From Dictyostelium discoideum (Eukaryota): a stretch of DNA of 64,000 nucleotides. Where the stretch lies: contig CM000150.2 of the NCBI GenBank assembly GCA_000004695.1, positions 1,856,001 through 1,920,000 of the forward strand. The letters are read 5' to 3'. The notes beneath the pieces were generated by a model. That model worked only from the letters and a program-made list of their open reading frames with translations, ran no database searches and had not been told where the DNA came from. The translations under genes and the position numbers were made by a program. Of the stretch, positions 1 to 64,000 are shown in pieces (within the stretch, counting starts at the first letter, position 1; every line of letters starts with the position of its first letter).

Positions 1-295
1 ACTAACACTTTGTAACCTTTTTTCACCAAAACTCCAACATTTTCAGGTGTCATTGATACTCTCTTTTCATTTTGATAAACTTCAGTTGGGATACCAATAG
101 TTAATTGTTCAAATGGAATACCTTTTGCATCTTTTGTTAATTCTAATGCCATATCAATTGATGTTATTCCTTGATTCGGTGTTGTTGGTAATACACTTCC
201 AGTTTGATCTTTTAATGTACTATAAAATAATCTATTTGTTACATTTCTTTTAATTGAAACTTTTTTTTTATTTTAGTTTTAATAAATAATTAATA

Positions 296-334
<39 letters not shown>

Positions 335-574
335 ACTAACTTTATTTGAAGGTTCAAAGTTGTTTTTATTTAAAACATTCTTATTTGATTCATTGAAATT
401 ACAATTAAATCTTGTGGATGTTGAAATTGGGTGGATTAATTTATTGGAATTATTCAATGTTGAATATCTAATATTATTTAATAATGATGATGATGATGAT
501 GATTTTGTTTTTAAAATTGTTCCGATTTGATTTGGTGAAACTTTTTTTGTAATTAAAGATAATAAATTATTCAT
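1..574 (-). CDS. NAD(P) transhydrogenase, mitochondrial (alanine-dehydrogenase/PNT N-terminal domain). 5' part of the gene; it continues beyond the window start.
   Basis: Exon 1 spans 574..337: MNNLLSLITKKVSPNQIGTILKTKSSSSSSLLNNIRYSTL..., a mitochondrial presequence. Donor gtaagt is the reverse complement of 331-336; acceptor is the reverse complement of ..aaaaaaaaag at 260-261. Exon 2 (259..1) reads ...ISIKRNVTNRLFYSTLKDQTGSVLPTTPNQGITSIDMALELTKDAKGIPFEQLTIGIPTEVYQNEKRVSMTPENVGVLVKKGYKVLV, matching the conserved PNT alpha-subunit start (IGIP.E....E.RV..TP..V..L.K.G..V.VE). Intron phase checks out (238 nt = 79 codons + 1). Confidence 0.8.
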
Positions 575-2187
575 CTTTAATTACTTTTTTTTTTTTTTTT
601 TTTTTTTTGATTTTGATTTTAATTATGATAATATAAAATAAAACAAATAAAATAATATACAAATAAAATAATAACAATTAAAAATACAGAAAAAAAAAAA
701 AGGTTAGAAATTAAAAATACAGATAAATCAAAAATAATAATAAAAAAAAAAAAAAAAAAAAATCAATAAAAAATTAAGAAAAAAAATATTAATTTATAAA
801 ATTATTGTAAATTTAATTTAGAAAAAAAAAAAAAAAAATAAAAAAAAAAAAAAAGATTTTTTTAATAATTAAATTTATAAATTTATAAAAAAAAAAATTG
901 TCATTTTACAAAAAAAGACTTATTGTGATGTTGATAAAAATATCTATTTTTTTTTTTTTTTGTTTTTTTAAATTATTAAATTTGCTTTCTTCATTTTTTT
1001 TTTTTTTTTAAAAATTTTGTTAACGATTTTGTTATTATTATTATTATAATAATAATTATTTTTATTGCTTTATTGTTTTGAGGTAAAAAAAAAATGATGA
1101 AAAAAAAAAATAAAAAAAAAAAAAGTTGATTTTCAAATTGAAATAAAAAACAAAAAATAAAAAAGAATAAAATACGAACCACTAAAATCGCCAGATGAAA
1201 TAGACTCAATCAACCTAAAAGAGAGAATGAACCAGAATAAATAGACCAACCCACACCAGAGAAAAAGATCCTACAATTAAGTGAAATTTATTAGAGGTAG
1301 AAAAAAGATTAGATAATTTTCATCAATTATTTAAAACTATTATTAATTTTGTTTTATTTAATATCAAAATGTTATATAAAAATAATAAATAAATAAATAA
1401 ATAAATAAATAAATATATAAGAATTAGTAAAAATTAATTATTTTTTTCTTTTTTATACTTTTTTTTTTTAATTAAAAAAAAAAAACCATTAAAATATAAA
1501 ATTACTTTAGGAAATATTAAAAAATAAAAAATATAAATTAAAATTAATATATAAAATAAAATAAAATAAAATAAAAAAATATTTTATAATCACTTTTGGA
1601 AGAATGACATTCTTTTTGTTTTCCAAATTTATGTATTTTTTTAACCCGCCAATTTTTTGTGCATATTTAAATTTTAAAAAAAAAAACCTCAATTAATTTT
1701 TTCGTTAATTTTAGAAGTTTAAACTCAATATGAACTATAAATTATGTATGAATTTTTTTTTTTTTTTTAATTGATATTATTATTTATTTTTTTTAATTTT
1801 TTTCTATATTAATTAGTGAATAATTATAAACAAAAATTAAAATTATTATTTTTTACCAACTAAAAAATTACAGAATTCTATATATTACAACCCAAAAACT
1901 TCATTTTTTAAAAAATAAATACCAATTATATTATTTTTAGAACATCCGGTTACCAACTTGCTGTACCAATCATGCTTTTCTTTAATAGGATTTACTGGTA
2001 AATCAAGTTTAATAGATCCATTTAAAAAATGTTGGAAGAACTTTTCAAATGATGGTTATGGTCATGGACCTTTATTACAATTTTTATCACTATCTTTTTA
2101 AATATCAAACTTGGACAAATAAAAAATAAAAAATAAATAAATATAAAGAGTTTTTTTTTTTTTATTATTTGTTTATTATTTGTTTAT

Positions 2188-2227
<40 letters not shown>

Positions 2228-2321
2228 AATACATGTACAGTGGAAAAAAGATAAAAAATCATACATCTTTTAATTAAAATGTATGTGGTAGTATATATTT
2301 AATGATTATTGGATTGAATTT

Positions 2322-4328
2322 TTAAGCAACTTCACCAACAACAACAGTAGTTTCAGATGGCTTAACTTCTTCTGATTGAGTGGTTGGTTTGATTTCTTCA
2401 GTTGATTTAACTTCTTCTGATGAAGTTGTTGTGGTAGTGGTGGTGGTGTTTGATTCAACTGGTTTAACTTCTTCTGATGATTTGCCTTCCTCTTTTGATG
2501 ATTCGGCTTCCTCTTTTGATGGTTTGGCTTCCTCTTCTGATGGTTTAACTTCCTCTGATGGTTTAGCTTCTTCTGATGGTTTAACTTCTTCTGATGGTTT
2601 GACTTCTTCTGATGGTTTGACTTCTTCTGATGGTTTAACTTCTTCTGATGGTTTAACTTCTTCTGATGGTTTAACTTCTTCAGTAGTAGTGGTGGTAGTT
2701 GTAGTTGTTGTTGTTTTAGATTTTGATTCTTTAACTGGTTTTGATTCTTTAACTGGTTTAGCTTCAATGAAATTAAGGAATTGAGCAAAATCTTTTTTAA
2801 TACTAAGTGGGAAAACTACTTTTCTAACGAACCATGGAATAGTTTTATTCAAATTATCACTCATATCTTTATTTTGTGGAAGTTTAGCAGCATCAAGCAT
2901 AGCACCTAAACCAAACTTTGCTGATGATTCAGATTTCATTACTTTATGAATGGTATCACCAAGTTTAATTTGATCAGCTTTTGGAATTTGAACTGCAGTT
3001 GGTAAGATTAAACGTTCTTCATCGAAAAAGTGAATATAGATAATATCGATTTGTTCATTGAGATTAGTTTGTAATTTACCGAAAATTTCAGACCAACCCT
3101 CAGAGATGCTGTCTTTCAATTCGACATTGTCAGTGATTGATTTAACCAATTCTTCCAATTGTTTATTCTTTTCAATCCAATCGTGATGTTGAGTATCCAT
3201 AAGAGCTAAATGTTCAGCTACTTCTGGTTTCTTTTCTTTTAACCATGACCAGACAATGCTATCCTCATGACCATGATGATGATGGAGGAATTCATGAACT
3301 GATGAAACTGACTTAACCATTTCGACAACCTCTGCTCTTGATTTTGGTTCAAAGGTTTTCAATCTTTTTATTAATAAATTATAACAATGTTTAAGTGCTA
3401 CATGAGTCCAAAGCCAACCTCCCATCCAGAAATTTGTCTTTCCTTCATTCTTAAAGAATACTGAAAGATCATTTTCATCACGTCCATCTTCATTTTTAAT
3501 TGTTGTTAATACAATTGGTTCAACATTAACTTCTTCTGTTGCCTTTGTTTCTTTTGTTGATTCTTCAACTGGTTTTACTTCTTCTGATGATTTGACTTCT
3601 TCAGTTGGTTTTACTTCTTCAGTTGGTTTTACTTCTTCAGTTGGTTTGACTTCTTCAGTTGGTTTTGCTTCTTCAACTGGTTTGACTTCTTCAACTGGTT
3701 TGACCTCTTCGACTGGTTTGACTTCTTCAGCTTGTTTTACTTCTTCGACTGGTTTTACTTCTTCGACTGGTTTTACTTCTTCGACTGGCTTTACTTCTTC
3801 AGTTGGTTTAACTTCTTCGACTGGTTTTGCTTCTTCAACTGGTTTGACTTCTTCGACTGGTTTGACTTCTTCAACTGGTTTAACTTCTTCAACTGGTTTG
3901 ACTTCTTCAGTTGGTTTGACTTCTTCGACTTGCTTAACTTCTTCGACTTGTTTGACTTCTTCGACTTGTTTAACTTCCTCAGTTGGTTTGACTTCTTCGT
4001 CTTGTTTGACTTCTTCGACTGGTTTTACTTCTTCAGTTGGTTTGACTTCTTCAACTGGTTTGACTTCTTCGACTGGTTTGACTTCTTCAACTGGTTTAAC
4101 TTCTTCAACTGGTTTTACTTCTTCGATTGGTTTTACTTCTTCGACTGGTTTTACCTCTTCAGTTGGTTTGGTTTCTTCAACAGAGACTGATGTGGCTTCA
4201 ACTTTAATTTCTTCTGATGGTTGTTCAAGTTTTTCGTCTTCAATTGGTAAAGTATTTTCTACTTTAACTTCTTCGACTTTAGTTTCCTCTGAAACATTAG
4301 TTGGTGTTTCTAAATTGTTATCGCTCAT
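2322..4328 (-). CDS. Hemerythrin-like (HHE cation-binding) domain protein with N- and C-terminal EEVKP(V/T) tandem repeats (668 aa, single exon)
   Basis: Uninterrupted 2007-nt ORF. The central region carries hemerythrin signatures: WTHVALKHCYNLL, HEFLHHHHGHEDSIVWSWL, EHLALMDTQHHDWIEK, and the classic IHFFDEERLILP (HFxxEExxLFP-like). It is flanked by about 40 copies of the hexapeptide EEVKP[VTS], encoded by an 18-nt DNA period (3540-4200 and 2440-2700). Confidence 0.7.
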   Translation of the reverse strand: MSDNNLETPTNVSEETKVEEVKVENTLPIEDEKLEQPSEEIKVEATSVSVEETKPTEEVKPVEEVKPIEEVKPVEEVKPVEEVKPVEEVKPVEEVKPTEEVKPVEEVKQDEEVKPTEEVKQVEEVKQVEEVKQVEEVKPTEEVKPVEEVKPVEEVKPVEEVKPVEEAKPVEEVKPTEEVKPVEEVKPVEEVKPVEEVKQAEEVKPVEEVKPVEEVKPVEEAKPTEEVKPTEEVKPTEEVKPTEEVKSSEEVKPVEESTKETKATEEVNVEPIVLTTIKNEDGRDENDLSVFFKNEGKTNFWMGGWLWTHVALKHCYNLLIKRLKTFEPKSRAEVVEMVKSVSSVHEFLHHHHGHEDSIVWSWLKEKKPEVAEHLALMDTQHHDWIEKNKQLEELVKSITDNVELKDSISEGWSEIFGKLQTNLNEQIDIIYIHFFDEERLILPTAVQIPKADQIKLGDTIHKVMKSESSAKFGLGAMLDAAKLPQNKDMSDNLNKTIPWFVRKVVFPLSIKKDFAQFLNFIEAKPVKESKPVKESKSKTTTTTTTTTTTEEVKPSEEVKPSEEVKPSEEVKPSEEVKPSEEVKPSEEAKPSEEVKPSEEEAKPSKEEAESSKEEGKSSEEVKPVESNTTTTTTTTSSEEVKSTEEIKPTTQSEEVKPSETTVVVGEVA
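2440..4200 (-). repeat. Coding 18-nt tandem repeat arrays (gacttcttc[ag]actggttt period) encoding (EEVKPx)n; two blocks, 2440-2700 and 3540-4200
   Basis: Direct inspection: near-perfect 18-bp periodicity. The opposite-strand ORFs listed in the table (2380..2784+, 3592..4356+, 3732..4190+, 2306..2788-) are frame shadows of this repeat. Confidence 0.85.
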
Positions 4329-5699
4329 TATTTTTGTACGAGAAAAATTATTTTAATGGTATTAAAAAAAAATTATGTTTTTTGTTTTTTTGTTTTTGGT
4401 TTTTTGTTTTTTGTTTTTGTTTTTGTTTTTTTTTTTTTTTTTTTTTTTTTTTTATTATTAGGGGTGTGAAAAAAAAAAAAAAAAATTTATGTTTACAAAT
4501 GTTTATATATAAAAATAATTATTTATAAATGTGGTGGTTGTGGTGTTTAAAATGAAATGAACAAAAAAAAAAAAAAAAAAAAAAAAAATCATTGACGTTG
4601 GAATTGTTTATTCCAATGATTTCATTTTTTTTTTATTTTTTATTATTTTTTTTTTTTTTTTTTTTTTCGGCAATTAACGCCATGGATTTATTTGAAAAAA
4701 AATTAAAACAAAAATAAATTTTCAAAAAATAAAATTGATTGGTTTTTATAATAAAATAAATAAAGAAGATTTATCATTAAAAAAAAAAAAAATTAAAATT
4801 ATAAAAAATTAAAAAAATAAAAATAAAAATATAAAAAGAAATAAAATTTAAACATTGAGAATTATCTGACAAGTGTAAACAATTTAAACTCATACCAAAA
4901 ATAAAAGATACTAATAATCAAATGATCATTTAATTATTATTATTATTATTATTATTTAATTTCATATTATTTTTTAAAATTATAATAGTTTTAATTTTTT
5001 CATTATTTTTTTTTTATTTTTTTTTTTAATCACTTTTTGGCATTCAATTATTTATTAAATAATTGATTACATATTAACTTTTTATTTTTATTTTTATTTT
5101 CATTCCGTTTTTGTTTTTTCATTTTTTTTTTCATTTTTTTTTATGATTTTTCTTTTTTTTTTTTGGATTTTTTTTTTGGATTTTTTTTTAGATTTTTTTT
5201 TAAAAGAAAAAGAATTATGTGTTATATTTTTATATAATTTATTAAATCTAGTTTACGCTTATTATTATTATTATTATTATTATTTTTATTATTTTTTTTT
5301 TTTTAAAGGAAAACTTAGAAAAAAAAAAAAAAAAAAAAATATAGTTAATTTTAGACGTTAGTCGTGTGGCAAAAAAATATTAAAATAACTATAAAAAAAA
5401 AAAAATTAAAAAAAATTAAAAAAAAAAAAAAAAAATTAAAAAAAACAAAAATTAAACAGGAATTTGAAATACTGGGGACCTTTTTCCTGTTTAATTTTTC
5501 ATTTTTTGACAACTAAACAATGATTTTCCACTTTATATTTTTTTATTATTTTTTTTCTTTTTTTTTTTTTTTTTTATTTTTTATTTTTTATTTTTTTTTT
5601 CTTTCTCCATACAGAAATCGAATTTTTTTTTTTAAAAGGAATACTAACAACAATATAAATTAATAATCAGTTAATTAATATTAATTGAAAATATATTAT

Positions 5700-5730
<31 letters not shown>

Positions 5731-5998
5731 CTAAAAACTTTAAAAATAATCAATTACAATAAAAAATTAAATAATAAATAAATAAAAAATTAAATAATAA
5801 ATAAATAATAAATAAATAATATTTAAAATAAAATAAAAATATAAATATAGGCTAATAATTAATAAATAAATAAATAAATAAATAATAAATAAATAATAAA
5901 TAAATAATAAATAATAAATAAATAATTAAATAAATATAATAATATAATATAATATTAAATACAGAAAAAAAAAAAAAAAAAAAAAAAAATATATAAAA

Positions 5999-7226
5999 AT
6001 GAAATCTTTTACATACATTTCATTTTTAATTTGTATATTATTCATTTTTATAAATATTGGACATGGTCAAATTTGGGAAGGTCCAAATCAAGAGTTGGGT
6101 ACATATTTTAGTTATGATAAAATGCAAGATCTTAATTATGATGTAACAAATTGGACTGTAAAAACAACAGATCACGATAGAACATATAATAGGTAAATAT
6201 TAAATAACAATTTTAATTTAACAATAACAATTTAAAAAATAATATATTAATTTCTTTATTTTTTATTTTTTATTTATAGATATGATTATTCATTTTTAAG
6301 ACTTCACCTTCGTAATACAAAATTTTTTTTTCATGGTTATATAGATGTTCATCCAAGAGTCGATGAGTTTACAACAGTTAAATTCTTAAAAAGTAAATAT
6401 TATTTCTATTTTCTATATATTTATTTTATATAAGTTAATATTAATTAAAATTTTTTTATTTTTTTATTTATTTATTTTTAGCTGGTTTTATTTATGATAA
6501 GATTAATCCAGATTATAATGGTACAGTTATGGATAGAGATAATATGTATACTCTTTCAGGTGAACTTATTGGTCTTAAAAATGTAACAACCTATACACAT
6601 CAATGGGTAAATGTTAGTAGACCATGTTGGGTAAATGGTACAAGAGCAATCAATTCACAATGTAATGGTACAACAATCGATATGAAGCCAATGAGAAATT
6701 GGTATGTTAAAGAATTACAACGTTTTAAAACTGTAAAACAAGAACCAATTCAATTACCAGAAAAGAAACTTACTGACAAAAACTCTGAAACTTTTGTATC
6801 AACTTTTGTAATCGTTATACAATTGGATGATGGTAAAATTGTTGATGCCACGTGGGATGGTGATAGGTTGCCCGAAGTCTGTAAAAAATGTGATGCTTGT
6901 ATTGATAATCAGTGTGGTGTTTATTGGGAAGATATGCCATGTGACCAATATAATGGTTGTATTTTAAAAATTATTGTTGCATGGGCTGGTAGAGATGCTT
7001 CTGGTACTAATTGTCGTTCAATTAATAGAGTAATTATTAAAATTTTATTAAAAAAAAAAAAAAAAAAAAAAACAAAAACTAATTTATAAATTTATAAATT
7101 TTATTTCAATAGATTCCATCAAATTTCCAAAGATACTCAGCAACTCCATACAAAAACATTGGTCGTAACTTTTTCGACGATTTTATGTACCGTGCTACCT
7201 ATGGCAAAGATCCAAATATTGCTTAA
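5999..7226 (+). CDS. Secreted, N-glycosylated Cys-rich protein of unknown family (4 exons)
   Basis: Exon 1 spans 5999..6192: signal peptide MKSFTYISFLICILFIFINIGHG, donor gtaaat at 6193. Exon 2 spans 6280..6392 (acceptor tatag at 6278-79, donor gtaaat at 6393). Exon 3 spans 6482..7029 (acceptor ttttag at 6480-81; contains the ORF MDRDNMYTLSGELIGLKNVTTYTHQWVNVSRPCW...; donor gtaatt at 7030). Exon 4 spans 7113..7226 (acceptor caatag; ...IPSNFQRYSATPYKNIGRNFFDDFMYRATYGKDPNIA*). Phases are consistent (2/1/0). Multiple NxS/T sites and a CKKCDACIDNQCGVYWEDMPCDQYNGC motif. Confidence 0.6.
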
Positions 7227-7434
7227 ACCTATCTTTTAATTATTATAATAAAAAATATTTATATTTATTCAAAATTAATTTCAACAATTACTTTAAATTT
7301 TAATTATTATTTTGCAAATTAAATTAAATGATACAATACATTACAAATTAATTTTATTAGGTTTTATAAATTTAATATTCTTGAATTTAAAATTATATAT
7401 ATAAACTACTATCATAAAAAGAAAATTCAAAAAT

Positions 7435-7506
7435 GGCTCCATAGCATAGTGGTATTGCGCTTCCCTAGTAAGGAAGAGGTCATGAGTTCGATCCTCATTG
7501 GAGCCT
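7435..7506 (+). tRNA. tRNA-Thr (anticodon AGU)
   Basis: Cloverleaf folded by hand. Acceptor stem ggctcca/tggagcc; D-arm gcat-agtggta-ttgc; anticodon stem cttcc/ggaag with loop ctAGTaa (T33, A37); variable loop aggtc; T-arm atgag-ttcgatc-ctcat (B box gagttcgatcctc). 71 nt plus discriminator T; followed by T4. Confidence 0.9.
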
Positions 7507-7534
7507 TTTAAAATTCGATCAGGAATAGACCAAA

Positions 7535-7546
7535 GGATCGATTCTC
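7535..7546 (+). promoter_or_regulatory. ex-B-box-like element (ggatcgattctc) about 29 bp downstream of tRNA-Thr
   Basis: Sequence resembles the B-box consensus GGTTCGANTCC. Dictyostelium tRNA genes commonly carry an extra B box 20-40 bp 3' of the gene (established knowledge). It lies at the head of the downstream minisatellite. Confidence 0.5.
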
Positions 7547-7745
7547 ATGCATGGATTCTCATGCATGGATTCTCATGCATGGATTCTCATGCATGGATTC
7601 TCATGCATGGATTATCATGCATGGATTCTCATGCATGGATTCTCATGCATGGATTCTCATGCATGGATTATCATGCATGGATTCTCATGCATGGATTCTC
7701 ATGCATGGATTCTCATGCATGGATTCTCATGCATGGATTCTCATG
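7536..7745 (+). repeat. 14-bp minisatellite (gattctcatgcatg)x~15 with a few gattatcatgcatg variants
   Basis: Direct inspection. The unit contains the palindrome catgcatg and the 3' half of the ex-B-box-like motif. ORFs 7498..7788, 7547..7774 and 7551..7784 are artefacts of this repeat. Confidence 0.9.
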
Positions 7746-7916
7746 TGCGATTATTTTTATCAATTCACATCTAGAAAAACCTAAATGAAACTAAAAAAAA
7801 TGTTTGATGAACAGTAAAAAGACATTTTCTTTTTAATTTTTTTTTAATATTTACAATTGTTTTTTATTTTCTTATTATTTTTTTTTTTTTTTTTTTTTTT
7901 ATTTAAAATTTAATTA

Positions 7917-8240
7917 TTAAATAATTTCACTGATACTTTCAAAGAAAGAAATATTTGGGAAGGTAATATTATGAGCCATTAGACATGATTGGTCAATTAT
8001 AAAAGAATTAATATCAGTGCCTTCTTGTTCAATTAATTTTGTTGGTCGGGGGCTTGATAAAATGGCACCATCATCGAATCTTACACCAATGTATAAATCA
8101 ATTGTTGAAATTTTTATTTTGCAAGATTCATTTTTATTTAAATAAAATGTTTCTGATGTTCCATTTGTTAATAGAATAATTTCATGTTCAGTTTTATTTA
8201 CCAATTCAAACTGTTTTTTTGGTGATGATATTAATTTCAT
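7917..8240 (-). CDS. Hypothetical 107-aa ORF ([80 protein letters not shown]...) immediately 3' of the kinase-like gene
   Basis: Genuine ATG at 8240 and stop at 7917. Moderate complexity. No recognisable domain. It could be an independent small gene or a downstream exon. Confidence 0.25.
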
Positions 8241-8345
8241 AGATTTTGAAAATCTTAAAATTGGTTTATTCTTATAATTATTATTATTATTATTTTTAAA
8301 ATTAAAAAAGAAATTAGTTAATATTTTTTTATATTAAATAAATAT

Positions 8346-8948
8346 TTATATATGATTAAAATTATACAATACAATTATAAATGGATGATGTAATAAAGTT
8401 TGTGCATCTAATCTATCAGATAAATTAGTTGCTAAACAACTATGTAAGAAATCAAATTGTTCAGTTGGTAAATCATCAGGAATATTATTTAAAGATTTAT
8501 CTATCATTTTTAATAAAATAAAACCAAAACTCCAAATATCGGATTTATGAGTAAAATTATTTGATTTTAAAACTTCAGGTGATTGATAATCTTGATTTAA
8601 AAAATTAGTTTTTGTAACACCAAAATCAATTATTTTAATTGTAAGAGTTTCTGGAAAAATAATGACATTTGAACAATTTAAATCTCTATGTACAATTTGA
8701 TGATTATCCATAAAACGTAAAGCTAATAAAATTTGTTCACAAATTTCTCTAATAACTTCTTGTGAGAAAAAATTATTATTATCAAATTTATCAATTGAAA
8801 TTCCACCATTAATTGATTCCTGATAAATTATAACATTTTTTTCACTTTTTTTTTCATCAATATCATAGTGTTTTATAATTGATGGATGATTTAATTTTTT
8901 TAATTTATAAATTTCATTTTCATTCTAATTTTGTTAAATAAAAAAATA

Positions 8949-8979
<31 letters not shown>

Positions 8980-9086
8980 TATTTGGAATGAAAAACAATT
9001 TATTTTAAATTCCATTGTGTAAATAAAAAAAAACTTACATTATAATTTAATTTATTAATTTTTCTAATATCACATTCGATATCCAT
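8346..9086 (-). CDS. Truncated protein-kinase-like protein (C-lobe only; about 209 aa; 2 exons)
   Basis: Exon 1 spans 9086..9039 ([16 protein letters not shown], donor gtaagt is the reverse complement of 9033-38). Exon 2 spans 8924..8346 (acceptor ttag is the reverse complement of 8925-28): [21 protein letters not shown]...[13 protein letters not shown] (catalytic loop HRDLxxxN)...IIDFGVTK (DFG)...YQSPEVL (APE-like)...[11 protein letters not shown]...LHHPFI (subdomain XI). No GxGxxG loop or VAIK lysine anywhere upstream in frame. Confidence 0.6.
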
Positions 9087-10296
9087 TTTTTTATTATTAT
9101 CTATTATTTATTATTTATTGATTGTTCTCTTTGTTACTACTATAATTTTTATTTTATAATAGTTTTTTTTTTTTTTTTTTTTTTGTAAATAATAATTTTT
9201 AAATATTGAAAAGACACAAAATTATTATATAATAAAATTGAATATCAATTATTTTTTTTTTTTTTTTTTTTTAAAAAAAAATAATTAAATAATAAAAAAA
9301 ATAATAATAATTTATATAAAAAAATAATAATTTAAATAATTTTTTTTTTTTTTTTTTTAATTATCAAAAGATAAATTTTTAATTGAGGATCCTGTATATC
9401 GTATAGATTATATACAACACCACACAGTTAACACATATAAAAATAAACACATATTAATAACCAATACATAGTCTCAACACACACTTTTTTTTTTTTGCTT
9501 GTGTGGTTCCTATAATTTTTTCTTTCAAAAACAAAAAAAAAACAAAACAAAATCAAATTGGGGGTCACATGAATTGAAATTATTTATTTATAATTAAAAT
9601 ATTTTTTATTACTAATTGTTTTTTTTTTTTTTTTGAATTATTTTTTTTGAATACCAAGACATCAAAAATTTTATATCACTATTTTTACAATTATTATTAT
9701 TTTTTTTTTATTTATTAATTATTATTTTTTTTTTTTTATTTTTTTTTTTTTTTTTTGTGGGTGTGTTATTTGTGTATTGTATAAAATTTTACTGAATTAT
9801 TTTTGTGTTTGATTTTAGTTCAACGAATATGAAAATGTTTAAAAATAAATCGTATATGGGAACATGATGATGTTATATTTTTACATTATGATAATTAAAT
9901 AATCAAAAAAAAAAAAAAAAACAAATATAAAAATAAAAAAACACTTCTTTCCAATTTAGGAATATATCTTGATCCAATAAATGTAACAATATTATTTAAA
10001 TAAATTATTTGATTAATATGTATAATTATAATAATATTAAAAAAATAAATGTCCAATTTTTTTTTTTTATTTTATCATTGTTTAAAAAAATTAATGATTC
10101 TTAAATAATAGAGTTTTCCTCAATAATTAATTATAAAAAAAAAAAAAAAAATTCTTAATATTATTTGAATGTGAATGATATAAAATATATTAAAAAAAAA
10201 TATATATATATTTAATTATAACCAACAAATTTTTTTTTTTTTTGAACTACAAAGAATTCTTTTAATATATAGTTTATTATTTTCTTCTTTATTTTC

Positions 10297-10476
10297 TTAC
10301 TCTTCACTAAAACTTAAAAATTCATCTTCTTCACTTAAACTATAATCATTATCTTCTAAAACAGTATTATCTTCACCCTCTTTATTTATTTTCTTGATTC
10401 TATTACATTCACTCTCACTATAATAATTTTCTTTGTCTTCATGCTCACCCTTGTCACCATCATCTTCATCATCATC

Positions 10477-10521
<45 letters not shown>

Positions 10522-13500
10522 TTCATCCTCGTCTTCGTCTTCGTCCTCATCTTCATCATCATATTCATCTTCAGAATCTGAATGAGGTTGAATTAATCCA
10601 TTTGGATTTAAATAGTCATATTCTTGAATTTGTTGTTCTAAAACACTGATACCTTTGGAATCAATTGAGACCATTGAGTTTATTGAATGAACATATTGAC
10701 AAAATGGACCCCAAGTTCTATCTTTTTTTAAGAGTTTAGAATTACCAATTACAAATAATCCAAATTTAGCTCTTGTGAGTGCGACATTAATACGTCTACG
10801 ATCAGAAAGGAAACCAATTCTTTCGCTTCTTACACACGATAAAATTATGATATCTTTTTCTGAACCTTGAAAACCATCAATTGTTGATGTTTCAATATTT
10901 AATGGATAATTAAACTGTTTATGTTGTTCTTTGATTTCACTCTTTTGTAATTTATATGGCGTAATAATACCAAATGAGAACTTTTTACATTCTGGATAAT
11001 CTTGAACTAACTTTTTAATCAATGTGAATACCATTGTGATTTCTAATTTATTCTTTAATGATCTTTTACCACTTTCTTCTTTTGAATCAATAACATCATA
11101 GAATCTAATTGGACCATATTTGATATCTGAATGGAAATTATGTTGATTGTATACTAATGACTTTACATTATCACCATCTAATAATCTGTCTCTATAGAAT
11201 TGATTTGATGGGAATCTTGAAATTGTTGGATGCATACGATATTGAACATGTAACATTTCAACTGGTAATACTTTTGATAATCTTTCGAATAATGATATAT
11301 TTAAACCATTTTCTGCACTTTCTGTAGAGAAGATAGTTGGTGGTAATTGTAATGGATCACCAACGAGAATTAACTTTTCAATATTACCAATACATAATGG
11401 AATTATTGATGATGGTTCAGTTGATTGAGTTGATTCATCTACTAATATAATATCTGCTCTAAAGTTGTTCTTAACAGTTTCAGAACCACTTCCAGATAGA
11501 GTTGAGAAAACAATGGATGCTCTATAGATACTATCAGATTTCTCACGTTGAGTTTTATTGAAAATTGAAATACTATGACAATCTGGTGATATATTTTCCT
11601 TTTTACCAATACGTACCATATTTGGTAAATAAGGTTTACCATCTAAACCTATTAATTTCTTTTTTGAACATCTCTTTGCAATTTCATCTACTGATGCATG
11701 TGATGGACCACATACTAATATCTTGAATTCTGGATTAATTGCTAATAAAATTGAAAGTAAATAATAAATTGTTGTAGTTTTACCAGTACCTGGTGGACCT
11801 TGAATTAATGTAATACCTTTTGTTGATAATGATGTTTCAATTGAATTAAATTGTGATGTATTCAATTCTTGAATACACATGGATCTCAACAATGATGGAA
11901 TAGCCATTCTCTTTGAGGATAGTATATCGTGGTCTTTTCTTGATGGTTGTAAAATTTGATCAAATAGTATTCCAGAATTTCTAAAATCTTTTATTGCATT
12001 CAACTCTCTAATGAATGTAATGCAATTTGAAACTTTTATAAAGTATAACTTTTCTTTTATAGTATTGGAATCTTTCAAATAGTTTTTATGATTGAATGAA
12101 ATTGAATCAAACATTTCTATTATAGGATCCATTGAATCTGATGAATGAAATTTACATTTTACAATTTGTGTATTCTCTTCTAAATCAACATTTGAACAAT
12201 TGAGTACTAAACCCATTGCAAACATTGGTTCATTGGTATTATCAAATACTTTAAAAAGTAAAACATCATTATAAAATAATTCTTGGGACCCATCATTTAC
12301 ATCAATTTCAAACTTCATAATTGAATAGTCGGATATCTCTTTAAATGAGTGAATTGTTGGTCCATCAATCATCTTAATTTTATCTAAACCTATTAATGTA
12401 CCATCTTTTTCTGATATTGAAACACCTTCAATTTCATCAAATTCACCTGCAAGTTGTTTCCTATATTCCTCCACTATCAAAGGTTTCATTAAATCCATAT
12501 ATTCTTCATGATTTGAGTAACTTGATTTCAAATTTCTAATACTATTCACCTGTATTAATGGAATTCTTTCTGGACTAATCTTTAAAAATATTGATAATAT
12601 TTCGTAAGGACTCTTTAAAAAAACACTAACTAATTCACGAATTAATACAATTTTTAAAAAATTTTCATTATTATTATAATTGTTTTTATTATTATTATTA
12701 TTAAATTTATTATTTGATTTGGTTGTTGTTGTTGTAGTAGTTGTTGGTGTTGTTGTTGGTGTTGGAGTTGGTGTTGATGATGAGTTTATTAAAACCTTTT
12801 CATTTTTAATTAATTGATAAATTTCATTAAATAACAATTTTGAAATTAAGGTTAACCTTTCAGAGTTTAATAATTTAAAAGTTGGAATTTTAATAGCGGA
12901 ACGATTAATTTTTGTTTTAGATTTAAATTTTTTGATAAAACCATCAGAGAATTTACCTCTAATTAAATCTAAAAAGTTTAATTTAGTTTCATTATTTCTC
13001 TCTAATTCTAATTTCAATTGATCTGAATTTATGGGTCTAAAAGTTTTTGTTTTTTCTTTTAACTCTGAAATTTGTGAGAAATGGTTGAATTCTATCATTA
13101 CCATTAATGATAATGATTTTTGATAAATTGAATCAATATTTTCAGTATTTATATTATTTCTTTGAACCATTGAAATATCGTGTATTAATCTAATTTTTAA
13201 AACTTGAATATGCATATTAAATTGATTTTTGTTCTCATCAATTATTTTCTTTACTTGTTCTAATGATGGTTGATAAGATGGATTCAATTTTGATAATGTA
13301 TCCAATTTTCTAAAAATTAAATCTGCACTATTTGAATCTTCAAATATTAAATTTAATAAACTACGTTTCAATGGTTGGTTTATATCAAAAGTGGATGAAC
13401 CACTTTGAGGTGTTGTTGTTGTATGAGTGGTTGCGGTTGTGGTGGTTGTGGTAGGTGAAAGTGAATCTGGTTCAATCACTGATTTAGTTGAGGCAATTTT

Positions 13501-15103
13501 TTGTGGTATTTGTTTTATTGTTGGTTGGGCCTCGTTTGGTTTACCTGGATTTATTGGAGCTGGTAATGACGGTAAAGTTGTTGTTGTAGGAGTGGTTGTG
13601 GTTGTGGTTGTAGTTGTGGTTGTGGTTGTGGTTGTGGTAGGAGAAAGTGAATCCGGTTCAATCACTGATTTAGTTGAGGCAATTGTTTGTGGTATTTGTT
13701 TTATTGTTGGTTGGGCCTCATTTGGTTTACCTGGATTTATTGGAGCTGATAATGATGGTAAACTTGTTGTTGTTGTTGTTGTTGTCGGAGTGGTTGTGGT
13801 GGTGGGTCTTATTGAAGTTGTTGTGTTTGTGGTGGTTATGGTAGGTGAAAGTGAATCGGATCCAATCACTGATTTAGTTGAGGCAACTGTTTGTGGTATT
13901 TGTTTTATTGTTGGCTTGGCTTCATTTGATCTACCTTGATTTATTGGAGCTGAGAATAATGGTAAACTTGTTGCTGTCGTCGACGTTGTTGTTGTTGTTG
14001 TTGTTTTTGTTGTTTTTGGTGCATTTGAATAGATAGTATACTTTTCTGATAAAGATTTTCCTTTTCCTATTAGCTTCATACATTTTTCAAATGATTCACA
14101 AATTTTGATAAAATTTGAATCAATTAAACCATCTAAATACTCTGTAAATCTTAAATCATTGATACGATAATTTTTATTCTTTAAAACTGTTCTAAATTCA
14201 ATTAATTCTTTTTTTAATTTACTTGGAAAAATACATTTTTCAATATCTAAAAACGATATTGGCATTTCAAATTGTACAGAAGTTTCTATTTCAATTCTAC
14301 CTCTAATTTTTTGTATTCTATTTGATGTTAATCTTTTAAAAAAAAAACTAAACTCGATTAAAAAATTTAAATTACTATAATCACTATATAATTGATATAT
14401 ATTTCTTTTAATTATATCATCTTCATCTTCATCTTCACCTTCATCTTCATCTTCATCTTCATCTTTATTATTATTATTATTATTATAATATAATAAATCA
14501 TTTCTTTGAAAAAATGTAGGAAATTTAGAAGAGACATGAATTGAAGCTGTATATTTGACATTGTTGATTTTACGTAATAAAAAGAATTTTGATGAGGATT
14601 TAAGTAATACTTCTTGAATTTTACTTTGAAAAGTTGGAAAATAATTTTCAATATCCTCTAAACTATCTATTAATATTGATGAGTTTATAGTTTCAGTGGT
14701 AATTTGAGGTGTTGGTGATAAATTAATTGTTTCATTTAATTGAGTTAATAATACTCCAAGTTTTGGGTAAAGTGATTTTATATAATTTGAAACTGTTTGA
14801 TTTGGAAGAGGCAATGAGAAATCTGGAATCATATATGATTCTGTTTTATTTGTAGGAGTGAAAATATATGGTTTTGAAATTAAATTTGGATCAAAAGTAC
14901 CAATTTTTTTAAATTTTATTGAAATTCCACTTGATTTTAAATGATTTTTAAAGTCATTTATAGAATTTTTTTTTGAACTTTTTGTTTGTGAAAAATGATT
15001 CTTTAATAAATGTATTTGATAATGTACATTAAATTTTATAATGGTTTGAAATTTGATAAATTTATTAAAAAAATCACTTGATAAAATTAAATGCTCACTA
15101 ACT

Positions 15104-15198
<95 letters not shown>

Positions 15199-15670
15199 TA
15201 AAAAATTATTCTTTATTTCTTTTAATAATTTTTTTTTTAATTTTTCAATCAGAGTAGTAAAAAAATCATCTTCCAAAGCTTCAATTATAAATTCTAGTTG
15301 ATCTACACATGTTGGAAATTGGACTTTTAATTGTTTAATTGTTTCTAATTGTTTTTTGGGGTTATTACATTCTTTAAATATTAATTTTATTAGATTATTA
15401 TTATTATTATCATCATTATTATCATCATTATTATTATTATTATTATTACTATTATTATTACTATTATTATTATTGTTATTATTATTATTAATGGTATTTG
15501 TCGATGATAATTCAGATTGCGTTGGATTTATTAATGACAAAGAAGGTGACAGATTTTTGCTTTCACTAGAAAAATTAAATGAGAGTTAGAAAAATGGCAA
15601 AAAAAAAAAAAAAAAAAAAAAAATATCTAATATCAATATTTTACTCTTCTGTTTTTAAAATAGAACCCAT
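10297..15670 (-). CDS. Giant UPF1/SEN1-like SF1B RNA/DNA helicase, paralog A (about 1764 aa; micro-exon plus one intron; no NTase domain; acidic D/E tail)
   Basis: Exon 1 spans 15670..15645 (ATG GGT TCT ATT TTA AAA ACA GAA GA; donor gtaaaa). The 79-nt intron has acceptor tttttctag (reverse complement of 15566-69). Exon 2 spans 15565..10297 (phase 2 closes as GAT). All helicase motifs are present: I TLIQGPPGTGKTTTIYYL; Ia ILVCGPSHASVDEIA; II ILVDESTQSTEP; III LILVGDPLQLPPTIFS; IV QYRMHPTISRFPSNQFYRDRLLDG; V DGFQGSEKDIIILSCVRS; VI IGFLSDRRRINVALTRAKFGLFVIGN. N-terminal region: four copies of a helical module with an LIEFSNL/LMVMIEFNHFSQ motif, separated by T/P/S-rich linkers including three tandem 57-aa repeats (13440-13990). 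Ends in a poly-D/E tail. Confidence 0.8.
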
Positions 15671-16261
15671 ATTTTTTTTTGTGTAGGTGATAATAAAAAA
15701 AAAAAAAAAAAAAAAAAAAATTAAAAAACAATACAATAATATATCCAATTATATACAATTATATATACAATGGTTTTATTTGTTGTGTTGAATTTTTAAA
15801 ATAAAAAATAAAAAAATTTTCAAATACGAATCAAAATTTGGGTTTTAAAAAAAAGAAAATTCAAAAAAAAAAAAAAAAAATCAAAAAAAATTAAATTAAA
15901 AATCCGATTAAGTACGATTTAAAATAAAAAAAAAAAAAATAAATAATAAAATGAAATAATATAAAAAAAAATAATAAAATAAAATTATAAAAAAGAAAAA
16001 ATTTGTATCATTTATTTTAAAATAAAAGAATAAAAAAAATTAATTTAAAACTTTACTTTTTTTTTTTTTTATTACTAAAATAAATGGACAATTTAAAAAA
16101 AAAAAAAAAAATAAAAAAAATTTTAAAAAATGGAAAAATTTTGATTTGTCGTCCCCAAAAAAAAATCAAAGAGAAAAAGAAAAAAAAATAAAAAAAAAAA
16201 AAATTTGGTTATTTTTTTTTATTTTTTTTTTTTTTATATAAATAGATATTTTCAATTGTGT

Positions 16262-16680
16262 TTATAAAAAAAGAGTTAAAATGAGTTTAGGGACATTAGT
16301 TTTAAAAAAAAAAAACGTAGGTAAAATTGGTGGATTTAATGACTGAAGGAAATGAATTACCATATTAACTAAACAGAATGAACTAAATGTTTTCTCTGCT
16401 GCATTATTTAAATCTTTTGAGATTGCCCACCATTTTACTAATAATGCTAAATCTATACATCTATTATCAATTGAACAATATTCACCTAACAATAATGAAT
16501 TGTGATAACTAATCATTGAATTAAAACACATATCGAAATGAATACCTGATGATATCTCTTTGAATCTAATGATTGGTATTTTTGCATCCATTCTTTTTTC
16601 AATTAATTTATATTGTTGAGATCTATTTAAGTATTTATAAACTTGTTTTAAATAAGTTGTATCTTCCTTTTGAATACATG
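16262..16680 (-). pseudogene. Orphan fragment of the Cid1-like nucleotidyltransferase domain (copy of paralog-B region about 17853-18200)
   Basis: Translates (ORF 16262..16591 plus upstream) to ...KEDTTYLKQVYKYLNRSQQYKLIEK..MDAKIPIIRFKEISSGIHFDMCFNSMISYHNSLLLGEYCSIDNRCIDLALLVKWWAISKDLNNAAEKTFSSFCLVNMVIHFLQSLNPPILP, then diverges. No start, no upstream helicase. Confidence 0.75.
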
Positions 16681-16689
16681 AAAATATAT

Positions 16690-16843
16690 CACCAGATTGT
16701 CATCGTATATCTCTTTTTGATAAAACACTAGCACAAAGAAAAGAAATTCTTAAGAATGCAAATATTGTTTTCTCAACATTATCAGCAAGTGGTTCTGGTC
16801 CTGTTAGAAGTAACTTTAAAGCAAATATTGTACATGCACAAGT
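16690..16843 (+). pseudogene. Inverted orphan fragment of the helicase domain (matches the reverse complement of paralog B about 19690-19850: ...PDCHRISLFDKTLAQRKEILKNANIVFSTLSASGSGPVRSNFKANIV)
   Basis: Plus-strand sequence is the reverse complement of the minus-strand helicase coding sequence and is fused directly to the NTase fragment. It breaks off into a degenerate (acaggt..)n stretch at 16850-16930. Confidence 0.7.
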
Positions 16844-17354
16844 ACAAGTTTAACAGGTTCATCAGATTTAACAGGTTTAACTGGTACAGGTAAAGGTTTT
16901 TACAGGTTTAGCAGATTCAGGTAAAGGTTGTCAGGAAGATTATAAATCTACCTATGCACTATGACATTAGGAGTGGTTTAATATTTTTTAATACTTAGAC
17001 AATAATAACAATAAAAAAACAAAAAAAAATTTTATTTTTATTTCTTAAAAAAGTAAACAAAATAAATAAAATAGAAATTTTGCCTATTGCAATAGTAAAG
17101 ATACAATTTTTAAAAATTTAAAATCGAAGTCATAATTTAATAAATAAAAATAAAAATAAAATTATTTGTTTTTTTAAATAATTCCCATGGAATTTAGATT
17201 TTGCCTTAAGAAATCTATCCGTAAATATTTTTACAAGATTAAAAAAAAAAAAAAAATTCAAATTTACTTGTCCTTTTATTTATTTTAATTTAAACAAAAA
17301 AAAAAAAAAAATGGTTTGGGTATTATTTTTTAATTTTTTTTTTTTTGTAAAACT

Positions 17355-20300
17355 CTAAGAAAGTAATCCATTTGACGATAATGATAAATTCTCTTTGAAT
17401 AAATCATTAATTGTTGTTTTGGTTGATCTTAAAGAATATTCCATCATTGTGAATTCCATTAATACTCTTTGGTATGTTTTTTTAATTGATGATGCTAAAT
17501 TTCTATCATTAATAAATGGATCAAGTACAATGATATGACCTTTTACTGGTGTACCCTTTATAGTTGATCTTTTTAATAATGCTCCATTTTCACATAAACT
17601 ACCACCACCACTTGAGTGACTAATTGATATGATATTCTCTTTATAATTAAATGTTGAATAATAATAAAAGAATTGATAAAACAATTGAGCGATTGTCAAT
17701 TTGTTTCTTTTTGGTTCAAATTTGTTAAAACTTGACCAATCATAATATTTAACTAAATAATTTTCTACGATTGTTTGTGATTTTAATTTAATTAAATTTC
17801 TATCTGTTGAATACTTTTCTAATAGTTGATTTGATGTTGTTTGTAAATTTGGTAAAATTGGTGGATTTAATGACTGAAGGAAATGAATTACCATATTAAC
17901 TAAACAGAATGAACTAAATGTTTTCTCTGCTGCATTATTTAAATCTTTTGAAACTGCCCACCATTTTACTAATAATGCTAAATCTCTACATCTTTTATCA
18001 ATTGAACAATATTCACCTAACAATAATGAATTGTGATAACTCATCATAGAATGAAAGCACATATCGAAATGAATACCTGATGATATCTCTTTGAATCTAA
18101 TGATTGGTACTTTTGCACTAATTCTTTTTTCAATTAATTTATATAGTTGAGATCTATTTAAATATTTATAAACTTGTTTTAAATGAGTTGTATCTTCTTT
18201 TTGAGTACTTGAGAAATTAATATCTAAATCACTATCATTCAATGATAATCCACTCAAGAATGAACCATATAAATTAATTGATGCTGTTGCGAAACCTTCT
18301 GATATTAATTTCTTTAATCTATTATAACTATCTTGTTTAATTGATTTCTTTTTACATTCAATTTTTGAAATAATTTCATTAAGAGAATTATTTGTTTTTG
18401 ATGATGATAAAGATTGTGAAATTTCTTGTATTTCTAAATTATTTAAAACTTTCTTTAAATATGAATCCAAGAGACGTGAATATTTAACAAAACTATCTCT
18501 TAATGTTTTCTTTTTTGATAAAGTTGATTGATCTATTTTTTCTTGATTTGATTTTTGTAATTCTATAATAATATTAATAAGAGTGTTTGGAAAATCTTTA
18601 TCAATGATTAAATTATTTGAATCTGGTGAAACTGTCTCATCTTCATCATCATCATCGCTGATACTATAATATTCATCATCATCATCATCCAAATCATCAT
18701 TATCTTCACCTTCTTGATTAATTTTCTTGATTCTATTACTTTCATCATCTTCATCATGCTCTTGTATTTCTTCATTATCTTCATCTTCGTCTTCCTCTTC
18801 ATCTTTACCATCATATTCATCTTCAGAATCTGAATGGAATTCAATTAATCCATTTGGATTTAAAGAGTCATATTCTTGAATTTGTTGTTCTAAAACACTG
18901 ATACCTTTAGAATCAATTGAGACCATTGAGTTTATTGAATGAACATATTGACAAAATGGACCCCAAGTTCTATCTTTTTTTAAGAGTTTAGAATTACCAA
19001 TTACAAATAATCCAAATTTAGCTCTTGTGAGTGCGACATTAATACGTCTACGATCAGAAAGGAAACCAATTCTTTCACTTCTTACACATGATAAAATTAT
19101 AATATCTTTTTCTGAGCCTTGAACCCCATCAATTGTTGATGTTTCAATATTTAATGGATAATTAAACTGTTTATGTTGTTCTTTGATTTCACTCTTTTGT
19201 AATTTATATGGCGTAATAATACCAAATGAGAACTTTTTACATTCTGGATAATCTTGAACTAACTTTTTAATCAATGTGAATACCATTGTGATTTCTAATT
19301 TATTCTTTAATGATCTTTTACCACTTTCTTCTTTTGAATCAATAACATCATAGAATCTAATTGGACCATATTTGATATCAGAATGGAAATTATGTTGATT
19401 GTATACTAATGACTTTACATTATCACCATCTAATAATCTGTCTTTATAGAATTGATTTGATGGGAATCTTGAAATTGTTGGATGCATACGATATTGTGTA
19501 TTTAACATTTCAACTGGTAATACTTTTGATAATCTTTCAAATAATGATATATTTAAACCATTTTCTGCACTTCCTGATGAGAAAATAGTTGGTGGTAATT
19601 GTAATGGATCACCAACAAGAATTAACTTTTCAATATTACCAATACATAATGGAATTAGTGAAGCTGGTTCAGATGATTGAGTTGATTCATCTACTAATAC
19701 AATATTTGCTTTAAAGTTACTTCTAACAGAACCAGAACCACTTGCTGAAAGAGTTGAGAAAACAATATTTGCATTTCTAATAATTTCTTTTCTTTGTGCT
19801 GGTGTTTTGTCATAGGGTGATATACGATGACAATCTGGTGATATATTTTGAAGTTTACCAATACGTACCATATTTGGTAAATAAGGTTTACCATCTACAT
19901 TTATTAAACTCTTTTTTAAACATCTCTTTGCAACTTCATCTACTGATGCATGTGATGGACCACATACTAATATCTTGAATTTTGGATTAATTGCTAATAA
20001 AATTGAAAGTAAATAATAAATTGTTGTAGTTTTACCAGTACCTGGTGGACCTTGAATTAATGTAATACCTTTTTTTGATAATGATGTTTCAATTGCATTA
20101 AATTGTGATGCATTCAATTCTTGAATACAAATGGATCTTAACAATGATGGAATCTCCATTCTCATTGATGTCATTAAATTATAAACTTCCAATGATGGTT
20201 GTAAAATTTGATTTAAAAGTGTTTTTGAATTTTTAAACTCTTCTGTTGCTTCTAATTCTCTAATGAATGTAGTACTATTAGAAACCTTTATAAAATGTAA

Positions 20301-23300
20301 AATATCTTTTGAATATCTTTTCGAATTCAATGAAACTGAATAAAACTTTTCAATTAATGGTTTCGTTGAATCCGATAATACAAATTCGCAAATTATTTTT
20401 TGTTTTTTACTTTTTAATTCTGAAGATCTTGTAACTAAACTCAATGCAAACATTGGTTTATTTGTATGATCAAATGCTTTAAAAAGTAAAATATCATTAA
20501 GGTATATTTCCTCTAATTCATCCTTAACTTTAATATTAAATGTAATTTCAACAGAATCCTCCGACAACTCTTGGAATGAATGAATTGTTGGTGTATCATT
20601 CATTTTAACTCTATCTAAACCTATTAATGTACCATCTTGTTCTGATATTGAAATACCTTCAATTTCATCAAAATCACCTTCGAGTTGTGCTCTATATTCT
20701 TCTACTATTAAAGGTTTCATTAAATTTACAAATTCTGATTGGTCAGAATAACTATCTTGTAATGAATGAATATTATCAGCTTGAATTAATGGAATTCTTT
20801 CTGGATTACTCTTTAAAAATATTGACAATATCTCTTCAGAATCTTTTGAAATTACTTCAACATGATCACGAACTAAAACAACTTTTCTATTATTATTATT
20901 GTTATTTCTTGATCTTATTGTAGTTGTTGCAGTTGCTGTTCCTGTTGGGGATTTGATAAACAACTTTTCACTTTTAATTAATTGGTGAATTTCATTAAAT
21001 TGTAACTTTGAAATTAAACCTAACTTTTCAGAGTTTAATAATTTAAAAGATGGAATCTTTAAAGTTGAACCATTGATTTTTGTTGTTGATTCAAAGTTAC
21101 TGACGAGATTATCAAAGAATTTACCTTTAACTATATTTGAAAATTCTAACTTCGTTCTATTTTTTTTTGCTAATTCTGAATTCAACTGATTGTATTTGTG
21201 TCTACAAGTCTTTGTTTTTTCTTTTAATTCTGAATACTGTGAGAAATGATTAAACTCTAATAATACCATTAATGATAATGACTTGTTATATATTTTTTCA
21301 ATATTTTGATTGCTTGTATTATTTTTTTGAATCTTTGAAATATCTGTTTTTAATCTATTTTTAATAGCATTAATAGTTGAATTAAATTGAGTTATACTCT
21401 CATTGATAATATCATTCACTTGTTCAATTGATTTTTTCTTTGATGGATATGATTTAAATAATCTATCCAATGTTTTAATAATTGAATCTGCACTAGTTGA
21501 ATCTTCAAATATTAATTTCAATAAACTATGTTTCAATGATTGGTTTATATCAAATGTAGTAGTAGCAGCACTAGTATTATTAGAAGCAGATGATGCTGTA
21601 GTTGATTTATCTGTTGATGTTGTTGCAGAGGTATTTGCAGTGGTTGAGGTTGTTGTTGTTGTTGTTTTTGTTGTAGCTTTATCTTTTATAATACTAGTGG
21701 TAGTTGAAGCTGTAGGTGTTTTTGAACTTGTTGTATTAGATATTTTTTGTGAATTTGAAAGTGATAAATCTTTATAATCTAATACTAAAGATTTTATATG
21801 AATTATAAAAGATTTTATTAAAGTTCCAATTGTATTATCACTTTCATTTTTATGACCAAGTGGTAATTTAAATAATTCTACATTCATCACATATTCAGTT
21901 TTTTTAGATTTAATATTTAATTTTACTTGTTCTGGAATATAGTTTGAAATGTCTATTGATTTTTGATCAATAAATGCTTCAACTTTAATACAAAATCTTT
22001 GGTGGTGAGTATTCAATAAATTGAATGCCTCTGATCTAGAATCCAAAAAGGTTGGTGAGTTTTTAACTGTGAAATTTTTATCAAAATATTCTTTAATATA
22101 ATTTCTTTGCACTAAATTACTAAATTCAATTAATGAAATGATTGTAAAAATTGTTTCATTAATTTCATTAAATTTTGATGGATTTACACTTGATTTTAAT
22201 AATTTTCTTATATCTTTTGATGTACCAATTCTATAAGATTCAGTCTTTTTTTTGAATGGTAAAACTATGTCTTTTACCATTGATTTAATTGAATCTATTT
22301 GTAAATTAAATGTTGGATATTGATTCTTTAAACTATCAATTGCTTCTGGTTTGTTAAAAAATGTATTAAATAATGAAAATATTTGTTTTTCAATATTTGA
22401 TGGTGTCTTCAAAATTACTGTTGGTATATTTGATAATAATTCTTTTGGTGTTGATGTTGGTGTTGGTGTTGGTGTTGGTGTTGGTGTTGGTGTTGGTGTT
22501 GGTGTTGGTGTTGGTGTTGGTGTTGGTGTTGGTGTTGGAGTTGGAGTTGGAGTTGGAGTTGGTGTTGGTGTTGGTGTTGGTGTTGGTGTTAGTGTTGGTA
22601 TTGGTTGTGTTGTTGTTGTTGAGTTTGATAAAAGTTGATAATCTAAAATTAAAGATTTTATATAAATCAAATGTGATTCGATTAATGTTCCAATGGTATT
22701 ACTTTCGATATTCTTGTGACCAAGTTCTAATTTAAATAAACCAATATTAAATAAAACTTTTTTAGAATCTAATTCTAACTTCAATGGTTTTGGAACAAAT
22801 TTTGAAACAAAAGATGGATTTTGACTAATAAATTCCTCTAGATTGATTTTTGATTTTTGATATTGAGTTTCCAATAAACCAAAAGCCTCTAATTGTAAAC
22901 TTGCTTGGTGTGTGATTTTGACTATATTTTTTTCAATATATTTTTTAACACTACTTCTTTGGATTAGATTACTCAACTCTATTAATGAAATGATTGTAAC
23001 AAATATTGTTACAATTTCATCAAACTTTTTTGAATTTATCTTTGAATTCAATGATTTTTTAAGTTGATTTAATGTTGTAATTTTCACTGAATCAATATTG
23101 GTTTGACTTTCTTTTATAAAAGTTTCAACTGATAATAATTCTGATTTAAAACCTGGGTATTTTTTAATCAAACCTTGAATATCTTCTGATCTGTGGAATA
23201 ATTTATTAAAAATTGAAAAAACTACGATTTCAGTAGTTGTTGGTTTTGTTTGTTGTTGGCTATTTATAACTTTTGATACCAATGATGGTGATGTTGCTAA

Positions 23301-24273
23301 TGGTACTGTTGGTGGTGATACAGTTGTTGTTGTTGTTGCTAATGACACTGCTGGTGGTGTTATATCAATAACTGATGTAGATGATATTTTCTGTTCTATT
23401 GTAGTTGTACCTAAACATTTATTATATAATTTACAAAGGTTGATAAAGTTTGATTGAATTGAAATTGATATATCTTGAGAATCTGAAAATTTTAAATAAT
23501 TTATTTTATAATTTTTACCCTTTAAAATAAATTTGAAATCATTTGAAATTTGACGAAATTTTGATGGATAATTACATTTGAAAACCTCTGATAATGTTAT
23601 TGTTATATTTTGAGCTGACAATTGATCATAAAGCCTTTGTTTTTGATCAGCTGTGATTGATGTATCATCTGTAAATAATTTCTTTAAAATTAATCTTTGA
23701 TATAAAAAACTAAATTCAATCATAATTTTCAATGCTATAAAATCATTATAAATTTGAAAAATATCGTTATTATTATTATTACGATTGATATTATTTAATA
23801 AATTTGTTTTTTTAACTAATTTACTAAATTTATCAGAGACATCTATTGAAGAAGATGTTTTAATAATTCCAATTTTATTCTCTAAAGAAGTTTTATCATT
23901 TTCTAAAATTTCTTTAATTTTCTTAATATCGAAATTTGGAAATAATTTACAAACACCATTAATTCCATTTATGATATCTTTTAAATTACTATGCTTGAAT
24001 ATAGTTTTAAAAATATCATTTTCATTACTATTTATAATTTGTGAATTTTCAGTAATATTCAATTTGTTCATATTATTTATTATTGAATCCATTGTACTAT
24101 TGGTGTTAGTGTTGGTAGTGGTAGTGGTACTGGTGGTGGTAGTGGTACTGGTGGTGCTCGATTCTACAGTTGTTTTTGTTTTTTCTGGTACGCTTTGAGA
24201 AATTGGATTGTTATTATTTGATGAAGGTGGTGGTGGTGGTGGTGGTGAAGTTGATGAATTTGGAATATTTTCC

Positions 24274-24310
<37 letters not shown>

Positions 24311-24413
24311 AATGGGAATTAGGAAAACAGGTATAACATAGAATTTTAAAATTTTATGAATTGAATTTTATAATATTAATATTTTACCCTTCTGTTTCTA
24401 AAGAAGAACTCAT
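17355..24413 (-). CDS. Giant UPF1/SEN1-like helicase fused to a C-terminal Cid1/GLD2-type nucleotidyltransferase (TUTase/ncPAP) domain, paralog B (about 2314 aa)
   Basis: Exon 1 spans 24413..24388 (ATG AGT TCT TCT TTA GAA ACA GAA GG; donor gtaaaa). The 114-nt intron has acceptor tttttttag (reverse complement of 24274-76). Exon 2 spans 24273..17355. The table ORF (17355..24092) starts at an internal Met; the frame is open upstream to the acceptor. Helicase motifs match paralog A (about 18900-20300). After an acidic linker the C-terminal region (about 17355-18500) carries the Pol-beta NTase signature ASINLYGSFLSGLSLNDSDLDINFS (Cid1: GSFKSGLYLPTSDIDL), a third carboxylate in IHFDMCF, and a PAP-associated domain LLLGEYCSIDKRCRDLALLVKWWA..FSSFCLVNMVIHFLQ. 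Four N-terminal helical modules with (TP)n linkers encoded by (ggtgtt)n. Confidence 0.85.
22445..22612 (-). repeat. (ggtgtt)n / (ggagtt)n hexanucleotide microsatellite encoding a (TP)n linker inside paralog B. Equivalent arrays lie at 30125-30300 in paralog C.
   Basis: Direct inspection: about 28 tandem hexamers. The plus-strand ORFs 22351..22638 and 22373..22735 are shadows. Confidence 0.85.
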
Positions 24414-25041
24414 TTACAATTGTTGATTATTTTTTTTTTTTTCTTTAATTTTTTTTTTTTTTTTTTTTTTGGATCTTTGTTTTTTTTTTTTTTTTCTATT
24501 TTTTTTTTTTGAGAAAATGAGAAATTAGGTTTAAAAAAAAAAAAAAAAAATTTGTCAAATTTAAATTCCCGTAAAATTTTTTTTTTTTTTTTTTTTTTTT
24601 CACGAAAAAAAAGGGAAATTTAAATTTGAATCAAAAAACCATTTTTTTTTTTTTTTTCATTTTATTTTTTTTTATTTTTTTTTACCAAAATGATTTAAAC
24701 TTATTTATTTTTAATTTAAATTTGGTTTAGATAAATAGAACACAAAAATACACAAAATTATATAAAAAATAAAAAAAATGAATGTAGTCATCCCATTTTA
24801 TTTTTTTTTTTTTTTTTTTTTTTAATATTTTTATAAATCACCAGAAATTCAAAATATCTCTCGCTTTTATAAAATCAAAAAACTATGGGTAATTAATTTA
24901 AAAAAATTGGATATCTCCAAAGTAAAAAAAAAAAAAAAAATACAAATTTACTTGTCCTTTTTATTTATTTTAATTTAAACAAAAAAAAAAAAAAATGGTT
25001 TGGGTATTATTTTTTAATTTTTTTTTTTTTTTAAAAAAACT

Positions 25042-28000
25042 TTAAGAAAGTAATCCATTTGACGATAATGATAAATTCTCTTTGAATAAATCATTAATTG
25101 TTGATTTGGTTGATCTTAAAGAATATTCCATCATTATGAATTCCATTAATACTCTTTGGTATGTTTTTTTAATTGATGATGCTAAATTTCTATCATTAAT
25201 AAATGGATCAAGTACAATGATATGGTCTCTTACAGCTCTACTCCTTATATTTGATCTTTTTAATAATGCTCCATTTTCACATAAACTACCACCACCACTT
25301 GAGTGACTAATTGATATGATATTCTCTTTATAATTAAATGTTGAATAATAATAAAAGAATTGATAAAACAATTGAGCGATTGTCAATTTGTTTCTTTTTG
25401 GTTCAAATTTGTTAAAACTTGACCAATCATAATATTTAACTAAATAATTTTCTACGATTGTTTGTGATTTTAATTTAATTAAATTTCTATTTGTTGAATA
25501 CTTTTCTAAGAGTTGATTTGATGTTGTTTGTAAATTTGGTAAAATTGGTGGATTTAATGATTGAAGGAAATGGATTACCATATTAACTAAACAGAATGAA
25601 CTAAATGTTTTCTCTGCTGCATTATTTAAATCTTTTGAAACTGCCCACCATTTTACTAATAATACTAAATCTCTACTTCTATTATCGATTGAACAATATT
25701 CGCCTAACAATAATGAATTGTGATAACTCATCATTGAATTAAAACACATATCGAAATGAACACCTGATGATATCTCTTTGAATCTAATGATAGGTACTTT
25801 TGCATCCGTTCTTTTTTCAATTAATTTATATAGTTGAGATCTATTTAAATATTTATAAACTTGTTTTAAATGAGTTGTATCTTCTTTTTGAGTACTTGAG
25901 AAATTAATATCTAAATCACTATCATTCAATGATAATCCACTCAAGAATGAACCATATAAATTAATTGATGCTGTTGCGAAACCTTCTGATATTAATTTCT
26001 TTAATCTATTATAACTATCTTGTTTAATTGATTTCTTTTTACATTCAATTTTTGAAATAATTTCATTAAGAGATTTATTTATATTTGATGAGGATGATGA
26101 TAAAGATTGTGAAATTTCTTGTATTTCTAAATTATTTAAAACTTTCTTTAAATATGGATCCAAGAAACGTGAGTGTTTTATAAAATTATCTCTTAATTTT
26201 TTCTTTTTTGATAAAGTTGATTGATCTATTTTTTCTTGATTTGATTTTTGTAATTCTATAATAATATTAATGAGAGCATTTGGAAAATCTTTATCAATGA
26301 CTAAATTATTTGTATCAAATACTTCTTCATCTTCATCATACTCTTCGCTGATACTATGATATTCTTCATCACCATGCTCATTATCATCATCATCATCATC
26401 CTCCAAATCATCATTATCTTCACCTTCTTGATTAATTTTCTTGATTCTATTACTTTCATCATCTTCATCATGCTCTTGTATTTCTTCATTATCTTCATCT
26501 TCGTCTTCCTCTTCATCTTCACTATCATCATAGTCATCTTCAGAATCTGAATGGAATTCAATTAATCCATTTGGATTTAAAGAGTCATATTCTTGAATTT
26601 GTTGTTCTAAAACACTGATACCTTTAGAATCAATTGAGACCATTGAGTTTATTGAATGAACATATTGGCAAAATGGACCCCAAGTTCTATCTTTTTTTAA
26701 GAGTTTAGAATTACCAATTACAAATAATCCAAATTTAGCTCTTGTGAGTGCGACATTAATACGTCTACGATCAGAAAGGAAACCAATTCTTTCGCTTCTT
26801 ACACACGATAAAATTATGATATCTTTTTCTGAACCTTGAACTCCATCAATTGTTGATGTTTCAATATTTAATGGATAGTTAAACTGTTTATGTTGTTCTT
26901 TGATTTCACTCTTTTGTAATTTGTATGGTGTAATAATACCAAATGAGAACTTTTTACATTCTGGATAATCTTGAACTAACTTTTTAATCAATGTAAATAC
27001 CATTGTGATTTCTAATTTATTCTTTAATGATCTTTTACCACTTTCTTCTTTTGAATCAATAACATCATAGAATCTAATTGGACCATATTTGATATCTGAA
27101 TGGAAATTATGTTGATTGTATACTAATGACTTTACATTATCACCATCTAATAATCTGTCTTTATAGAATTGATTTGATGGGAATCTTGAAATTGTTGGAT
27201 GCATACGATATTGTGTATTTAACATTTCAACAGGTAATACTTTTGATAATCTTTCAAATAATGATATATTTAAACCATTTTTTGCACTTTCTGATGAGAA
27301 AATAGTTGGTGGTAATTGTAATGGATCACCAACAAGAATTAACTTTTCAATATTACCAATACATAATGGAATTAGTGAAGCTGGTTCAGATGATTGAGTT
27401 GATTCATCTACTAATACAATATTTGCTTTAAAGTTACTTCTTATTGGTTTAGAACCACTTGCTGATAGAGTTGCGAAAATAATAGTTGCATTTCTAATAA
27501 TTGCTTTTCTTTGTGCTGGTGTTTTATCAAAAAGTGATATACGATGACAATCTGGTGATATATTTTGAAGTTTACCAATACGTACCATATTTGGTAAATA
27601 AGGTTTACCATCTATATTAACTAAACTCTTTTTCAAACATCTCTTTGCAACTTCATCTACTGATGCATGTGATGGACCACATACTAATATCTTGAATTTT
27701 GGGTTAATTGCTAATAAAATTGAAAGTAAATAATAAATTGTTGTAGTTTTACCAGTACCTGGTGGACCTTGAATTAATGTAATACCTTTTGTTGATAATG
27801 ATGTTTCAACTGCACTAAATTGTGATGTATTCAATTCTTGAATACACATGGATCTCAACAATGATGGAATCTCCATTCTCATTGATGTCATTAAATTATA
27901 AACTTCCAATGATGGTTGTAAAATTTGATTTAAAAGTGTTTTTGAATTTTTAAATATTTCCGGTGCTTCTAATTCTCTAATAAATGTAGTACTATTAGAA

Positions 28001-31000
28001 ACCTTTATAAAATGTAAAATATCTTTTGAAGTTTTCGAATTCAACGAAACTGAATAAAACTTTTCAATTAATGGTTTCGTTGAATCCGATAATACAAATT
28101 CGCAAATAATTATTTGTTTTTTACCCTTTAAAACTGAATTTGATGTTACTAACCCCAATGCAAACATTGGTTTACTAGTATGATCAAATGTTTTAAAAAG
28201 TAAAATATCATTAAGGTATATTTCCTCTAATTCATCCTTAACCTTAATATTAAATTTAATTGCAACCAAATCCTCTGACAACTCTCGGAATGAATGAATT
28301 GTTGGTGTATCATTCATCTTAACTCTATCTAAACCTATTAATGTACCATCTTGCTCTGAAATTGAAACACCTTCAATTTCATTAAAATCACCTTCGAGTT
28401 GTGCTCTATATTCTTCTACTATTAAAGGTTTCATTAAATTTACAAATTCTGATTGGTCAGAATAACTATCTTGTAATGAATGAATATTATCAGCTTGAAT
28501 TAATGGAATTCTTTCTGGACTACTCTTTAAAAATATTGATAATATCTCTTCAGAATCTTTTGAAATTACTTCAACATGATCACGAACTAAAACAACTTTT
28601 CCATTATTATTATTATTATTATTACTATTATTGTTATTTCTTGATCTTATTGTAGTTGTTCCTGTTGAGGAGTTGACAAACAACTTTTCACTTTTAATTA
28701 ATTGATAAATTTCATTAAATTGTAACTTTGAAATTAAACCTAACTTTTCAGAATTTAATAATTTAAAAGATGGAATCTTTAAAGTTGAACCATTGATTTT
28801 TGTTGTTGATTCAAAGTTACTGACGAGATTATCAAAGAATTTACCTTTAACTATATCTGAAAATTCTAATTTCATTTTATTATTTTTTGCTAATTCTGAA
28901 TTCAATTGATTGAGGTATTGTCTACAAGTCTTTGTTTTTTCTCTTAATTCTGAATACTGTGAGAAATGATTAAACTCTAATAATACCATTAATGATAATG
29001 ACTTGTTATATATTTTTTCAATATTTTGATTGCTTGTATTATTTTTTTGAATCTTTGAAAAATCTGTTTTTAATCTATGTTTAATACCATTAATATTTGT
29101 ATTAAATTGAATTTTACTCTCATTGATTATATTCCTAACTTGTTTAATTGATTCTTTGTTATAAGGATGTGATTGTGATAATCTATCCAATGTTTTAATA
29201 ATTGAATCTGCACTATTAGAATCTTCAAATATTAATTTCAATAAACTATGTTTCAATGAATGGTCATTCTCAAATGTTGTAGTAGTATTATTATTAGAAC
29301 TAGGTGATGGTACTATTGATATTTGTGATGTTGTTGTTGGTGATGGTGCTGTTGTTGTAGCTTTATCTTTTATAATACTAATGGTAGCTGAAGCTGTGGG
29401 TGTTGTTGAACTTGTTGTATTAGATATTTTTTGTGAATTTGAAAGTGATAAATCTTTATAATCCAACACTAAAGATTTTATATAAATAATAAAAGATTTT
29501 ATTAAAGTTCCAATTGTATTATCACTTTGATTTTTATGACCAAGTGGTAATTTAAATAACTCTACATTCATCGTATATTCAGTTTTTTTAGATTTAGATT
29601 TAATATTTAATTCTACTTGTTCTGGAATATAGTTTAAAATATCTATTGATTTTTGATCAATAAATGCTTCAACTTTAATACAAAATCTTTGGTGGTGAAT
29701 ATTCAATAAATTGAATGCCTCTAATTTAAAATTCAAAATATCTTGTGAGTTTTCAACTGTGAAATTTTTATCAAAATATTCTTTAATATAATTTCTTTGA
29801 GAAAGATTACTAAATTCAATTAATGAAATGATTGTAAAAATTGTTTCATTAATTTCATTAAACTTTGATGGATTTACACTTGATATTAATAATTCCTGTA
29901 CAGCTTTTGATGTATTGTTTTTATGAAATTCAATCTTTCTTTTGAATAATGAAATTATATCCTTAGTCGCTGATTTAATTAAACCAATTTGTAAATTAAA
30001 TGCTGGATATTGATTCTTTAAACTATCAATTTCCTCTGGTTTATTAAAAAATGTATTAAATAATGAAAATATTTGTTTTTCAATATTTGATGGTTTCTTC
30101 AAAATTACTGTTGGTATATTTGATAATAACTCTTTTGGTGTTGTTGGTGTTGGTGTTGGTATTGGTGTTGGTGTTGGTGTTGATGTTGGTGTTGGAGTTG
30201 GAGTTGATGTTGGTGTTGGTGTTGATGTTGGTGTTGGTGTTGATGTTGACGTTGGAGTTGTGATTGTTGGTGGTGGTACTGGTACTGGTACTGGTTTTAT
30301 TTCTGTTGGTGATGCTGTTGTTGTAGTTGTTGAGTCTGATAAAAGTTGATAATCTAAAATTAAAGATTTTATATAAATCAAATGTGATCCGATTAATTGT
30401 CCAATGGTATTACTATCGTTATTTTTGTGACCAATTTGTAATTTAAATAAATCAATGTTAAATAAAACTTTTTCAGATTTTAATTCTAATTTCGATGGTA
30501 CTGGAACGAAATCTAAAACATTAGATGATATAGTTTGACTAATGAGTTTTTCTAAATCAATTTTTAAACTTTGATGTTGAATTTCTAATAAATTGAAAAG
30601 CGATGGATGTATTCTCTTTGGATTGGGTAAATGTTTTTTAAGAGTAATTCTTTGGTAAAGATTACTAAACTCTATTAATAAAACGATAGTAACTAGTGTA
30701 GTTTTAATTTCTTCAAATTTTATAAAGTTAATCTTTGAATCCAATGATTTTTTAAGTTGATTTAATGTTGTAATTTTCACTGAATCTATGATACTTTGAA
30801 ATGATGTTTGGTTTTCTTTTATAATTGTTTCAACTGATAATAATTCAAATTCAAAGATTGAGTGTTTTTTAATCAAATCTTGAATACCTTCTAATTTGTA
30901 GAAAATTTTATAAAAAATTGAAAAAACTATGATTTCAGTAGTTGTTGGTTCCATTGTGAATATTGTTGATGATGATGATGATTCCACTGTTGGTGATTTT

Positions 31001-32712
31001 GTTGATGATGTTGATGGTTTTGGTAATGCTGTTGGTGATGGTGTTGGTGATGGTTTTGGTAATGCTGTTGATGGTGTTGTTGGTAATGCTGTTGTTGGTA
31101 ATGGTGTTGATGGTTTTGGTAATGGTGTTGGTGATGGTGTTGGTAATGCTGTTGATGCTGATTTTGTTGATGTTGTTGATGGTGTTGGTTTTGTTAATGG
31201 TGTTGATGGTGATTTTGATGCTGTTGTTGTTGATGCTGTTGTCGTTGGTAATGGTGTTGATGATGACTTTGTTGATGGTGTTGGTAATGCTTTTGTTGGT
31301 AATGGTGAAGCTATACCTAAACATTTATTATATAATTTACAAAGGTTGATAAAGTTTGACTGAATTGAAATTGATATATCTTGAGAATCTGAAAATTTTA
31401 AATTTTTTATTCTATAATATTTACCCTTTAAAACAAAATTGAAATCATTTGAAATTTGATGAAAACTAGGTGGGTTATTACATTTGAAAACCTCTGGTAA
31501 TGTTATTGTTCTATTTTGAGCTGACAATTGATCATAAAGTTTTTGTTTTTCATCAGCTGTGATTGATTTATCACCTGTAAACAATTTCTTTAAAATTAAT
31601 CTTTGATATAAAAAACTAAATTCAATCATAACTTTCAATGCTATAAAATCATTGTAAATTTGAAAAATATCATTGTTATTATTATTATTATAATTATTAT
31701 TAGGATTGATATTATTATTATTTAATAAATCTTTTTTTTGAACTAAATTTCTAAATTTATCAGATATTTCTTTTGATGCTATATTTTCAGTATATTCAAT
31801 TTTATTCCCTAAAGAAGTTTGATTGCTTTTTAAAATTTCTTTAATATAATTAATATCAAAACTTGGGAATAATTTAGAAACATAATCAGTTTCATTTATG
31901 ATATCTTTTAAATTACTATGTCTGAATATAGTTTTAAAAATATCAAATTCACCACCACTATTTATAATTTGTGAATTTTTAGTAATATTCAATTGGTTCA
32001 TATTATTTGTTATTGAATCTATTGTTGATGTATTTGTTGTTTTAGTAGTTACACTTTGATAAATTGGAGTTTGTGCTATTGATGTTAATGTTGGTTGTAA
32101 TATTGGTGGTGCCTTTGATGATATTGGTACTGTTGGTGGTGGTGATATTGGTGATACTGTTGAGGGTGTTGCTAATTGTGCTACTGTTGGTGGTAATGGC
32201 ATTGTTGATGGTGGTGATATTGGTACTGTTGGTGGTGATATTGGTACTGTTGGTGGTGATGATGGTGGTGGTGGTAATGGCATTGTTGGTGGTGATGGTG
32301 GTAATGGCATTGTTAGTGGTGGTGGTGGTAATGGCATTGTTGATTTTGATGATATTGGTACTGTTGGTGGTGCTGTTGATTGTGTTGATATAGATGATAC
32401 TGTTGAGGGTGTTGCTACATCTGATGTTGGTGGTGTTGTATAGAAGATGCTGTTGTAGATTGTTGATGTTAATTTTGATAAAAGAGAAAAAGAAAAATAA
32501 GAAAAATAAGAAGAAGAAGAAGTAGAAGGTGGTGGTGATGGTGGTAATGGTGGTGATGGTGGTGATGGTGGTGATGGAATTGATGAATCACTTAAAAATA
32601 AAAAAAGGAAATGGAATTTAGAGAAATTAGTATATAGTGGAGTATTAAAAAATTAAATGACTTATATTTTATAATATTAATATATTTACTCTTCTGTTGT
32701 TAAATAGTTCAT
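25042..32712 (-). CDS. Giant UPF1/SEN1-like helicase fused to a C-terminal Cid1/GLD2-type nucleotidyltransferase domain, paralog C (about 2523 aa)
   Basis: Exon 1 spans 32712..32690 (ATG AAC TAT TTA ACA ACA GAA GA; donor gtaaat). The 99-nt intron has acceptor ttatttttaag (reverse complement of 32591-94). Exon 2 spans 32590..25042; phase 2 is consistent and gives ...TEDDSSIPSPSPSPSPLPP.... The table ORF starts at an internal Met at 32337. P-rich N-terminus (MPLPPPP x3), four helical modules, the full helicase motif set (about 26600-28000), and an intact NTase motif YGSFLSGLSLNDSDLDI plus VHFDMCF and the PAP-associated domain (25042-26200). The last about 1.3 kb plus 100 bp of 3' flank is about 97% identical to paralog B. 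Confidence 0.85.
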
Positions 32713-33080
32713 TATTTTTTATTTTATTTTCCACCTTTTTTTCCCTTCACTCTTTTTTTTTTTTTTATATCTTTATCGTTTTTGTTGAAAAAAAAAATAA
32801 AAAAAAAAAAAAAGAAAAAAAAAATTTTTCTTTTTTTTCAATCTTTTTTTTTATCCCTCATTTTTTTTGTTTTTTTCTTTTTTTTTTCGGAACTTATTTA
32901 TTCCACCATTAAAAAAGATGGGAATAAATGGTGGAATAAATAAGTTCAGAAAAAAAAAACACAAAGTATGAATTTTTTTATTATTAAAGTCTATTTATTT
33001 TAATATTTTTTTTTTTATTTATTTAAATTATTTTATTTTATTTTTATTTTATTTATTTTATTTTTTTTTTTTAGTAGTTC

Positions 33081-33129
<49 letters not shown>

Positions 33130-33431
33130 GATTAAGACTTGTTTTAAATTTATTTTGATTTAGAAGTAATATCACAACATTGTTTTTTTTTTTATCGTTC
33201 AAAAAAACCAGTAATTTAACATATAAATTCCTTTTTTGTTTAATTATGACGTTCGAATTGTGGCGAAAAAAGAAATTTTAATTTTTTTAAATTTTTATAT
33301 TTTTTTTTTTTTTTCATTTTCAATTTTTTTTTTTTTTTTTTTTTTTTTAATTCAAAATTTTTTTTTTTTTTTTTTTTTTTAATATTTTCATTTTTTTATA
33401 ATTCATTTTTTTTTTTTTTCTTTAAAAAATA

Positions 33432-34712
33432 ATGATCAGATCAGCAAGACTCATTTCAAATATTAAATTTGGACAAAAAAATATTAGACAATTCTCAACC
33501 AATACAAATTGGTGGGCAAATGTTCAAAAGGGACCAGAAGATCCAATTTTAGGTGTTAGCATTGCTTACAATAAAGATACCTCACCATCAAAGATCAATT
33601 TAGGTGTTGGTGCATACAGAGATGAAAATGGTAAACCATACGTATTGGATTGCGTAAAGAAAGCAGACAAAAAGATCTATGAAGCCAACGTCGATCACGA
33701 ATACGCACCAATTGTTGGTGTTGCAGCATTCAATCAATTGGCAGCACAATTAGCATTGGGTGAAGAGTGTAAACATATTAAAGAGAAACGTATTGCCACC
33801 GTTCAATCGATTTCAGGTACTGGTGCTTTAAGAATTGCCGCTGATTTCTTTGCCCGTTTCCTCAAGGGTAAAACCGCATACGTACCAAACCCAACATGGG
33901 GTAACCATAATGTTATTTTCAACGATGCAGGCATTCCAGTCAAATCCTACGGTTACTACAATCCAGCCACTTGTGGATTAAACTTTGAAGCCATGACAAA
34001 GGATATCGCTGCCGCTCCAGAGGGTTCAATCATTTTATTACATGCATGTGCTCACAATCCAACCGGTGTCGATCCAACCGCTGAGCAATGGAAAAAGATC
34101 TCTGAAATCTGTAAAGAGCGTGGTCATTTTGTTCTCTTTGATTTCGCTTATCAAGGTTTCGCATCTGGTAGCCCAGAAAAGGATGCTGCCGCTGTCCGTA
34201 TGTTTGTCGAAGATGGTCACAACATTGCTCTCTGTCAATCATTTGCTAAAAACTTTGGTCTCTATGGTGAACGTATTGGTGCTTTCTCCATTCTCACTGA
34301 AACTTCAGATCAAGCTCTCAACGTTGAATCTCAATTAAAGATCTTAATTCGTCCAATGTACTCTAATCCACCAGTTTATGGAGCTCGTCTCGTTCAAGCT
34401 ATCCTCAAAGATAAAGAATTAACCAATGAATGGAGATCCGAAGTTAAAGGTATGGCCGATCGTATCATTAACATGAGAGAACAATTAGTCAAATACCTTA
34501 AAAAACATGGTTCAACTCGTGATTGGTCTCATATTACCACTCAAATTGGTATGTTTTGTTTCACTGGTTTAACTCCAGAACAAGTTGATCGTTTGGCAAA
34601 TGAATATCACATCTATTTAACTCGTAATGGTCGTATCTCAATTGCTGGTATTAATTCAACAAATGTTGAATATCTCGCTAAAGCAATGGCTGCCGTTACA
34701 AAAGATAATTAA
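33432..34712 (+). CDS. Aspartate aminotransferase, mitochondrial (GOT2-type class-I aminotransferase), 426 aa, single exon
   Basis: Full-length ORF with mitochondrial presequence MIRSARLISNIKFGQKNIRQFS. Strong family motifs: LGVGAYRDENGKPYVL; SISGTGALRIAADF; NPTWGNH; HACAHNPTG; the PLP-lysine motif SFAKNFGLYGERIGA; and RPMYSNPP. Codon usage is shifted to C-ending codons, typical of a highly expressed housekeeping gene. Confidence 0.95.
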   Translation: MIRSARLISNIKFGQKNIRQFSTNTNWWANVQKGPEDPILGVSIAYNKDTSPSKINLGVGAYRDENGKPYVLDCVKKADKKIYEANVDHEYAPIVGVAAFNQLAAQLALGEECKHIKEKRIATVQSISGTGALRIAADFFARFLKGKTAYVPNPTWGNHNVIFNDAGIPVKSYGYYNPATCGLNFEAMTKDIAAAPEGSIILLHACAHNPTGVDPTAEQWKKISEICKERGHFVLFDFAYQGFASGSPEKDAAAVRMFVEDGHNIALCQSFAKNFGLYGERIGAFSILTETSDQALNVESQLKILIRPMYSNPPVYGARLVQAILKDKELTNEWRSEVKGMADRIINMREQLVKYLKKHGSTRDWSHITTQIGMFCFTGLTPEQVDRLANEYHIYLTRNGRISIAGINSTNVEYLAKAMAAVTKDN

Positions 34713-34849
34713 AAAAAAAAAAAAAACAAAAAACAAATATTCATTAATAAAAAAATGTAATTAATGTTATGTATATTGTAATTTTAAAAAAAAAAAAAAG
34801 AAAAATAATAAAATTTTCTTTTTATTTTATTTTATTTTATTTATATAAT

Positions 34850-36315
<1,466 letters not shown>

Positions 36316-36438
36316 TATATTTAAAATAATAATAATAATATTAATATTAAAAAGGTTGCCAAAAAAAAGGAAATTAAAAATACAAATGAAAAAAAAGTGA
36401 ATATAAAAAAAAAAAAAATGAAAAAAAAAAATGGGATT

Positions 36439-36508
<70 letters not shown>

Positions 36509-36563
36509 TTTTTCTCTTTTTTTATTAATTAAATTACTTTCGAAAAAAATAAATAATATACTA

Positions 36564-36572
36564 AACCCATAA
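36564..36572 (+). promoter_or_regulatory. DUSE (Dictyostelium upstream sequence element, aacccataa) about 63 bp upstream of ncRNA gene 1
   Basis: Matches the [AT]CCCA[CT]AA consensus found at about -60 of Dictyostelium snRNA and Class I RNA genes (established knowledge). Confidence 0.6.
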
Positions 36573-36628
36573 TAATTTTTTTTTTTTTTTTGTTTTAAAT
36601 TAAAAATGGAATAAAATATGAAGATTAC

Positions 36629-36735
36629 AAGGGCTTCTTACAGCAAAATAAAGTAAATAAATAAGGTGTAGAATAGGTGGGAGACTATGTCGGCCGTGAA
36701 ATACCACCACTAATTAAAAAAACTTCGATCCCTGT
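36629..36735 (+). ncRNA. Class-I-like small ncRNA (about 107 nt)
   Basis: 5' aagggcttcTTACAGCAAaa carries the Class I RNA hallmark motif (CC)TTACAGCAA just after a 5' stem half. The 3' end ..gatccctg can pair with the 5' aaggg. Followed by T9 (terminator-like). DUSE at -63. Internal motif aggtgggagact..cgtgaaataccacc is shared with gene 2. Confidence 0.55.
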
Positions 36736-37066
36736 TTTTTTTTGTCAAACACCTTGTTATTACCATATTTTACCTTGGAAATTTTTTCATTTTTTTATTT
36801 TTTTTTTACCAACTATTATTTTTTTTTGCAACATTGTATTGGTATAAATAGACACACAAAAATAAAACAACCAAACCAATTTTTTTTTTTTTTTTTTAAT
36901 TCCAAAAAACCAAATTTTAAAATATTCCCAACTTGTTGTTCTTCAAAATAAAAAATAGTAATAAAAAATTAATAATAAAAAAACAATAATAAAAAGGATA
37001 TTTTTTTTTTCTTGTCTATTTCTTTTTTTTTTATTTGAAGGATTTTGGAAAAAAAAAAAAAAAAAA

Positions 37067-37075
37067 AACCCATAA
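37067..37075 (+). promoter_or_regulatory. DUSE (aacccataa) about 63 bp upstream of ncRNA gene 2
   Basis: Same consensus and same spacing as at gene 1. Confidence 0.6.
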
Positions 37076-37129
37076 TAAAAATTTTTATTTATTTTGACTT
37101 TAATTTAAAAAAAAATTAAAAAAATATTT

Positions 37130-37272
37130 TAAGGGCTTCTTACAGCAAAATTAATACAAAGTAAATTAAAACCAAAGTGTGTAGGATAGGTGGGAGACTT
37201 TGGTCAAGCGTGAAAGACCACCCCTTAGATTTAATTAAACCTACTTCTGAAAAGAAGGAAAACTTGAGCCCT
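37130..37272 (+). ncRNA. Class-I-like small ncRNA (about 143 nt), paralog of 36629-36735
   Basis: aagggcttcTTACAGCAAaa... with 5' agggct pairing 3' agccct; followed by T7. Shares taggtgggagact and cgtgaaagaccacc blocks with gene 1. Longer than canonical 42-65-nt Class I RNAs. Confidence 0.55.
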
Positions 37273-37643
37273 GTTTTTTTGAGTGAATTTAATATTGAGC
37301 CTTTTGGAATTGGTTGAATGTAACATTCAATCCTAACAGTTGTCGAGGAAATTGCGCTACACGAGGAGTAATAACCAATCTTTAACATTAATGGTGTTGA
37401 ATTTTTTGAATTGTTGGGTAATGAAAAAATAAGAATGAAAAAGTTTTAATTTAATTTTTTTTTTTTTTTTATTATTTTTTTTTTGTGATATTATTCGGTG
37501 GTATTCGTTGGGAAAGTGTTTGAAAAAGATTTTTTTTTTTTTTTAAAATTATTATTTTCTTCTTTGGTTGAAATAAAAAATTCAAAAATAGTAATTCAGA
37601 GTAAGGGCATAATTTGATAATTGTAAAACGAGTTTTGGATTTG

Positions 37644-37808
37644 TTAAATTCCACCTTTTGGACCAAGTTTATTAATCAATGAAGCTATCATTTTTAAATT
37701 ATTTCCAAAATTAATTTGAACTGATTTAGAATTAATTTCAAATGTTGTGTTTGAAGATAATGATGATGACGATTTATTTGAAATTTTAGTTAAAGTAGTG
37801 AAAATCAT
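37644..37808 (-). CDS. Small ORF family member (54 aa: MIFTTLTKISNKSSSSLSSNTTFEINSKSVQINFGNNLKMIASLINKLGPKGGI)
   Basis: ATG-to-stop ORF, below the 60-aa cutoff of the supplied table. One of four related small ORFs within the duplicated units. Confidence 0.35.
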   Translation of the reverse strand: MIFTTLTKISNKSSSSLSSNTTFEINSKSVQINFGNNLKMIASLINKLGPKGGI

Positions 37809-38279
37809 TTTTTAATTGAATATATTTTATTGAAAAAGAAATATTAGATTTTTTTTGATTTTATTTTTTTTTTGATTTATTTGGATAATGAAATAAAATT
37901 AATTTTCATTTTTGATTAAATAGTTTTTTTTCTTTTTTTTTTTTTTTTATTTAATTGTTTTAAAAAAAAAAAATAGAAATTTAAAATAAATAAATAAATA
38001 AATAAAAAGTTATAAATGGAACCGATATTCACAGTATAGTTATTTAACAAATAAATGTTTTCGATAATAATAATTTTAAAAATGAATAAGTAAGTTAAAT
38101 GAGGATTATCTAATCATTTTAATTTTTGATTAAATCAGATTGAAGAGGTATTACCAACTGAAAAATTATAAATATAATGATAGTACCAATTTTATTGTGT
38201 AAAAAATAATAATCGTTTATACACCCAATTTTATAAATTACTCCACAATACAAAAATTATTTCACCCCACATATTTCTT

Positions 38280-38321
<42 letters not shown>

Positions 38322-38492
38322 GGGTTGAACAGAATTATTTTAGTTAGAATTTAAATTAATTGTTTAAAAATAATTAATATATAAATAAATTTTTGATCAT
38401 TTGTAAATAATTATAACAAAGTATTTTGGTTTTAATTTCAAATAAAAAAAATAATATTACTTTTAAAAGAAGTTAGAATTTTAGATTATTGG

Positions 38493-38528
<36 letters not shown>

Positions 38529-39259
38529 AATATAATTTTAGGTTCAAAGGAATTAAAGATTATTATAAAGAAAAAAATAATTTCATTGGAATTTTGTTTT
38601 TGTTTTTCTAATTATATAGAATTTTTTTTTTTTTTTTAAACAAATAATTATTAATCATTGAATTGAGTTTTTTTTTTTTTTATATTGAAAACCTTAAATT
38701 ATTTTGTTAAACCACTTAAAAAAAAATGAAAAAATAATTAATAAATAAAAACAAATAATTTAAAAATAAAAAAAGGGGTGAATTATGTGTTTGTAATTTG
38801 TGGATTACTCACGATTAAAAGTGAAATATTTGTGTAAAAATGAATTTTATTTGTTCAATAAATAATTGTACTGAATAACCACTATCATAATATTGTTATT
38901 CTTCAGTTGAATATTTATTTTTGATTTTATTCTCTCAATCACTCATATCCAATTATATCATCAATATAATGTTAAGATTAACTTATTTCTCATTTTTTAT
39001 TTTATACATTCTCAAACATCTACTTGTTAAATTCTATTTTTAACATTTATAATTTATTTTTTATTATTTTATATTATATTTTATTATTTTTTTTTAAAAG
39101 TATTTAATAAAAAAAAATGATTTTTCATTTCTTTTCATTATTCAATACAAATAAAATATTATAAAATATAATACAATTAATTAAATAATATAATTTAATA
39201 TAAAAATATAATTTAATTTAATAATTAATAAAAATAAAAATAAAAAATTTAAATAAAAA

Positions 39260-39433
39260 ATGATTTTCACTTCATTAACTAAAATTTTAAATAAATCTTC
39301 ATCATCATCCTTAAATAAAACCTTTGATATTGACCAAAAATCAATTGCAATTAATTTTGAAAAATCAAATATTCAAGTTTATACAGTTTTAAATCCACTT
39401 GGTCCTCAAGGTGGTGTAGGCCCATACTTTTGA
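39260..39433 (+). CDS. Small ORF family member (57 aa: MIFTSLTKILNKSSSSSLNKTFDIDQKSIAINFEKSNIQVYTVLNPLGPQGGVGPYF)
   Basis: ATG-to-stop. About 50% identical to the minus-strand member, with a shared N-terminus MIFT[ST]LTKI.NKSSSS and C-terminal LGP.GG. Lies in inverted orientation within the same duplication unit. Confidence 0.35.
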   Translation: MIFTSLTKILNKSSSSSLNKTFDIDQKSIAINFEKSNIQVYTVLNPLGPQGGVGPYF

Positions 39434-40311
39434 TTTTATTTTAATCCAAAGAAGAAAAAAAAGATTTCCATCAAACTCTACAAAACAAAACTTTCCGAAT
39501 CAAATATAACCAACCATATGGGTTTAAAAACGAATTTAAAAATCGAAAAACAAAAAAATAAACTATTAAATAAAATTTATACTTTAATTTTAAAATCTAT
39601 TTTTTATTTTAAAGCCTATTATTTTTTTTATTTTATTTTTTATTTTTAAAAAAAAACTAAAAATTAAAAACTAATTAATACTGATTTAATAATAAATTAT
39701 TCATAACACGAGTTTTTGTTTGTTTTACAAGGCGAAAAAAAAAATCAAAAAGAAGAATTAGTTGTTTTGGTCATTTTATTTGCCAAAAAAAAAATTTAAA
39801 AAAAAAATTAAAAAAAAGAAAAGAATAATTTTGAGTTTTTTTTTTAAAACTAAATAACCAAATTAATTGTTTTAGTCATAATATTTATTTTTATAAATTT
39901 AGTTTTATTATTTTTTAACTATTTTTAAGATTTTTCTCATTTTATTTTTATTAATTATTTTCATCATTTTAATTATCACTTTATTTTTATTAGAAATTCT
40001 CATAATTTTAAGAATTTTATTTTTTTGAAAAAGAAGAATAAAAACATAAAAAACTAAAAAAAAATAACTGTAAAAAAAAGAAAGTTTTATTTAATTTTTA
40101 TTTTATTTTATTTTATTTTATTTTTATTTTATTTAATTTTTATTTTTTGTGATTTATATTATTCGGTGGTATTTGTTGGGAAAGTGTTTGAAAAAGTTTT
40201 TTCTTTTTTTTAAAATTATTATTTTCTTCTTTGATCGAAATAAAAAAATTCAAATATGGTCATTCAGAGTAAGGATATAATTTGATAATTGTAAAACGAG
40301 TTTTGGATTTG

Positions 40312-40476
40312 TTAAATTCCACCTTTTGGACCAAGTTTATTAATCAATGAAGCTATCATTTTTAAATTATTTCCAAAATCAATTTGAACTGATTTAGAAT
40401 TAATTTCAAATGTTGTGTTTGAAGATAAAGATGATGATGATTTATTTGAAATTTTAGTTAAAGTAGTGAAAATCAT
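40312..40476 (-). CDS. Small ORF family member (54 aa; copy of 37644-37808 with one Asn-to-Asp change)
   Basis: ATG-to-stop; duplicate in unit 2. Confidence 0.35.
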   Translation of the reverse strand: MIFTTLTKISNKSSSSLSSNTTFEINSKSVQIDFGNNLKMIASLINKLGPKGGI

Positions 40477-41614
40477 TTTTAAATTGAAAAAGAAATATTA
40501 GATTTTCTATTTTTATTTTTATTTTGTTTTGATTTATTTGGATAATGAATTAAAAAGAATTTTCATTTTTGATTAAATAGTTTTTTTTTTTTTATTTAAT
40601 TGTTTAAAATAAAAAAAAATTAAAAAAAAGTTATATATAGAACTAATAATCACAGTATAGTTATTAACAAATAAATGTTGGATATTAAAAATTAATTATT
40701 TAAAAATAACTAATATAAATAAATATTAGATCATTTTGTAAATAATTTTACCAAAGTATTTTAATTTCAATTTAAAAATTTGTATTACTTTCAAAAGAAT
40801 TAGGAATTTAAGATTTAAAAAAAAAAAAAAAAAAAAAAAATTTAATATAATTTTAGGTTCAAAGGGACTTAAAGGAATTAAAGATTATTTTAGAGAAAAA
40901 AAATGATTTCATTGGAATTTTGTTTTTATTTTTTTATTTTAATTTTATAGAATTATTGATTTTTTTTTTTTTTTAACAAATAATTATTAATCATTGAATT
41001 GAGTTTTTTTTTTTTTAATAATTGAAATCTTAAATTAATTTGTTCAACCACTTGAAAAAAATTTAAAAAAATGAAAAAATAATTAAAAAAATAAAAAAAA
41101 TAAAAAAAATAAAAAACAAATTATTTTAAAATAAAAAAGGGGTGAATTATGTGTTTGTAATTTGTGGATTCGTCACAATCAAAAGTGAAATATTTGTGTA
41201 AAAATGAAAATTATTTGTTCAATAAATAATTGTACTGAATAGCAACTATCATAATATTGTTATTCTTCAGTTGAGTATTTATTTTTGATTTTATTCTCTC
41301 AATCACTTAGATCCAATTATATCATCAATATAATATTAAGATTAACTTATTTCTCGTTTTTTATTTTTACATTCGCAAGCATCGACTTGTTAAATTCTAT
41401 TTTTAACATTTATAATTTATTTTTTATTATTTTATATTATTTTTTTTATTTCAAAGTATTTAATAAAAAAAAAAAAATGATTTTTCATTTCTATTCATTA
41501 TTTAATACAAATAAAATATTATAAAATATTATAAAATTAATTAATCAATATAATTTAATATAAAAATATAATTTAATTTAATATAATTAATAAAAGTAAA
41601 AATTTAAATAAAAA

Positions 41615-41791
41615 ATGATTTTCACTTCATTAACTAAAATTTTAAATAAATCTTCATCATCATCCTTAAATAAAACCTTTGATATTGACCAAAAATCAAT
41701 TGCAATTAATTTTGAAAAATCAAATATTCAAGTTTTTTCAGTTTTAAATAATCCACTTGGTCCTCAAGGTGGTGTTGGCCCATACTTTTGA
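41615..41791 (+). CDS. Small ORF family member (58 aa: MIFTSLTKILNKSSSSSLNKTFDIDQKSIAINFEKSNIQVFSVLNNPLGPQGGVGPYF)
   Basis: ATG-to-stop; duplicate of 39260-39433 in unit 2. The differences are mostly conservative. Confidence 0.35.
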   Translation: MIFTSLTKILNKSSSSSLNKTFDIDQKSIAINFEKSNIQVFSVLNNPLGPQGGVGPYF

Positions 41792-42656
41792 TTTTATTTT
41801 AATCCAAAGAAGAAAAAAAAGATTTCTACAAAACAAAACTTTCCGAATCTAATATAACCACCCATATGGGTTTATAAAAAAATTACAAACGAATATAAAA
41901 ATCGAATAACAAAAAAATAAATTATTAAAAAAATTTTATTCTTTAATTTTAAATCTATAAATATATTTTTTTTTTCTTTTTTTTTTTTTTTTTCAAAAGA
42001 TAGTACTATTTTTTATTATAAAATAACTTTAATTGTGACCAATTTAGAATATTGTTGGTTGTAATTTAATTTGATTAATTGATGATCAACTAATTCGATA
42101 ACTGATTTATTAAATTTCAATTCCACAGAAATATTGTCGCCTTTAGTTGAAATTTGTGAATCATTTAATTTGCATTTCAATTATTGGAGTTGAGTGATTG
42201 AAAGTGTAATTTTTACCATTTGGCCATTAATTCATCGGAATAGAACATGTTCTTACTTTTTGATGAATTTATACAGTTGAAATCCAACTCCAACCTAGTT
42301 AAAGCAAATGACCATTTCGAGTAATATCAATAACATTTGTTTGACTTGTTTAATATTAAAATTAATACATTAATTTATTAAAATACTCACTTATATTTAA
42401 TGCAAAATTAAAAAAATTATAATGAAATAAATAAAAAATATTGGTTTAATCTCTTTTTGTTTTTATTTTTTTTTTTTTTTATTTATTTTTTTAAAGAATT
42501 AAAATTTGTTAATGTTTATTCTATTTTTAACATTATAGCCCATAATTAAATACACCACAATAAAAATGATAATAAAATACAAAAATTTAAACATTCCCAC
42601 TTTAACAACACAAATCAAATACACAATAAAAATGTTGGAAAATGATTTTGGTTTAC

Positions 42657-42687
<31 letters not shown>

Positions 42688-42793
42688 TTTTTTTTTTATT
42701 ATTTTACAAACAATTATAGTAATTTCTTTTGTTATATTTGTTACTATTATCTTGTATATATAAGTATATTATTATTTATATTACTTTTGGTTA

Positions 42794-42936
42794 TTAAGAT
42801 TCGAAATATTTGGAAAAGAAACCTTTTATAATCGGAGTTTGATTACTTGGGCTTTGATTATTTGGAGTTGTAGAATTATTATTGTTATTACTATTATTAT
42901 TGAGATTGTTATTATTATTAATATTATTATTATTAC

Positions 42937-43023
<87 letters not shown>

Positions 43024-43152
43024 TATTATTATTATTATTATTATTGTTATTATTATTGTTATTATTACCACTATTATTTGGAGGTATTGTGGGCGTGTTA
43101 TTATTATTATTACTACTACTGTTAATATTATTATTATTATTATTAATATTAA

Positions 43153-43189
<37 letters not shown>

Positions 43190-44495
43190 ATTATTATTAT
43201 TATTATTATTCGCAATTGAAGATTGTAAAACTGTAGTTGTTACAGGTGAAGATGAACCAGATGAAGGTTTTAATTTATTTAACAAACTATTACTAGTGCT
43301 ATTGCTATTGGTTATGGAATTTTCACTTTTTAAATTATTTGTATTAACAGAATGATTATTATTATTATTATTATTATTATTAATATTATTATTATTATCG
43401 TTACTAATAATATTATTATTATTTCCTCCATCATGTACAGTTGAATTATTTGGACTTGTCCTTCCACTATTGTTTGAATTAACACTTGAATTTGGTGATG
43501 TTGGTGAAGATAATGATGCAAATGGATTGAAAAATCTAATTGCATAGGACTGTCCAGATTCTAAAACATTCTCTGTATTTAATTTAAATGTTTTATTCTT
43601 TAATGATAATGCTGTGGAATAAATAGTATGAAAATCAATTGTATTTGGATAAGCTTGTAATAGCTTTAATGAATCTGCAAATGATGATTTTAAAATTTGA
43701 TCTCTTACACAACTAAAAAAAATTAAAATGAAAAAAATAAATTAATTAATAATTCTATTGATTTATATATATAATTTAATTTATATATAACTTTTCACCT
43801 ACATTAACATTGAACAACAGAAAAAATATAATAAATCAAATCTATTTGGATCTGAAAATAATGCATCCCATAATCTTAATACATCTGGTAATTCAAATTC
43901 TTGGGATAATAATAATGTAATCCATCTAAAGCTATAAAATTGTGGATTCAATTTTTTATCTTCCTATAAAATTATAATTATTATTAGCATAATGATGATG
44001 ATGATGATTATTTTTTTTTATTTTTTTTCTTTTTTAAATAAAACTTACTAAATCAGTCCATAATTCTAAATCATTATCTTTTAAAATTCTATTTAATTTT
44101 TTAATACTACTGATGATACCAACATCAGATCTATCTAGAGTTTTACAAAAGTTATCACGAATTTCACTCATTAAACTTGTGAAACAATAGAATGAATCTG
44201 CTTCTGCATTTTTTTTACAATCTTGATCAGGATCAGTTGCAAAAATGTAATAAACATGACCCAATATTTCATTCATACCTTGAACGTATTTAATACCTGG
44301 ATTCAATTTTGCATAAATAAATAGAATACGTCTTAATGCCTCATAATGAATTGATTTACCATCCTCTTGTTGATAATTAAAGAAATGCATTGATGGAAAT
44401 GTTCTTCTAACATCTTTTTCAATATCTATTAATATGTTTTGATCTTTCCAATATTCATTCCATTTACTATCTGTTTGAACACTTAATGGCTAAAA

Positions 44496-44527
<32 letters not shown>

Positions 44528-45011
44528 TAAAAATAATAACAATAATAATAAATTAATATAAAATATATGATATTTATATATATATATATATGTGATGTAT
44601 ATAAAATAACATACATGATCAAATTCTTCTTGTTTTGGTGGTGGTGAATCACCTTTATATGGGTCAATCATTAATTCATTAATAAAATCTTGATAACCAT
44701 TTCTACTTTTTTTTAAATGAATTTCCCATTGTGTTCTATCTAATGGTAAATATCTTAATAAAATCTAAATTGTACGAATTTATTTATATTATTTAATATT
44801 AGTATTTTTAAAAACAATGATTATTATTATTATTAATATTTTAATTAATTTTTATTTTTTTCCATACCTTCCAATAACATGCTCTTAAACCGTGTGATTC
44901 TGGAATTCCTTGCTCTGCAAGATGTTGGATGATACTAATATCAATTGATGATGGCTTTAATGCTTCCTTATAATAGTGAACTCTTTCATTAAATGATGGA
45001 ATGGATGACAT
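42794..45011 (-). CDS. TBC-domain Rab GTPase-activating protein with a long poly-N/low-complexity C-terminal tail (5 exons, about 604 aa)
   Basis: Exon 1 spans 45011..44868: MSSIPSFNERVHYYKEALKPSSIDISIIQHLAEQGIPESHGLRACYWK, donor gtatgg. Exon 2 spans 44764..44615: ILLRYLPLDRTQWEIHLKKSRNGYQDFINELMIDPYKGDSPPPKQEEFDH, donor gtatgt. Exon 3 spans 44489..44049: ...IDIEKDVRRTFP (arginine-finger IxxDxxR)...RILFIYAKLNPGIKYVQGMNEI (YxQ glutamine finger)..., donor gtaagt. Exon 4 spans 43963..43803: EDKKLNPQFYSFRWITLLLSQEFELPDVLRLWDALFSDPNRFDLLYFFCCSML, donor gtaggt. Exon 5 spans 43712..42794: ICVRDQILKSSFADSLKLLQAYPN... followed by an N-rich tail. All phases are consistent (0, 0, 0, 2). Confidence 0.8.
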
Positions 45012-45920
45012 TCTTTATTTTATTTTATTTATTTTTTTTAAATTGATTGAAGAAAAAAAAAAAAAAAAAAATGAAAAAAAGAAAATAAAAATTATTAAAA
45101 TGGGATTAAATTAAAAAAAAAAAATAAAAAAAATAAAAAAAATTATAATTTCTTGTTTTTAATTAATTTTTATTATTATAATTCTTATAAAACTAAAATA
45201 ATGTTTATGTGTTTTTTTTTTTTTTTTTTTTTTTTTGATATGTTTATTATTAAACCACCTTTCAAGTGTCAAAATTTTTAAAAAAAATAAAAAAAAAAAA
45301 AAAAAAAAATTTAAAAATAAAAAAAAAAAAAATTTAAAAATACAAAAAAAAAAAAAAATTTAAAATAAAAAAACTCTGAGAGTTTATTTTAATAAAAGTA
45401 ATAATAAATAAAATAGAGTTTATTTTAATAAAAGTAATAATAAAACCTTTTTTTTATTTTTTCCTTTTATTATTATTATTTTTTTATTATTTGTTTTTTT
45501 ATTTTTTTTATTTATTTTTTTATTTTTTATTTTTTTTATTTATTTTTTTTATTAATAAAAATAAAAGAAAAATACTAAAAACATAAAAATATTATTGTTT
45601 ACCATTAGTATTTTAATAACTATTCTTTATATAGAATTTTTAAATTTCGATGCAAAACCCTCCCAATTTTCTTTTTTTTTTTTTTTAATTTAAATTTATT
45701 ATTTTTAATTTTTTTTTTTTTTTTTTAATTTTTTTTTTTTTTTTAAATTTTTTTTTTTTTTTTCAAATATTTTCAAATTTTTTAACTGTCAAAAATTAAA
45801 TATTTGAAGTGAAAAATACAATTCGGATTATTATGAAAATTTATTAAAATTTCATTGATAATTTTTGTTTTTTTTTTTTTAATCTTACACATCAATATAT
45901 ATTTCTAAAAAAAAAATATA

Positions 45921-46587
45921 ATGTCCACTTCACCAACACATCATCAACAACAACAACAACAACATCAAACTTCACCAACGCACAATCAACACACTTCACC
46001 AACACATCAGCAACAACAACAACAACAACAACAACAACCAACTTCACCAATACACCAACAACAACAAAAACAAACTTCACCGACACACAATCAACCAACT
46101 TCACCAACAAATTCCTCAACTACAACAACAACAACCACAACAAATACAAATACATTAAAAACTCCAACCGACTTAATTAAAGAGAAATGTGAATCATCAT
46201 TACAACAACCTGATTCAATCATGTCAATTGAAGCATCATCCTTAATGAAAGAATACATCACAGTTGGTGGTAGACCACAAGTAAGTTATATTATTATTAT
46301 TATTATTATTAATAACCATAATAATAATTAAAATCATAAACTAATATATTATTGTGTGTGTGTGTGTGTGTAATAATTTAGGATGTTATTACATTTTTAT
46401 CGGAAAGTTATAGAGGATATGCACAAATGTGTAATTTATTATGTTATTGGTTAAAGATAGCAGGTATACCAGAAGAACAAATTCAAACTCAATTTTCAAA
46501 TCATTTAAAAGAAATCATAATAAATAAATTTGATCCAAAAGTTGCTGATACTATTTTTACTTCTGTATGTGTTATATCTTTATACCA

Positions 46588-46624
<37 letters not shown>

Positions 46625-48275
46625 ACAAATTTATTAATATATTAATAATTAATAATATATAGTCTAGTACACCACCACATTGGTTAGATGAAATGATAGT
46701 TGATTCACAATGGAGATCACTTATATATCAATTATCAGAAGAACATAAGAATTGTTTAATGTTAAATTTCATAATTCAAAGAATATCAGATTCAGGTTAT
46801 CAAAATGAAATTGCATCATTAAGTACTGCCTCAACATACTATAGAGTTTTTAATAAAGTTTTATTCGATTCATTAGCGGATTTAGTAACATTGGATGAAA
46901 TTTCATTTCGTCAACAATTGGATGAATTTAAAAAATCATGTTGTCAACATCAACATACTTATTTATACGCTCAAGCAACAATTCAAAATTTAATTAAAAA
47001 TAATCCTCAAAAAGCTTATAATTTAAAAAGAATTTCTCAAGAATTAGAAATAGAAGCAACTAAAAAGTAAAAAAAAAAAAAAAAATTCAAAATAATATAT
47101 AATTTATTATTATTATAATTACTAACTTTTTTATTTTATTTTATTTTTTTTTTTTTTTAGAAATAAAATTGCACAAAGAATTTCGTTAATGATGTCAAAT
47201 ATATCACAATATCCATTAATATCATCAAGTATAACATCATTGCTAATGAGTAATACAACAACAACAGGTGATATAATTAAATTATATAATGAATATACAA
47301 AAGCTCAACCACCACCAGTCGATTTTTTAAGGTATCCAAATTTATTGGAACTATTATTGAGTGATTTATTTTGTCCTGGTAAAGTCATTCAAAGTGTACA
47401 TAAGAGTAAATGGATTTATTTAGTGACCTATAGTGTTTGTATTAATAGTAGTAGTAGTAGCAATGAGAAAGATAATAATGTATTTAAAGATATTACACGT
47501 GCAATTGAAATAGTTCATAATATTTGTCAATCGAATCCATTAGGTTCAGAATTACAATCAGTTGTTGGTACTCTAAAAGATCATTTAGACTTTCCAATCA
47601 TTTCAATGGGTATAATGCAATGGATTAAACATAATCTTACTGACACTACAAATCTTTCAAGTTATAATACTTTATGTGTACCAATTTATTTAGATTTCTT
47701 AAGAGATGTAAGTTGTTTATTTATTTATTTATTTAAAAAAGTAAATTAATTTATTAACATATTTTTTTGAATAATAAAAATAATAGATTTGTTTAAGACA
47801 TCCATTACATAGATCAGTTGTATTAAATATATTAGTATCACATTTTGAAGTTGAAGCACAAGATTTAGAATCATTGGCAATATTAGAGATGAGAAAGAAT
47901 GTAATTGATAATATAGTTTATTTATTTAGTTGTGGTTATGTTATACCAGTTTTAGATACAATTGAAAGTTGGGCACCAAAAATTGATCCTTCCTTAACTC
48001 GTTACTTTATAAATCAAGTTTTAGATATAATCGAACCACCTTATTCTCAATCATTTATGGATAAAATGAAATCAATCATTAAAATCATTAATCCATTTGG
48101 TGAAAGTACAAAATTGGAACCATCTGTTCAAAGTTTTTTAGATCAATGTAAAAATCAATTAATTTTAAATAATAATAATAATAACAATAATAATAATTTA
48201 TCAACAAAAACTTCAACAAAAAGAAATAATACTGAAATTTATAATAATGAAGATGAAAATGAACAAGTATTTTAA
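45921..48275 (+). CDS. Negative elongation factor C/D (NELF-C/D, TH1-like) homolog (5 exons, about 660 aa)
   Basis: Exons 45921..46280, 46382..46564, 46663..47066, 47161..47707 and 47787..48275, with gtaagt/gtatgt/gtaaaa/gtaagt donors and tttag/tatag/ttttag/taatag acceptors; phases 0, 0, 2, 0. Alignable to human NELFCD throughout: DVITFLSESYRGYAQMCNLLCYWLKIAGIPEE vs [82 protein letters not shown] vs [74 protein letters not shown] vs PPPVELIRVPAFLDLFMQSLFKPG; LFSCGYVIPVLDTI...RYFINQVLDIIEPPYSQSF vs LLSRGYVLPVVSYI...RYFVTEVLDVIAPPYTSDF. The N-terminus carries a Q/H/T-rich extension. Confidence 0.8.
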
Positions 48276-48781
48276 TAAAAATAAAATAAAATAAAAAATC
48301 AAAGTCAAAATTAAAAAAAAATGAATTATGACATTCTAAAAAGCATATGTGTGAAAAAAAAAAAAAAAAGATATTTTTAGAACGATATGAGGTATAAAAA
48401 ACTGAATTTGAAATTGAAAAAAAAAAAAAAAAATAAAAAATTAAATAAATAAATTTAAAAATAACCTAACTGACGTTACATTTTTTTGTACCTTTTTAAC
48501 AATTCATTGAATTGTACCGATATCATTTTAAAATTTTTTTTTTTATTTTTTATTTTTTATTTTTTTTTTTTTTTTTTCTAATTCATTAAAAAAAAAAACA
48601 TAATAAAATTTTCAATTTTTGTAAAAAACACACAAATATAAAAACATATATATATATATATATATAAAAATTTAATTAATTAAATAAATTTATATTTTTA
48701 CGATTGTATAAATACCTCATCCCCCTCCTCCTACTCCTACTCCTCCTTCCCTCCTCTCAACTTTAAATTTCATAAATAAAT

Positions 48782-48997
48782 ATGAATTTCAGTGTTGAAG
48801 AGAAAACTCTTTTAGGTTTAGGTTTATTTAATATATTATTATTATTAATATTTATAATTCATTTTAGTATAATATATAATTTATCAAAAAAAAGAGTTAA
48901 AACATATGTAAATAATGGGCCCAATATAAACCCCACTTCGACAGATGACGAATATGGTATTGAATTAACTGATAATACTAAAAAAAATCAAATACCT

Positions 48998-49076
<79 letters not shown>

Positions 49077-50824
49077 TAATTAATAATGTAAATGAAAATT
49101 ATAATAGTAGTAAAAATATTAGAAAATTATTTAGATATATTGAATTTAAGAATAGAAGGAATTATATGGGATTAATGTCAGAATGTATTGCATCATTAAC
49201 TATATTTGAATTGTTGATATTGGTATTGGTTATGTTTGATAAATTACATATTGCAGCAGGAATTGTGTTGATGTTATTTGGATTTATTTTATTTTGGACA
49301 ATTTGGGTTGTACCAATTGACGATGATAAATTTTTAAAATCAACATTTAAAATTGAAAATGGTTTTAAAAGGTTCATTAAAAGACAATCATTTAAATTTA
49401 AAATTGGTAATTTAAAAAAGAACCAAAGATATTGGTATTGCTTAATACCAGCATTGACCGCGATACTATTGGTTACCATACTTTTAGAGGGAACTTGTGA
49501 GGACCAATTATCATTCATCGATTCGAGAATCATGAGAAAATATATGAATCCCACATGTGCGACTTCTGGCGAACCGTGTCTCATTTACCTAACATTAAAC
49601 CAACAACCAAGTACGAGTATAATTGCCAACTTTCACACCTCCTCGAGAAAGGGCGACCCCGAGCCCAACCCAATCTGTCTCTACGACACCACGCCTATGG
49701 GCAATAACACATCGGGCTATCGTTATATAGCCTATGGTAATTACTATAAGATGCCATTGGAGGTGATTAGATACGTCAATTGGGTGCATATTGAAGGATT
49801 GCAGCCAAAGACATCCTACTACTTCACCTGTGGAACTTGGAAAAACGGGTTCTCACATGAAAGAAAATTTAAAACTCAATCTGATAATCCAAAAGATGGT
49901 TATAGTTTTGTTGTGGGTGGCGATGTTGATATCACTGCCGATGCTGCCACTTTATTGAAAACCTCGGCATTGAAGAATCCAGATTTCGCAATGATTGGTG
50001 GTGATTTAGCTTATGACCATGCCCAATATACTTGCTATAGAATCGTTGATAAATGGCTAAACAATTGGCAATACAAAATGATATCGGCAACAGGTTATAC
50101 CATTCCTTTGATTGCTTCAATTGGTAATCATGAAGTAATTGGTGACTATGATGCACCCTCACACAGAATACCCTTCTTTAAGAGATATTTCCCACAAATG
50201 ACAAAACGAGAGGACCCTGGTGATGGCAATAATGTAGATGACAGGAAAACTTACAATACAATCAATATCGGTGGTCCAAATGGTACTGTAATCTTTAATT
50301 TAGATAGTGGTCATCATTCATCACTAAGTGAACAAGCAATTTGGATGAATCAACAATTATCATCATCACCATCATCATCTTCTTCAATGAATTTTAATTC
50401 AACTCAATTACGTTTCTCAATTTATCATGTACCAATGTATCCAACTATTAGAGAATATTCAAATCCAAAATCAACTGCTATTCGTGATAATTGGTTATCA
50501 ACTTTTGATAAATTTAAATTTAATATTGCTTTTGAAAATCATGATCATGCTTATAAACGTACTTTACCATTATTCAATAACACTGTTATTAATGGTACTA
50601 ATAGTGGTGGTGGTGGTCAATCTTCAACACTTTATATTGGTGATGGTAGTGCTGGAACTGGAATTAGGCCATTACCAAGTTCAAGTTTGAAGTGGTATCA
50701 AGCTTTTTCAAAATCAACTCATTATATTACACTTATCAATGTTATTCCAACAAATAGAACAATAACTTTCAATTCTTTCGATACAAATAATAGTACTTTT
50801 GATAGTGGTTATATTACTTATTAA
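48782..50824 (+). CDS. Purple acid phosphatase-like metallophosphoesterase with N-terminal transmembrane segments (680 aa, single exon)
   Basis: Calcineurin-like phosphoesterase / PAP motif series in order: FVVGGDVD (GD), IGGDLAYD (GDxxY), SIGNHE (GNH[DE]), IYHVPMY (VxxH) and FENHDHAYKRT (GHxH). N-terminal hydrophobic helices (LLGLGLFNILLLLIFIIHFSII; AAGIVLMLFGFILFWTIWVV) and a poly-N insert. Confidence 0.85.
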
Positions 50825-50872
50825 TAATAAAAAAAAAAAAAAAAAATAAAATAAAAAGTGATAAAAAGTTGA

Positions 50873-50906
<34 letters not shown>

Positions 50907-51302
50907 GGCTGGTCATTTTCCAGGTTGAAAACCTGGAAAAAAAATAAATAAAAAAAAAAAGGAAGATATTTTCATTTTTTTTTTTTTTTTTTTTTGATTA
51001 GTTTCCTAATAAAAAAATCAATTGGAATTTCACATTTTATTTTTTTTATTTTTTTTTTTATTTTTTTTTTTTAATTAAAAAAATGCAACAAAAAAATAAA
51101 AAATAAAAAATAAAAAATAAAAAATAAAAAAAAAATAAATAAATAAAAAAATTATTCTTCTTATCGAAAAGAAGTTGGTTGATTTTTTTTAATGAAACAT
51201 GACGATATGAATTATATACCTAATTCCTTTTTCCACGATTTCAGTTTTTTTTTTTTTTTTTTAATTTTTTTTTTTTTTTTTTTTTTTTTTTATTTTTTAT
51301 TT

Positions 51303-51334
<32 letters not shown>

Positions 51335-51946
51335 GATATTTCAAAATTTTGGAACAGAGACAATTGCTTAGAATAACAACAGTGTTCAATTGTTTTATTT
51401 TGTAAAATTACATATAGGGATTTGGTCACCACAATTACCCTTTAAAAATATTAATATTTATACATATATATATAAAATATAAAAAATAAAAAAAAAAAAA
51501 ATAAAAAAAAAAAAAAAATAAAAAAAATATATATAAAAATAATAAAAATATTGTAATAATACATATATATGTATAAATATAAATCATTTAAAAAATACAA
51601 TAACCCATAAAAAAAAAATTAAAACCCTTAAAGGTAAGTCGGAAAGCCAGTCCAACTGGAATTTAAAATTTTTATTTGTGCACACTTTCATGTGTTTTTT
51701 CCAAATTTTTCAAAATTGGGCGCACAATTCCAAAAAATCTAGATTATTTTATTTTATTTTTTTTATTTTATTTTATTTTATTTTTTTTTTTTTTCAATTT
51801 TTTTTTTCTTGTAACCCTGTGCGAAAATTTTAACGTTAATTCACTCGAATTATTTTTATGATGAAATGGAGCGTCAAATGATGAATGTGAAAGAATGTCA
51901 TTTTTTTTTTTATTTTGTATTTTTTTTTAATTATTTTATTTTATTT

Positions 51947-51999
<53 letters not shown>

Positions 52000-52330
52000 C
52001 TTTCTTTTTTTGTGGTAATGAACAGTTGTAACTAAGGGTACATAAAAAAAAAAAACCCATCCCATCTTTGCCTTATATTTTTTTTAATAAATAAATTAAT
52101 TTTTTAATTATTAATTTTCTTTTTTTTTTTTTTTTTTTTTTTATTGTTGTTTATTATTATTTTGTTTTTTTTAAAAAAAATAAAATAAAATAAAATAAAA
52201 AAACATTATTTAGTTGTTGGTATTAGTAATTCACCTAATTTCTAAATTTGTTTTTACAATTCCTTAATAAAGGTATGTTTGAATCACATTCGATTAATAT
52301 AGTTTTTATTTTTTTTTATTTTTTATATTG

Positions 52331-52376
<46 letters not shown>

Positions 52377-52764
52377 TTGATTTACAGATATATATATTTT
52401 TTTTTTTTTTTTTTTTTTACATTTCTTTTTTTTTTCTTTTCTTTTTTTCTTTCTTTTTTTTTTTCCTTTCTTTTTTTTTTTATAGTTGTATCTAAATAAT
52501 AAAAAAAAAAAAAGAATAAAAAAAAAAAAAGAAAAAAAAGGGGTATGATATACAGGAAATTCCGATTTGGAATTAATTGTGTGTGGGTGACAACAAAACC
52601 AATTAAAAAAAAATTTAAAAAATTAAAAAAATAAAAAAAATAATAAAATAAATAAACTGACAAATTTGTCATCATCATAAAAAAATATCCCATCTATTGT
52701 TTTGGGTTATTTTTAGTGTGTGTGTGTGAATACAAACAAATATTAAAATGAGAGGGACCCATAG

Positions 52765-52797
<33 letters not shown>

Positions 52798-53532
52798 ACC
52801 ACATCAATTTTTTATGACATAATATGTTAATTATTTTATTATTTTTTTTTTTCATTATATAATTTAAATATTTAAACATAATAGCAACATACATGTAAAT
52901 GTTTACAATAAAAAATACAAAACACACAGCTATAACCACACCAACCACCATTTATATAAATCTTTTAATTTTTTTTTTTATTTTTTTTTTTTTATTTTTT
53001 TTTTTTCCTCACATAATATTTATTTCACCTTTCAATGAAAGTGACGGAGTATATAAAAGATACTAGCCGACATAAATACACACACATACACATAAAAAAA
53101 AAAAAAAAAAAAGGGGAATTTCACAAAAATAAAATAAATTAAAATAAAAAATAAAAAAATAATTAAATAAACACCCTTTTTCTTTTATTATTTTAATATT
53201 TTTTTTTTTTTTTTTTTTTTTATTTAGTATTTAATTTATTTTCACATTTAATAATAGCTCCTATAAAATAAAAATAAGAAATAATTTTAGTTCTTTTTAT
53301 TTTTTTATTTATTTTTATTTTTAATCAAAAAAAAAAAAAAACAAAAAAAAAAAAAAAAAAAAAAAAGGGAATAAAACGATTTATTCTCTAATTTTAATCT
53401 TTTTTTTTTTTTTTTTTATTTTCCAAAAATAATTTCATTGCCCATATTTAGAAATAATATTAATGGAAGGGTTTTTTTTTTTTTTCTTTATAATAATTAA
53501 TTAATTAATAGATAGTAGTAACAGAATTAAAT

Positions 53533-53569
<37 letters not shown>

Positions 53570-53651
53570 TTTTTTAATAGTAATAATAATAATAATAATA
53601 ATAATATTAGTAGTAATAATAATAATAATAATATATATAATAAAAAAAAAA

Positions 53652-55457
53652 ATGGGAGTACAACAACAATCGGAATTACCAAGTCAAACATCAGCAAAAT
53701 ATTTCTCACTTAGAGAAGATGTTAGTACAGAGTCATTATCAGATATTGATTCACAAACAGATATAAATAATACAGGAAATAGTGGTAAAGATTATAGTTC
53801 ACCACCAAGATTATCATTATGGGGGTGGTATACACCATCACAATATCGTGGTAATAGTAGTGGAGTCACTATGAAGAATTTATCAGCATCAGAGGACAGC
53901 ATTTCATTATCAAGTTTAGATCATCAACAACAACCAATGTTAATGGTAGATCATTCATCCAATAGTGATAACGAAGATGGTGCAACTGCTAAAGATTTTA
54001 AAATTGATATTCATTTAAAAGGTGAAGATGAAGATGATGGTAGTGGTGATACAAGAGTTAAATATAATACAAGAAATAGTGGTACTTTAAGAAATAGTAG
54101 TAATAAAACTCAAACTACAGTTTTAAATAATAGTACTACCAGCAGCAACAACATCAATAACAACAACGACAAAGAAATCAATATTACAACTTTAGGTGGT
54201 AGTACAAATTCAACTACTAAATTTTTATATTCAAGTGTCGATCAATCAAATGGTTCAACCATTCGATATCCATATTCTCCTTCTTATTCGGATGCAACTT
54301 TTTCAATTTTAAGTGGTGTTGTCATTTTATTTTCAATAATTTATTCTTTATTAGTTGGTCCAATTGTAATTATATTTTTTTTTAATATCTATATTCTTTA
54401 GTATTTTAATACTAACTTTTTTTTTTTTTTTTTTTTTTAGCAAATTATGTTTGCATTTTTAGTATCAATTTTAGTATTTATATCATATATTTGTGCAAGT
54501 TTTGCAGCAAATAACAGGATTTATTTATATTCAATCACAGCTTTGGCAGTTGGATTAGGTTTAACTATTCCATCATTTTTTGCAGCAACAGGTGCAGTTG
54601 TTTTAGGTACTGGTAGAGATAAATCAACTTGGGATGTAGAATTATTTAAATCTGATCAGTATGTATTTTTGTGTATATGAAAAATTATTTTAATTATTAT
54701 TATTATATTCTAATATTATTATTATTTAAATAGAGTTTTAATGGGATGGATGTGGCCAAAAGGTCAAATGGCAATTTTTGTAGATGAAAGTACAATTATT
54801 GGACCAGATTCATTTATTGGTAAATTATCAACAGAAATTCTTCAATTATCATATATCAGTTATTATATTTGGGGTTATTTTATGGAGATTTATATTTTAT
54901 ATAATTTATGGAGATGTCATTTATCAAAGGACCCACAACAACAAAAGATGATGCCAATCTGGGATCAAAGATTAAAAATGTTTATTTGCTCATGGATTTC
55001 AACTTACTTTATAGTGTTTTCTATTAATTTAATATTCCCAGCTGTTAGTCCAAGAGTTTATATTGGTAAAACTTTAAATCTCTATAACAATACCTTGGAG
55101 GGTTTTGGTTTCGCTGGTTTTGTACGTAGTAGAATTGATAATGCAGCAAAAGGTTCATTTGGTTCATTCCCTTCTGGTCATATAGCAACTTCATTTGCAA
55201 TTGGTTTATCAAGTTATAAGATTTTACCCGCTTATGGTTTCGTTTCAACAATTGCTGCAATCTTAATCGCAATTGCTACAATGTATTTACGTTATCATTA
55301 CTTTGTCGATTTCTTAGCTGCTTTACCTGTGACCATCTTTTGTTTATTATATGGTGGTTTCTATACACCTTCCGACTTTAAAAATGTTTTTGTAAATTGT
55401 TTTTACTCGATAAAATCAATCTTTCAAAATATTTTATCAAAATTTAATAATAAATAA
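53652..55457 (+). CDS. PAP2-superfamily membrane protein, sphingomyelin/IPC-synthase-like (3 exons, about 551 aa)
   Basis: Exon 1 spans 53652..54365 (S/N-rich cytosolic N-terminus, donor gtaatt). Exon 2 spans 54441..54658 (acceptor ttttag, donor gtatgt, phase 2). Exon 3 spans 54734..55457 (acceptor aaatag). Multi-pass transmembrane protein with a D3-like motif SFGSFPSGHIATSFAI (CGDxxxSGHT) and a D4-like motif RYHYFVDFLAALPVTIFCLLY (HYTxDVxxxY) of sphingolipid synthases and lipid phosphate phosphatases. Confidence 0.65.
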
Positions 55458-55596
55458 TAAATCTATTTAAAAAATAATAATGAATAAATAAATAAATTAT
55501 TTAATTAATCAATAAAAAAAAAAAAAAAAAAAAAAAAAACAAATAAATAATAATAATAATAATGGTTTTTTTTTATATAAATAATTTTATTTTATT

Positions 55597-56436
55597 TTAT
55601 TTTATTTTAATTAAATTATTAAATATTTTAATAATTATAAATATTAAAATTATAAAAAATGTAAGACAAGTAATAAGATTACCTTTGGTTTTTGAATCAA
55701 GGTGTGAAAATAATGATGAACTAACAATGACGAAAATTATTAATTGAAATAAATCAATTAAAGAGTTTTGATAATTTCTTGATAATTTTTTAGTTTTTTT
55801 AGTTTGTAATAAAATAAAATTAAAACTTTGATAAAATATTTCAATACCAATAATAATTAAAAGATAATTCTTATAATTGAATATCATTGATAATGATAAT
55901 GAAATGAAAATTGTTGTTTTTAAAAATACTAATAATTCTAACCATCCAAATTGATTTTTATAATTCAATTTTAATATCAGTTGATGGAATTGATTAAATT
56001 TCAAAATTATTCTATTTTGATAGGGTGGTTGATTTAATTTTAGAGATTTTCCACTACTAATACCACTATTAATATTACTACTTCCTCTACTAATATAAAA
56101 GTTTCTTATGTTATTAATTATTGGATTTAAAAATAAAATTATTAAAAATAATGATATTATTACTATTATAATAATTGCTAATGTGAATAATGTAATTTGT
56201 AAATAATTATCATTTAAATAATAGATTGTAAAATCTAAAGCTGAAAAATGATTACCATCAACTTCTTTTGAAACTAATAATGATATGGAATTAAAAAATA
56301 GTGGTATGAAAAGAACTTGAAATAATGACCAATATGAATTTAATTTATAGTTTCCATTACTTTTAAGATTTCTATTTGAAATTGTTTTAATAAATTTTGG
56401 TATTATGATATTGTTACCTTGTTGAGATAGTTTAAA
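55597..56436 (-). CDS. Multi-pass transmembrane ORF lying in frame immediately downstream of the stop of the 56437-58728 ORF (no ATG; possible C-terminal part of a disrupted gene)
   Basis: Hand translation of the minus strand from 56436 gives an open frame: KLSQQGNNIIIPKFIKTISNRNLKSNGNYKLNSYWSLFQVLFIPLFFNSISLLVSKEVDGNHFSALDFTIYYLNDNYLQITLFTLAIIIIVIISLFLIILF...KFNQFHQLILKLNYKNQFGWLELLVFLKTTIFISLSLSMIFNYKNYLLIIIGIEIF...IKIK*. No ATG anywhere; the 'M' in the table is TTG. Confidence 0.35.
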   Translation of the reverse strand, partial: FKLSQQGNNIIIPKFIKTISNRNLKSNGNYKLNSYWSLFQVLFIPLFFNSISLLVSKEVDGNHFSALDFTIYYLNDNYLQITLFTLAIIIIVIISLFLIILFLNPIINNIRNFYISRGSSNINSGISSGKSLKLNQPPYQNRIILKFNQFHQLILKLNYKNQFGWLELLVFLKTTIFISLSLSMIFNYKNYLLIIIGIEIFYQSFNFILLQTKKTKKLSRNYQNSLIDLFQLIIFVIVSSSLFSHLDSKTKGNLITCLTFFIILIFIIIKIFNNLIKIK

Positions 56437-58728
56437 TTATGAAAATAACAATAAATTGTTTGAGAATTGGCAAGAGTTAATAGTTAATGAAGAGTATGTT
56501 AAATTCATAAGACCACTTGATTCAATTAAAGAAAGAGAGAAAAAGTCGAGTTGGTTTTTTGCATAATTTGAACAAACATTACAATCTTTAAAATCTATTT
56601 GAGAAGAATTTGAATATAATAAATTTGGTGACTTACTAAAAAGATTTTCATTGATTGTACAATTTGAAAAAGTGATTTCAGAATCAAAAGATGTAATCAA
56701 ACCAGAATTAAAAGTATTATTATTGAAAATTGATGAACTAAAACTAAATACAGTTTCATTAAATATAAATAATGATATTGGAAAATCATCACCAACACCA
56801 CCATAATCTATAGATGAATCTAAAGTGAATGGAAATTTATCATTAACATTTAAAATAATATTATTGGTAAATATGAGATTATTAATTTCACTAGTGGTGC
56901 TAAATAATCGGGGTATTTCACTTAAAAAGAAAAAGTATTGATTTAAATAATTATTTGAAATTATGATATTATTGAACGAGGCATAATAGGCGAGATTTAT
57001 CATTCCAAATACAAATGACAATGGTATTTGATTATCTTTTAGAATGAAATTTGTAACATATATTCTATAGTCATAATGGCTAAAATGAAATGAACCAGAG
57101 TTATTCTGATAGAGAACATCTTGAATTGTAACAAATGATTTCGTTGAATTTATTAATGGTAATAATAAATTCCTCATAAAATTACAAGAATTAATTTTTA
57201 ACATAACATTTGAAGCAACAATAAATGGTGATTGATTAATTCCCACACCTTTATTATCTGTAATTATTGAATTACTTATAAAAGAGTTAAAGAGATACTT
57301 AAAGTTTGATGAAAATTGAAAAAATTCAATTTGACAAAAACAATTGGTCATTATTAAATTATCAATGAAACAATTTGAATCTTGACTAAATAAAATTGGC
57401 CTTTTTCCAAATAATGAATTTGAAATTTTAGAATTTGAAATTGATAAATTTGATTTAAGTAAATGAATTAAAGATGAATCTGGTGTATTAAAATTATCAA
57501 TTAAAATCATAATAATATCTAATGAGGAGTCTGAAAGGTGGAAAAAATCTTGAAAATTTGAATAACTTGAAATAAATTCTGTTTTTTCAATTTTTGAATG
57601 AGACTCAATACTTCTCAAAAAATGTGATGAACTATTTTCAAATTTACTATTATTTAGAAAAAGAGTTGATGATTTTAATGAAAATAAAAACCCATCATTT
57701 TTTAAATTATTTGTAATATATGATGTTGAGTTTAATACAAAATTACTGTTTTCACCATAAATTAAAAAATTTTCTAAACTTGCTTTAATATCAACATTTT
57801 CAAAGAAAACATTTGAATTTATAAATTCCATTGAACCAAGACAATCTAAACTTGAATCTCTTATATTAATTTGTATTGGATGATAATAATTATTATTAGT
57901 ATTACTACTATTAACTAATAGATTTGTTGATTTTTCATGTGGTGGTGATGATGATACTACTGTTGTTGTTGATATAAATTTTGAAAAAATTTCAATTGTA
58001 CTACAAGATGTTTTAAAATTTGAAATATTAATTGGTAAATAATTATTATTTGTATTTTTAATATTAAAAATATGATTATAATCATTGGTTACAACATTAA
58101 TATAATTTAAATCTAAATATAAATTATACCAACCACTTAAATAAAAAAAGTCAGATGAAGTGCATTCAATAAATTTGACTTTTTCAAATTTAATTATACC
58201 AATAGAGAATGAAAAAAGTGATGATCTTATAAAATTACTAATGGTAACATTGTAAAGTGAAACTGTAATTGGATTTATAGTATCACTATTAATAATTCGA
58301 GAACTACCATATTTCGATGAAGATGAAGTTATTAATGTATTTGAAATTGTTAAATTTGAATTTGAAATTGAAAATGTTGAAAATGAATTAAAATGATTAT
58401 TATTATTGTATATGATTTCCGAGTTATTTACAAACATTAAACTATTACTAATGATATCAAAGTAACAATCTATAAATATTGAATTATCAAAATTAATATT
58501 ATTTCCTCCTTTACAACCCAACATTAAAATAGTATCGAATAGTGAATCTTGAACTATGAGTTTAGATTCTTGTAGATTAAATTCCCATTGCTTTCTATTT
58601 ATAAATTTTGATTGATTGATAAAATTAACATTTGACTCCCATATGCTATAAAAAATAAATGCACTATCAAATGCATATAAATTTAAAATACAACCATTAA
58701 AAATTAAATTACTTTTTATTATTAACAT
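56437..58728 (-). CDS. Large N/S-rich beta-helix-like (pectin-lyase-fold-like) extracellular repeat protein ORF, 763 aa from the first ATG. The frame is open upstream through an (AAT)20 tract to a stop at 58897.
   Basis: Long ORF rich in NxS/T sequons and short degenerate repeats (NSxF, ISNS..). ATG at 58728, with the open frame continuing upstream. In-frame single stops separate it from an upstream ORF (MLNDNKFYFLFNNIYINN...NNISII*, about 59150-58900) and from the downstream transmembrane ORF. Confidence 0.45.
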   Translation of the reverse strand: MLIIKSNLIFNGCILNLYAFDSAFIFYSIWESNVNFINQSKFINRKQWEFNLQESKLIVQDSLFDTILMLGCKGGNNINFDNSIFIDCYFDIISNSLMFVNNSEIIYNNNNHFNSFSTFSISNSNLTISNTLITSSSSKYGSSRIINSDTINPITVSLYNVTISNFIRSSLFSFSIGIIKFEKVKFIECTSSDFFYLSGWYNLYLDLNYINVVTNDYNHIFNIKNTNNNYLPINISNFKTSCSTIEIFSKFISTTTVVSSSPPHEKSTNLLVNSSNTNNNYYHPIQINIRDSSLDCLGSMEFINSNVFFENVDIKASLENFLIYGENSNFVLNSTSYITNNLKNDGFLFSLKSSTLFLNNSKFENSSSHFLRSIESHSKIEKTEFISSYSNFQDFFHLSDSSLDIIMILIDNFNTPDSSLIHLLKSNLSISNSKISNSLFGKRPILFSQDSNCFIDNLIMTNCFCQIEFFQFSSNFKYLFNSFISNSIITDNKGVGINQSPFIVASNVMLKINSCNFMRNLLLPLINSTKSFVTIQDVLYQNNSGSFHFSHYDYRIYVTNFILKDNQIPLSFVFGMINLAYYASFNNIIISNNYLNQYFFFLSEIPRLFSTTSEINNLIFTNNIILNVNDKFPFTLDSSIDYGGVGDDFPISLFIFNETVFSFSSSIFNNNTFNSGLITSFDSEITFSNCTINENLFSKSPNLLYSNSSQIDFKDCNVCSNYAKNQLDFFSLSLIESSGLMNLTYSSLTINSCQFSNNLLLFS

Positions 58729-58829
58729 TGTTTCATTTTTAAAATTAAATATTAAATTATTTATTATTATATTTGAATTATTAAAATTTAGATTTATATT
58801 TTCTATTATAGTATTTTGATAATTATTTA

Positions 58830-58890
<61 letters not shown>
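58830..58890 (-). repeat. (ATT)20 microsatellite (coding poly-N, in frame, upstream of the 58728 ATG)
   Basis: Direct inspection. Confidence 0.8.
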
Positions 58891-58897
<7 letters not shown>

Positions 58898-59748
58898 TAT
58901 ATTATTGAGATATTATTTATATTATTTAAAAAAAATGTACAATATGTAGAATTATAAATTCCATATTCTATATTAATTATTATTGGTATTGGTTCGTTTA
59001 AAATTGAATTTAGTTGACAAAGACTTTTAAATGGATTTGTTATTGTTCCATTACCATTGTCATTGGCATTACTATTTATATAATAATTTGTAAATTGTTG
59101 TGATTTTACAATATTATTAATATAAATATTATTAAATAAAAAATAAAATTTGTTGTCATTTAAACATTTAATAATTATATTATATTATATTATTTATATA
59201 AAACTTAAACCAGAGAAAAGTAATTTTTAAATAATTAAAAAAAAAGTAAAAAAAAAAAAAAGTGATTATACATAAGGGGAGTTGCATATAAAATAAAAAA
59301 ATAAAAGTAAAAAAAAAAAGGCGAAAAACCCACAGCGCCACACAAAATTACTTTTCACTACTTTAAAATACAACTGAATTAATTTGAATGAAAATTATTA
59401 ATGGTCCTAATCTGTTACCATTACTACACTTTGAATATTTAATATTATAAACATTGAATATTTAAAAAAGAAAATTTAAATTATTTTTTTTTTTTTAAGG
59501 TAATGTTTTTTTTTTATTAAAATCTAAAATCTCTTTTAGGTTGTTATGTGTTTTTTTTTTTTTTTTTTTTAATTTGGATTGGTTAAAAAAAAAAAAAAAA
59601 AAATATATTTAAAAAAAAAAGTGAAATGAATAAATTTTTTAAAGTTATAAAAAATAATGATAGAGTCCATCGAATATTTATACAATTTTATTTCAAAAAA
59701 TTATTTTAAATTTAAATTTTATTTTTCACCAAGTAAGTAATAATACAT

Positions 59749-59803
<55 letters not shown>

Positions 59804-59990
59804 TTAATTAACAAAAAAAAAAAAAAAAAAAAAAGAATTTAAATTTTGTAAAAAATTAAAGAAAATATTAGAATGGAAAAAAGTAAATATTGAAGAATAT
59901 CCCATTAGAGGAATTTCAAATTTAATATTTGATAATGAAAATGGACCATATGATAATAAGATAGCACTTGTAGTTTGGAATATAAATGAA

Positions 59991-60434
59991 ATGATTCGAA
60001 GAATTAAAATCAATCATCCAATTTTAGGAACTGTTGAATTGATAAAACAAACCATTACCAATTTAATAATAAACAATGGTGGAAATTATTATGACAGATC
60101 AGAGAATTCAATCTTCTTTTTTCAAAACTATCATCAAATGGTAATTTGCTTTACAAATATTTACCTAACTAGACCATGGTTAAGAAAAGAAGTAAACTAT
60201 AATGATTTGGCAAACCTATATTTCATCTCTAAAGGAATTGATAAAAATAATTTAAATGAACCAATTGTTGATTTCCATCCAATTCCATTCTCTTGTTTAT
60301 TAATTAATGATAATAATAATGTTAATAATAATAATAATAATAATAACACTAATAATAATGATAACAACACTATTAATAGTGATGATAACAACTTTACCAA
60401 TAATGATAATAATAAAGAAATTGAAAATGATTAA
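59991..60434 (+). CDS. Hypothetical protein (147 aa from ATG; frame open upstream to about 59835), N-rich C-terminus
   Basis: ORF MIRRIKINHPILGTVELIKQTITNLIINNGGNYYDRSENSIFFFQNYHQMVICFTNIYLTRPWLRKEVNYNDLANLYFISKGIDKNNLNEPIVDFHPIPFSCLLI... No recognised domain. Moderately complex N-terminal half. Confidence 0.35.
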   Translation: MIRRIKINHPILGTVELIKQTITNLIINNGGNYYDRSENSIFFFQNYHQMVICFTNIYLTRPWLRKEVNYNDLANLYFISKGIDKNNLNEPIVDFHPIPFSCLLINDNNNVNNNNNNNNTNNNDNNTINSDDNNFTNNDNNKEIEND

Positions 60435-60531
60435 AAAGAATAAATTAATTAATTTTAAAAATTAAAAAAATAAAAAAATAAAAAAAAAAATTTAAATCCA
60501 AAAAGCAACACATCCCCTCTTTGTATTTAAA

Positions 60532-60562
<31 letters not shown>

Positions 60563-60624
60563 GCATATCTTCATTTAAAATTTTTTTTTTTTTTTTTCAT
60601 TTTTTTTTTTATTAAATTATAACA

Positions 60625-60631
60625 ATGGCTG

Positions 60632-60682
<51 letters not shown>

Positions 60683-60903
60683 GTTCAGCAGTTGAATCAA
60701 TAATAGAAAGTTTTAACAATGTATCATTAGTTGAAAAATGTTGGGTTGATGCATTACCAATATTAAAAGAAGCTTCAAATGATATGTACTTGGGTCAATT
60801 AATTCATTCAAATGATTTTCAATTAGAATCTGCAACACATTCTTTAGAAGTAAGTTTATTTATATACATATAAACAAATAGTTACAAATAATAATATTAA
60901 TAA

Positions 60904-60935
<32 letters not shown>

Positions 60936-61466
60936 GGATAATGAATCCAAAATTAGATACTAGAGCAAAAGGTGAACATTTTTATATGCCAGAACAATTA
61001 TTTGATAAAGGATCAATACCAAAGGATTCAACATTAGATAGAAAACAAATTATAAAGATAATTGATCGTTTAGTTGGTTTAGAGATATCATGGATAGAAG
61101 GAGAATCATTACCAATGACATTATTCTCTTGTATGTATTTACATTTTCCACAAAGATTAGAGAATCAAATGTTTTCAACCTACGTTAATTCATTATTGGC
61201 AACTTGTGATGCAATTAATCAAATCATTAGTCGTGGTGATGTATGTTGTGAAGAGGATTTCAATCTATCAGATTTCAATCTAACTTTATTATATCCTGCA
61301 AATCAACATATGGTTGTAAATATTAGACAATTGGAAGAACTAATAGATCAATTAGATCAACAAATTACAACTGAAAAATCAAAACCAATAAAAGATTTAG
61401 ATGAACTTAAAATTTTAGTTTCATTATATAATAGAATTTTATTTAGAAAAGTAAGTTTTAATAATC

Positions 61467-61497
<31 letters not shown>

Positions 61498-62642
61498 CAT
61501 TTATTAACTTTATATATATATTTAAAAAAAAAAAAAGTTATTTTATATTATTATATTTTCATTATCAGTTTCAAATTTAGTTTTAGCGATTAAATCAATT
61601 AAAGAGATATTACCAGTTATTGAATTTTTAAAGAATGATGGATATAGTAATAGGGATGATATTATTGTACCAACTGAAATTTTTAATGGTGCTTTAGTTT
61701 CAAAATTATATTCATCAGTTGGTGCTGTTTCTCAAGAGAAAACATATACAGCTGCAATTAGTTCATTTGAAAAATTATTTAATGATTTTCAAACTTTATT
61801 TAAAATGCCTCATTTATTAGATTCAACAATTCAAAGACAACAATTATTACAATTACATCAACAACAGCAACAACATCAACAACAACAACAAAATATAACA
61901 ACAGATCAAGATAATAATAATAATAATAATAATAATGAAACAACAGCAGCACCAGTAGTTTCAGGTAAAAATAAATCAAAAGTTGAAAAAAGTGAATCAA
62001 TTAAAATTGGTGCAATTTTAGATTATCATTTTTATTTTAGTAGACCATCACCAAATATTGTTACAAGATCAGTATTAAGAGTAAATTATCTCATATATAT
62101 ATATATCATATAAATTTAAAGTATATTAATATTTTATTTTTATTTTATAGAGATTATTATTTCCATTACCATTAGGACAATTTTTTAAAAATGATACAAT
62201 TGAAGAATCATTAATTGAATGGATGCATGAATTTGGTATACCAATGGATAAATTAGTAAATAGAGAGAAAGAGGGTGTACCAATGTTTATAGATACAGTA
62301 TCAAAAGTTATTCAAAAATTATTTGTTCATATGGCATTGAATAGAGCAAGACAAAGAAGAAAATTAAAGGTATCATTATTTGAATTATCATTATTACAAA
62401 ATGAAGCAGATATATTGGATACAAAGATTGCAAAAGAACCAACAAACGTTTCAATTTATTTTGGTTCTTTTATATTTCACTTAAAATTAAGAGTTATGCA
62501 ACATTATCTTTTCTTAGGTTTTGAATTAGATATCTATTCATATCATGAATTTCCAAGTGTTTATTATTATTTAGATTATTTTTATAATATTCAATCAAAT
62601 GTTTCAAATTATGTTTATAAATTAAATTATAATAATAATATA

Positions 62643-62673
<31 letters not shown>

Positions 62674-63356
62674 GTAGTAGTAATAGTAGTCAACAACAGC
62701 AACAGCAACAGCAATCAAATAAAAAAAATAAAAATAAAAATAAAAATAAAAATACACAATCAAATAATAATAATAATAATAATAATATACAACAACAACA
62801 ACAACAACAAGCACCACCACCACCACCACCAACAATTGAAAGAACATTATTAGTTGCATATCATACTGCTGTAAGAGCAATGTTTAGATTTTTAGTAGTA
62901 TTGAAACAAAATGGTAAAATTGTTGACCCAGTTTGTGATTTTGGTAATGATGATCTTAGATTTATGAAAAAGTTTGAACCATTTTTCAATCCACCTTATC
63001 AACAACCTGAACCATTGACAAATGAAATTTGTAAGAATTCAACAAAAACTAATGAACCTTGGATATCTTTAGTGATTACAACTTTGGATATATTAAAACA
63101 AAGTAAATCCGCTATAGATGTATTACTATTACCAGAATCTAAATTTAATGTTCCAATTCCTTTCTACCAAGTCGAGGAAGCAAAACAATTACAACGTTCA
63201 ATTCTTTCAATGCGTTTACAAATTCAAAAGTTATTACCATCATTTGATCTATCAAAATTAACAATTGAAAAAGTTTTAGCATTACCAATTCCTAAATTTT
63301 CTGTTCAAATCGAAACAAAACCTTATTTCCCAAATATTAATATTAAATTAGATTAA
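60625..63356 (+). CDS. N-alpha-acetyltransferase 35, NatC auxiliary subunit (NAA35/Mak10 family), about 4 exons
   Basis: Exon 1 spans 60625..60849 (MADN17SSAVESIIESFNNVSLVEKCWVDALPILKEASNDMYLGQLIHSNDFQLESATHSLE, which aligns with human NAA35 [37 protein letters not shown]; donor gtaagt). Exon 2 spans about 60938..61450 (IMNPKLDTRAKGEH...FSCMYLHFP... vs MMDPKMDAGMIGNQ...FTCLYIHNP; donor gtaagt). Exon 3 spans about 61581..62080 (..PTEIFNGALVSKLYSSVGAVSQEKTYTAAISSFEKLFNDFQTLFKM vs [42 protein letters not shown]; donor gtaaat). Exon 4 spans 62151..63356 (HMALNRARQRRKLKVSLFELSLLQNEADILD vs [53 protein letters not shown] vs [22 protein letters not shown]). Exon 2 and exon 3 start coordinates are approximate because no canonical AG lies in the required phase. 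Confidence 0.75.
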
Positions 63357-63913
63357 AAAAAAAAAATTAAAAAAAAAAAAAATTAAAAAAACTATTTATA
63401 GAAAAAAAAAAAAAAAAAATTAAATAAAATAAAATAAAATAAAAATGAATAAAAAAAATGAAAAATCATATTTTATTATCTCTTTTTTTTTTTTTTTTTT
63501 TTTTTTTGGTATTATTTTTTTAAAAAGATATTTTCCCATTTTTTTTTTCGTCCATCCATTAAAATAAAAAACGTTAAAAACCACCTGGCTAAAATTTTTT
63601 TTTTTTTTTTTTTATTTTTTTTTATTTTTTTTTTTTTTTTGATAACTTTTCAAAATTTTTTTTTTAATACACCACTTATCCCACTCGCACTATCTCTGGG
63701 GAATAATTTTTATTCATAATCTTTTTTATTGAATACATTTAAATTAAATTCAGACTTTTTATTTTTATATTTTTTTTTTATGTTTGTTTATTAAAAAAAA
63801 AAAAAAAAAAAAGTAAAAAAAAATAAAAAATAAAAAAATAAAAAAAAAAATAAACAAATAAATAAATAAATAAAAATAAATAAAAAAATAAAAAAATATA
63901 TTGGGCCAAAAGG

Positions 63914-63960
<47 letters not shown>

Positions 63961-64000
63961 ACATAATATAAAAATGACAACAAGAATAAATAATAATAGG

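What the first reader, a model, noticed from the sequence alone, without database searches (positions are those of the whole stretch)
10297..32712. Tandem array of three giant UPF1/SEN1-like helicase paralogs, two of them fused to a Cid1-type terminal nucleotidyltransferase
Three head-to-tail minus-strand genes occupy 22 kb; together with the scar between A and B they make up about a third of the window. All three share the same architecture. A conserved 8-aa micro-exon is followed by a single intron of about 80-115 nt. Four copies of an uncharacterised 200-250-aa helical module, with recurring [IL][IM]IEFS[NF]L.QR motifs, are joined by P/T linkers. Then comes a complete SF1B helicase core with UPF1-type motifs (DESTQ.TEP, GDPLQLPP, QYRMHP...FPS..FY, FQG.EKD.IILSCVR, LNVALTRAK). 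Paralogs B and C continue, after an acidic spacer, into a Pol-beta-superfamily NTase domain. Its motifs are closest to Cid1/GLD2/TUT4/7 (GSFLSGLSLNDSDLDI, HFDMCF, PAP-associated domain). Paralog A ends before this domain. A covalent UPF1-like-helicase-to-TUTase fusion is a Rosetta-stone version of partnerships that in animals and yeast are non-covalent. Examples are MOV10 with TUT4/7 in L1 restriction, UPF1 with TUTase in histone mRNA decay, and helicase with NTase in TRAMP-like complexes. This points to a self-contained 3'-tailing-coupled RNA surveillance or silencing machine. I am not aware of this architecture as a described protein family. The N-terminal modules have no recognisable homology.
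Basis: partly seen in the sequence, partly recalled or inferred. Interest (0 to 1): 0.85.

Follow-up and report, generated by a model that had tools for sequence, protein, structure and literature searches.

The report
Helicase fused to RNA-tailing enzyme, tandem array
Three neighbouring giant genes in a Dictyostelium-type genome encode a Sen1/UPF1-like RNA helicase, and two of them carry an RNA 3'-end tailing enzyme on the same polypeptide, an unstudied fusion found so far only in social amoebae that suggests unwinding and tailing are done by one protein.

Summary
Three head-to-tail minus-strand genes (A 1764 aa, B 2314 aa, C 2523 aa) each have a 23-26-nt first exon, one 79-114-nt intron and one giant exon. 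All three have a complete SF1B helicase core (Pfam AAA_11/AAA_12, E 1e-42 to 1e-60). B and C continue in the same open reading frame into a Cid1/TUT-type nucleotidyltransferase with an intact catalytic triad. A stops in the acidic spacer.

- The helicase is closest to Sen1, not UPF1.
- A has two clear N-terminal modules, not four.
- The "scar" is a rearranged fragment of a fourth copy.
- The uridine-selectivity histidine of Cid1 is Arg here, so "TUTase" is not established.

The fusion is not unique. Fused proteins occur in four other dictyostelid species (seven proteins), all annotated as hypothetical or "regulator of nonsense transcripts-like". Their helicase cores form one clade (100/100 bootstrap) next to a dictyostelid Sen1. 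I found no fusion outside Dictyostelia and no paper on it.

The enzymatic domains are under purifying selection (dN/dS 0.24-0.45). The N-terminal modules evolve fast (0.6-0.8) and have no detectable sequence or fold relatives.

Most likely function, by inference: helicase-coupled 3' tailing in RNA surveillance or silencing.

The parts
25042..32712 (-). Gene C (2523 aa). Exon 1 is 32690-32712, the intron 32591-32689, exon 2 25042-32590.
   Evidence: Gene model. A called gene with a product of exactly 2523 aa sits at this position in a 99.6%-identical assembly. Pfam domains.
28669..31959 (-). C: four N-terminal modules joined by Pro/Thr-rich linkers. M1 is 31309-31959, M2 30364-30942, M3 29473-30087, M4 28669-29268.
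   Evidence: Module HMM coordinates (aa 219-435, 558-750, 843-1047, 1116-1315). Alignment A1.
26704..27837 (-). C: SF1B helicase core (AAA_11 + AAA_12).
   Evidence: ORF aa 1501-1878, E 3.5e-42 and 2.5e-59.
25045..26301 (-). C: helical lead-in plus Cid1-type NTase (palm and PAP-associated domain).
   Evidence: MTPAP-like_central 2.7e-20, PAP_assoc 3e-8. The catalytic G-S, DxD and third Asp are conserved.
17355..24413 (-). Gene B (2314 aa). Exon 1 is 24388-24413, the intron 24274-24387, exon 2 17355-24273.
   Evidence: Gene model. A called product of exactly 2314 aa in the 99.6%-identical assembly. B and C are 90% identical in DNA over 6.2 kb.
20949..24038 (-). B: four N-terminal modules. M1 is 23403-24038, M2 22653-23237, M3 21789-22397, M4 20949-21548.
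   Evidence: The AlphaFold2 model of M3 has pLDDT 82.6 and pTM 0.81 and shows a helical bundle, a beta-hairpin and a C-terminal helix.
20160..20912 (-). B: pre-helicase accessory region (aa ~1130-1380). It is conserved in all dictyostelid fusion proteins.
   Evidence: It aligns with the D. purpureum orthologue at 26% identity, E 4e-15. dN/dS is 0.35.
18987..20120 (-). B: SF1B helicase core. Motifs read directly: GPPGTGKT, VLVDESTQS, GDPLQLPP, QYRMHP, DGVQGSEKD, RRINVALTRAK.
   Evidence: dN/dS for B versus C is 0.24.
18615..18857 (-). B: acidic, low-complexity spacer between helicase and NTase.
   Evidence: Read from the translation.
17358..18614 (-). B: Cid1/TUT-type NTase domain (aa 1896-2314).
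   Evidence: dN/dS is 0.45.
16320..16744 (-). Scar: NTase fragment equivalent to B aa 2013-2150. It lacks the G-S/DxD part and the PAP-associated part.
   Evidence: tblastn 82% amino-acid identity. blastn 94% identity to B over 16320-16690. It contains a 109-aa ORF at 16262-16591.
16680..16832 (+). Scar: inverted helicase fragment equivalent to B aa 1484-1533.
   Evidence: tblastn 86% identity. blastn 91% identity to B in reverse orientation.
10297..15670 (-). Gene A (1764 aa with the micro-exon model). Exon 1 is 15645-15670, the intron 15566-15644, exon 2 10297-15565. It is helicase-only and ends in the acidic spacer.
   Evidence: An alternative 1847-aa annotation uses the scar ORF as the first exon.
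12781..14673 (-). A: M1-like module (14062-14673), three tandem ~62-68-aa Thr/Pro-rich repeats (13439-14013), and the M4 module (12781-13383).
10735..11868 (-). A: SF1B helicase core. Long stretches are 94-100% identical in DNA to B and C, which indicates gene-conversion tracts.
   Evidence: E 7e-45 and 1e-59. Sliding-window identity.

Best explanation
What is shown:
- The locus is a lineage-specific tandem expansion of a dictyostelid gene family.
- The family's protein combines three parts: fast-evolving N-terminal helical modules, a Sen1-like SF1B helicase with its accessory region, and, after a flexible acidic tether, a Cid1-type terminal nucleotidyltransferase.
- The domain composition is demonstrated. 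Helicase and NTase lie in one exon. The catalytic residues are intact. The enzymatic domains are under purifying selection. The family is conserved across Dictyostelia.

What is inferred (mechanism):
- The N-terminal modules select the target RNA or RNP.
- The helicase loads and moves 5' to 3', as Sen1 and UPF1 do, stripping proteins and structure.
- This brings the tethered NTase to the freed 3' end, where it adds a short untemplated tail.
- The tail marks the RNA for decay or for entry into a silencing pathway.
- Which nucleotide is added is open. The ancestral family members keep the uridine-selective His of Cid1. B and C have Arg at that position.
- A, which lacks the NTase, would act as a helicase-only variant, possibly a regulator or partner.

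The rapid N-terminal evolution, tandem duplication, gene conversion and pseudogene scar fit a role in genetic conflict with retroelements, viruses or aberrant transcripts. Nothing here shows that directly.
For: Domains:
- Pfam AAA_11/AAA_12 in A, B and C; MTPAP-like_central, TUTase and PAP_assoc in B and C.
- The helicase is nearest to Sen1 (5mzn, 235 bits), then UPF1.
- The NTase is nearest to TUT4, TUT7, URT1, GLD2 and Cid1.

Single ORF:
- 2245 and 2431 stop-free codons in 22% G+C DNA, P about 1e-96 and 1e-104.
- Independent gene calls give identical product lengths for B and C.

Catalytic competence:
- The G-S motif, the DxD pair, the third Asp, the K..W...K lysines and the SS[YF] motif are invariant across eight family members.
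- All helicase motifs are present.

Family and origin:
- The seven best NTase relatives out of 1.84 billion representatives are dictyostelid helicase-NTase fusions. They come from D. purpureum, Acytostelium, Cavenderia and Heterostelium.
- Their helicase cores are monophyletic at 100/100 bootstrap. They sit next to a Synstelium polycarpum protein that carries a SEN1_N domain.
- Tandem paralogues also occur in Acytostelium.

Selection and dynamics:
- dN/dS is 0.24 for the helicase, 0.45 for the NTase and 0.35 for the pre-helicase region, against 0.62-0.79 for the modules.
- The modules are undetectable in the D. purpureum orthologue.
- A versus B/C identity is mosaic, 94-100% against 70-80%, which indicates gene conversion.

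Precedents for helicase-NTase cooperation:
- MOV10 with TUT4/7 on LINE-1 RNA (PMC6191937).
- Hrr1 (the ZNFX-1 orthologue) with Cid12 and an RdRP (PMC9276528).

The 5'-to-3' polarity of Sen1 and UPF1 is established knowledge of those families and was not tested here.
Against: - I have no transcript, protein or activity data.
- Nucleotide specificity cannot be predicted. B and C have Arg, and D. purpureum a degenerate sequence, at the position I take to be Cid1 His336 (the residue number is from memory).
- A lacks the NTase yet keeps an intact, conversion-homogenised helicase. The helicase therefore has a role that does not need a covalently attached NTase.
- Sen1-type helicases also act on DNA and R-loops, so an RNA substrate is assumed, not shown.
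- dN/dS of 0.6-0.8 in the modules fits relaxed constraint as well as it fits an arms race.
- The good module model rests on a pooled alignment. An independent model of M4 alone failed, with pLDDT 43.
Confidence: 0.6

Rival explanations
1. A nuclear, Sen1-derived machine. The helicase dislodges or terminates non-coding or aberrant transcripts, or resolves R-loops. The attached NTase adds oligo(A), as TRAMP does, to hand them to the exosome.
For: The helicase is closest to Sen1 and sister to a dictyostelid Sen1. The U-selective His is replaced by Arg in B and C. Short oligo(A) tails on snRNAs, pre-rRNA and pri-miRNA intermediates are documented in D. discoideum, with no enzyme assigned beyond assumed TRAMP orthologues (PMC6161686).
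Against: The NTase domain scores far higher against the cytoplasmic-type enzymes TUT4/7, URT1, Cid1 and GLD2 (76-121 bits) than against Trf4 (53 bits). No SEN1_N domain is detected. Three of the orthologues keep the Cid1-type His.
Confidence: 0.2
2. An RDRC-like module. The fusion would be the covalent counterpart of fission-yeast Hrr1 plus Cid12. It would prepare or tail target RNAs so that the Dictyostelium RdRPs can make secondary siRNAs against retrotransposons.
For: Hrr1 (an SF1 helicase) and Cid12 (an NTase) work with an RdRP in one pathway (PMC9276528). The family shows rapid evolution and copy-number turnover, as expected for genome-defence genes.
Against: The helicase is not of the ZNFX1/Hrr1 type, scoring 93 bits against ZNFX1 and 235 against Sen1. 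No link to RdRP or Argonaute proteins is visible in the locus. No small-RNA data are available.
Confidence: 0.12
3. UPF1 paralogues acting in nonsense-mediated decay, as the names in other dictyostelid proteomes imply ('Regulator of nonsense transcripts-like').
For: Database names of the orthologues. UPF1 is the second-best solved relative at 214 bits.
Against: No UPF1 zinc-binding CH domain is detected. The core is nearer to Sen1. The names look like automatic transfers from the shared AAA_11/AAA_12 domains.
Confidence: 0.04
4. A recently amplified, functionally decaying array or a mobile-element cargo. The ORFs would be open only because the duplication is young.
For: There is a pseudogene scar between A and B. 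A has lost the NTase. Orthologues are not syntenic.
Against: dN/dS is well below 1 in the enzymatic domains. ORFs of 5-7 kb are intact in DNA with about 9% stop-codon probability. The family is conserved across all the sampled dictyostelid genera. There are no RT, integrase or transposase domains. The flanks are ordinary housekeeping genes.
Confidence: 0.04

Closest known systems
Dictyostelid helicase-NTase fusion proteins: D. purpureum DICPUDRAFT_150267, Heterostelium album EFA85443, Cavenderia fasciculata EGG19861/EGG15164/DFA_06958, Acytostelium subglobosum GAM26769/GAM26767
   Same: Collinear pre-helicase region, AAA_11/AAA_12 core, conserved post-helicase segment, acidic spacer, and Cid1-type NTase with an invariant catalytic triad. 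The helicase cores are monophyletic. The genes tend to occur as paralogues or tandems.
   Different: The N-terminal regions are unrelated in sequence. The four-module array is seen only here. Group 1/2 proteins are 1250-1530 aa with short N-termini. Several of them keep the Cid1-type His that B and C have replaced by Arg. None has been studied experimentally as far as I could find.
Sen1 (yeast) / senataxin / MAGATAMA3 helicases
   Same: Best-scoring helicase relatives, up to 44% identity. They share the GDPxQLPPT-type motif III and the accessory region upstream of RecA1.
   Different: No SEN1_N domain is detected. The N-terminus is different. There is a C-terminal NTase. This is not an orthologue: a separate Sen1 exists in dictyostelids.
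Cid1 / TUT4 / TUT7 / URT1 / GLD2 terminal nucleotidyltransferases
   Same: Pol-beta palm with G-S, DxD and a third Asp. A PAP-associated domain is present. The triphosphate-binding lysines are conserved.
   Different: About 30% identity. There are no CCHC zinc knuckles. The enzyme is attached to a helicase. Arg replaces the uridine-selective His.
Non-covalent helicase-NTase partnerships: MOV10-TUT4/7 on LINE-1 RNA, Hrr1-Cid12-Rdp1 (RDRC), Mtr4-Trf4-Air (TRAMP)
   Same: The same two activities are combined on one RNA substrate for decay or silencing (PMC6191937; PMC9276528; TRAMP from general knowledge).
   Different: Those are separate polypeptides. Their helicases belong to other subfamilies: MOV10, ZNFX1-type, and Ski2-like with 3'-5' polarity. 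Here the link is covalent and the helicase is Sen1-like.

Membership tests
UPF1-like (DNA2/NAM7) SF1B helicase superfamily | Two RecA domains with motifs I, Ia, II, III, IV, V and VI | tested here: met
   AAA_11 and AAA_12 at E 1e-42 to 1e-60 in A, B and C. The motifs were read directly.
UPF1 (NMD factor) orthologue | N-terminal Cys/His-rich zinc-binding (CH) domain that binds UPF2 | tested here: not met
   No UPF1_Zn_bind or other zinc-domain hit in the Pfam scan at E <= 0.01. The N-terminus consists of novel helical modules.
Sen1/senataxin orthologue | Helicase core most similar to Sen1/SETX | tested here: met
   5mzn Sen1 is the top PDB hit at 235 bits. The top 120 database hits are Sen1, senataxin or MAGATAMA3.
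Sen1/senataxin orthologue | Large N-terminal SEN1_N (PF12726) domain | tested here: not met
   Not detected in A, B or C. It is present in the sister protein P0001 from Synstelium.
Cid1-family non-canonical poly(A)/poly(U) polymerases (TENTs) | Pol-beta NTase palm with the hG[GS] motif, the DxD pair and a third catalytic Asp | tested here: met
   YGSF..G....D.D and FD.CF are invariant in alignment A2. MTPAP-like_central scores E 6e-19 and 3e-20.
Cid1-family non-canonical poly(A)/poly(U) polymerases (TENTs) | PAP-associated (PAP/OAS1 substrate-binding) domain | tested here: met
   PAP_assoc at E 3e-8, above the gathering score, in B and C.
Terminal uridylyltransferase (U-specific subset) | Histidine equivalent to Cid1 His336 in the DPFxxxHN motif (residue number from my own knowledge) | tested here: not met
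   B and C read DPFINDRN, with Arg at that position. His is present in three orthologues, Asn or Ser in two, and the sequence is degenerate in D. purpureum. Specificity itself cannot be tested with these tools.
Dictyostelid helicase-NTase fusion family (uncharacterised) | Collinear Sen1-like helicase and Cid1-type NTase in one polypeptide, with the helicase inside the fusion clade | tested here: met
   B and C meet both criteria. A meets only the clade criterion because it has lost the NTase.
Transposable-element ORF | Reverse transcriptase, integrase, transposase or Rep domain, or terminal repeats | tested here: not met
   No such Pfam domains. The flanking genes are an aminotransferase, a cyclin and other housekeeping genes.
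RDRC-type silencing complex component | Physical or functional coupling to an RdRP and Argonaute | not testable with these tools
   Needs co-purification and small-RNA data.

The most novel reading that the evidence does not exclude
The family is a self-contained RNA-directed defence effector of social amoebae. Fast-evolving, duplicating N-terminal modules would recognise retroelement, viral or aberrant RNPs. The Sen1-like motor would strip them 5' to 3'. The tethered NTase would then tag the exposed 3' end for destruction or siRNA amplification. That would be a single-polypeptide version of the MOV10-TUT4/7 or Hrr1-Cid12 partnerships, with a new recognition fold.
Probability: 0.25. Interest if true: 0.8.

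Novelty: new variant of a known kind. Interest (0 to 1): 0.6.

Why it matters
Helicases and 3'-tailing enzymes cooperate repeatedly in RNA decay and silencing: TRAMP, RDRC, MOV10-TUT4/7, and UPF1-linked histone mRNA decay. How the two activities are coordinated on one RNA is hard to study when the partners only meet transiently.

A natural covalent fusion argues that the coupling is direct and selected. This one is conserved across the sampled dictyostelid genera and sits in a haploid, genetically tractable organism. It offers a single recombinant protein in which translocation-to-tailing hand-off can be measured.

The helicase-only paralogue A and the His-to-Arg change give built-in comparisons. 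The fast-evolving N-terminal modules are a new fold-level unknown that may be target-recognition domains.

It also corrects misleading database names ('regulator of nonsense transcripts').

Tried and rejected
Searches that were blocked or empty:
- Exact look-ups of the three proteins found nothing. The source genome seems held out of some tools.
- Word-indexed homologue searches with helicase+NTase, with NTase alone, and with an NTase family profile returned no fusion protein. That tool did not return the dictyostelid orthologues that the exhaustive search found.
- The AFDB Foldseek library was unavailable.
- One look-up with a small flanking ORF found nothing.

N-terminal module:
- Foldseek against PDB and against viral models gave nothing better than E 0.3.
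- I reject any fold assignment.
- The module HMM and hhalign found nothing in orthologues.
- An independent AlphaFold model of M4 from three sequences failed (pLDDT 43). The claim that all four module classes share one fold therefore rests on weak profile-profile scores and collinear motifs only.

Other:
- A short C-terminal NTase query to PDB, meant to show the Cid1 His alignment, found nothing. I read that position from the family alignment and from my own knowledge of the Cid1 motif.
- NCBIfam gave only sub-threshold helicase hits (IGHMBP2 family, PLuB helicase-like).
- Eight literature searches found no paper on the fusion.
- Transposon, UPF1-orthologue and dead-pseudogene readings were considered and rejected for the reasons given under the rival explanations.

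Full report
**Where we are**

The window is about 22% G+C, with poly-Asn and Pro/Thr tracts and short AT-rich introns. That is the signature of a group-4 Dictyostelium genome (translations).

A 21-kb stretch is 99.6% identical to contig JBTAPE010000039.1 of NCBI assembly GCA_054883475.1. The closest named orthologue of the genes of interest is from D. purpureum. I infer D. discoideum or a very close relative. No tool named the organism.

The flanking genes are ordinary: a class I/II aminotransferase, a cyclin, a purple acid phosphatase, a PAP2 phosphatase, a NAA35-like protein, a TH1/NELF-D-like protein and a tRNA-Thr.

Three minus-strand ORFs of 1747, 2245 and 2431 codons fill 10297-32337. 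With a stop-codon probability of about 0.09 per codon in this DNA, the chance of such ORFs is 1e-75 to 1e-104.

Each ORF extends upstream, in frame and without an ATG, to an AG acceptor. A 79-, 114- or 99-nt GT-AG intron precedes it, and before that a 26-, 26- or 23-nt first exon (MGSILKTE, MSSSLETE, MNYLTTE). The spliced products are 1764 aa (A), 2314 aa (B) and 2523 aa (C), with no internal stops.

The annotation of the near-identical public assembly has genes with products of exactly 2523 and 2314 aa at the positions of C and B. An independent gene caller therefore reached the same models.

For A it reports 1847 aa. The arithmetic fits a first exon of 92 codons taken from the ORF inside the scar (ATG at 16591, donor after 16317), spliced over about 750 nt to the same acceptor. 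I favour the micro-exon for A for two reasons. It is conserved in position, phase and donor sequence with B and C. Dictyostelium introns are also typically short, which is my own knowledge. Only transcript data can settle this.

**Domain content**

- Pfam finds AAA_11 and AAA_12 in all three proteins (E 1e-42 to 1e-60).
- In B and C only, it finds MTPAP-like_central (6e-19, 3e-20), TUTase (2e-8) and PAP_assoc (3e-8) at the C-terminus.
- Helicase and NTase lie in one uninterrupted exon, separated by an acidic low-complexity spacer.
- A aligns with B up to B residue ~1885, inside that spacer, then stops. tblastn finds no NTase remnant downstream.
- There are no RT, integrase or transposase domains.

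**What kind of helicase**

Against solved structures the core scores as follows:

| Relative | Bits |
|---|---|
| Sen1 | 235 |
| UPF1 | 214 |
| IGHMBP2 | 141 |
| DNA2 | 110 |
| ZNFX1 | 93 |
| Aquarius | 68 |

Against 5.8 billion proteins the top 120 hits are Sen1, senataxin or MAGATAMA3 helicases. Motif III reads GDPLQLPPT. From my own knowledge this is the Sen1/SETX form, whereas UPF1 has GDHCQLGP. No UPF1 CH domain and no SEN1_N domain is detected. So this is a Sen1-like core in a new context. It is an orthologue of neither Sen1 nor UPF1.

**What kind of NTase**

The best solved relatives are TUT4 (121 bits), TUT7, URT1, GLD2 and Cid1 (76-99 bits). Trf4 scores 53 bits.

In an alignment of eight family members the following are invariant:
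- the G-S motif;
- the DxD pair;
- the third catalytic Asp (FDxCF);
- the K..W...K lysines;
- the SS[YF] motif.

The position I take to be the uridine-selective His336 of Cid1 (DPFEISHN, from memory) varies. It is His in three orthologues, Asn or Ser in two, Arg in B and C (DPFINDRN), and degenerate in D. purpureum. The enzyme is therefore very probably active, but calling it a uridylyltransferase is premature.

**The fusion is a family, not a one-off**

I ran an exhaustive HMMER search of the NTase domain against 1.84 billion cluster representatives. Among the best hits are:
- a 2271-aa protein at 44% identity;
- several 1250-1530-aa proteins with the NTase at the extreme C-terminus.

Pfam shows these carry AAA_11/AAA_12 upstream. 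Among the top 150 NTase relatives and their listed cluster members, exactly seven carry the helicase. They come from D. purpureum, Acytostelium subglobosum (two), Cavenderia fasciculata (three) and Heterostelium album. They are annotated 'hypothetical' or 'Regulator of nonsense transcripts-like'. The next-closest NTases are animal TUT4/7-like proteins.

In a neighbour-joining tree of helicase cores the fusion proteins form one clade (100/100 bootstraps). Its internal order matches dictyostelid taxonomy. A, B and C group together after the split from D. purpureum. The clade sits next to P0001, a Synstelium polycarpum protein that carries SEN1_N.

The simplest history is one fusion of a Sen1 duplicate with a Cid1-type NTase in, or before, the dictyostelid ancestor, followed by lineage-specific duplications. 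Acytostelium also has two copies in head-to-tail tandem. The D. purpureum and Cavenderia loci I looked at are single and not syntenic with this one.

I found no fusion outside Dictyostelia. Only the closest 150 NTase relatives were inspected, so independent fusions elsewhere are not excluded.

**N-terminal modules**

B and C each have four ~200-aa units separated by Pro/Thr linkers. The units share collinear landmarks: hFxxhF, a conserved Pro, the LIEFSxLxQR helix, an FKL strand pair and a terminal helix.

- M2 and M3 are clearly related, at 37-40% identity.
- The three module classes (M1, M2/M3 and M4) are linked only by profile-profile P values of 2e-5 to 1.6e-3.
- AlphaFold2 on the pooled ten-sequence alignment gives a confident model of M3 (pLDDT 82.6, pTM 0.81). 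It shows a bundle of long helices, a beta-hairpin and a C-terminal helix.
- M4 modelled from its own three sequences failed (pLDDT 43). The common fold is plausible but not independently shown.
- Pfam finds nothing. The module HMM finds nothing in the orthologues, not even in D. purpureum, where only the pre-helicase region aligns.

A differs from B and C. It has a divergent N-terminal ~270 aa, one M1-like unit, three tandem 62-68-aa Thr/Pro-rich repeats in place of M2/M3, and M4.

**Evolutionary dynamics of the array**

- B and C are 90% identical in DNA over 6.2 kb, including 3' flanks and weakly the promoter/intron region.
- A and B are 82% identical over 2.9 kb.
- Identity along the genes is mosaic. 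A versus B/C is 70-80% in M4 and the pre-helicase region. It is 94-100% around motif I and across the end of RecA1 and all of RecA2. That is the pattern of gene conversion.

dN/dS for B versus C (Nei-Gojobori):

| Region | dN/dS |
|---|---|
| Helicase | 0.24 |
| Pre-helicase region | 0.35 |
| NTase | 0.45 |
| N-terminal modules | 0.62-0.79 |
| Acidic spacer | ~1 |

The catalytic parts are maintained by selection. The N-terminal parts evolve nearly freely or adaptively.

Between B and A lies a 370-bp NTase fragment, 94% identical to B. It lacks both the DxD part and the PAP-associated part. It is fused to a 150-bp helicase fragment in inverted orientation. This is the remnant of a further copy destroyed by an inversion/deletion event.

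**How it most likely works**

Shown:
- the composition of the proteins;
- intact catalytic residues;
- purifying selection on both enzymatic domains;
- conservation of the fusion across the sampled dictyostelid genera.

Inferred from the established 5'-to-3' polarity of Sen1/UPF1-type helicases and from the known helicase-NTase partnerships (MOV10-TUT4/7 on LINE-1 RNA, PMC6191937; Hrr1-Cid12 with an RdRP, PMC9276528):
- The helicase translocates toward the RNA 3' end, clearing proteins and structure.
- The NTase, held on a flexible acidic tether at the helicase's C-terminus, tails the exposed 3' end.
- The tail directs decay or silencing.
- The variable N-terminal modules would choose the targets.

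Three variants cannot be separated here: cytoplasmic U-type tailing for decay, oligo(A) tailing of nuclear RNAs for the exosome, and RdRP-linked siRNA amplification. Short A tails on snRNAs, pre-rRNA and pri-miRNA fragments are known in D. discoideum (PMC6161686). I give the general mechanism about 0.6. The conflict or defence flavour is an attractive but unproven extension at about 0.25.

**Novelty and verdict**

Both enzymatic domains are well-known kinds. Their covalent combination, with a new N-terminal module, is an unstudied architecture.
- It already sits in public proteomes under uninformative or misleading names.
- I found no literature on it in eight full-text searches.
- The search library lacks most subscription-journal papers, so an existing description cannot be ruled out.

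I rate it a new variant of a known kind, of solid interest to RNA-decay and silencing specialists because it is directly testable in a tractable organism. It is not a categorically new system. Interest 0.6.

Noticed in passing
window 10735-11868 vs 18987-20120 and 26704-27837: Mosaic DNA identity between paralogue A and B/C. It is 94-100% around helicase motif I and across the end of RecA1 and all of RecA2, against 70-80% in flanking coding sequence. This indicates recent gene conversion that homogenises the helicase cores.
   Followed up: partly
window 16262-16591 (minus strand) and the called genes in L008: The public annotation of a 99.6%-identical assembly gives gene A a 1847-aa product. 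This matches use of the NTase-scar ORF (92 codons) as first exon over a ~750-nt intron instead of the conserved micro-exon. It could be an annotation artefact or a real chimeric transcript.
   Followed up: partly
window 37444-39600 vs 40106-41958: Two direct copies, about 86-90% identical over roughly 0.5 + 1.25 kb, of an AT-rich segment in a 15% G+C region downstream of the cyclin gene. This is a segmental tandem duplication of unknown content.
   Followed up: no
window 32872-32965: A ~94-bp imperfect palindrome (81% self-complementary) in the intergenic region between gene C and the divergently placed aminotransferase gene.
   Followed up: no
window 13439-14013: Three tandem 186-204-bp repeats (80-85% identical) inside gene A. 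They encode Thr/Pro-rich ~62-68-aa units in the position where B and C have modules M2 and M3.
   Followed up: partly
proteins P0121, P0306, P0309: 673-722-aa proteins with eukaryote-type Cid1-family domains (PAP_assoc, MTPAP-like_central, TUTase) are recorded on many contigs attributed to marine archaea (Candidatus Poseidoniales), including one contig of 1.6 Mb. This is an unexpected host for the family, or a binning problem.
   Followed up: no
window 7435-7506: tRNA-Thr (anticodon AGT) on the plus strand, about 2.8 kb beyond the 3' end of gene A.
   Followed up: no
window 2322-4328 (minus strand): A 668-aa ORF with a hemerythrin HHE cation-binding domain (E 1e-6) and low-complexity repeats. 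It is annotated as a gene in the related assembly.
   Followed up: no
alignment A2; L001: The D. purpureum orthologue has degenerate versions of several helicase and NTase motifs: GLTGTGKT, DDATQS, GDPVQSLPK and QDLFSSKIS. It may have lost one or both activities although the catalytic Asp residues remain.
   Followed up: no

Follow-up and report, generated by a model that had tools for sequence, protein, structure and literature searches.

Interlocus gene conversion of two patches in the helicase core is probably the reason why three tandem genes of an old gene family in Dictyostelium discoideum are almost identical over part of their catalytic half. In one of them (gene A), patches of 857 bp and 300 bp would have been overwritten with sequence of the type found in the other two (genes B and C), or the reverse, and a 154-bp island between the patches and all sequence outside of them would have been left untouched. 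This explanation is based on a drop in divergence that is abrupt, statistically significant, and also seen at synonymous sites, on the presence of older homologous flanks, and on the divergence of distant homologues in the same alignment columns. Gene conversion of the catalytic core had already been proposed in a first-pass annotation of this DNA and is well supported, with tracts that are flanked by old, in-frame sequence of the A type.

A tandem array of helicase genes

The window (the entire stretch of 64,000 nucleotides analysed here, to which all positions refer) contains a tandem trio of minus-strand genes, each encoding a Sen1/Upf1-like SF1 helicase. All three genes start with a micro-exon of 23–26 nt, followed by a GT..AG intron of 79–114 nt; the two-exon models thus agree with the micro-exons reported in the first pass. 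Gene A (10297–15670), modelled as a spliced ORF, consists of exon 1 (15645–15670), an intron (15566–15644), and exon 2 (10297–15565), and encodes 1764 aa without internal stop codons. The predicted protein comprises N-terminal helical modules, a linker with repeats of 62–68 aa, the SF1 helicase (Pfam AAA_11 at 7e-45, AAA_12 at 1e-59), and an acidic tail. Gene B (17355–24413; exon 1, 24388–24413; intron, 24274–24387; exon 2, 17355–24273) encodes 2314 aa and combines four N-terminal modules with the SF1 helicase, an acidic linker, and a Cid1-type nucleotidyltransferase. Gene C (25042–32712; exon 1, 32690–32712; intron, 32591–32689; exon 2, 25042–32590) encodes 2523 aa with the same layout and is a tandem duplicate of B with a 3'-end offset of 7.68 kb. 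The 3' flank of B (17241–17354, minus strand) is shared with C (24925–25041) at 98% identity and marks the point where the duplication stops. The ORFs of A, B, and C are all intact (1764–2523 codons), and the copies are under purifying selection.

Two homogenized tracts in the helicase core

The region of gene A at 10484–13392 aligns to B 18742–21557 and C 26456–29277 with an overall identity of 82% (self-BLAST and sliding identity in a MAFFT alignment). Across most of these 2.9 kb, A is only ~70–75% identical to B and C (dS ~0.5), whereas 100-bp windows between A 10595 and 11395 show 94–100% identity. The sliding-window comparison that had been suggested as a check therefore yields a non-uniform profile, with a sharp drop in divergence in two tracts. 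Their limits were set by a two-state HMM segmentation of divergence, which divides A into segments of high (10484–10590), low (10591–11447), high (11448–11601), low (11602–11901), and again high divergence (11902–13392).

Tract 1 (A 10591–11447, minus strand, 857 bp), which is also recovered by the permutation scan and by dS, encodes helicase motifs II–VI and the RecA2 half. Together with its counterparts (B 18843–19699 and C 26560–27416), it bears out the near-identical helicase segment of about 97% described for the three genes, with identities of 97.2% (A–B), 97.1% (A–C), and 98.4% (B–C). The unconverted island (A 11448–11601, minus strand, 154 bp) lies between motifs Ia and II and is 69–74% identical to B and C. 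Tract 2 (A 11602–11901, minus strand, 300 bp), delimited by the HMM and by pS, surrounds motif I (GPPGTGKT) and is 95.7% identical to B 19854–20153 and 97.4% identical to C (over 11667–11901). The segments matching both tracts and the island span 18843–20153 in B and 26560–27870 in C (both minus strand) in the alignment. At the tract junctions in A, the alignment is in frame and without gaps, with older homologous sequence on either side. Tract 2 and the island do not appear in the first-pass annotation.

The homogenization extends to synonymous sites, as had been claimed from inspection of the sequence alone. In tract 1, dS is 0.078 (A–B), 0.086 (A–C), and 0.078 (B–C), as opposed to 0.51 (A–B) and 0.55 (A–C) in the homologous 5' flank (Fisher p ~1e-12). 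Elsewhere, dS between A and B/C is 0.37–0.40 in the island and 0.47–0.61 in the acidic tail. Values for tract 2 are even lower (dS 0–0.054), with pS of 0/57.5 for A–B and 3/58 for A–C (Fisher p 8e-11 and 7e-8). The regional comparisons of dS between tracts and flanks gave Fisher p values between 1e-13 and 7e-8, and a column-permutation scan gave z = -18 for all sites and z = -9.6 for third codon positions only.

The same columns are diverged in more distant homologues. Nucleotide identity in tract 1 is 42–89% for a fourth paralog (E, from Dictyostelium cf. discoideum) and a homologue from D. purpureum, and the outgroups reach only 56–63% in those windows that are 99–100% identical among A, B, and C. 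A tandem pair from Acytostelium shows 67–75% nucleotide identity throughout and has no such tract. In neighbor-joining trees, the branch leading to A collapses in the tract columns only. The closest sequences found were a paralog with 57–59% identity and a homologue from D. purpureum with 40%; a word-indexed protein search yielded no close relative (best match 36%), and an exhaustive search of representative proteins returned nothing above 57%. Look-ups of exact matches to the B and C ORFs and to the spliced A protein gave no hit, and no orthologue of the locus from a sister strain or species was recovered.

The residual differences between B and C in tract 1 comprise 12 synonymous and 2 nonsynonymous changes (binomial p = 3e-7), an excess that identifies them as real substitutions under selection. 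An apparent sub-mosaic within the tract, where four sites private to B are followed by four sites private to C, was rejected by a non-significant runs test (6 runs vs 7.5 expected). GC3 is not raised in the tracts, which therefore provide no independent signature of GC-biased conversion. In motif TIDG[FV]QGSEKD, A retains the ancestral F, and the V common to B and C indicates only that these two genes share a history after the transfer.

Homogenization between genes B and C

From the helicase to a point 113 bp beyond the stop codon, genes B and C share 96.5% identity, in good agreement with the earlier estimate of about 97%, including about 100 bp of 3' flank. Domain by domain, their dS falls from 0.29 (N-terminal module M2) to 0.067 (nucleotidyltransferase) and is ~0.07 in the 3' 4 kb (M2 vs 3' region, Fisher p = 5e-9), a mosaic that points to a homogenization between B and C that is biased to the 3' end. 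Differences between the two genes are distributed unevenly, with a variance/mean of 3.8, and the nucleotidyltransferase region contains stretches of 265 and 240 bp without any difference (p = 0.0002).

In the island, B and C are 89.6% identical, as opposed to 98.4% in tract 1. The additional differences are nonsynonymous, which indicates that the island is weakly constrained. The possibility that the island was also skipped by the homogenization between B and C was rejected, because their pS is similar in the island (0.105) and in tract 1 (0.074).

A patchwork relic between genes B and A

The intergenic region between B and A harbors a relic pseudogene that consists of two pieces. A nucleotidyltransferase fragment (16320–16690, minus strand) is 94.4% identical to B 17851–18224 and 93.9% identical to C 25538–25911. 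It is joined via a microhomology of ~10 nt to an inverted helicase fragment (16681–16832, plus strand), which is 91% identical to B 19849–19698 and 89% identical to C. The relic is equidistant from B and C, with 13, 7, and 9 and with 4, 5, and 7 private changes in the relic, B, and C, respectively. The inverted helicase fragment is the counterpart of A 11598–11446, i.e., of the unconverted island. This near-exact correspondence is not explained by simple conversion.

Origin of the homogenized tracts

A gene conversion of the two patches may have occurred by homologous repair, either by synthesis-dependent strand annealing (SDSA) or by double-strand-break repair, with a paralog at a distance of 8–16 kb as the template. 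Strand invasion and heteroduplex extension would require a degree of identity that is retained only by the most conserved coding blocks, which would explain why conversion is confined to them; the island, which evolves fast, and the acidic tail with its many repeats would then act as heterology barriers. Because A, B, and C are equidistant in the tracts and the relic stands at the same distance from B as from C, the pattern is best accounted for by one episode, followed by independent divergence. This three-way star dates the event to the time when B and C last shared sequence, so that the tracts may go back to a single rearrangement episode around that time and have since accumulated a dS of ~0.08. 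The alternative of a recent duplication of the catalytic half, which had been raised in the first pass, does not fit because the tracts replace homologous sequence and do not add any.

The age of the tracts also bears on the possibility that ongoing, frequent concerted evolution among all three copies keeps the catalytic half uniform. Although the overdispersed differences and long identical runs between B and C, together with an identical run of 254 bp between A and B within tract 1 (site-pattern map), would be in line with such a process, dS in tract 1 is 0.078–0.086 in every pair and not near zero. Moreover, tract 1 of each copy carries private substitutions (~18 in A, 7 in B, and 8 in C), and the relic pseudogene is equally deep. 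Long identical runs are restricted to B–C, apart from the one shared by A and B. Continuing homogenization of all three genes is therefore unlikely, and the terms "ongoing" and "very recent" used in the first-pass annotation find no support for A, given a dS of ~0.08, three equidistant pairs, and private changes in all copies. Still less likely is a chimeric origin of A, which would have been pieced together from an older paralog and parts of the B/C type during the rearrangement that duplicated B and C, e.g., by template switching in microhomology-mediated break-induced replication (MMBIR). The star that the tracts of A form with B, C, and the relic would be compatible with such an event. So would the structure of the relic, which is composed of two pieces, one of them inverted, with a microhomology at the join, and which has a helicase piece that matches the island not acquired by A almost exactly. 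However, four junctions would have to fall at homologous positions, in frame and free of indels, and this is the outcome of homologous repair; A has no scar of a duplication or insertion, and a single crossover between direct repeats would remove the DNA in between.

Two further explanations deserve little credence. Tandem repeats of 7.7 kb in a genome with 22% GC are hard to assemble, and repeat collapse or cross-polishing might make the copies look alike. Such an artefact is very improbable, since the copies are 97% and not 100% identical, and their private differences are overwhelmingly synonymous, whereas ~80% of errors would be expected to be nonsynonymous. In addition, the tracts end in frame at matching homologous positions, the three ORFs are intact, and the window contains no Ns. 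The notion that selective constraint or an overlapping function at the nucleotide level held the C-terminal half of the helicase unchanged draws on the low dN/dS of this region (0.04–0.16, the lowest value) and on the location of every helicase motif inside or beside the conversion tracts. It has next to no probability in view of the 6- to 7-fold (tract 1) and at least 10-fold (tract 2) decrease in synonymous divergence, the signal at third codon positions (z = -9.6), and the divergence of the fourth paralog, the D. purpureum homologue, and the Acytostelium pair in the same columns.

Interlocus (ectopic) gene conversion and partial concerted evolution have been described for paralogs in Caenorhabditis (PMC3966223), for mammalian gene pairs (PMC2720389), and for CEACAM genes (PMC7042247), and islands of divergence are known to persist despite conversion (PMC3728101). 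The case presented here resembles these systems in its tracts of 0.3–0.9 kb with sharp ends, in the homogenization of synonymous sites, in its restriction to the most conserved coding block with divergent islands and terminal domains that escape, and in partners located within 8–16 kb. It does not differ from them in kind; its particulars are the three-way star and a relic that mirrors the unconverted island. The phenomenon is ordinary: textbooks cover the partial concerted evolution of paralogs in tandem, and the general principle remains unchanged. Nothing specific on this helicase family or on conversion in Dictyostelium helicases was found in the literature.

Catalytic domains and their relatives

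The helicases of all three genes possess the AAA_11/AAA_12 RecA-like core with motifs I–VI that is characteristic of Upf1-like SF1B helicases (Pfam E-values 1e-42 to 1e-60), and the motifs GPPGTGKT, DESTQ, GDPLQLPPT, YRMHP, TIDG[FV]QGSEKD, and NVALTRAK are conserved. The best matches of the gene B helicase among solved structures (PDB) are Sen1 (5e-69) and Upf1 (2e-62). The similarity to these 5'–3' RNA helicases (Sen1/senataxin and Upf1) lies in the SF1B core, with all core motifs present. By contrast, A, B, and C lack the N-terminal domain of Sen1 and the CH domain of Upf1 and have three to four helical modules of ~200 aa instead; B and C additionally carry a fused nucleotidyltransferase.

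Among solved structures, TUT4 (6e-34), TUT7, URT1, GLD2, and Cid1 match the last 440 aa of B, and the Pfam domains in B and C are MTPAP-like_central, TUTase, and PAP_assoc (PF22600, PF19088, and PF03828). The catalytic residues G-S...DxD and hDh are present in both genes (YGSFLSGLSLNDSDLDINF and HFDMCF). The hallmarks of the Cid1 family, a Pol-beta-type palm with G[SG], the DxD...D triad, and the PAP-associated domain, occur only in B and C, which are predicted Cid1-family nucleotidyltransferases (TUTases or non-canonical poly(A) polymerases); A has no nucleotidyltransferase domain. Unlike in TUT4, TUT7, URT1, Cid1, and GLD-2, the domain in B and C is linked covalently to a helicase of SF1.

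Helicases and non-canonical polymerases also assemble in TRAMP, which combines Mtr4 with Trf4/5, and in RDRC of fission yeast, which combines Hrr1 with Cid12. In both complexes, helicase and polymerase are separate subunits, and the helicase of TRAMP belongs to SF2. B and C share with them the combination of RNA helicase and tailing enzyme of the Cid1 family but encode it in one polypeptide; by analogy, B and C may function in RNA surveillance or in small-RNA pathways.

N-terminal modules and linkers

The N-terminal parts consist of helical modules of ~200 aa, for which the searches found no relative of known structure. The N-termini, emphasized as divergent in the first pass, are 85% identical between B and C, which thus resemble each other here much more closely than they resemble A. 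Between B and C, dN/dS is 0.6–0.77 in the N-terminal modules, as opposed to 0.25 in the helicase, which reflects weak constraint rather than demonstrated positive selection. Together with slippage in the linkers, this lends some substance to a rapid diversification of the N-terminal region, putatively involved in substrate recognition, but the gap between A and B/C is mostly the result of old divergence (dS ~0.5) and not of fast change.

The linkers change through repeat slippage. The linker specific to A (13439–14013, minus strand) is located where module M3 stands in B and C and comprises three repeats of 186–204 bp (62–68 aa), not of 57 aa as initially reported; the (TP)n repeats in B (22445–22621) and the P/T/S repeats in C (30142–30260) are as described before.

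Implications

Trees or duplication dates for A, B, and C that are based on the helicase core will mislead, because dS is ~0.08 in the core but ~0.5 in the rest of A. The array provides a clean, small case of conversion that is limited to conserved catalytic blocks and spares an island of heterology. A rather doubtful extension of these findings would be that the array represents a dictyostelid-specific family with fast turnover and a role akin to RNA surveillance or defence, and that the mirroring of island and relic results from a single template-switching repair event. If so, the genes would be built like immune receptors: conversion would keep the engine uniform (an SF1 helicase, in some genes with a TUTase), and helical modules under weak constraint, variable in number, would select the RNA or protein to be targeted. 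The duplication of B/C, the patches in A, and the relic would then all go back to one repair event. The array also draws attention to an uncharacterised family of helicase–TUTase fusions across the dictyostelids, which comprises lineage-specific tandem copies and one member with permuted domains.

Architecture of the helicase genes

The window has a GC content of 22%, contains no Ns, and finds all its closest homologues among dictyostelids. An ORF scan identified three very long reading frames arranged head-to-tail on the minus strand, at 10297-15540 (A), 17355-24092 (B), and 25042-32337 (C). A conserved first exon of 23-26 nt (MGSILKTE.., MSSSLETE.., and MNYLTTE..) and a GT..AG intron of 79-114 nt lie 5' of each ORF, and the spliced products of 1764, 2314, and 2523 aa are free of internal stops, which bears out the 5' micro-exons proposed in the first-pass annotation. 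All three genes encode an SF1 Upf1-like helicase (Pfam AAA_11 and AAA_12, E 1e-42 to 1e-60), with Sen1 and Upf1 as the nearest solved structures. In B and C, the helicase is followed by an acidic linker and a Cid1-type nucleotidyltransferase (PF22600, PF19088, PF03828) with intact catalytic residues, whose nearest solved relatives are TUT4, TUT7, URT1, GLD2, and Cid1. A ends after the acidic tail, with no trace of a nucleotidyltransferase domain in its downstream sequence.

The N-terminal halves (A 12781-15417, B 20949-24041, C 28669-31959) consist of repeated ~200-aa modules with T/P/S-rich linkers between them. Four copies are present in each of B and C (M1 to M4), and A has one clear and two weak copies, with a repeat linker at the position held by M3 in B and C. 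The linker repeats are as described previously, except that the repeat of A comprises 62-68 aa rather than 57 aa. The modules share near-invariant F, P, I, EF, Q, L, and K positions; AlphaFold (AF2) modelled one module with confidence (pLDDT 88, pTM 0.87) as a mainly helical fold with no significant relative among solved structures, and the module HMM produced no match in the N-terminus of the D. purpureum homologue. Between B and C, dN/dS is 0.60-0.77 in the modules, compared with 0.25 for the helicase and 0.45 for the nucleotidyltransferase; the module values speak for weak constraint and do not demonstrate positive selection. Since the N-terminal difference between A and B/C is mostly old (dS ~0.5), the rapid diversification previously postulated for this region is unsupported as stated, and a putative role of the modules in substrate recognition is a guess.

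Gene conversion in the helicase core

Self-comparison of the window showed B and C to be tandem duplicates, offset by 7.68 kb at their 3' ends and 90% identical over 6.2 kb, whereas A is alignable with B and C over 2.9 kb at 82% identity. Divergence along this alignment is far from uniform: sliding identity is ~70-75% over most of its length and climbs to 94-100% at A 10595-11395 and again at 11695-11895. Segmentation with a two-state HMM placed two tracts of 857 bp (tract 1, A 10591-11447; 97.2% identity to B and 97.1% to C) and 300 bp (tract 2, A 11602-11901; 95.7% to B and, over 11667-11901, 97.4% to C) in the low-divergence state, separated by a high-divergence island of 154 bp (A 11448-11601; 69% to B and, over 11448-11666, 74% to C). 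Tract 1 corroborates both the location and the 97% identity of the near-identical segment noted previously; tract 2 and the island are new.

The low divergence extends to synonymous sites (Fisher p 1e-13 to 7e-8). Nei-Gojobori estimates of dS between A and B/C drop from 0.51-0.55 in the homologous 5' flank, 0.37-0.40 in the island, and 0.47-0.61 in the acidic tail to 0.078-0.086 in tract 1 and 0-0.054 in tract 2. A column-permutation scan yielded z = -18 for all sites and z = -9.6 for third codon positions alone, and in neighbor-joining trees the A branch collapses onto B/C in the tract columns only.

Selective constraint as the cause of this similarity is excluded by more distant family members: in tract 1, a fourth member from Dictyostelium cf. 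discoideum (L002) and the gene of D. purpureum (L003) match A, B, and C at just 42-89% identity, and at 56-63% in windows where these three share 99-100%. The tandem pair of Acytostelium subglobosum shows 67-75% nucleotide identity and no tract. Sequencing error or assembly collapse is likewise excluded: the copies differ from one another, and their ORFs are all intact. Moreover, B and C differ in tract 1 by 12 synonymous but only 2 nonsynonymous substitutions, although 80% of the sites are nonsynonymous (p = 3e-7), so that the residual differences must be real substitutions filtered by selection.

Because both tracts are in-frame, indel-free homologous replacements with old A-type sequence on either side, they carry the signature of non-reciprocal patch repair, i.e., gene conversion, which is the mechanism that had been proposed. 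An origin by crossover or partial duplication does not match a patch with A-type flanks on both sides. The tract lengths (0.3 and 0.86 kb) are typical of gene conversion in general, and GC3 in the tracts is not elevated. One tract covers motif I and the other motifs II-VI, the coding blocks with the highest conservation; the tracts end at the island, a loop under weak constraint, and at acidic GAT/GAA repeats, where heterology may have limited the extension of the heteroduplex. Gene conversion between paralogs is well known (e.g., PMC3966223, PMC2720389, PMC3728101); the tracts in A add a further case, from a gene family that is uncharacterised.

Timing of the exchange

B and C are 96.5% identical from the helicase through 113 bp beyond the stop codon, in line with the near-identity into the 3' flank reported initially. 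Their dS forms a mosaic, with values of 0.16, 0.29, 0.16, and 0.10 in M1 to M4, 0.13 in the 1B region, 0.079 in the helicase, and 0.067 in the nucleotidyltransferase (M2 vs. 3' region, p = 5e-9). Together with the overdispersion of differences, which leaves stretches of 265 bp and 240 bp without a single difference (p = 0.0002), this pattern points to a likely homogenisation of B and C biased to the 3' end, part of which may be more recent.

In tract 1, pairwise dS is equal across the three genes (0.078, 0.086, and 0.078) and matches that of B and C over the 3' 4 kb (~0.07-0.08). In the motif TIDG(F/V)QGSEKD, B and C have a derived V in common, whereas A and Acytostelium have F. A patchwork relic in the intergenic region between B and A (16320-16832) consists of a nucleotidyltransferase fragment of 371 bp (16320-16690, minus strand) and an inverted helicase fragment of 152 bp (16681-16832), with ~10 nt of microhomology at their junction. 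This relic, too, is equidistant from the two genes B and C, with 13/7/9 and 4/5/7 private changes in relic/B/C. The equal dS and the equidistant relic indicate that all B/C-type sequences radiate from approximately one time point. We conclude that duplication, rearrangement, and conversion took place in one episode, after which the copies diverged independently; given these equal distances, an ongoing or very recent conversion of A is unsupported as stated.

The inverted helicase fragment of the relic corresponds to A 11446-11598 and is a near-exact counterpart of the island, a coincidence for which two scenarios can be proposed. The island-equivalent segment of the donor copy may have been rearranged, which would have prevented a heteroduplex across it, or the patches in A and the relic could both stem from a single template-switching repair event.

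Related genes in other dictyostelids

Full-length fusions of helicase and nucleotidyltransferase are encoded by several dictyostelids, namely D. purpureum (one, 2271 aa), Heterostelium album, Cavenderia fasciculata (three, two nearly identical), Polysphondylium violaceum (two, adjacent; P0126 and P0127), Acytostelium subglobosum (two, in tandem; L001 10001-20480), and Synstelium, and the paralogs cluster by species in the neighbor-joining tree. Two C. fasciculata proteins (P0125 and P0267) fall into one 90% identity cluster despite being encoded on separate contigs, and may represent another recent duplication or conversion.

The fourth member in Dictyostelium cf. discoideum (GCA_054859205.1, JBTAPH010000031.1; L002 6819-11861) has a permuted domain order, in which the nucleotidyltransferase (7821-8740) precedes a single helical module, the 1B region, and the helicase; a single ORF (8057-9928) holds nucleotidyltransferase and module. 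Its public annotation comprises two products (922 and 593 aa) separated by a 72-bp intron-like gap, and the locus adjoins four actin genes.

Other features of the window

A direct duplication of ~2 kb, very AT-rich and unrelated to A, B, and C, is present at 37444-39652 and 40106-41998 (38353-39652 vs. 40689-41998 and 37444-38120 vs. 40106-40737; copies 83-85% identical). A 668-aa ORF on the minus strand (2322-4328) has a weak hemerythrin-domain match and contains imperfect repeats in tandem at 3526-4181, with 82-85% identity between copies. A tRNA-Thr (AGU) gene is located at 7435-7506 on the plus strand, where local GC is higher. Scattered simple-repeat-like stretches at 35331-35558, 42857-43423, 48951-49153, 58705-58926, and 62616-62810, with 80-95% mutual identity, probably represent low-complexity repeats in coding or non-coding sequence.

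Follow-up and report, generated by a model that had tools for sequence, protein, structure and literature searches.

Three paralogous genes, A, B and C, were modelled on the minus strand of the window (the whole 64-kb stretch of Dictyostelium discoideum DNA that was analysed). B and C are tandem D. discoideum genes, neighbours of one another, and each codes for one four-part polypeptide. From the N-terminus this consists of a fast-evolving region of four helical repeat modules of ~210 aa, an SF1B RNA helicase, an acidic linker and a C-terminal terminal ribonucleotidyl transferase. Genes and gene remnants were placed as follows.

10297-15670, minus strand: gene A, with exon 1 at 15645-15670 and an ORF at 10297-15540 that ends in an acidic tail
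16320-16690, minus strand: NTase relic, a pseudogene fragment between B and A, found by tblastn and nucleotide comparison with B
16681-16799: inverted 119-bp helicase piece adjoining the NTase relic
17355-24413, minus strand: gene B, with exon 1 at 24388-24413, an intron of 114 nt at 24274-24387 and exon 2 at 17355-24273
17355-24092, minus strand: B ORF, one long ORF
25042-32712, minus strand: gene C, with exon 1 at 32690-32712, an intron of 99 nt at 32591-32689 and exon 2 at 25042-32590
25042-32337, minus strand: C ORF, one long ORF

Gene models

Gene B was built on the sole GT..AG model with a typical short intron, yielding a product of 2314 aa (ORF numbering + 69) that equals the product called for gene B in the assembly of another strain. 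The product of gene C is 2523 aa long (ORF numbering + 92), and its ORF product differs at a single position (I635L) in a second strain. An exact-match search with the three raw ORFs (A, B and C) returned nothing, because the annotated products include the mini-exon 1. A read-through artefact joining two genes was rejected: the ORF is unbroken in both paralogs and in two strains, and the orthologs share the architecture.

Paralog A was assigned a helicase by Pfam and no NTase domain, and tblastn with the B C-terminus as query found no NTase 3' of the gene. The relic is 94% identical in nucleotides to B nt 5869-6242 (aa 1957-2081); GS and DxD are absent from it and a stop codon lies just upstream. 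It provides an internal control for a discarded copy; B and C, by contrast, are intact in each of two strains. Among the window's ORFs of 150 aa or more, none was noted as an RdRP gene.

Helicase core

The helicase cores were delimited in both ORFs.

18987-20120, minus strand: B helicase core, Upf1/Sen1-like SF1B, ORF aa 1325-1702
26704-27837, minus strand: C helicase core, ORF aa 1501-1878, from Pfam and motifs

By its sequence the core is a Upf1-like (DNA2/NAM7) SF1B RNA helicase, composed of AAA_11 and AAA_12 (1.4e-43 and 2.2e-59 for B in Pfam) with intact Walker A, DExx and downstream motifs. In B these read GPPGTGKT, DESTQ, GDPLQLPP, QYRMH, TIDGVQGSEKD and RRINVALTRAK. Comparison of the B helicase with the PDB gave Sen1 at 2.8e-68, Upf1 at 3e-62, IGHMBP2 at 2.5e-41 and ZNFX1 at 1.6e-26. 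It is thus nearer to Sen1/Upf1 than to ZNFX1, the Hrr1 relative.

Transferase domain

The C-terminal domains and their catalytic residues were located by alignment with Cid1 and TUT7.

17358-18440, minus strand: B TENT domain, ORF aa ~1885-2245, with the palm at aa 1905-2029 and PAP_assoc at aa 2134-2196
18222-18266, minus strand: B hGS...DxD, with G1943/S1944 at 18261-18266, D1955 at 18228-18230 and D1957 at 18222-18224
18063-18065, minus strand: third catalytic Asp of B, D2010 (Cid1 D160), within IHFDMCF
25045-26127, minus strand: C TENT domain, with Pfam PAP_assoc at aa 2320-2382
25915-25917 and 25909-25911, minus strand: metal-binding pair of C, D2141 and D2143, from the alignment
25750-25752, minus strand: third catalytic Asp of C, D2196, within VHFDMCF

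On sequence and on the predicted fold, B and C end in a terminal nucleotidyltransferase of the Cid1/TUT4/7/GLD-2 family in which the two-metal catalytic set of hGS, DxD and third Asp is complete. The motif YGSFLSGLSLNDSDLDI begins at ORF aa 1942 in B (YGS, aa 1942-1944), and the identical 17-mer is carried by C from aa 2128 (YGS, aa 2128-2130). The residues of B were aligned to Cid1 G89/S90, D101 and D103, and the DxD of both proteins to TUT7 D1058 and D1060. The gap between GS and DxD is 10 residues in B and C, within the rule of 9-13. Other key residues of C are G2129/S2130, N2207, K2229, S2246/S2247, F2248 and D2377.

The hGS/DxD signature had been called intact in the first-pass annotation, and its motifs were recovered where that annotation had put them, in single long minus-strand ORFs. 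The third acidic residue, likewise said to be intact, is present in both proteins, and substitution of the DxD carboxylates, which had been named as evidence against the claim, does not occur in the alignment of either. The argument from a close match to Cid1 had relied on a misquoted motif. What was given there as the signature of Cid1, FGSFKSGLYLPTSDIDL, does not come from Cid1; the actual Cid1 sequence is FGSLESGLALKNSDMDL (in a chain 100% identical to 4e7x_A), and 9 of its 17 residues are identical to B. When padded with VVF to the 20-residue minimum for a query, FGSFKSGLYLPTSDIDL found its best match among solved structures in Trf4/Pap2. A PAP-associated core had also been described, and a PAP_assoc domain is present; the segment quoted for it (LLLGEYCSID...FSSFCLVNMVIHFLQ) is instead the helical part with the equivalents of K193, S211 and Y212, and PAP_assoc lies further toward the C-terminus.

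Profile searches matched MTPAP-like_central (PF22600) at 6.3e-19 and 68.9 bits for B and at 2.7e-20 and 73.3 bits for C, PAP_assoc (PF03828) at 3e-8 (B 34.3, C 34.2 bits) and TUTase (PF19088) at 2e-8 (B 34.6, C 34.2 bits). The Pfam gathering cut-offs (27, 22.6 and 25.8 bits, respectively) were exceeded by both proteins in each case. Searching the PDB with the NTase in phmmer returned TUT4 (4e-34), TUT7 (2.5e-27), URT1 (2e-25), GLD2 (6e-21) and Cid1 (2e-20). Given these Pfam and PDB E-values, the domain assignment is far beyond chance. An NTase of the OAS/cGAS type was rejected, as the PDB matches up to an E-value of 0.01 include none. Within the TENT2/TENT3 clade the subfamily signal was split: the single sequence pointed to TUT4/7 and URT1, the family profile to GLD-2.

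An AlphaFold model of B aa 1880-2245 had a mean pLDDT of 78.6 and a pTM of 0.83, with the catalytic strands at pLDDT 87-97. The best Foldseek matches of this model were the TUT7 CM, URT1, GLD-2, Cid1 and CutA, at a probability of 1.00, E-values of ~1e-17 to 1e-16 and target-normalised TM of 0.65-0.82. A two-lobed, Cid1-like fold was assigned confidently from the model.

Residues of B and C were tabulated against Cid1, TUT7, URT1 and four GLD2s. Equivalents of Cid1 N171, K193, S210/S211, D330, F332 and N337 are kept in both. Among the contacts to the ribose, triphosphate and base of the NTP, N171, K193 and S211 are kept, the base-stacking Y212 is replaced by Phe, still able to stack on the base, and K197 by Val; K197 is likewise absent from the named GLD2 poly(A) polymerases, which have R, S or Q. 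Taken as a set, the pocket changes K197V, Y212F, N165S, E333I, H336R and R340S are unlike those of any characterised active enzyme. Across 59 aligned sequences of GLD2-like and other homologs, D131 and K164 do not vary, and conservation is 90% or higher for G64, S65, D76, D78, N142, S181 and S182; each of these residues is present in B. The domain had been judged in the first-pass annotation not to be a degenerate pseudo-NTase, and the criteria of sequence and fold agree: the carboxylates, GS, N171, K193 and S210/S211 are kept and the predicted fold is Cid1-like.

Selectivity position

The nucleotide-recognition motif (NRM) was located in B, and the residue that normally determines the choice of base in Cid1-like enzymes in both proteins.

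17490-17522, minus strand: B nucleotide-recognition motif DPFINDRNLAS, with the R2197 codon (AGA) at 17502-17504
25189-25191, minus strand: C selectivity residue R2383, at the Cid1 H336 position in the alignment

In the motif of B, D2191 corresponds to Cid1 D330, I2194 to E333, R2197 to H336, N2198 to N337 and S2201 to R340. The DPF...N block was aligned gaplessly with TUT7 H1286 and the URT1 His (HMMER) and with Cid1 H336 (MAFFT). A PDB search with just the last 105 aa of the NTase returned no match, and the NRM loop has a pLDDT of ~62-78 in the model of B. R2197 was equated with CutA R557 transitively, each being aligned to Cid1 H336.

The cluster in B and C is DxxIxxR. Both the His of the U-specific PUP/TUTase cluster (Dxx[DE]xxH) and the Asn of the poly(A)-polymerase cluster ([DE]xxDxxN) are absent, with Arg in their place, and the A-recognising Arg four positions on (Cid1 R340, Trf4 R435) is replaced by Ser. 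The Arg is shared with CutA, but the cluster is DxxIxxR and not ExxNxxR. DxxIxxR with an intact triad was also found in TENTs of Neocallimastigomycota and Podila.

By the usual rule His marks U-adders and Asn marks A-adders, and the Asn is invariant among demonstrated PAPs (PMC5689010). CutA, a C/A-adding enzyme, has an Arg (R557, the counterpart of Cid1 H336) that touches the incoming base, influences how C and A are used and disfavours U, and the R557H change moves the enzyme toward U (PMC5689010, PMC7498324). U incorporation falls to ~50% in the Cid1 D330E/E333N/H336R mutant (PMC5689010), and processive A addition by CutA is supported by its Arg (PMC7498324). The rule has exceptions: some U-adders are without the His, and TUT1, MUT-2 and NPOL-1 have it and add purines (bioRxiv 10.1101/422972). 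Because of these exceptions, the Arg argues weakly for CutA-like activity. CutA is the only characterised Arg-type enzyme; it favours C, polymerises A and has a weak activity with U.

Since the selectivity position is Arg, the enzyme would be neither a canonical U-specific PUP nor an Asn-type PAP, and U versus A is not predictable from the usual rule. Uridylyl- or adenylyltransferase activity had been suggested in the first-pass annotation, with the residue equivalent to H336 proposed as a check; the Arg found there in B and C does not bear the suggestion out.

Conservation across Dictyostelia

Proteins combining the helicase and the NTase were retrieved by an exhaustive representative search from D. 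purpureum, Acytostelium subglobosum (two), Cavenderia fasciculata (three) and Heterostelium album, and the architecture is common to orthologs in five other dictyostelid species. A word-indexed homolog search with the B NTase as query gave seven distant matches and no dictyostelid protein, and its profile version likewise missed the dictyostelid proteins of the query alignment; such long proteins are apparently not returned by this kind of search.

GS, DxD, D160, K193, S210/S211 and D330 are invariant in the dictyostelid helicase-NTase orthologs. The other dictyostelid orthologs have H, N, S or I at the selectivity position; the Arg is thus specific to the lineage and independently derived, without a CutA-like ancestor. 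PUP-type clusters (DxxDxxH or DxxExxH) occur in the fusions Acytostelium P0009 and P0017 and Cavenderia P0011, the last with DxxExxH, which makes it probable that the fusion began as a PUP. In the Heterostelium ortholog, P0021, the position is Asn, within DxxTxxN. In the D. purpureum ortholog N171 is changed to Lys and the NRM is degenerate (DLFSSKI).

Identity between D. discoideum B and the D. purpureum ortholog is 53% in the helicase, 43% in the NTase and 26% in the pre-helicase region; the linker and the N-terminal ~1090 aa cannot be aligned. The NTase is thus the second-best conserved part of B in this comparison. Between the NTases of B and C, dN/dS is 0.44, a value based on only ~30 differences and not significantly below 1 (Fisher p=0.06). 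The loss of the domain from A, together with N171K and the degenerate NRM of the D. purpureum ortholog, suggests that it may be dispensable or decaying in the clade.

Comparison with known systems

With Cid1 of S. pombe, the catalytic modules of TUT4 and TUT7, and URT1, B and C have in common the fold, hGS, DxD, the third Asp, N171, K193, S210/S211, D330, F332 and N337. They differ from these enzymes in having Arg for the selectivity His, Ile for E333, Val for K197, Phe for Y212 and Ser for N165, and in having a fused helicase in place of CCHC zinc knuckles and a second pseudo-NTase domain. CutA (Aspergillus/Thielavia) resembles the model at a query-normalised TM of 0.69-0.72 and shares the Arg at the Cid1 H336 position, but has the cluster ExxNxxR and is without a fused helicase. 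GLD-2/TENT2 was the top match of the family profile and a strong fold match and, as in B and C, is without K197; its cluster is ExxDxxN, with Asn for selectivity, and it works with RNA-binding partners in place of a fused helicase.

TENTs normally rely on separate partner proteins for finding RNAs. The RDRC of fission yeast contains Hrr1 and Cid12, a Upf1-like SF1 helicase with a Cid1-family transferase, and Upf1, like MOV10 and Hrr1, is linked to a TENT through complexes only. MOV10 and TUT4/7 cooperate in trans on the 3' end of LINE-1 mRNA (PMC6191937). In both MOV10-TUT4/7 and Hrr1-Cid12, then, a Upf1-like SF1 helicase and a Cid1-family transferase work in trans on one and the same RNA 3' end, whereas B and C join both in one polypeptide. 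No published description of a helicase-TENT fusion was found in the literature searched.

Proposed function

As a whole, the data are likely to be best explained by a helicase-tethered, active RNA 3'-tailing enzyme that is neither a canonical PUP nor an Asn-type PAP. On sequence and model, B and C are probably active in tailing, with no nucleotide specificity predicted. Three other explanations were weighed. A GLD-2-like non-canonical poly(A) polymerase is unlikely, although several observations point that way. The dictyostelid NTase profile found animal GLD2 best (1e-59 to 1e-49, in a search covering word-sharing candidates only), rat and mouse GLD-2 ranked with the best in the fold comparison (target-normalised TM up to 0.82), K197 is missing from GLD2s too, and the Heterostelium ortholog has the selectivity Asn. 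Short A-tails occur on pre-miRNA intermediates of D. discoideum (PMC6161686), and A incorporation is compatible with Arg, since the Arg of CutA supports processive A addition (PMC7498324). Against this, B and C are without the Asn that is invariant in PAPs (PMC5689010), have Ser at the R340/R435 position and carry DxxIxxR rather than the ExxDxxN of GLD2. A canonical U-specific terminal uridylyltransferase of the Cid1, TUT4/7 or URT1 type, uridylyl transfer being the activity named first in the first-pass annotation, is the most doubtful of the three. The catalytic modules of TUT4, TUT7 and URT1 were the top single-sequence PDB matches, the orthologous fusions of Acytostelium and Cavenderia have PUP-type clusters and the His is absent from some U-adders; but B and C have Arg for H336 and Ile for E333, the Arg disfavours U in CutA and U drops to about half in the Cid1 triple mutant (PMC5689010, PMC7498324), and the supposed signature match was to a string from outside Cid1.

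The domain might also be catalytically silent, serving in RNA binding or as a scaffold in the manner of the inactive NTase-like domain at the N-terminus of TUT4/7, or be in the course of being lost; this we consider unlikely. Paralog A is without the domain and a relic fragment is present, N171K is joined by a degenerate NRM in the D. purpureum ortholog, and the dN/dS of B against C does not fall significantly below 1. An Arg at the H336 position is, moreover, typical of dead TUT4/7-like N-terminal domains, which make up most of 51 Arg cases. Those dead domains have, however, lost D103 or D160 (in patterns such as GSDN..Q), whereas B and C keep all three carboxylates as well as GS, N171, K193 and S210/S211. 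The invariance of GS, DxD, D160, K193 and S210/S211 in the dictyostelid orthologs and the second rank of the NTase in conservation against D. purpureum also argue for a working enzyme.

In a tailing enzyme tethered to its helicase, the helicase would load onto the target RNA and move 5' to 3', removing proteins and structure. The freed RNA 3' end would then be passed to the tethered transferase, and the added tail would mark the RNA for 3'-5' decay or prime it for copying by RdRP. The 5'-to-3' hand-off to the transferase is suggested purely by the domain order and the polarity of the helicase family. Such a protein would be the covalent counterpart of the MOV10-TUT4/7, Upf1-TUTase or Hrr1-Cid12 partnerships.

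A broader proposal, in which the dictyostelid helicase-TENT fusions form a lineage-specific system of RNA surveillance or genome defence with a tail composition diversified among species and paralogs, is speculative and unlikely as it stands. Under it, the fast-evolving N-terminal repeats would pick retrotransposon or viral RNAs, the motor would travel to the 3' end and the transferase would write a tail according to its selectivity residue (His, Asn, Ser, Ile or Arg), in D. discoideum a CutA-like, C/A-rich one. The loss of the domain from A would, together with gene conversion and tandem amplification, point to an arms race.

A natural covalent fusion that is conserved throughout the dictyostelid clade provides 'Rosetta-stone' evidence for a functional unit of Upf1-like helicases and Cid1-like tailing enzymes, and a single-polypeptide system in which the hand-off of an RNA 3' end from helicase to transferase may be studied. 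The selectivity variants of the orthologs (H, N, S, I and R) form a natural series on the evolution of nucleotide choice. The genetic tractability of D. discoideum makes it feasible to combine knock-outs with 3'-end sequencing.

Gene models

The window is very AT-rich (GC about 15-32%) and was 99.6% identical to another assembly, GCA_054883475.1. ORF scanning placed three paralogous genes (A, B and C) in tandem on the minus strand, each with a conserved first exon of 23-26 nt followed by an intron of 79-114 nt. The features are:

10297-15540, minus strand, paralog A ORF
15645-15670, minus strand, first exon of A
16320-16690, minus strand, nucleotidyltransferase (NTase) relic, 371 bp
16681-16799, inverted piece of the helicase region, 119 bp, abutting the relic
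17355-24092, minus strand, paralog B ORF
24388-24413, minus strand, first exon of B
25042-32337, minus strand, paralog C ORF
32690-32712, minus strand, first exon of C
33432-34712, aspartate aminotransferase gene, product matching its D. discoideum AX4 counterpart at 100% identity

The tiny first exon encodes M-x-x-x-L-x-T-E in all three genes, and the intron is of the GTAAA type. Spliced products of B (2314 aa) and C (2523 aa) have the lengths called in the other strain. Residue numbers are those of the ORFs; 69 (B) or 92 (C) is added for the full-length protein. Elsewhere in the window, a minus-strand ORF of 668 aa (2322-4328) carries long stretches of EEVKP-type repeats towards either end, and its middle part is rich in His (HHHHGHED...).

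The nucleotidyltransferase domain

The 17-mer YGSFLSGLSLNDSDLDI, containing the hGS and DxD motifs, starts at aa 1942 in B (G1943, S1944, D1955, D1957) and recurs in C from aa 2128 (D2141, D2143). The third carboxylate is D2010 (IHFDMCF) in B and D2196 (VHFDMCF) in C; the first-pass annotation had located these motifs exactly. Pfam MTPAP-like_central was matched at E values of 6e-19 (B) and 3e-20 (C), and TUTase and PAP_assoc also exceeded curated cut-offs in both. PAP_assoc in B (aa 2134-2196) lies downstream of the segment initially labelled as the PAP/25A core.

Searches of the PDB using phmmer matched TUT4 (4e-34), TUT7 (2.5e-27), URT1 (2e-25), GLD-2 (6e-21), Cid1 (2e-20) and CutA (2e-19), with Trf4, mtPAP and TUT1 matching less strongly and no OAS or cGAS entries among the matches. 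Modelled with AlphaFold2, residues 1880-2245 of B gave a mean pLDDT of 78.6 and a pTM of 0.83, the low-pLDDT parts being a lineage-specific insertion and loops. Foldseek matched this model to the TUT7 catalytic module, URT1, GLD-2, Cid1 and CutA (E about 1e-17 to 1e-16, target-normalised TM 0.65-0.82). The motif set is not down to chance, and the domain belongs to the established family of terminal nucleotidyltransferases (TENTs).

Residue-level comparison

B and C were aligned with TUT7 (1027-1295) and URT1, both taken from HMMER alignments, four named GLD2 sequences and Cid1. The Cid1 reference was verified as 100% identical to 4e7x_A. The claim that both paralogs retain the catalytic carboxylates held, the equivalents of D101, D103 and D160 all being present.

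Table. Residues of B and C at Cid1 positions.
G89, S90, D101, D103, D160, N171, K193, S210, S211, D330, F332, N337: unchanged
F88: Y
R139: K (likewise K in TUT7)
N165: S
K197: V (R, S or Q in the named GLD2s)
Y212: F
E333: I
H336: R (selectivity position)
R340: S

Lys at the K197 position is probably not essential, because the named GLD2s have other residues there, and Phe at the Y212 position may still allow base stacking. The check on the selectivity histidine that the first-pass annotation had proposed gave a negative result: Arg replaces it in B and C, giving the cluster DxxIxxR. The equivalence of this Arg to H336 is robust, since HMMER aligned the DPF...N block to TUT7 H1286 and to the His of URT1 with no gap, and MAFFT agreed for Cid1 H336.

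U-adders carry Dxx[DE]xxH and A-adders [DE]xxDxxN (PMC5689010), a rule that has exceptions (bioRxiv 10.1101/422972). The nearest precedent for the Arg is the fungal C/A-adding enzyme CutA, with ExxNxxR (PMC5689010) as against DxxIxxR in B and C. Its R557, the counterpart of H336, adjoins the incoming base in crystal structures, and R557A and R557H altered nucleotide use (PMC7498324). A Cid1 D330E/E333N/H336R mutant was down to about 50% U (PMC5689010). Across 379 NTase domains, the H336 position was Asn in 145, His in 96 and Arg in 51. Most Arg cases were N-terminal domains from TUT4/7-like proteins, catalytically dead and with D103 or D160 lost; DxxIxxR with an intact triad was found in B, TENTs of Neocallimastigomycota and Podila, and one metagenomic relative.

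With the catalytic set intact, B and C are probably active TENTs, as first proposed, and the further assignment to U or A addition could not be demonstrated. The argument from a 'Cid1 signature', FGSFKSGLYLPTSDIDL, rested on a misquotation: real Cid1 reads FGSLESGLALKNSDMDL (9/17 identical to B), and the quoted string, padded with VVF, best matched Trf4 among solved structures. Given DxxIxxR and the exceptions to the rule, it is safest to conclude that the sequence does not allow either U or A to be predicted as the added nucleotide.

Helicase fusion and dictyostelid relatives

The NTase occupies the C-terminal end of a far larger protein, with an Upf1/Sen1-like SF1B helicase about 200 aa upstream (AAA_11 1e-43, AAA_12 2e-59; in the PDB, Sen1 3e-68, Upf1 3e-62, IGHMBP2 2.5e-41, ZNFX1 1.6e-26). 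A, B and C each retain every conserved helicase motif searched for. When 1.84 billion representative sequences were searched exhaustively, the closest NTase relatives proved to be helicase-NTase proteins of other dictyostelids: D. purpureum (2271 aa), Acytostelium subglobosum (two genes, separated by two locus tags), Cavenderia fasciculata (three copies) and Heterostelium album. Their annotations say no more than hypothetical or 'regulator of nonsense transcripts-like'. In the Cavenderia relative P0033 (918 aa) a helicase is putative. Of the 150 matches listed, about a dozen were scanned, and the few non-dictyostelid top matches among them held no further helicase fusion, so the architecture may be more widely distributed; full-text literature searching found no paper on it.

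Table. Residue at the H336 position in dictyostelid homologs.
H: Acytostelium P0009, P0017; Cavenderia P0011
N: Heterostelium P0021
S: Cavenderia P0019, P0158, P0033
I: D. purpureum P0008
R: D. discoideum B, C

Catalytic residues are invariant across these relatives. P0008, the D. purpureum ortholog, carries N171K, and its recognition motif, DLFSSKI, is degenerate. Together with the variable selectivity position, this is a hint that nucleotide recognition in the fused NTases has diversified or in part decayed.

Constraint and copy history

Identity between B and D. purpureum was 53% in the helicase, 43% in the NTase and 26% in the pre-helicase region; the linker and N-terminal ~1090 aa could not be aligned. 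The adjoining housekeeping aminotransferase is 84% identical between the two species. Between B and C, dN/dS was 0.27 for the helicase (p=2e-4), 0.84 for the N-terminal 1000 aa and 0.44 for the NTase, the last not decisive because p=0.06 with about 30 differences. Deep conservation of the catalytic residues is the stronger argument for constraint on the NTase.

The relic between B and A shares 94% identity with B and C. In contrast to the intact copies, it starts directly after the DxD and has a stop codon upstream. The debris at 16320-16799 suggests a fourth copy, lost or rearranged. Paralog A (10297-15670) shares the mini-exon, N-terminal module and helicase and ends in an acidic tail; Pfam detected no NTase domain in A, and no NTase remnant was found 3' of it. 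At the nucleotide level A shares about 70-80% identity with B and C in the flanking parts, as against 92-100% across two helicase tracts (in B, 19914-20153, ORF aa 1314-1393, and 18834-19673, ORF aa 1474-1753, with matching parts in A and C). Such a mosaic is characteristic of gene conversion between the three paralogs.

Proposed mechanism

Upf1-family helicases translocate 5' to 3'. For such a motor with a transferase tethered C-terminally, the simplest model is that the helicase would clear RNA and hand its 3' end to the transferase, and the added tail would lead to decay or RdRP priming. This mirrors the helicase and TENT pairing of Hrr1 with Cid12 in the fission-yeast complex RDRC. It also mirrors MOV10 with TUT4/7, which acts on LINE-1 mRNA (PMC6191937). 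The TENT family itself is known; what sets B and C apart as a variant is the covalent fusion to a helicase together with an Arg-type recognition motif.

Follow-up and report, generated by a model that had tools for sequence, protein, structure and literature searches.

Class I RNAs are abundant, dictyostelid-specific RNAs that are required for normal development. Described members (RF01414; Aspegren 2004, Avesson 2011, Kjellin 2021) start with a G ~57 nt downstream of a DUSE and close their two ends in a 6-bp stem; they also have an 11-nt motif beside the 5′ half-stem and a 3′ CUGU with a T-run. Their usual length is ~42–65 nt (median ~60).

A second group of described systems comprises RNAs bound by ribosomal protein L1. 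A 55-nt fragment of the L1-stalk region of rRNA is enough for specific L1 binding in both bacteria and archaea; L1 also binds mRNA mimics of its rRNA site, with feedback control as the outcome, and mimics as small as 36–49 nt are bound specifically (PMC2175363). These autoregulatory sites (the L11 operon leader in bacteria and the L1 operon mRNA in Methanococcus) lie in cis on the L1-encoding mRNA and contain only the helix/asymmetric-loop part of the rRNA site. Within the stalk itself, 23S rRNA loops 2111–2119 and 2162–2173 are T-loops that interdigitate and form the docking site of the tRNA elbow (PMC3664808, PMC4810234).

Two tandem Class I RNA genes on chromosome 1

The window (the 64-kb stretch of DNA analysed here) belongs to D. 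discoideum chromosome 1 and contains two tandem Class I RNA genes on the + strand. The original prediction had described them as Class I-like ncRNA genes, and the loci are real, although it missed that both had already been catalogued: in both sequence and position, the upstream and downstream loci match exactly DdR-67 (chr1 DDB0232428:1892629–1892734; supplementary files 19, 48 and 55) and DdR-66 (chr1 DDB0232428:1893131–1893273), two entries of the set curated by Kjellin et al. 2021 (PMC7919456). The genes as such are thus known, and their internal core appears to have had no earlier explanation. In the literature searched, DdR-66 and DdR-67 are not mentioned in the running text of any paper and the L1 stalk is nowhere linked to a Dictyostelium small RNA; the Kjellin supplements (PMC7919456) do not mention rRNA.

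DdR-67 spans 36631–36734 (104 nt to the CUG, with CUGU to 36735) and runs into nine T residues at 36735–36743, and DdR-66 spans 37133–37273 (141 nt to the CUG, with CUGU to 37274) and runs into seven at 37274–37280. With two further U residues the RNAs are 106 and 143 nt, in agreement with the ~107 and ~143 nt first proposed, and both exceed the usual Class I range. The two copies are 80% identical across gene and promoter. The pair is flanked by a cyclin-like gene on one side and an AX4-specific repeat on the other; the neighbours are the cyclin-like gene and an aspartate aminotransferase gene, and a ribosomal protein gene is adjacent to neither locus.

Exact copies of the DUSE AACCCATAA are located at 36564–36572 (DdR-67) and 37067–37075 (DdR-66), the latter being kept in other assemblies and the former invariant in four assemblies within intergenic DNA that is 30–49% invariant. 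The distance to the first G is 58 and 57 nt, respectively, from the DUSE end and 67 and 66 nt from its start, so the ~63 bp originally given was a fair approximation; the published duse_dist values are 57 and 56, and the DUSE of DdR-67 is entered as ACCCATAA (PMC7919456, Table S2). Both loci have the Class I promoter arrangement, with [A/T]CCCA[C/T]AA located ~60 nt ahead of the RNA start. A third exact copy of AACCCATAA is present in the window at 51602, and with up to one mismatch the 9-mer occurs at 23 sites against 34 expected in this AT-rich DNA. It is not enriched, and its value lies in its position.

The Class I frame is recognizable at both ends of each gene, as had been proposed. The start GGGCTTCTTACAGCAA is found at 36631 and 37133, and exact CTTACAGCAA occurs at only two sites in the 64 kb, both at these starts. 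Adjoining the 5′ half-stem is the 11-nt motif UCUUACAGCAA (DdR-67, 36636–36646, supplementary file 46 of PMC7919456; DdR-66, 37138–37148), which matches the Class I consensus CCUUACAGCAA at 10 of 11 positions. The complementary 3′ half-stem, CTG and T-run form GATCCCTG plus T9 at 36727–36743 in DdR-67 and GAGCCCTG plus T7 at 37266–37280 in DdR-66. Each RNA has the 5′ G and short stem of the family, in which G1 pairs with the C of the 3′ CUGU. Five or six of the first six positions are paired in every copy, and the stem covaries (GGGCUU/(A/G)AG(C/U)CC in D. discoideum versus GGAUUC/GAAUCC in D. purpureum). The Rfam model for Class I RNAs, RF01414, aligns with DdR-67 (31.5 bits, E 8.8e-4) and DdR-66 (24.7 bits) over their full length, and neither reaches its gathering score of 41.5 bits because of an insertion of 48–85 nt; the covariance-model scores of Kjellin et al. 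were 17.9 and 20.7, and the two genes were accepted through a combined classifier (PMC7919456).

Several features differ from those of other Class I RNAs. The RNAs start with GGGCUU rather than GUUGAC, the 11-nt motif begins with U rather than C, there is no strong TGTG box, and the variable region houses a structured, rRNA-derived module. Reads are also far fewer, at 10^2–10^3 compared with 10^5–10^6 for abundant Class I RNAs, in libraries size-selected for 18–70 nt RNAs and hence biased against RNAs of 104–141 nt (PMC7919456). Read coverage in published RNA-seq counts as validation of both genes (flag 1; PMC7919456, Table S2). DdR-67 has 105–255 reads per library, and DdR-66 climbs from 86/104 at 0 h to 901/684 at 8 h (PMC7919456). 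Both genes thus have RNA-seq reads, contrary to the possibility raised at the outset that transcripts would be lacking.

The internal module and the ribosomal L1 stalk

An additional core shared by the two genes had been noted, and it is present as exact TAGGTGGGAG at 36674 and 37187, with GTGAAA[TG]ACCACC next in both. Allowing one mismatch, TAGGTGGGAG has four matches in the window against 0.29 expected, a number reached in none of 100 shuffles. The core belongs to a ~55-nt module inserted in each gene into the normally short Class I variable region. By its sequence, the module reproduces the L1 stalk (helices 76–78) of D. discoideum cytosolic 26S rRNA. The Rfam model LSU_rRNA_eukarya aligns with the DdR-67 core at model positions 2452–2508 (36.2 bits, E 5.6e-8) and with the DdR-66 core at 2458–2502 (24.2 bits, E 1.3e-4), placing H76, H77 and H78 in register; these matches are seen only when the 68–76 nt cores are searched alone and are absent from a 1-kb Rfam scan.

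The DdR-67 module (36660–36715) is closed by an H76-like helix (36660–36666/36709–36715), followed by the 9-nt J1 (T-loop 1, UGUAGAAUA, 36667–36675), the first strand of H77 (GGUGG, 36676–36680), a GA dinucleotide (36681–36682), H78 (GAC-UAU-GUC, 36683–36691), the 12-nt J2 (T-loop 2, GGCCGUGAAAUA, 36692–36703) and the second strand of H77 (CCACC, 36704–36708). The DdR-66 module (37169–37235) has imperfect H76-like flanks and the corresponding elements at 37180–37188 (J1, UGUAGGAUA), 37189–37193/37218–37222 (H77, GGUGG/CCACC), 37194–37195 (GA), 37196–37205 (H78, GAC-UUUG-GUC) and 37206–37217 (J2, AAGCGUGAAAGA). The order and sizes are those of the ribosomal stalk: H76 top, 9-nt loop, 5-bp H77, GA, short H78 and 12-nt loop. 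Among the module copies J1 conforms to [U/A][G/A]UAG[A/G]AUA and J2 ends in [G/U]UGAAA[U/G]A; their lengths are exactly those of the two 23S loops, and the invariant AG.AUA and UGAAA cores are retained.

Loop and H77 sequences are near identical to D. discoideum 26S rRNA, for which a reference sequence collinear with E. coli 23S was used. The DdR-67 module matches it at 21/21 and 13/13 positions, and across the module copies identity is 7–9/9 for J1, 8–11/12 for J2, 6–7/7 for H77 plus GA and 4–5/5 for the 3′ strand of H77. H78 is identical at only 2–5/10 positions, yet its pairing is kept, with a stem of GAC/GUC or GGC/GCC rather than GGG/CCC. The module further differs from the stalk in lying outside any rRNA, and in place of H76 it has a short, imperfect, A/U-rich helix leading into the Class I frame. 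The relationship is also recovered reciprocally, since a covariance model (R1) built from the module cores and 26S rRNA finds the E. coli L1 stalk, which was outside its training set, at 47.7 bits; DdR-66 scores 74.7 bits. By blastn the DdR-66 core matches 23S rRNA in 5426 of 5426 E. coli genomes, at seven places in each. Single-sequence folding of these AT-rich RNAs is no better than that of shuffled controls (z +0.71 and −0.44).

Identity of the DdR-66 core GUAGGAUAGGUGGGAG to E. coli raised the question of a mimic of the mitochondrial L1 stalk. This was ruled out, as the D. discoideum mitochondrial LSU has ACGUAGGAUACUUAUGAUG...GGUGAAAUAGUAAGUA at the equivalent place.

The likeness of the single-stranded segments to rRNA bears on whether the RNAs could be decoys or competitors for some other factor that recognizes L1-stalk rRNA by sequence or shape, such as a guide snoRNA, a modification enzyme, an assembly or export factor (e.g. 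Nmd3), or E-site ligands. J1 and J2 are identical to rRNA, as a sequence-specific competitor would need. Both, however, are near-universal in LSU rRNAs, including that of E. coli, for structural reasons, and their identity therefore needs no antisense explanation. In yeast, Nmd3 touches the L1 stalk in the course of 60S export (PMC6795138). Its contacts are chiefly with the uL1 protein, and the literature searched contained no 2′-O-methylation or snoRNA tie to the L1-stalk region. A role of this kind is accordingly considered very improbable.

Conservation and covariation of the module

The same core is present in four D. purpureum Class I RNAs of 98–118 nt (DpuR-27 to DpuR-30). The suggestion that the two genes represent a sub-class or extended variant of the family is thereby supported, and the module is older than the split between D. 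discoideum and D. purpureum. Pairing of H77 (GGUGG/CCACC) is complete (100%) across 12 sequences; in DpuR-27 a double change has turned a G-C pair into C-G, and DpuR-28 has a G-U pair. H78, the 3-bp stem following GA, is 97% paired, with double changes in two of its three pairs and a variable loop (UAU, UUU, UUUG, UUAG or AAA). The H77/H78 covariation score was reached in 0 of 500 shuffles, and RNAalifold finds both helices de novo. In the H76-like helix 58% of cells are paired; its 4–6 pairs are rich in A/U, are interrupted by mismatches and include some double changes. A motif confined to two copies, with no covariation of its stems, would have told against the proposed variant; the D. purpureum copies and the covarying stems are the reverse of this. 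Across four D. discoideum-lineage assemblies the module is 89–95% invariant and the Class I motif 94%, compared with 17–49% for intergenic DNA, and purifying selection on the module acts exactly on the features that define the L1 stalk.

The distribution of the genes themselves is patchy. A search by exact motif, blastn and model R1, confined to the syntenic site, found no such genes there in D. citrinum (two assemblies), D. dimigraforme, D. firmibasis, D. purpureum or P. violaceum, and the curated D. firmibasis Class I set includes no RNA with such a module. The D. cf. discoideum assembly L008 has the DdR-66 type only. The syntenic absences, the D. firmibasis set and the single type in L008 show individual copies to be dispensable or mobile. 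A metagenome scan for the Class I motif together with the L1 core gave no matches, and a relaxed scan gave 12, none of them Class I-like: they lie in rRNA, bacterial or other, or match coding DNA by chance.

These patterns can be set against a neutral origin, in which a segment of rDNA or rRNA entered the variable region of a Class I gene on a single occasion and was tolerated there because that region is unconstrained, any activity of the RNAs being that of ordinary Class I RNAs. Consistent with this are the low expression, the absence of the loci from the syntenic site of close relatives, the great variability of the variable region in length and sequence, and the fast turnover of the Class I family between species (PMC7919456, PMC11193728). 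A neutral insert would nevertheless have decayed as the spacers have, and the module did not: its loops still agree with rRNA letter for letter, although the spacers, the 3′ hairpin and the flanks have diverged, and the changes in H77 and H78 are compensatory. Several diverged paralogues keep the module in D. discoideum and in D. purpureum alike, and these share derived features absent from 26S rRNA (CCACC-ACU and an H78 of 3 bp capped by a UUUG loop). Neutral capture is therefore judged highly unlikely.

Candidate ligands of the module

With the Class I stem holding it in place, the module would fold like the head of the ribosomal L1 stalk and give ribosomal protein uL1 (Rpl1/Rpl10a) a free-standing, non-ribosomal site to bind. 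The RNA would work on uL1 in trans, whether as decoy, buffer or carrier, and the same surface could dock tRNA elbows with or without uL1. The reading favoured here, with a probability of roughly 55%, is that a conserved subfamily of Class I RNAs presents an L1-stalk head, detached from the ribosome, that is predicted to bind uL1 and/or tRNA elbows; such putative binding is proposed because the module mimics the rRNA L1 stalk. DdR-67 and DdR-66 are on this analysis probably decoys for uL1 or tRNA. Specific binding of uL1 is predicted on the basis that H77, GA and the base of H78 are kept in the module. Counting against this reading are the weak H76-like closing helix, single-sequence folding on a par with shuffled controls, the low read numbers and the syntenic absence in relatives. 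Also, uL1 enters pre-60S particles in the nucleus, and Class I RNAs are reported to be mainly cytoplasmic.

In a narrower form of tRNA docking, the module would be an RNA-only platform of interdigitated T-loops, comparable to the L1 stalk, RNase P and T-box Stem I, that captures tRNAs or tRNA-like RNAs by elbow stacking, uL1 being irrelevant or auxiliary. The T-loop strands J1 and J2, and not the helices alone, are the most conserved parts of the module, as this requires, but H77, GA and the base of H78 are conserved equally, and in L1–RNA crystal structures these elements make the L1 contacts. The J1 position that matches the stacking G is A in DpuR-28. More tRNA-binding RNAs with the motif have been predicted (PMC4810234), and T-arm-like hairpins in other Class I RNAs (DpuR-22, asu_can_20 and ppa_can_99) suggest that the family has some tie to tRNA-type modules. 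Docking by RNA only is regarded as unlikely on balance, and it is compatible with uL1 binding.

DdR-66 and DdR-67 resemble the L1 autoregulatory sites in that a non-ribosomal RNA imitates the L1-binding rRNA site. They do not share the cis location on an L1-encoding mRNA or operon, being stand-alone eukaryotic small RNA genes, and they keep both T-loops. With RNase P (J11/12–J12/13) and T-box Stem I the module is predicted to share interlocked T-loops and a flat stacking surface; those docks have an independent origin and a different context and orientation, whereas the motif of DdR-66 and DdR-67 is a direct ribosomal copy.

A faithful copy of the L1-stalk head in a conserved subfamily offers the first concrete candidate partner, uL1 or tRNA elbows. 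If uL1 is bound, this would be rRNA mimicry of the type used in bacterial and archaeal L1 feedback, but eukaryotic and in trans; if tRNA is bound, a new entry would be added to the very short list of interdigitated T-loop RNAs (23S rRNA, RNase P and T-box). A broader proposal, put forward only tentatively, is that DdR-66, DdR-67 and DpuR-27 to DpuR-30 constitute a free-standing 'L1 stalk without a ribosome' that works in trans. Interdigitated T-loop RNAs would thereby gain a fourth natural class, and no eukaryotic small RNA before these would have been known to mimic the site of a ribosomal protein. The RNAs would bind uL1 and/or deacylated tRNA elbows off the ribosome and tune 60S assembly or translation on entry into development, and the Class I frame would serve as a display scaffold for functional RNA modules. 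The Class I 'variable region' is able to host structured modules, so that the search for and classification of Class I RNAs need changing.

DdR-66 has in addition a 3′ hairpin, CUUCU-GAAA-AGAAG (37244–37257), apparent from the sequence and the MFE fold. It is absent from the L009 orthologue, and a hairpin of other sequence occupies the same place in DpuR-28 and DpuR-29.

Organization of the tandem Class I RNA genes

The AT-rich, Dictyostelium-type DNA at 36.3–37.5 kb contains two direct copies of a common gene layout with 80% identity over gene and promoter. Each has an exact DUSE, an upstream promoter element (AACCCATAA; 36564 and 37067), a 57–58 nt A/T spacer, a gene start of GGGCTTC-TTACAGCAA (36631 and 37133), an A-rich spacer, a core of higher G+C, and a 3′ half-stem followed by CTG and a T-run. 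Exact matches to CTTACAGCAA occur in the window only at these two gene starts, and the core word TAGGTGGGAG far exceeds its chance frequency (four matches with up to one mismatch versus 0.29 expected). There are three exact matches to AACCCATAA in the window, and with one mismatch allowed the 9-mer shows no enrichment (23 observed versus 34 expected), so the DUSE assignments rest on position and conservation. The third exact DUSE (51602) has a near-copy at 51623 and is followed ~75 nt downstream by a small hairpin (CACACUUUCAUGUG) and a T-run; region 51602–51710 matches no Rfam family and may be a further small RNA gene or of no significance. Just 5′ of the first DUSE is an unbroken poly(T) tract of ~90 nt (36432–36524).

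Both loci align end-to-end with the Rfam Class I model RF01414 with scores of 31.5 bits (36631–36734) and 24.7 bits (37133–37273), which fall below the gathering score of 41.5 bits because of a 48–85 nt insertion in the variable region. Across the window, only one Rfam match exceeds its gathering score, a tRNA gene (7435–7506, + strand; 66.4 bits). The two loci have the promoter, terminal stem, motif and 3′ end of Class I RNAs and depart from the family in length and Rfam score; the field files them as Class I regardless (PMC7919456). The terminal stem is retained in every copy and covaries between D. discoideum and D. purpureum. The motif matches and RF01414 alignment confirm the original prediction of two tandem Class I-like loci with a DUSE and a shared core, and its interpretation of them as a possible sub-class or extended variant of the family was correct.

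The genes as such are not new: Kjellin et al. 2021 (Genome Res 31:436; PMC7919456) list identical sequences in their supplement as DdR-67 (104 nt; DDB0232428 [chromosome 1] 1892629–1892734) and DdR-66 (141 nt; 1893131–1893273). That study introduced both names using a covariance-model and promoter classifier (covariance scores of 17.9 and 20.7, and DUSE distances of 57 and 56, for DdR-67 and DdR-66 respectively), and the validation flag for both is RNA-seq read coverage, with no northern blot listed. Reads at 0, 4 and 8 h were 86/104, 445/578 and 901/684 for DdR-66 and 105/126, 212/255 and 134/104 for DdR-67, although RNAs longer than 100 nt are under-counted because the libraries were selected for 18–70 nt (PMC7919456). 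The main text of that paper names neither RNA, nor was any mention found in the other literature searched.

Correspondence of the core to the rRNA L1 stalk

The ~55 nt core corresponds to the head of the ribosomal L1 stalk. In a blastn search of the complete E. coli genomes, the DdR-66 core matches the 23S rRNA gene in every one of the 5426, at seven places per genome. The DdR-67 core alone matches Rfam LSU_rRNA_eukarya at positions 2452–2508 (36.2 bits, E 5.6e-8) and the DdR-66 core matches the same model with 24.2 bits (E 1.3e-4). The consensus structure is in register with the DdR-67 core, in the order 7 bp helix, 9 nt loop, 5 bp helix, 2 nt, short hairpin, 12 nt loop and closing strands; the two loops are T-loops 1 and 2 (J1 and J2) and the helices correspond to LSU helices 76–78 (H76–H78).

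In D. discoideum 26S rRNA, taken from the genome text in the PMC7919456 supplement, the equivalent segment is CCUAAAAGG-UGUAGAAUA-GGUGG-GA-GGGGCAACCC-GACGGUGAAAUA-CCACC-CCUUUUGG, with the universal domain V sequences on either side; it is collinear with the 23S rRNA of E. coli. The mitochondrial LSU rRNA was rejected as the counterpart, its sequence differing at the L1-stalk position. DdR-67 shares 21 consecutive bases with 26S rRNA (AAGGUGUAGAAUAGGUGGGAG) and a second identical run of 13 (GUGAAAUACCACC), between which the 26S hairpin GGG-GCAA-CCC is replaced by GAC-UAU-GUC. Among eleven ncRNA copies, identity to 26S rRNA is 7–9 of 9 positions in J1, 6–7 of 7 in H77 plus GA, 4–5 of 5 in the H77 3′ strand and 8–11 of 12 in J2; H78 has only 2–5 of 10 identical, and pairing is nonetheless kept. 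Judged from these sequences, the 26S-like core cannot be a product of chance or misassembly, because the exact 21-mer with the correctly spaced 13-mer recurs in several diverged gene copies and five independent assemblies. No statement of this rRNA similarity was found in the Kjellin paper, its supplements or the other literature searched, which was an incomplete collection, and it may have been noticed earlier. That two species have the 26S L1-stalk head copied into the shared core, with conservation and covariation, appears to be a new result.

Conservation and history of the module

The module is present in four D. purpureum RNAs of the curated Class I set, DpuR-27 (98 nt), DpuR-28 (118 nt) and the identical DpuR-29 and DpuR-30 (114 nt), each with a DUSE 56–59 nt upstream. 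The derived features that these share with DdR-67, all lacking in 26S rRNA, are a CCACC-ACU sequence, a 3 bp H78, a UUUG loop, GG at the start and U as the first base of the motif. The module was therefore captured a single time, before D. discoideum and D. purpureum split. No module-bearing RNA was found in the curated sets of D. firmibasis, D. lacteum, P. pallidum, A. subglobosum or D. fasciculatum.

In a 12-sequence module alignment, pairing is 100% in H77, where DpuR-27 has C-G in place of G-C as the one compensatory change (GCUGG/CCAGC) and one G-U occurs. It is 97% in H78, two of whose three base pairs show double changes, and 58% in the H76-like helix, which is weak. The observed covariation score and count of double-changed cells were reached in none of 500 shuffles, and all slid registers score worse than the proposed structure. 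Two independent checks agree with these pair counts: unguided RNAalifold on the full-length alignment recovers H77 and H78, and a covariance model built from the module alignment recovers the L1 stalk of E. coli 23S rRNA (47.7 bits), which was outside its training set. Every sequence and secondary-structure feature of the L1 stalk that was compared is present, except a solid H76.

Syntenic regions were fetched using the neighboring aspartate aminotransferase gene (33432–34712). Both RNA genes are present in two further D. discoideum assemblies (L010 and L011) and one of D. cf. discoideum (L009). Within the D. discoideum species complex the tandem pair is polymorphic: a second D. cf. discoideum assembly (L008, 12743–14100) has only the DdR-66 type, and in L009 the DdR-66 orthologue has no 3′ hairpin and measures 112 nt. 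Neither gene is at the syntenic site in D. citrinum, D. dimigraforme, D. firmibasis, D. purpureum or P. violaceum, and in the first two the cyclin-like gene is followed within ~100 bp by the counterpart of the gene located at 42.6 kb in the window. Across four assemblies carrying both genes, the fraction of invariant columns is 0.9–1.0 in the DUSE, 0.94 in the 5′ stem and motif, and 0.89–0.95 in the L1 module, versus 0.57 in the spacers and 0.17–0.49 in flanking intergenic DNA. The insert could in principle be a neutral passenger, but this conservation pattern makes that unlikely. A copy of the L1-stalk head that is under selection sits within the Class I frame, and we put the probability of this reading of the module, as a selected L1-stalk mimic, at about 0.9.

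The ~4.9 kb directly 3′ of the DdR-66 terminator (37281–42220) is missing from L010, L011 and related species. Two tandem units of ~2.4–2.7 kb (82–96% identical) make up this segment, each with small ORFs of 54–58 aa (MIFT[TS]LTKI...GP[KQ]GG..) that have no Pfam matches. Upstream of the aminotransferase gene, a large gene is present in two long paralogous copies (17300–24500 and 25000–32200) and a partial third (10300–13400); both long copies align over ~5 kb (81–85% identity) to a single large gene of about 2300–2700 aa in the D. citrinum and D. dimigraforme loci.

Putative uL1 binding and other RNA modules

In the ribosome, loops 2111–2119 (9 nt) and 2162–2173 (12 nt) are interdigitated T-loops closed by helix 77, on whose surface the E-site tRNA elbow docks, and RNase P and T-box leaders use the same motif (PMC3664808, PMC4810234). 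Ribosomal protein L1 needs no more than a 55 nt fragment of this rRNA region to bind specifically (PMC2175363). The module has equal loop lengths, the invariant T-loop cores (AG.AUA and UGAAA), helix 77, the GA, and a helix 78 that matches the native Dictyostelium helix 78 in size. DdR-66 and DdR-67 would display a free-standing L1-stalk head that binds ribosomal protein uL1, with the RNA serving as a decoy, buffer or carrier; we regard uL1 binding as a tentative proposal with somewhat less than even odds. The low read counts, the weak H76-like helix, uninformative single-sequence folds and the absence of the genes at the syntenic site in close relatives all count against a strong functional claim. 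Docking of a tRNA elbow is a compatible activity, putatively alternative or additional to uL1 binding, and a decoy role for other stalk-recognizing factors is possible but unsupported. For one subfamily of this enigmatic class of RNAs, the L1-stalk identification offers a candidate function open to direct testing.

Bacterial and archaeal L1 represses its own operon through 36–49 nt mRNA imitations of the rRNA site (PMC2175363). With their putative binding, DdR-66 and DdR-67 resemble these feedback sites in principle but are not members of them, being stand-alone genes with no adjacent ribosomal protein gene. In the D. discoideum mitochondrial genome (PMC7919456 supplement), AAUAGGUGGGAGUUUAUUG lies directly 5′ of an apparent rpl11 frame (translation read by eye) and might be a relic of a bacterial-type L1-binding leader of the L11 operon; the L1 stalk of the mitochondrial LSU rRNA has lost GGUGGGAG.

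Three other long Class I RNAs from three species in the same supplement, DpuR-22, asu_can_20 and ppa_can_99, contain tRNA T-arm-like hairpins (GGGGUUCGAAUCCCC, CUAGGUUCGAUCCCUAG and GGUUCGAAUCC); the one in DpuR-22 follows a D-arm-like hairpin. Modules of other structured RNAs can apparently be accommodated in the Class I variable region, and the T-arm-like ones are possibly partners of the L1-type module.

Follow-up and report, generated by a model that had tools for sequence, protein, structure and literature searches.

Serine-rich chaperone protein 1 (SRCP1) of Dictyostelium has a size of 88 aa. It is specific to Dictyostelium and is a member of the large class of small proteins of the hssA/2C/7E (sigN) type, and the deletion of individual genes of this class has produced no phenotype (PMC8554618). 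In 89 of 96 sigN genes, the structure consists of a 13-nt first-exon ORF, a short intron and a second exon (PMC2257962).

We compared these genes with a family represented by four small genes, m1, p1, m2 and p2, in a window of 64,000 nucleotides covering positions 1,856,001-1,920,000 of chromosome 1 of D. discoideum AX4. Like the sigN proteins (PF05710, 'Coiled'; Vicente et al. 2008, PMC2257962), the members of this family are small (<120 aa), serine-rich and restricted to dictyostelids. In addition, both groups of genes form tandem or clustered arrays of near-identical copies with conserved promoters, and the N-terminal dozen residues of their products are similar. Because deletions in the sigN class are without phenotype, redundancy would be expected for the window family too. 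However, the members of the window family are 53-71 aa long, compared with 75-93 aa for sigN (Table 1 of PMC2257962), and they do not have the Gly/Cys-rich tail of sigN. The expression of sigN is clear from 10 h of development, whereas no transcripts of the window genes were found in the datasets examined.

Pfam scans of family members revealed no family match, and a profile search of the PDB gave no match. An exhaustive HMM search of 1.8 billion representatives and a search based on a word index returned nothing other than D. discoideum proteins and two assembly contigs, apart from low matches to long repetitive proteins, and a scan of metagenome contigs found no relatives. Additional comparisons addressed membership of the sigN family. 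First, hmmscan at E<=10 found no PF05710 match in five members, while an hssA-like protein serving as the positive control matched over the whole profile with a value of 5.6e-25. Second, hhalign against seven hssA/B-like proteins aligned only 11 N-terminal columns, with a probability of 1.25% and P=0.042. Third, the window genes have neither the 13-nt first exon nor an intron, and no member of the family contains a cysteine, so there is no NS[VI]ACG.CG motif, no C-terminal CGC[HN] and no Gly-rich body. These results make it unlikely that the family descends from sigN as a highly diverged branch that lacks introns and cysteines. The N-termini nevertheless resemble each other (MIFTSLTKILNK vs. 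M[TS]ILSALTSISNP); in both families, a serine-rich stretch comes next and leads to an S-[IV]-A motif, and both are small, clustered and Dictyostelium-restricted gene families (PMC2257962). Descent from sigN would be compatible with the explanation preferred below. SRCP1 belongs to the same class that the window family failed to match, and is alike by description only.

The explanation that we consider probable is that a pair of single-exon small-protein genes, arranged head to head, is present twice at the locus, and that these genes belong to a developmentally regulated family found only in Dictyostelium. The four genes, DDB_G0268670, DDB_G0268672, DDB_G0268674 and DDB_G0268676, are already annotated as hypothetical genes and hence are not new genes, and a literature search found no mention of their IDs in the main text of any paper retrieved. 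The cluster is an annotated yet uncharacterised gene cluster and not a new kind of system; together with their relatives, the window genes make up a small-protein family that is lineage-restricted and uncharacterised. The feature is real, but its kind is ordinary.

Organization and duplication history of the locus

The initial annotation had described a tandem segmental duplication whose units each carry an inverted pair of related ORFs. Both the direct repeat, as seen in a BLAST self-comparison and a MAFFT alignment, and the inverted pair within each copy were confirmed, and the four uninterrupted, single-exon ATG-to-stop ORFs were all recovered at the positions given there, with translations identical to those in that annotation (Table 1). 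Each copy contains one m-type gene of 54 aa and one p-type gene of 57 or 58 aa in head-to-head orientation. The m-type and p-type proteins are clearly related, as had been claimed, with an identity of 54-58% instead of about 50%. Four further paralogs were found in AX4: DDB_G0268688 and DDB_G0268690 on chromosome 1, DDB_G0278467 and DDB_G0283179. Gene m1 has been placed at chromosome-1 positions 1893644-1893808 (Table S1 of PMC8094536).

Table 1. Features of the locus, with positions in the window
Feature	Position	Strand	Remarks
Copy A	37444-39600		m1, both upstream modules, p1, 3' block; BLAST self-comparison and MAFFT alignment with A'
m1 (DDB_G0268670)	37644-37808	(-)	54-aa m-type protein; ORF list; exact match to XP_646852.1
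m1 upstream module	37983-38270	(-)	GC 19%; homologous to p1 module (inverted) and to L001 9097-9375
Segment in copy A only	38055-38345		~290 bp, absent from A'; bears most of the m-gene module; alignment gap
p1 upstream module	38775-39060	(+)	GC 21%; begins with GGGGTGAA
p1 (DDB_G0268672)	39260-39433	(+)	57-aa p-type protein; ORF list; 100% identity to database protein
Block 3' of p1	39478-39550	(+)	conserved; kept in all four p-units, chromosomes 1 and 3
Spacer B	39601-40105		unique AT-rich stretch, ~500 bp, GC 12%
Copy A'	40106-41958		m2, p2; without ~290-bp segment bearing the m-gene upstream module
m2 (DDB_G0268674)	40312-40476	(-)	54-aa m-type protein, N33D vs. m1; ORF list
p2 upstream module	41139-41420	(+)	
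p2 (DDB_G0268676)	41615-41791	(+)	58-aa p-type protein; ORF list; identical to database protein

The period of the direct repeat is 2662-2668 bp on its left side (~2.66 kb), and the repeat comprises three blocks: 37444-37941 vs. 40106-40597 (89.8% identity), 37980-38059 vs. 40603-40679 (87.5%) and 38353-39600 vs. 40689-41958 (86.2%). The first description requires amendment in that spacer B is not repeated 3' of copy A', and copy A' is shorter than copy A, at 1.85 kb, so that the overall layout is A-B-A'. Because the segment present only in copy A is homologous to the p-gene module, it is ancestral, and since it bears most of the m module, m2 has lost its module. A transposon origin was considered and dismissed: the unit lacks terminal repeats as well as any ORF resembling that of a transposase, and collinear segments of gene plus promoter make up the copies. 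The locus resembles an ordinary segmental duplication of a divergent gene pair in its tandem A-B-A' copy, its 7.7% non-coding divergence, its later indels and the joint copying of genes and promoters; the sole difference is that the same m/p pair has been retained at a second locus on another chromosome.

This second locus, L001, lies on chromosome 3 of another strain and carries p (+) at 8149-8334, m (-) at 8834-9019, with a frameshifted C-terminus, and p (+) at 10001-10180, collinear with 37679-39652 of the window. The presence of the same pair at this locus indicates that the m/p pair predates the tandem duplication, and m and p have diverged to a dS of ~0.6. Rapid amplification is therefore an apt description of the most recent step alone, in which the tandem copy arose (~7.7% divergence in non-coding DNA), and not of the inverted pair, which is old. 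The order of events shown by these comparisons is inverted duplication, dispersal, tandem duplication and deletion of the m2 module. In this history, an ancient inverted duplication gave rise to two genes, one m-type and one p-type, both of which carry a ~0.3-kb upstream module, and the pair was then dispersed to further sites on chromosomes 1, 3 and 4. A recent duplication of ~2.66 kb on chromosome 1 copied the entire pair, and a subsequent 290-bp deletion took away the m2 module. Within a small space, the locus illustrates the joint copying of a gene and its promoter module by inverted, dispersed and tandem duplication.

Reading frames, transcripts and proteins

The coding sequences of copies A and A' differ at 6 of 339 positions, compared with 107 of 1389 in the non-coding DNA (Fisher p=1.3e-5), which corresponds to identities of 98.2% and 92.3%, respectively. 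Only one indel, of 3 nt, was found between the coding sequences, while 21 of the 27 non-coding indels are not multiples of three. Among the intact copies, dN/dS ranged from 0.12 to 0.57; the values between paralogs, 0.4-0.57, indicate no more than relaxed constraint. The orthologous pair LpB-L2 showed 6 synonymous and 3 non-synonymous changes (p=0.0026). The coding frame is the only one without internal stops, the other five frames of every copy containing 1-13, and in shuffled sequences of equal composition the frame stays open in 0.4-1.1% of trials. Judged in this way, the open frames are far beyond chance. The dN/dS values, the indel pattern and the openness of the frames thus support the small-protein family with preserved reading frames that had been proposed, and the synonymous excess, the indels in multiples of three and the open frame are together as expected under purifying selection.

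The expression data point in another direction. All four window genes had a TPM of 0 in the 11 published RNA-seq samples, which cover cup, stalk, spore and vegetative cells. This table lists good values for the repeated DIRS1 elements, which means that the zeros do not stem from discarded multi-mapping reads. Published data for the streaming stage likewise gave an RNA level of about 0 for DDB_G0268676. The six chromosome-1 genes of the family (the four window genes, DDB_G0268688 and DDB_G0268690) are absent from a 2026 life-cycle proteome and from the multi-omics tables of 2024. Thus, the RNA-seq and protein datasets examined contain neither the transcripts nor the proteins expected of a coding gene. 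The initial annotation would have given way to neutral drift if there were no transcription or translation evidence and no excess of synonymous changes; the former was observed in these datasets, but synonymous changes do exceed non-synonymous ones, and the proposal is not refuted.

The absence of transcripts and of entries in either protein dataset would fit a scenario in which the ORFs are non-functional, being prediction artefacts or dying or nascent 'proto-genes' that are alike through recent duplication and gene conversion. The lack of a confident fold and of homologs outside Dictyostelium, and the frameshifted m gene of L001, also agree with it. However, synonymous changes exceed non-synonymous changes in several independent comparisons, and indels whose length is not a multiple of three, abundant in the flanks, are absent from the intact ORFs. 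Furthermore, a random substitution would introduce a stop in ~6.5% of cases, and none is present in the eight intact copies over roughly 150 substitutions (a rough tally). Copies at dS 0.4-0.8 are still in frame, which recent conversion alone cannot account for. Taken with these observations, the non-functional scenario appears improbable.

Upstream modules and chromatin

A conserved upstream module of ~290 bp is present on every window gene except m2. The sequence GGGGTGAA, at the distal end of the m1 module (38261-38268), is found at just three sites in the whole window, one at each module. The p1 module is ~87% identical to one or both of the chromosome-3 copies. Between chromosomes 1 and 3, this identity of 87% for the modules is higher than that of the coding sequences (80-83%) and of synonymous sites (~69%), and selection may therefore act mainly on something other than the ORF.

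For m1, p1 and p2, published ATAC peaks sit at positions -190 to -600 relative to the ATG. The m1 peak, at 37994-38394 of the window, opens in multicellular stages with a fold value of -4.3, and the peaks of p1 (38667-39067) and p2 (41012-41412) have values of -3.25 and -1.9 (PMC8094536). No peak is listed for m2 in Table S1 of the same study. Peaks of the same kind are found at the DDB_G0268688 and DDB_G0268690 loci. The peaks are open in multicellular and closed in unicellular samples in the frozen set, the fresh set and a third sheet, showing that the chromatin of the upstream modules is inaccessible during growth and becomes accessible in the multicellular stages. RNA is yet 0 or near 0 in the tables examined. 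We infer that the window genes would be developmental genes whose expression, following aggregation, is brief or confined to a few cells, and m2, whose module was lost naturally, could serve as a built-in control.

The strong conservation of the upstream blocks, their coincidence with stage-specific ATAC peaks and the conservation of the 3' block could also mean that the non-coding DNA is the selected element, with a regulatory module or an unannotated RNA in the 0.3-kb blocks and the ORFs travelling along. For an RNA gene, there was no excess folding of the upstream blocks on either strand (z = 0.12 and -0.09) and no Rfam match. More generally, a non-coding element leaves the open frames, the 3-nt indel pattern and dN/dS values below 1 unexplained, and an ordinary regulated gene would equally combine a conserved promoter with a conserved ORF. 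We consider selection on the non-coding DNA alone quite doubtful, and retain the pairs of developmentally regulated small-protein genes as the preferred explanation.

The 3' block of p1 contains CCATATGG at 39514, and its counterpart 3' of p2 lies at ~41827-41908; within the window, CCATATGG occurs only in these two blocks. Elements resembling a G-box had been a first impression, but strict scans for alternating G-box patterns found none, and a strict scan for the CArG motif (CC[AT]6GG) found none; consequently, no transcription factor can be named. A scan for bacterial promoters and terminators was uninformative for a eukaryote.

Features of the encoded proteins

The family proteins have 53-71 residues, are rich in serine and asparagine, and are mostly disordered. 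They share an N-terminal helix, MIFT[ST]LTKI[LS]NK, followed by a serine run, a KS[IV]xINF core and a C-terminal motif, [NK][PK]LG[PN][KQ]GG[VI], in which the GG is invariant and is followed by 1-7 residues. AlphaFold2, applied to 11 sequences, gave a pLDDT of 52.7, with the N-terminal helix only and the remainder at low confidence. By analogy, the small disordered products may act like other developmentally regulated small serine-rich proteins of D. discoideum. Should its genes prove to be expressed, the family would extend the long list of lineage-restricted small-protein families in social amoebae, whose contribution to multicellular development is little understood.

The invariant GG invites comparison with ubiquitin-like or Pup-like conjugated tags, which would call for a Gly-Gly exposed at the C-terminus by processing and for either a beta-grasp fold (ubiquitin-like) or a disordered tag with a ligase of its own (Pup-like); AlphaFold2 gives no fold. 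It is very improbable that the m and p genes are kept together as a two-part module whose tiny disordered products are processed at the ...LG[PN][KQ]GG[VI] end into a short-lived developmental peptide signal or a conjugatable tag, although this would explain the tight regulation, the very low steady-state RNA and the absent fold.

The suggestion of a secreted or antimicrobial peptide was not borne out, as the proteins have neither a hydrophobic leader nor a cysteine; by hydropathy and charge, they resemble neither signal peptides nor cationic amphipathic peptides. Their net charge is just +2 to +5, the top 15-residue Kyte-Doolittle mean is <=0.93, and the N-terminal 15 residues score 0.06-0.49.

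Four related genes in a direct repeat

Self-comparison and alignment bore out the direct repeat that the initial annotation had described as a tandem duplication of about 90% identity, with 86.2-89.8% identity in three pieces. The arrangement of the repeat is A-B-A', in which the unique spacer B (~500 bp) separates the two copies, and alignment revealed that ~290 bp of copy A are missing from copy A'. The ORF list agreed with the earlier reading in the positions and translations of all four ORFs, and tblastn found exactly four family members in the window, the number originally claimed. In each copy, an m-type gene on the minus strand and a p-type gene on the plus strand stand head to head; in copy A the start codons are 1.45 kb apart. 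The 57-aa ORF p1 showed 100% identity to D. discoideum AX4 DDB_G0268672, the 58-aa ORF p2 is DDB_G0268676, and the two 54-aa ORFs, m1 and m2, are DDB_G0268670 and DDB_G0268674, the former being placed at chr1:1893644-1893808 in a published table (PMC8094536 Table S1), which fixes the window at chr1:1,856,001-1,920,000. All four are annotated on chromosome 1 as hypothetical proteins. The neighbours of the cluster are cycH and a NELF-C/D gene, and the base composition of the window is 15-32% G+C, with long A/T runs and AAT repeats.

Features of the repeat, the wider family and the rest of the window (window positions unless another location is named)
Feature	Position	Strand or orientation	Remark
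Repeat piece 1	37444-37941 vs 40106-40597	direct	89.8% identity
Repeat piece 2	37980-38059 vs 40603-40679	direct	87.5% identity
Repeat piece 3	38353-39600 vs 40689-41958	direct	86.2% identity
Spacer B	39601-40105		unique
Segment missing from A'	38055-38345		in copy A
m1 upstream module	37983-38270	reverse strand	inverted homology
p1 upstream module	38775-39060	plus-strand gene	inverted homology
p2 upstream module	41139-41420	plus-strand gene	inverted homology
ATAC-seq peak, m1	37994-38394
ATAC-seq peak, p1	38667-39067
ATAC-seq peak, p2	41012-41412
Upstream mini-ORFs	39109-39156; 41478-41524		p-type genes
DDB_G0268688, DDB_G0268690	~5-7 kb past window end	both minus	profile search
DDB_G0278467	chromosome 3		profile search
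DDB_G0283179	chromosome 4		71 aa; profile search
First p-type gene, L001	8149-8334 of locus	+
m-type gene, L001	8834-9019 of locus	-	C-terminus frameshifted
Second p-type gene, L001	10001-10180 of locus	+
Class I-type RNA genes	36565-36736; 37068-37275	+
Tandem array	10297-32337	-	three copies
Probable inverted repeat	32866-32981	both
tRNA-Thr(AGT)	7435-7506	+

Selective constraint, relatives and history of the family

Of 339 aligned ORF bases, 6 differ between A and A' (98.2% identity), and the only ORF indel is 3 nt long. The non-coding DNA differs at 107 of 1389 bases (92.3%; Fisher p=1.3e-5 for the mismatches) and shows 27 indel events, of which 21 have lengths not divisible by three. The dN/dS values among intact copies, obtained by the Nei-Gojobori method, ranged from 0.12 to 0.57; between the orthologous copies LpB and L2, 6 changes are synonymous and 3 non-synonymous (p=0.0026), and the pairs p1-LpB, m1-p1 and L2-L3 gave p=0.014, p=0.029 and p=0.016. 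The G+C content of the ORFs is 18-26%, and shuffled sequence stayed open in 0.4-1.1% of trials. Approximately 6.5% of single substitutions would make a stop codon, and roughly counted ~150 substitutions lie between copies, so ~10 stops would be expected under neutrality, which is an estimate rather than a fitted model. Internal stops numbered 0 in 8/8 intact copies and 1-13 in the other five frames; copies from protein searches are intact by construction, and 6 of the 7 copies found at the DNA level are intact. We argue for purifying selection on the protein, in a relaxed form.

The family proteins share the motifs MIFT[ST]LTKI[LS]NK, KS[IV]xINF and [NK][PK]LG[PN][KQ]GG[VI] together with a serine run, carry a net charge of +2 to +5, and possess neither cysteine nor a hydrophobic leader. 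An AlphaFold2 prediction with 11 sequences contained only an N-terminal helix (residues 3-10; mean pLDDT 52.7), and no solved structure was found among relatives. Among known families, the closest in kind is hssA/2C/7E (sigN), comprising 96 small Ser-, Cys- and Gly-rich proteins encoded by clustered genes that are expressed in development (PMC2257962), in which single knock-outs have no phenotype (PMC8554618). The first dozen residues look similar in the two families. However, membership failed in every test run: PF05710 was not matched although the positive control worked, hhalign gave a probability of 1.25% over 11 columns, and the window genes lack the 13-nt first exon, the intron and the cysteines. 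We therefore class them as an orphan family in its own right, similar to sigN in general kind.

Profile searches revealed four further AX4 genes, and one further protein was found in another D. discoideum assembly and two in sequencing-run assemblies. Among 1.84 billion representative proteins, searched exhaustively with an HMM, nothing else convincing came up, and a metagenome scan found no relatives. In L001, a chromosome-3 locus of another D. discoideum strain, positions 8887-10413 are collinear with window 37679-39652; therefore, the head-to-head m/p pair predates dispersal between chromosomes. The latest step was the tandem duplication seen in the window. Positions 7409-10413 of this locus hold two genes of the p-type and a single m-type gene with a frameshift, and DDB_G0278467 was the only AX4 protein found for it, suggesting that its copy number or annotation differs between strains.

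Upstream modules and evidence of expression

The inverted m/p homology is not confined to the 5' two-thirds of the ORFs (~80% identity) and runs on for ~540 bp upstream of either ATG, so each gene comes with an upstream module of its own. G+C content is 19-23% in the modules and 4-12% in the surrounding intergenic DNA, and the octamer GGGGTGAA has only three occurrences in the 64 kb, one at every module's distal end. The segment absent from copy A' is the m-gene module. Its homology to the p-gene module shows that it was present ancestrally and that m2 lost it through deletion. Chromosome-1 and chromosome-3 units are ~87% identical over most of their upstream sequence: the proximal 300 bp reach this value in all four comparisons, whereas the distal part does so against one chromosome-3 copy only, with 73-74% against the other. 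The ORFs show 80-83% identity between the two chromosomes (~69% at synonymous sites), and a 3' block with CCATATGG is likewise conserved. RNA folding of the modules showed no excess on either strand (z ~0), and an Rfam scan gave no match. The modules are best read as regulatory DNA.

We also observed a mini-ORF (MIFHFFSLFNTNKIL in copy 1) ~150 nt upstream of each p-type start codon, which is kept in the chromosome-3 copies and whose opening bases, AAAAATGATTTTTCATTTC, are similar to the main-ORF start, AAAAATGATTTTCACTTC. It could be a uORF of the 5' leader or a relic of internal duplication.

Differential ATAC-seq peaks (Wang et al. 2021, PMC8094536 Table S1) precede the start codons of m1, p1 and p2 by ~190-600 bp. 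Accessibility at these peaks is higher in multicellular than in unicellular samples (fold -4.3, -3.25 and -1.9, respectively). They are listed in the sheets for frozen and for fresh samples and once more elsewhere in the file; peaks of the same kind occur at DDB_G0268688 and DDB_G0268690, and the table contains none for m2, the copy without a module. In RNA-seq of cup, stalk, spore and vegetative cells, all four window genes had 0 TPM, while traces (0.13-0.8 TPM) of DDB_G0268688 and DDB_G0268690 were present in stalk samples (Kin et al. 2018, PMC6198379). The zero values do not stem from discarded multi-mapping reads, since the table of that study gives good scores to repeated DIRS1 elements. 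RNA of DDB_G0268676 at the streaming stage was ~1e-7 (Wang et al. Table S5), and none of these six genes was found in the 2026 life-cycle proteome or the 2024 multi-omics dataset.

The most likely reading, which we hold with moderate confidence, is that these genes are a genuine family of small-protein genes, found only in Dictyostelium and under tight developmental control; the main weakness of this reading is that no transcripts were detected. The family would have grown as units of gene plus promoter were duplicated, first in inverted form, then by dispersal and finally in tandem. The initial observation is confirmed, and its interpretation as a rapidly amplifying small-protein, perhaps peptide, family is supported in part only.

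Other features of the window

Just upstream of the cluster lie two unusually sized Class I-type non-coding RNA genes, which scored 31.5 and 24.7 bits against the whole Rfam model RF01414, under its gathering score of 41.5. The promoter element ACCCATAA precedes both at a distance of exactly 66 nt, and both carry GGGC plus CTTACAGCAA at the 5' end and CCCTGTTTT at the 3' end. Their extra insert, GTGTAG(A/G)ATAGGTGGGAGAC...GTGAAA(T/G)ACCACC, matches 23S rRNA at E. coli ~nt 2109-2140 across all 5426 genomes searched, a region that is the L1-stalk binding site for ribosomal protein uL1. The RNA may be a small mimic of the ribosomal L1 stalk; simple folding gave no significant z-score.

The tandem array consists of units of ~8 kb, two of which (17241-23245 and 24925-30950) are 91% identical over 6.1 kb, while the third (~10484-12693) is more diverged; therefore, the four-gene cluster sits in a duplication-rich stretch of chromosome 1. 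The array ORFs encode 1747, 2245 and 2431 aa, and in each of the two larger products an Upf1-like SF1 helicase (AAA_11/AAA_12) is joined to a nucleotidyltransferase of the Cid1/TUTase type and to a PAP_assoc domain. Sub-threshold matches to Rfam plant microRNA precursors (MIR6426, 41 bits; MIR6445, 34.5 bits) on both strands of the same ~100 nt suggest that this stretch forms a long hairpin or palindrome, probably an AT-rich inverted repeat that arose by chance. The tRNA-Thr gene is the sole tRNA gene of the window.
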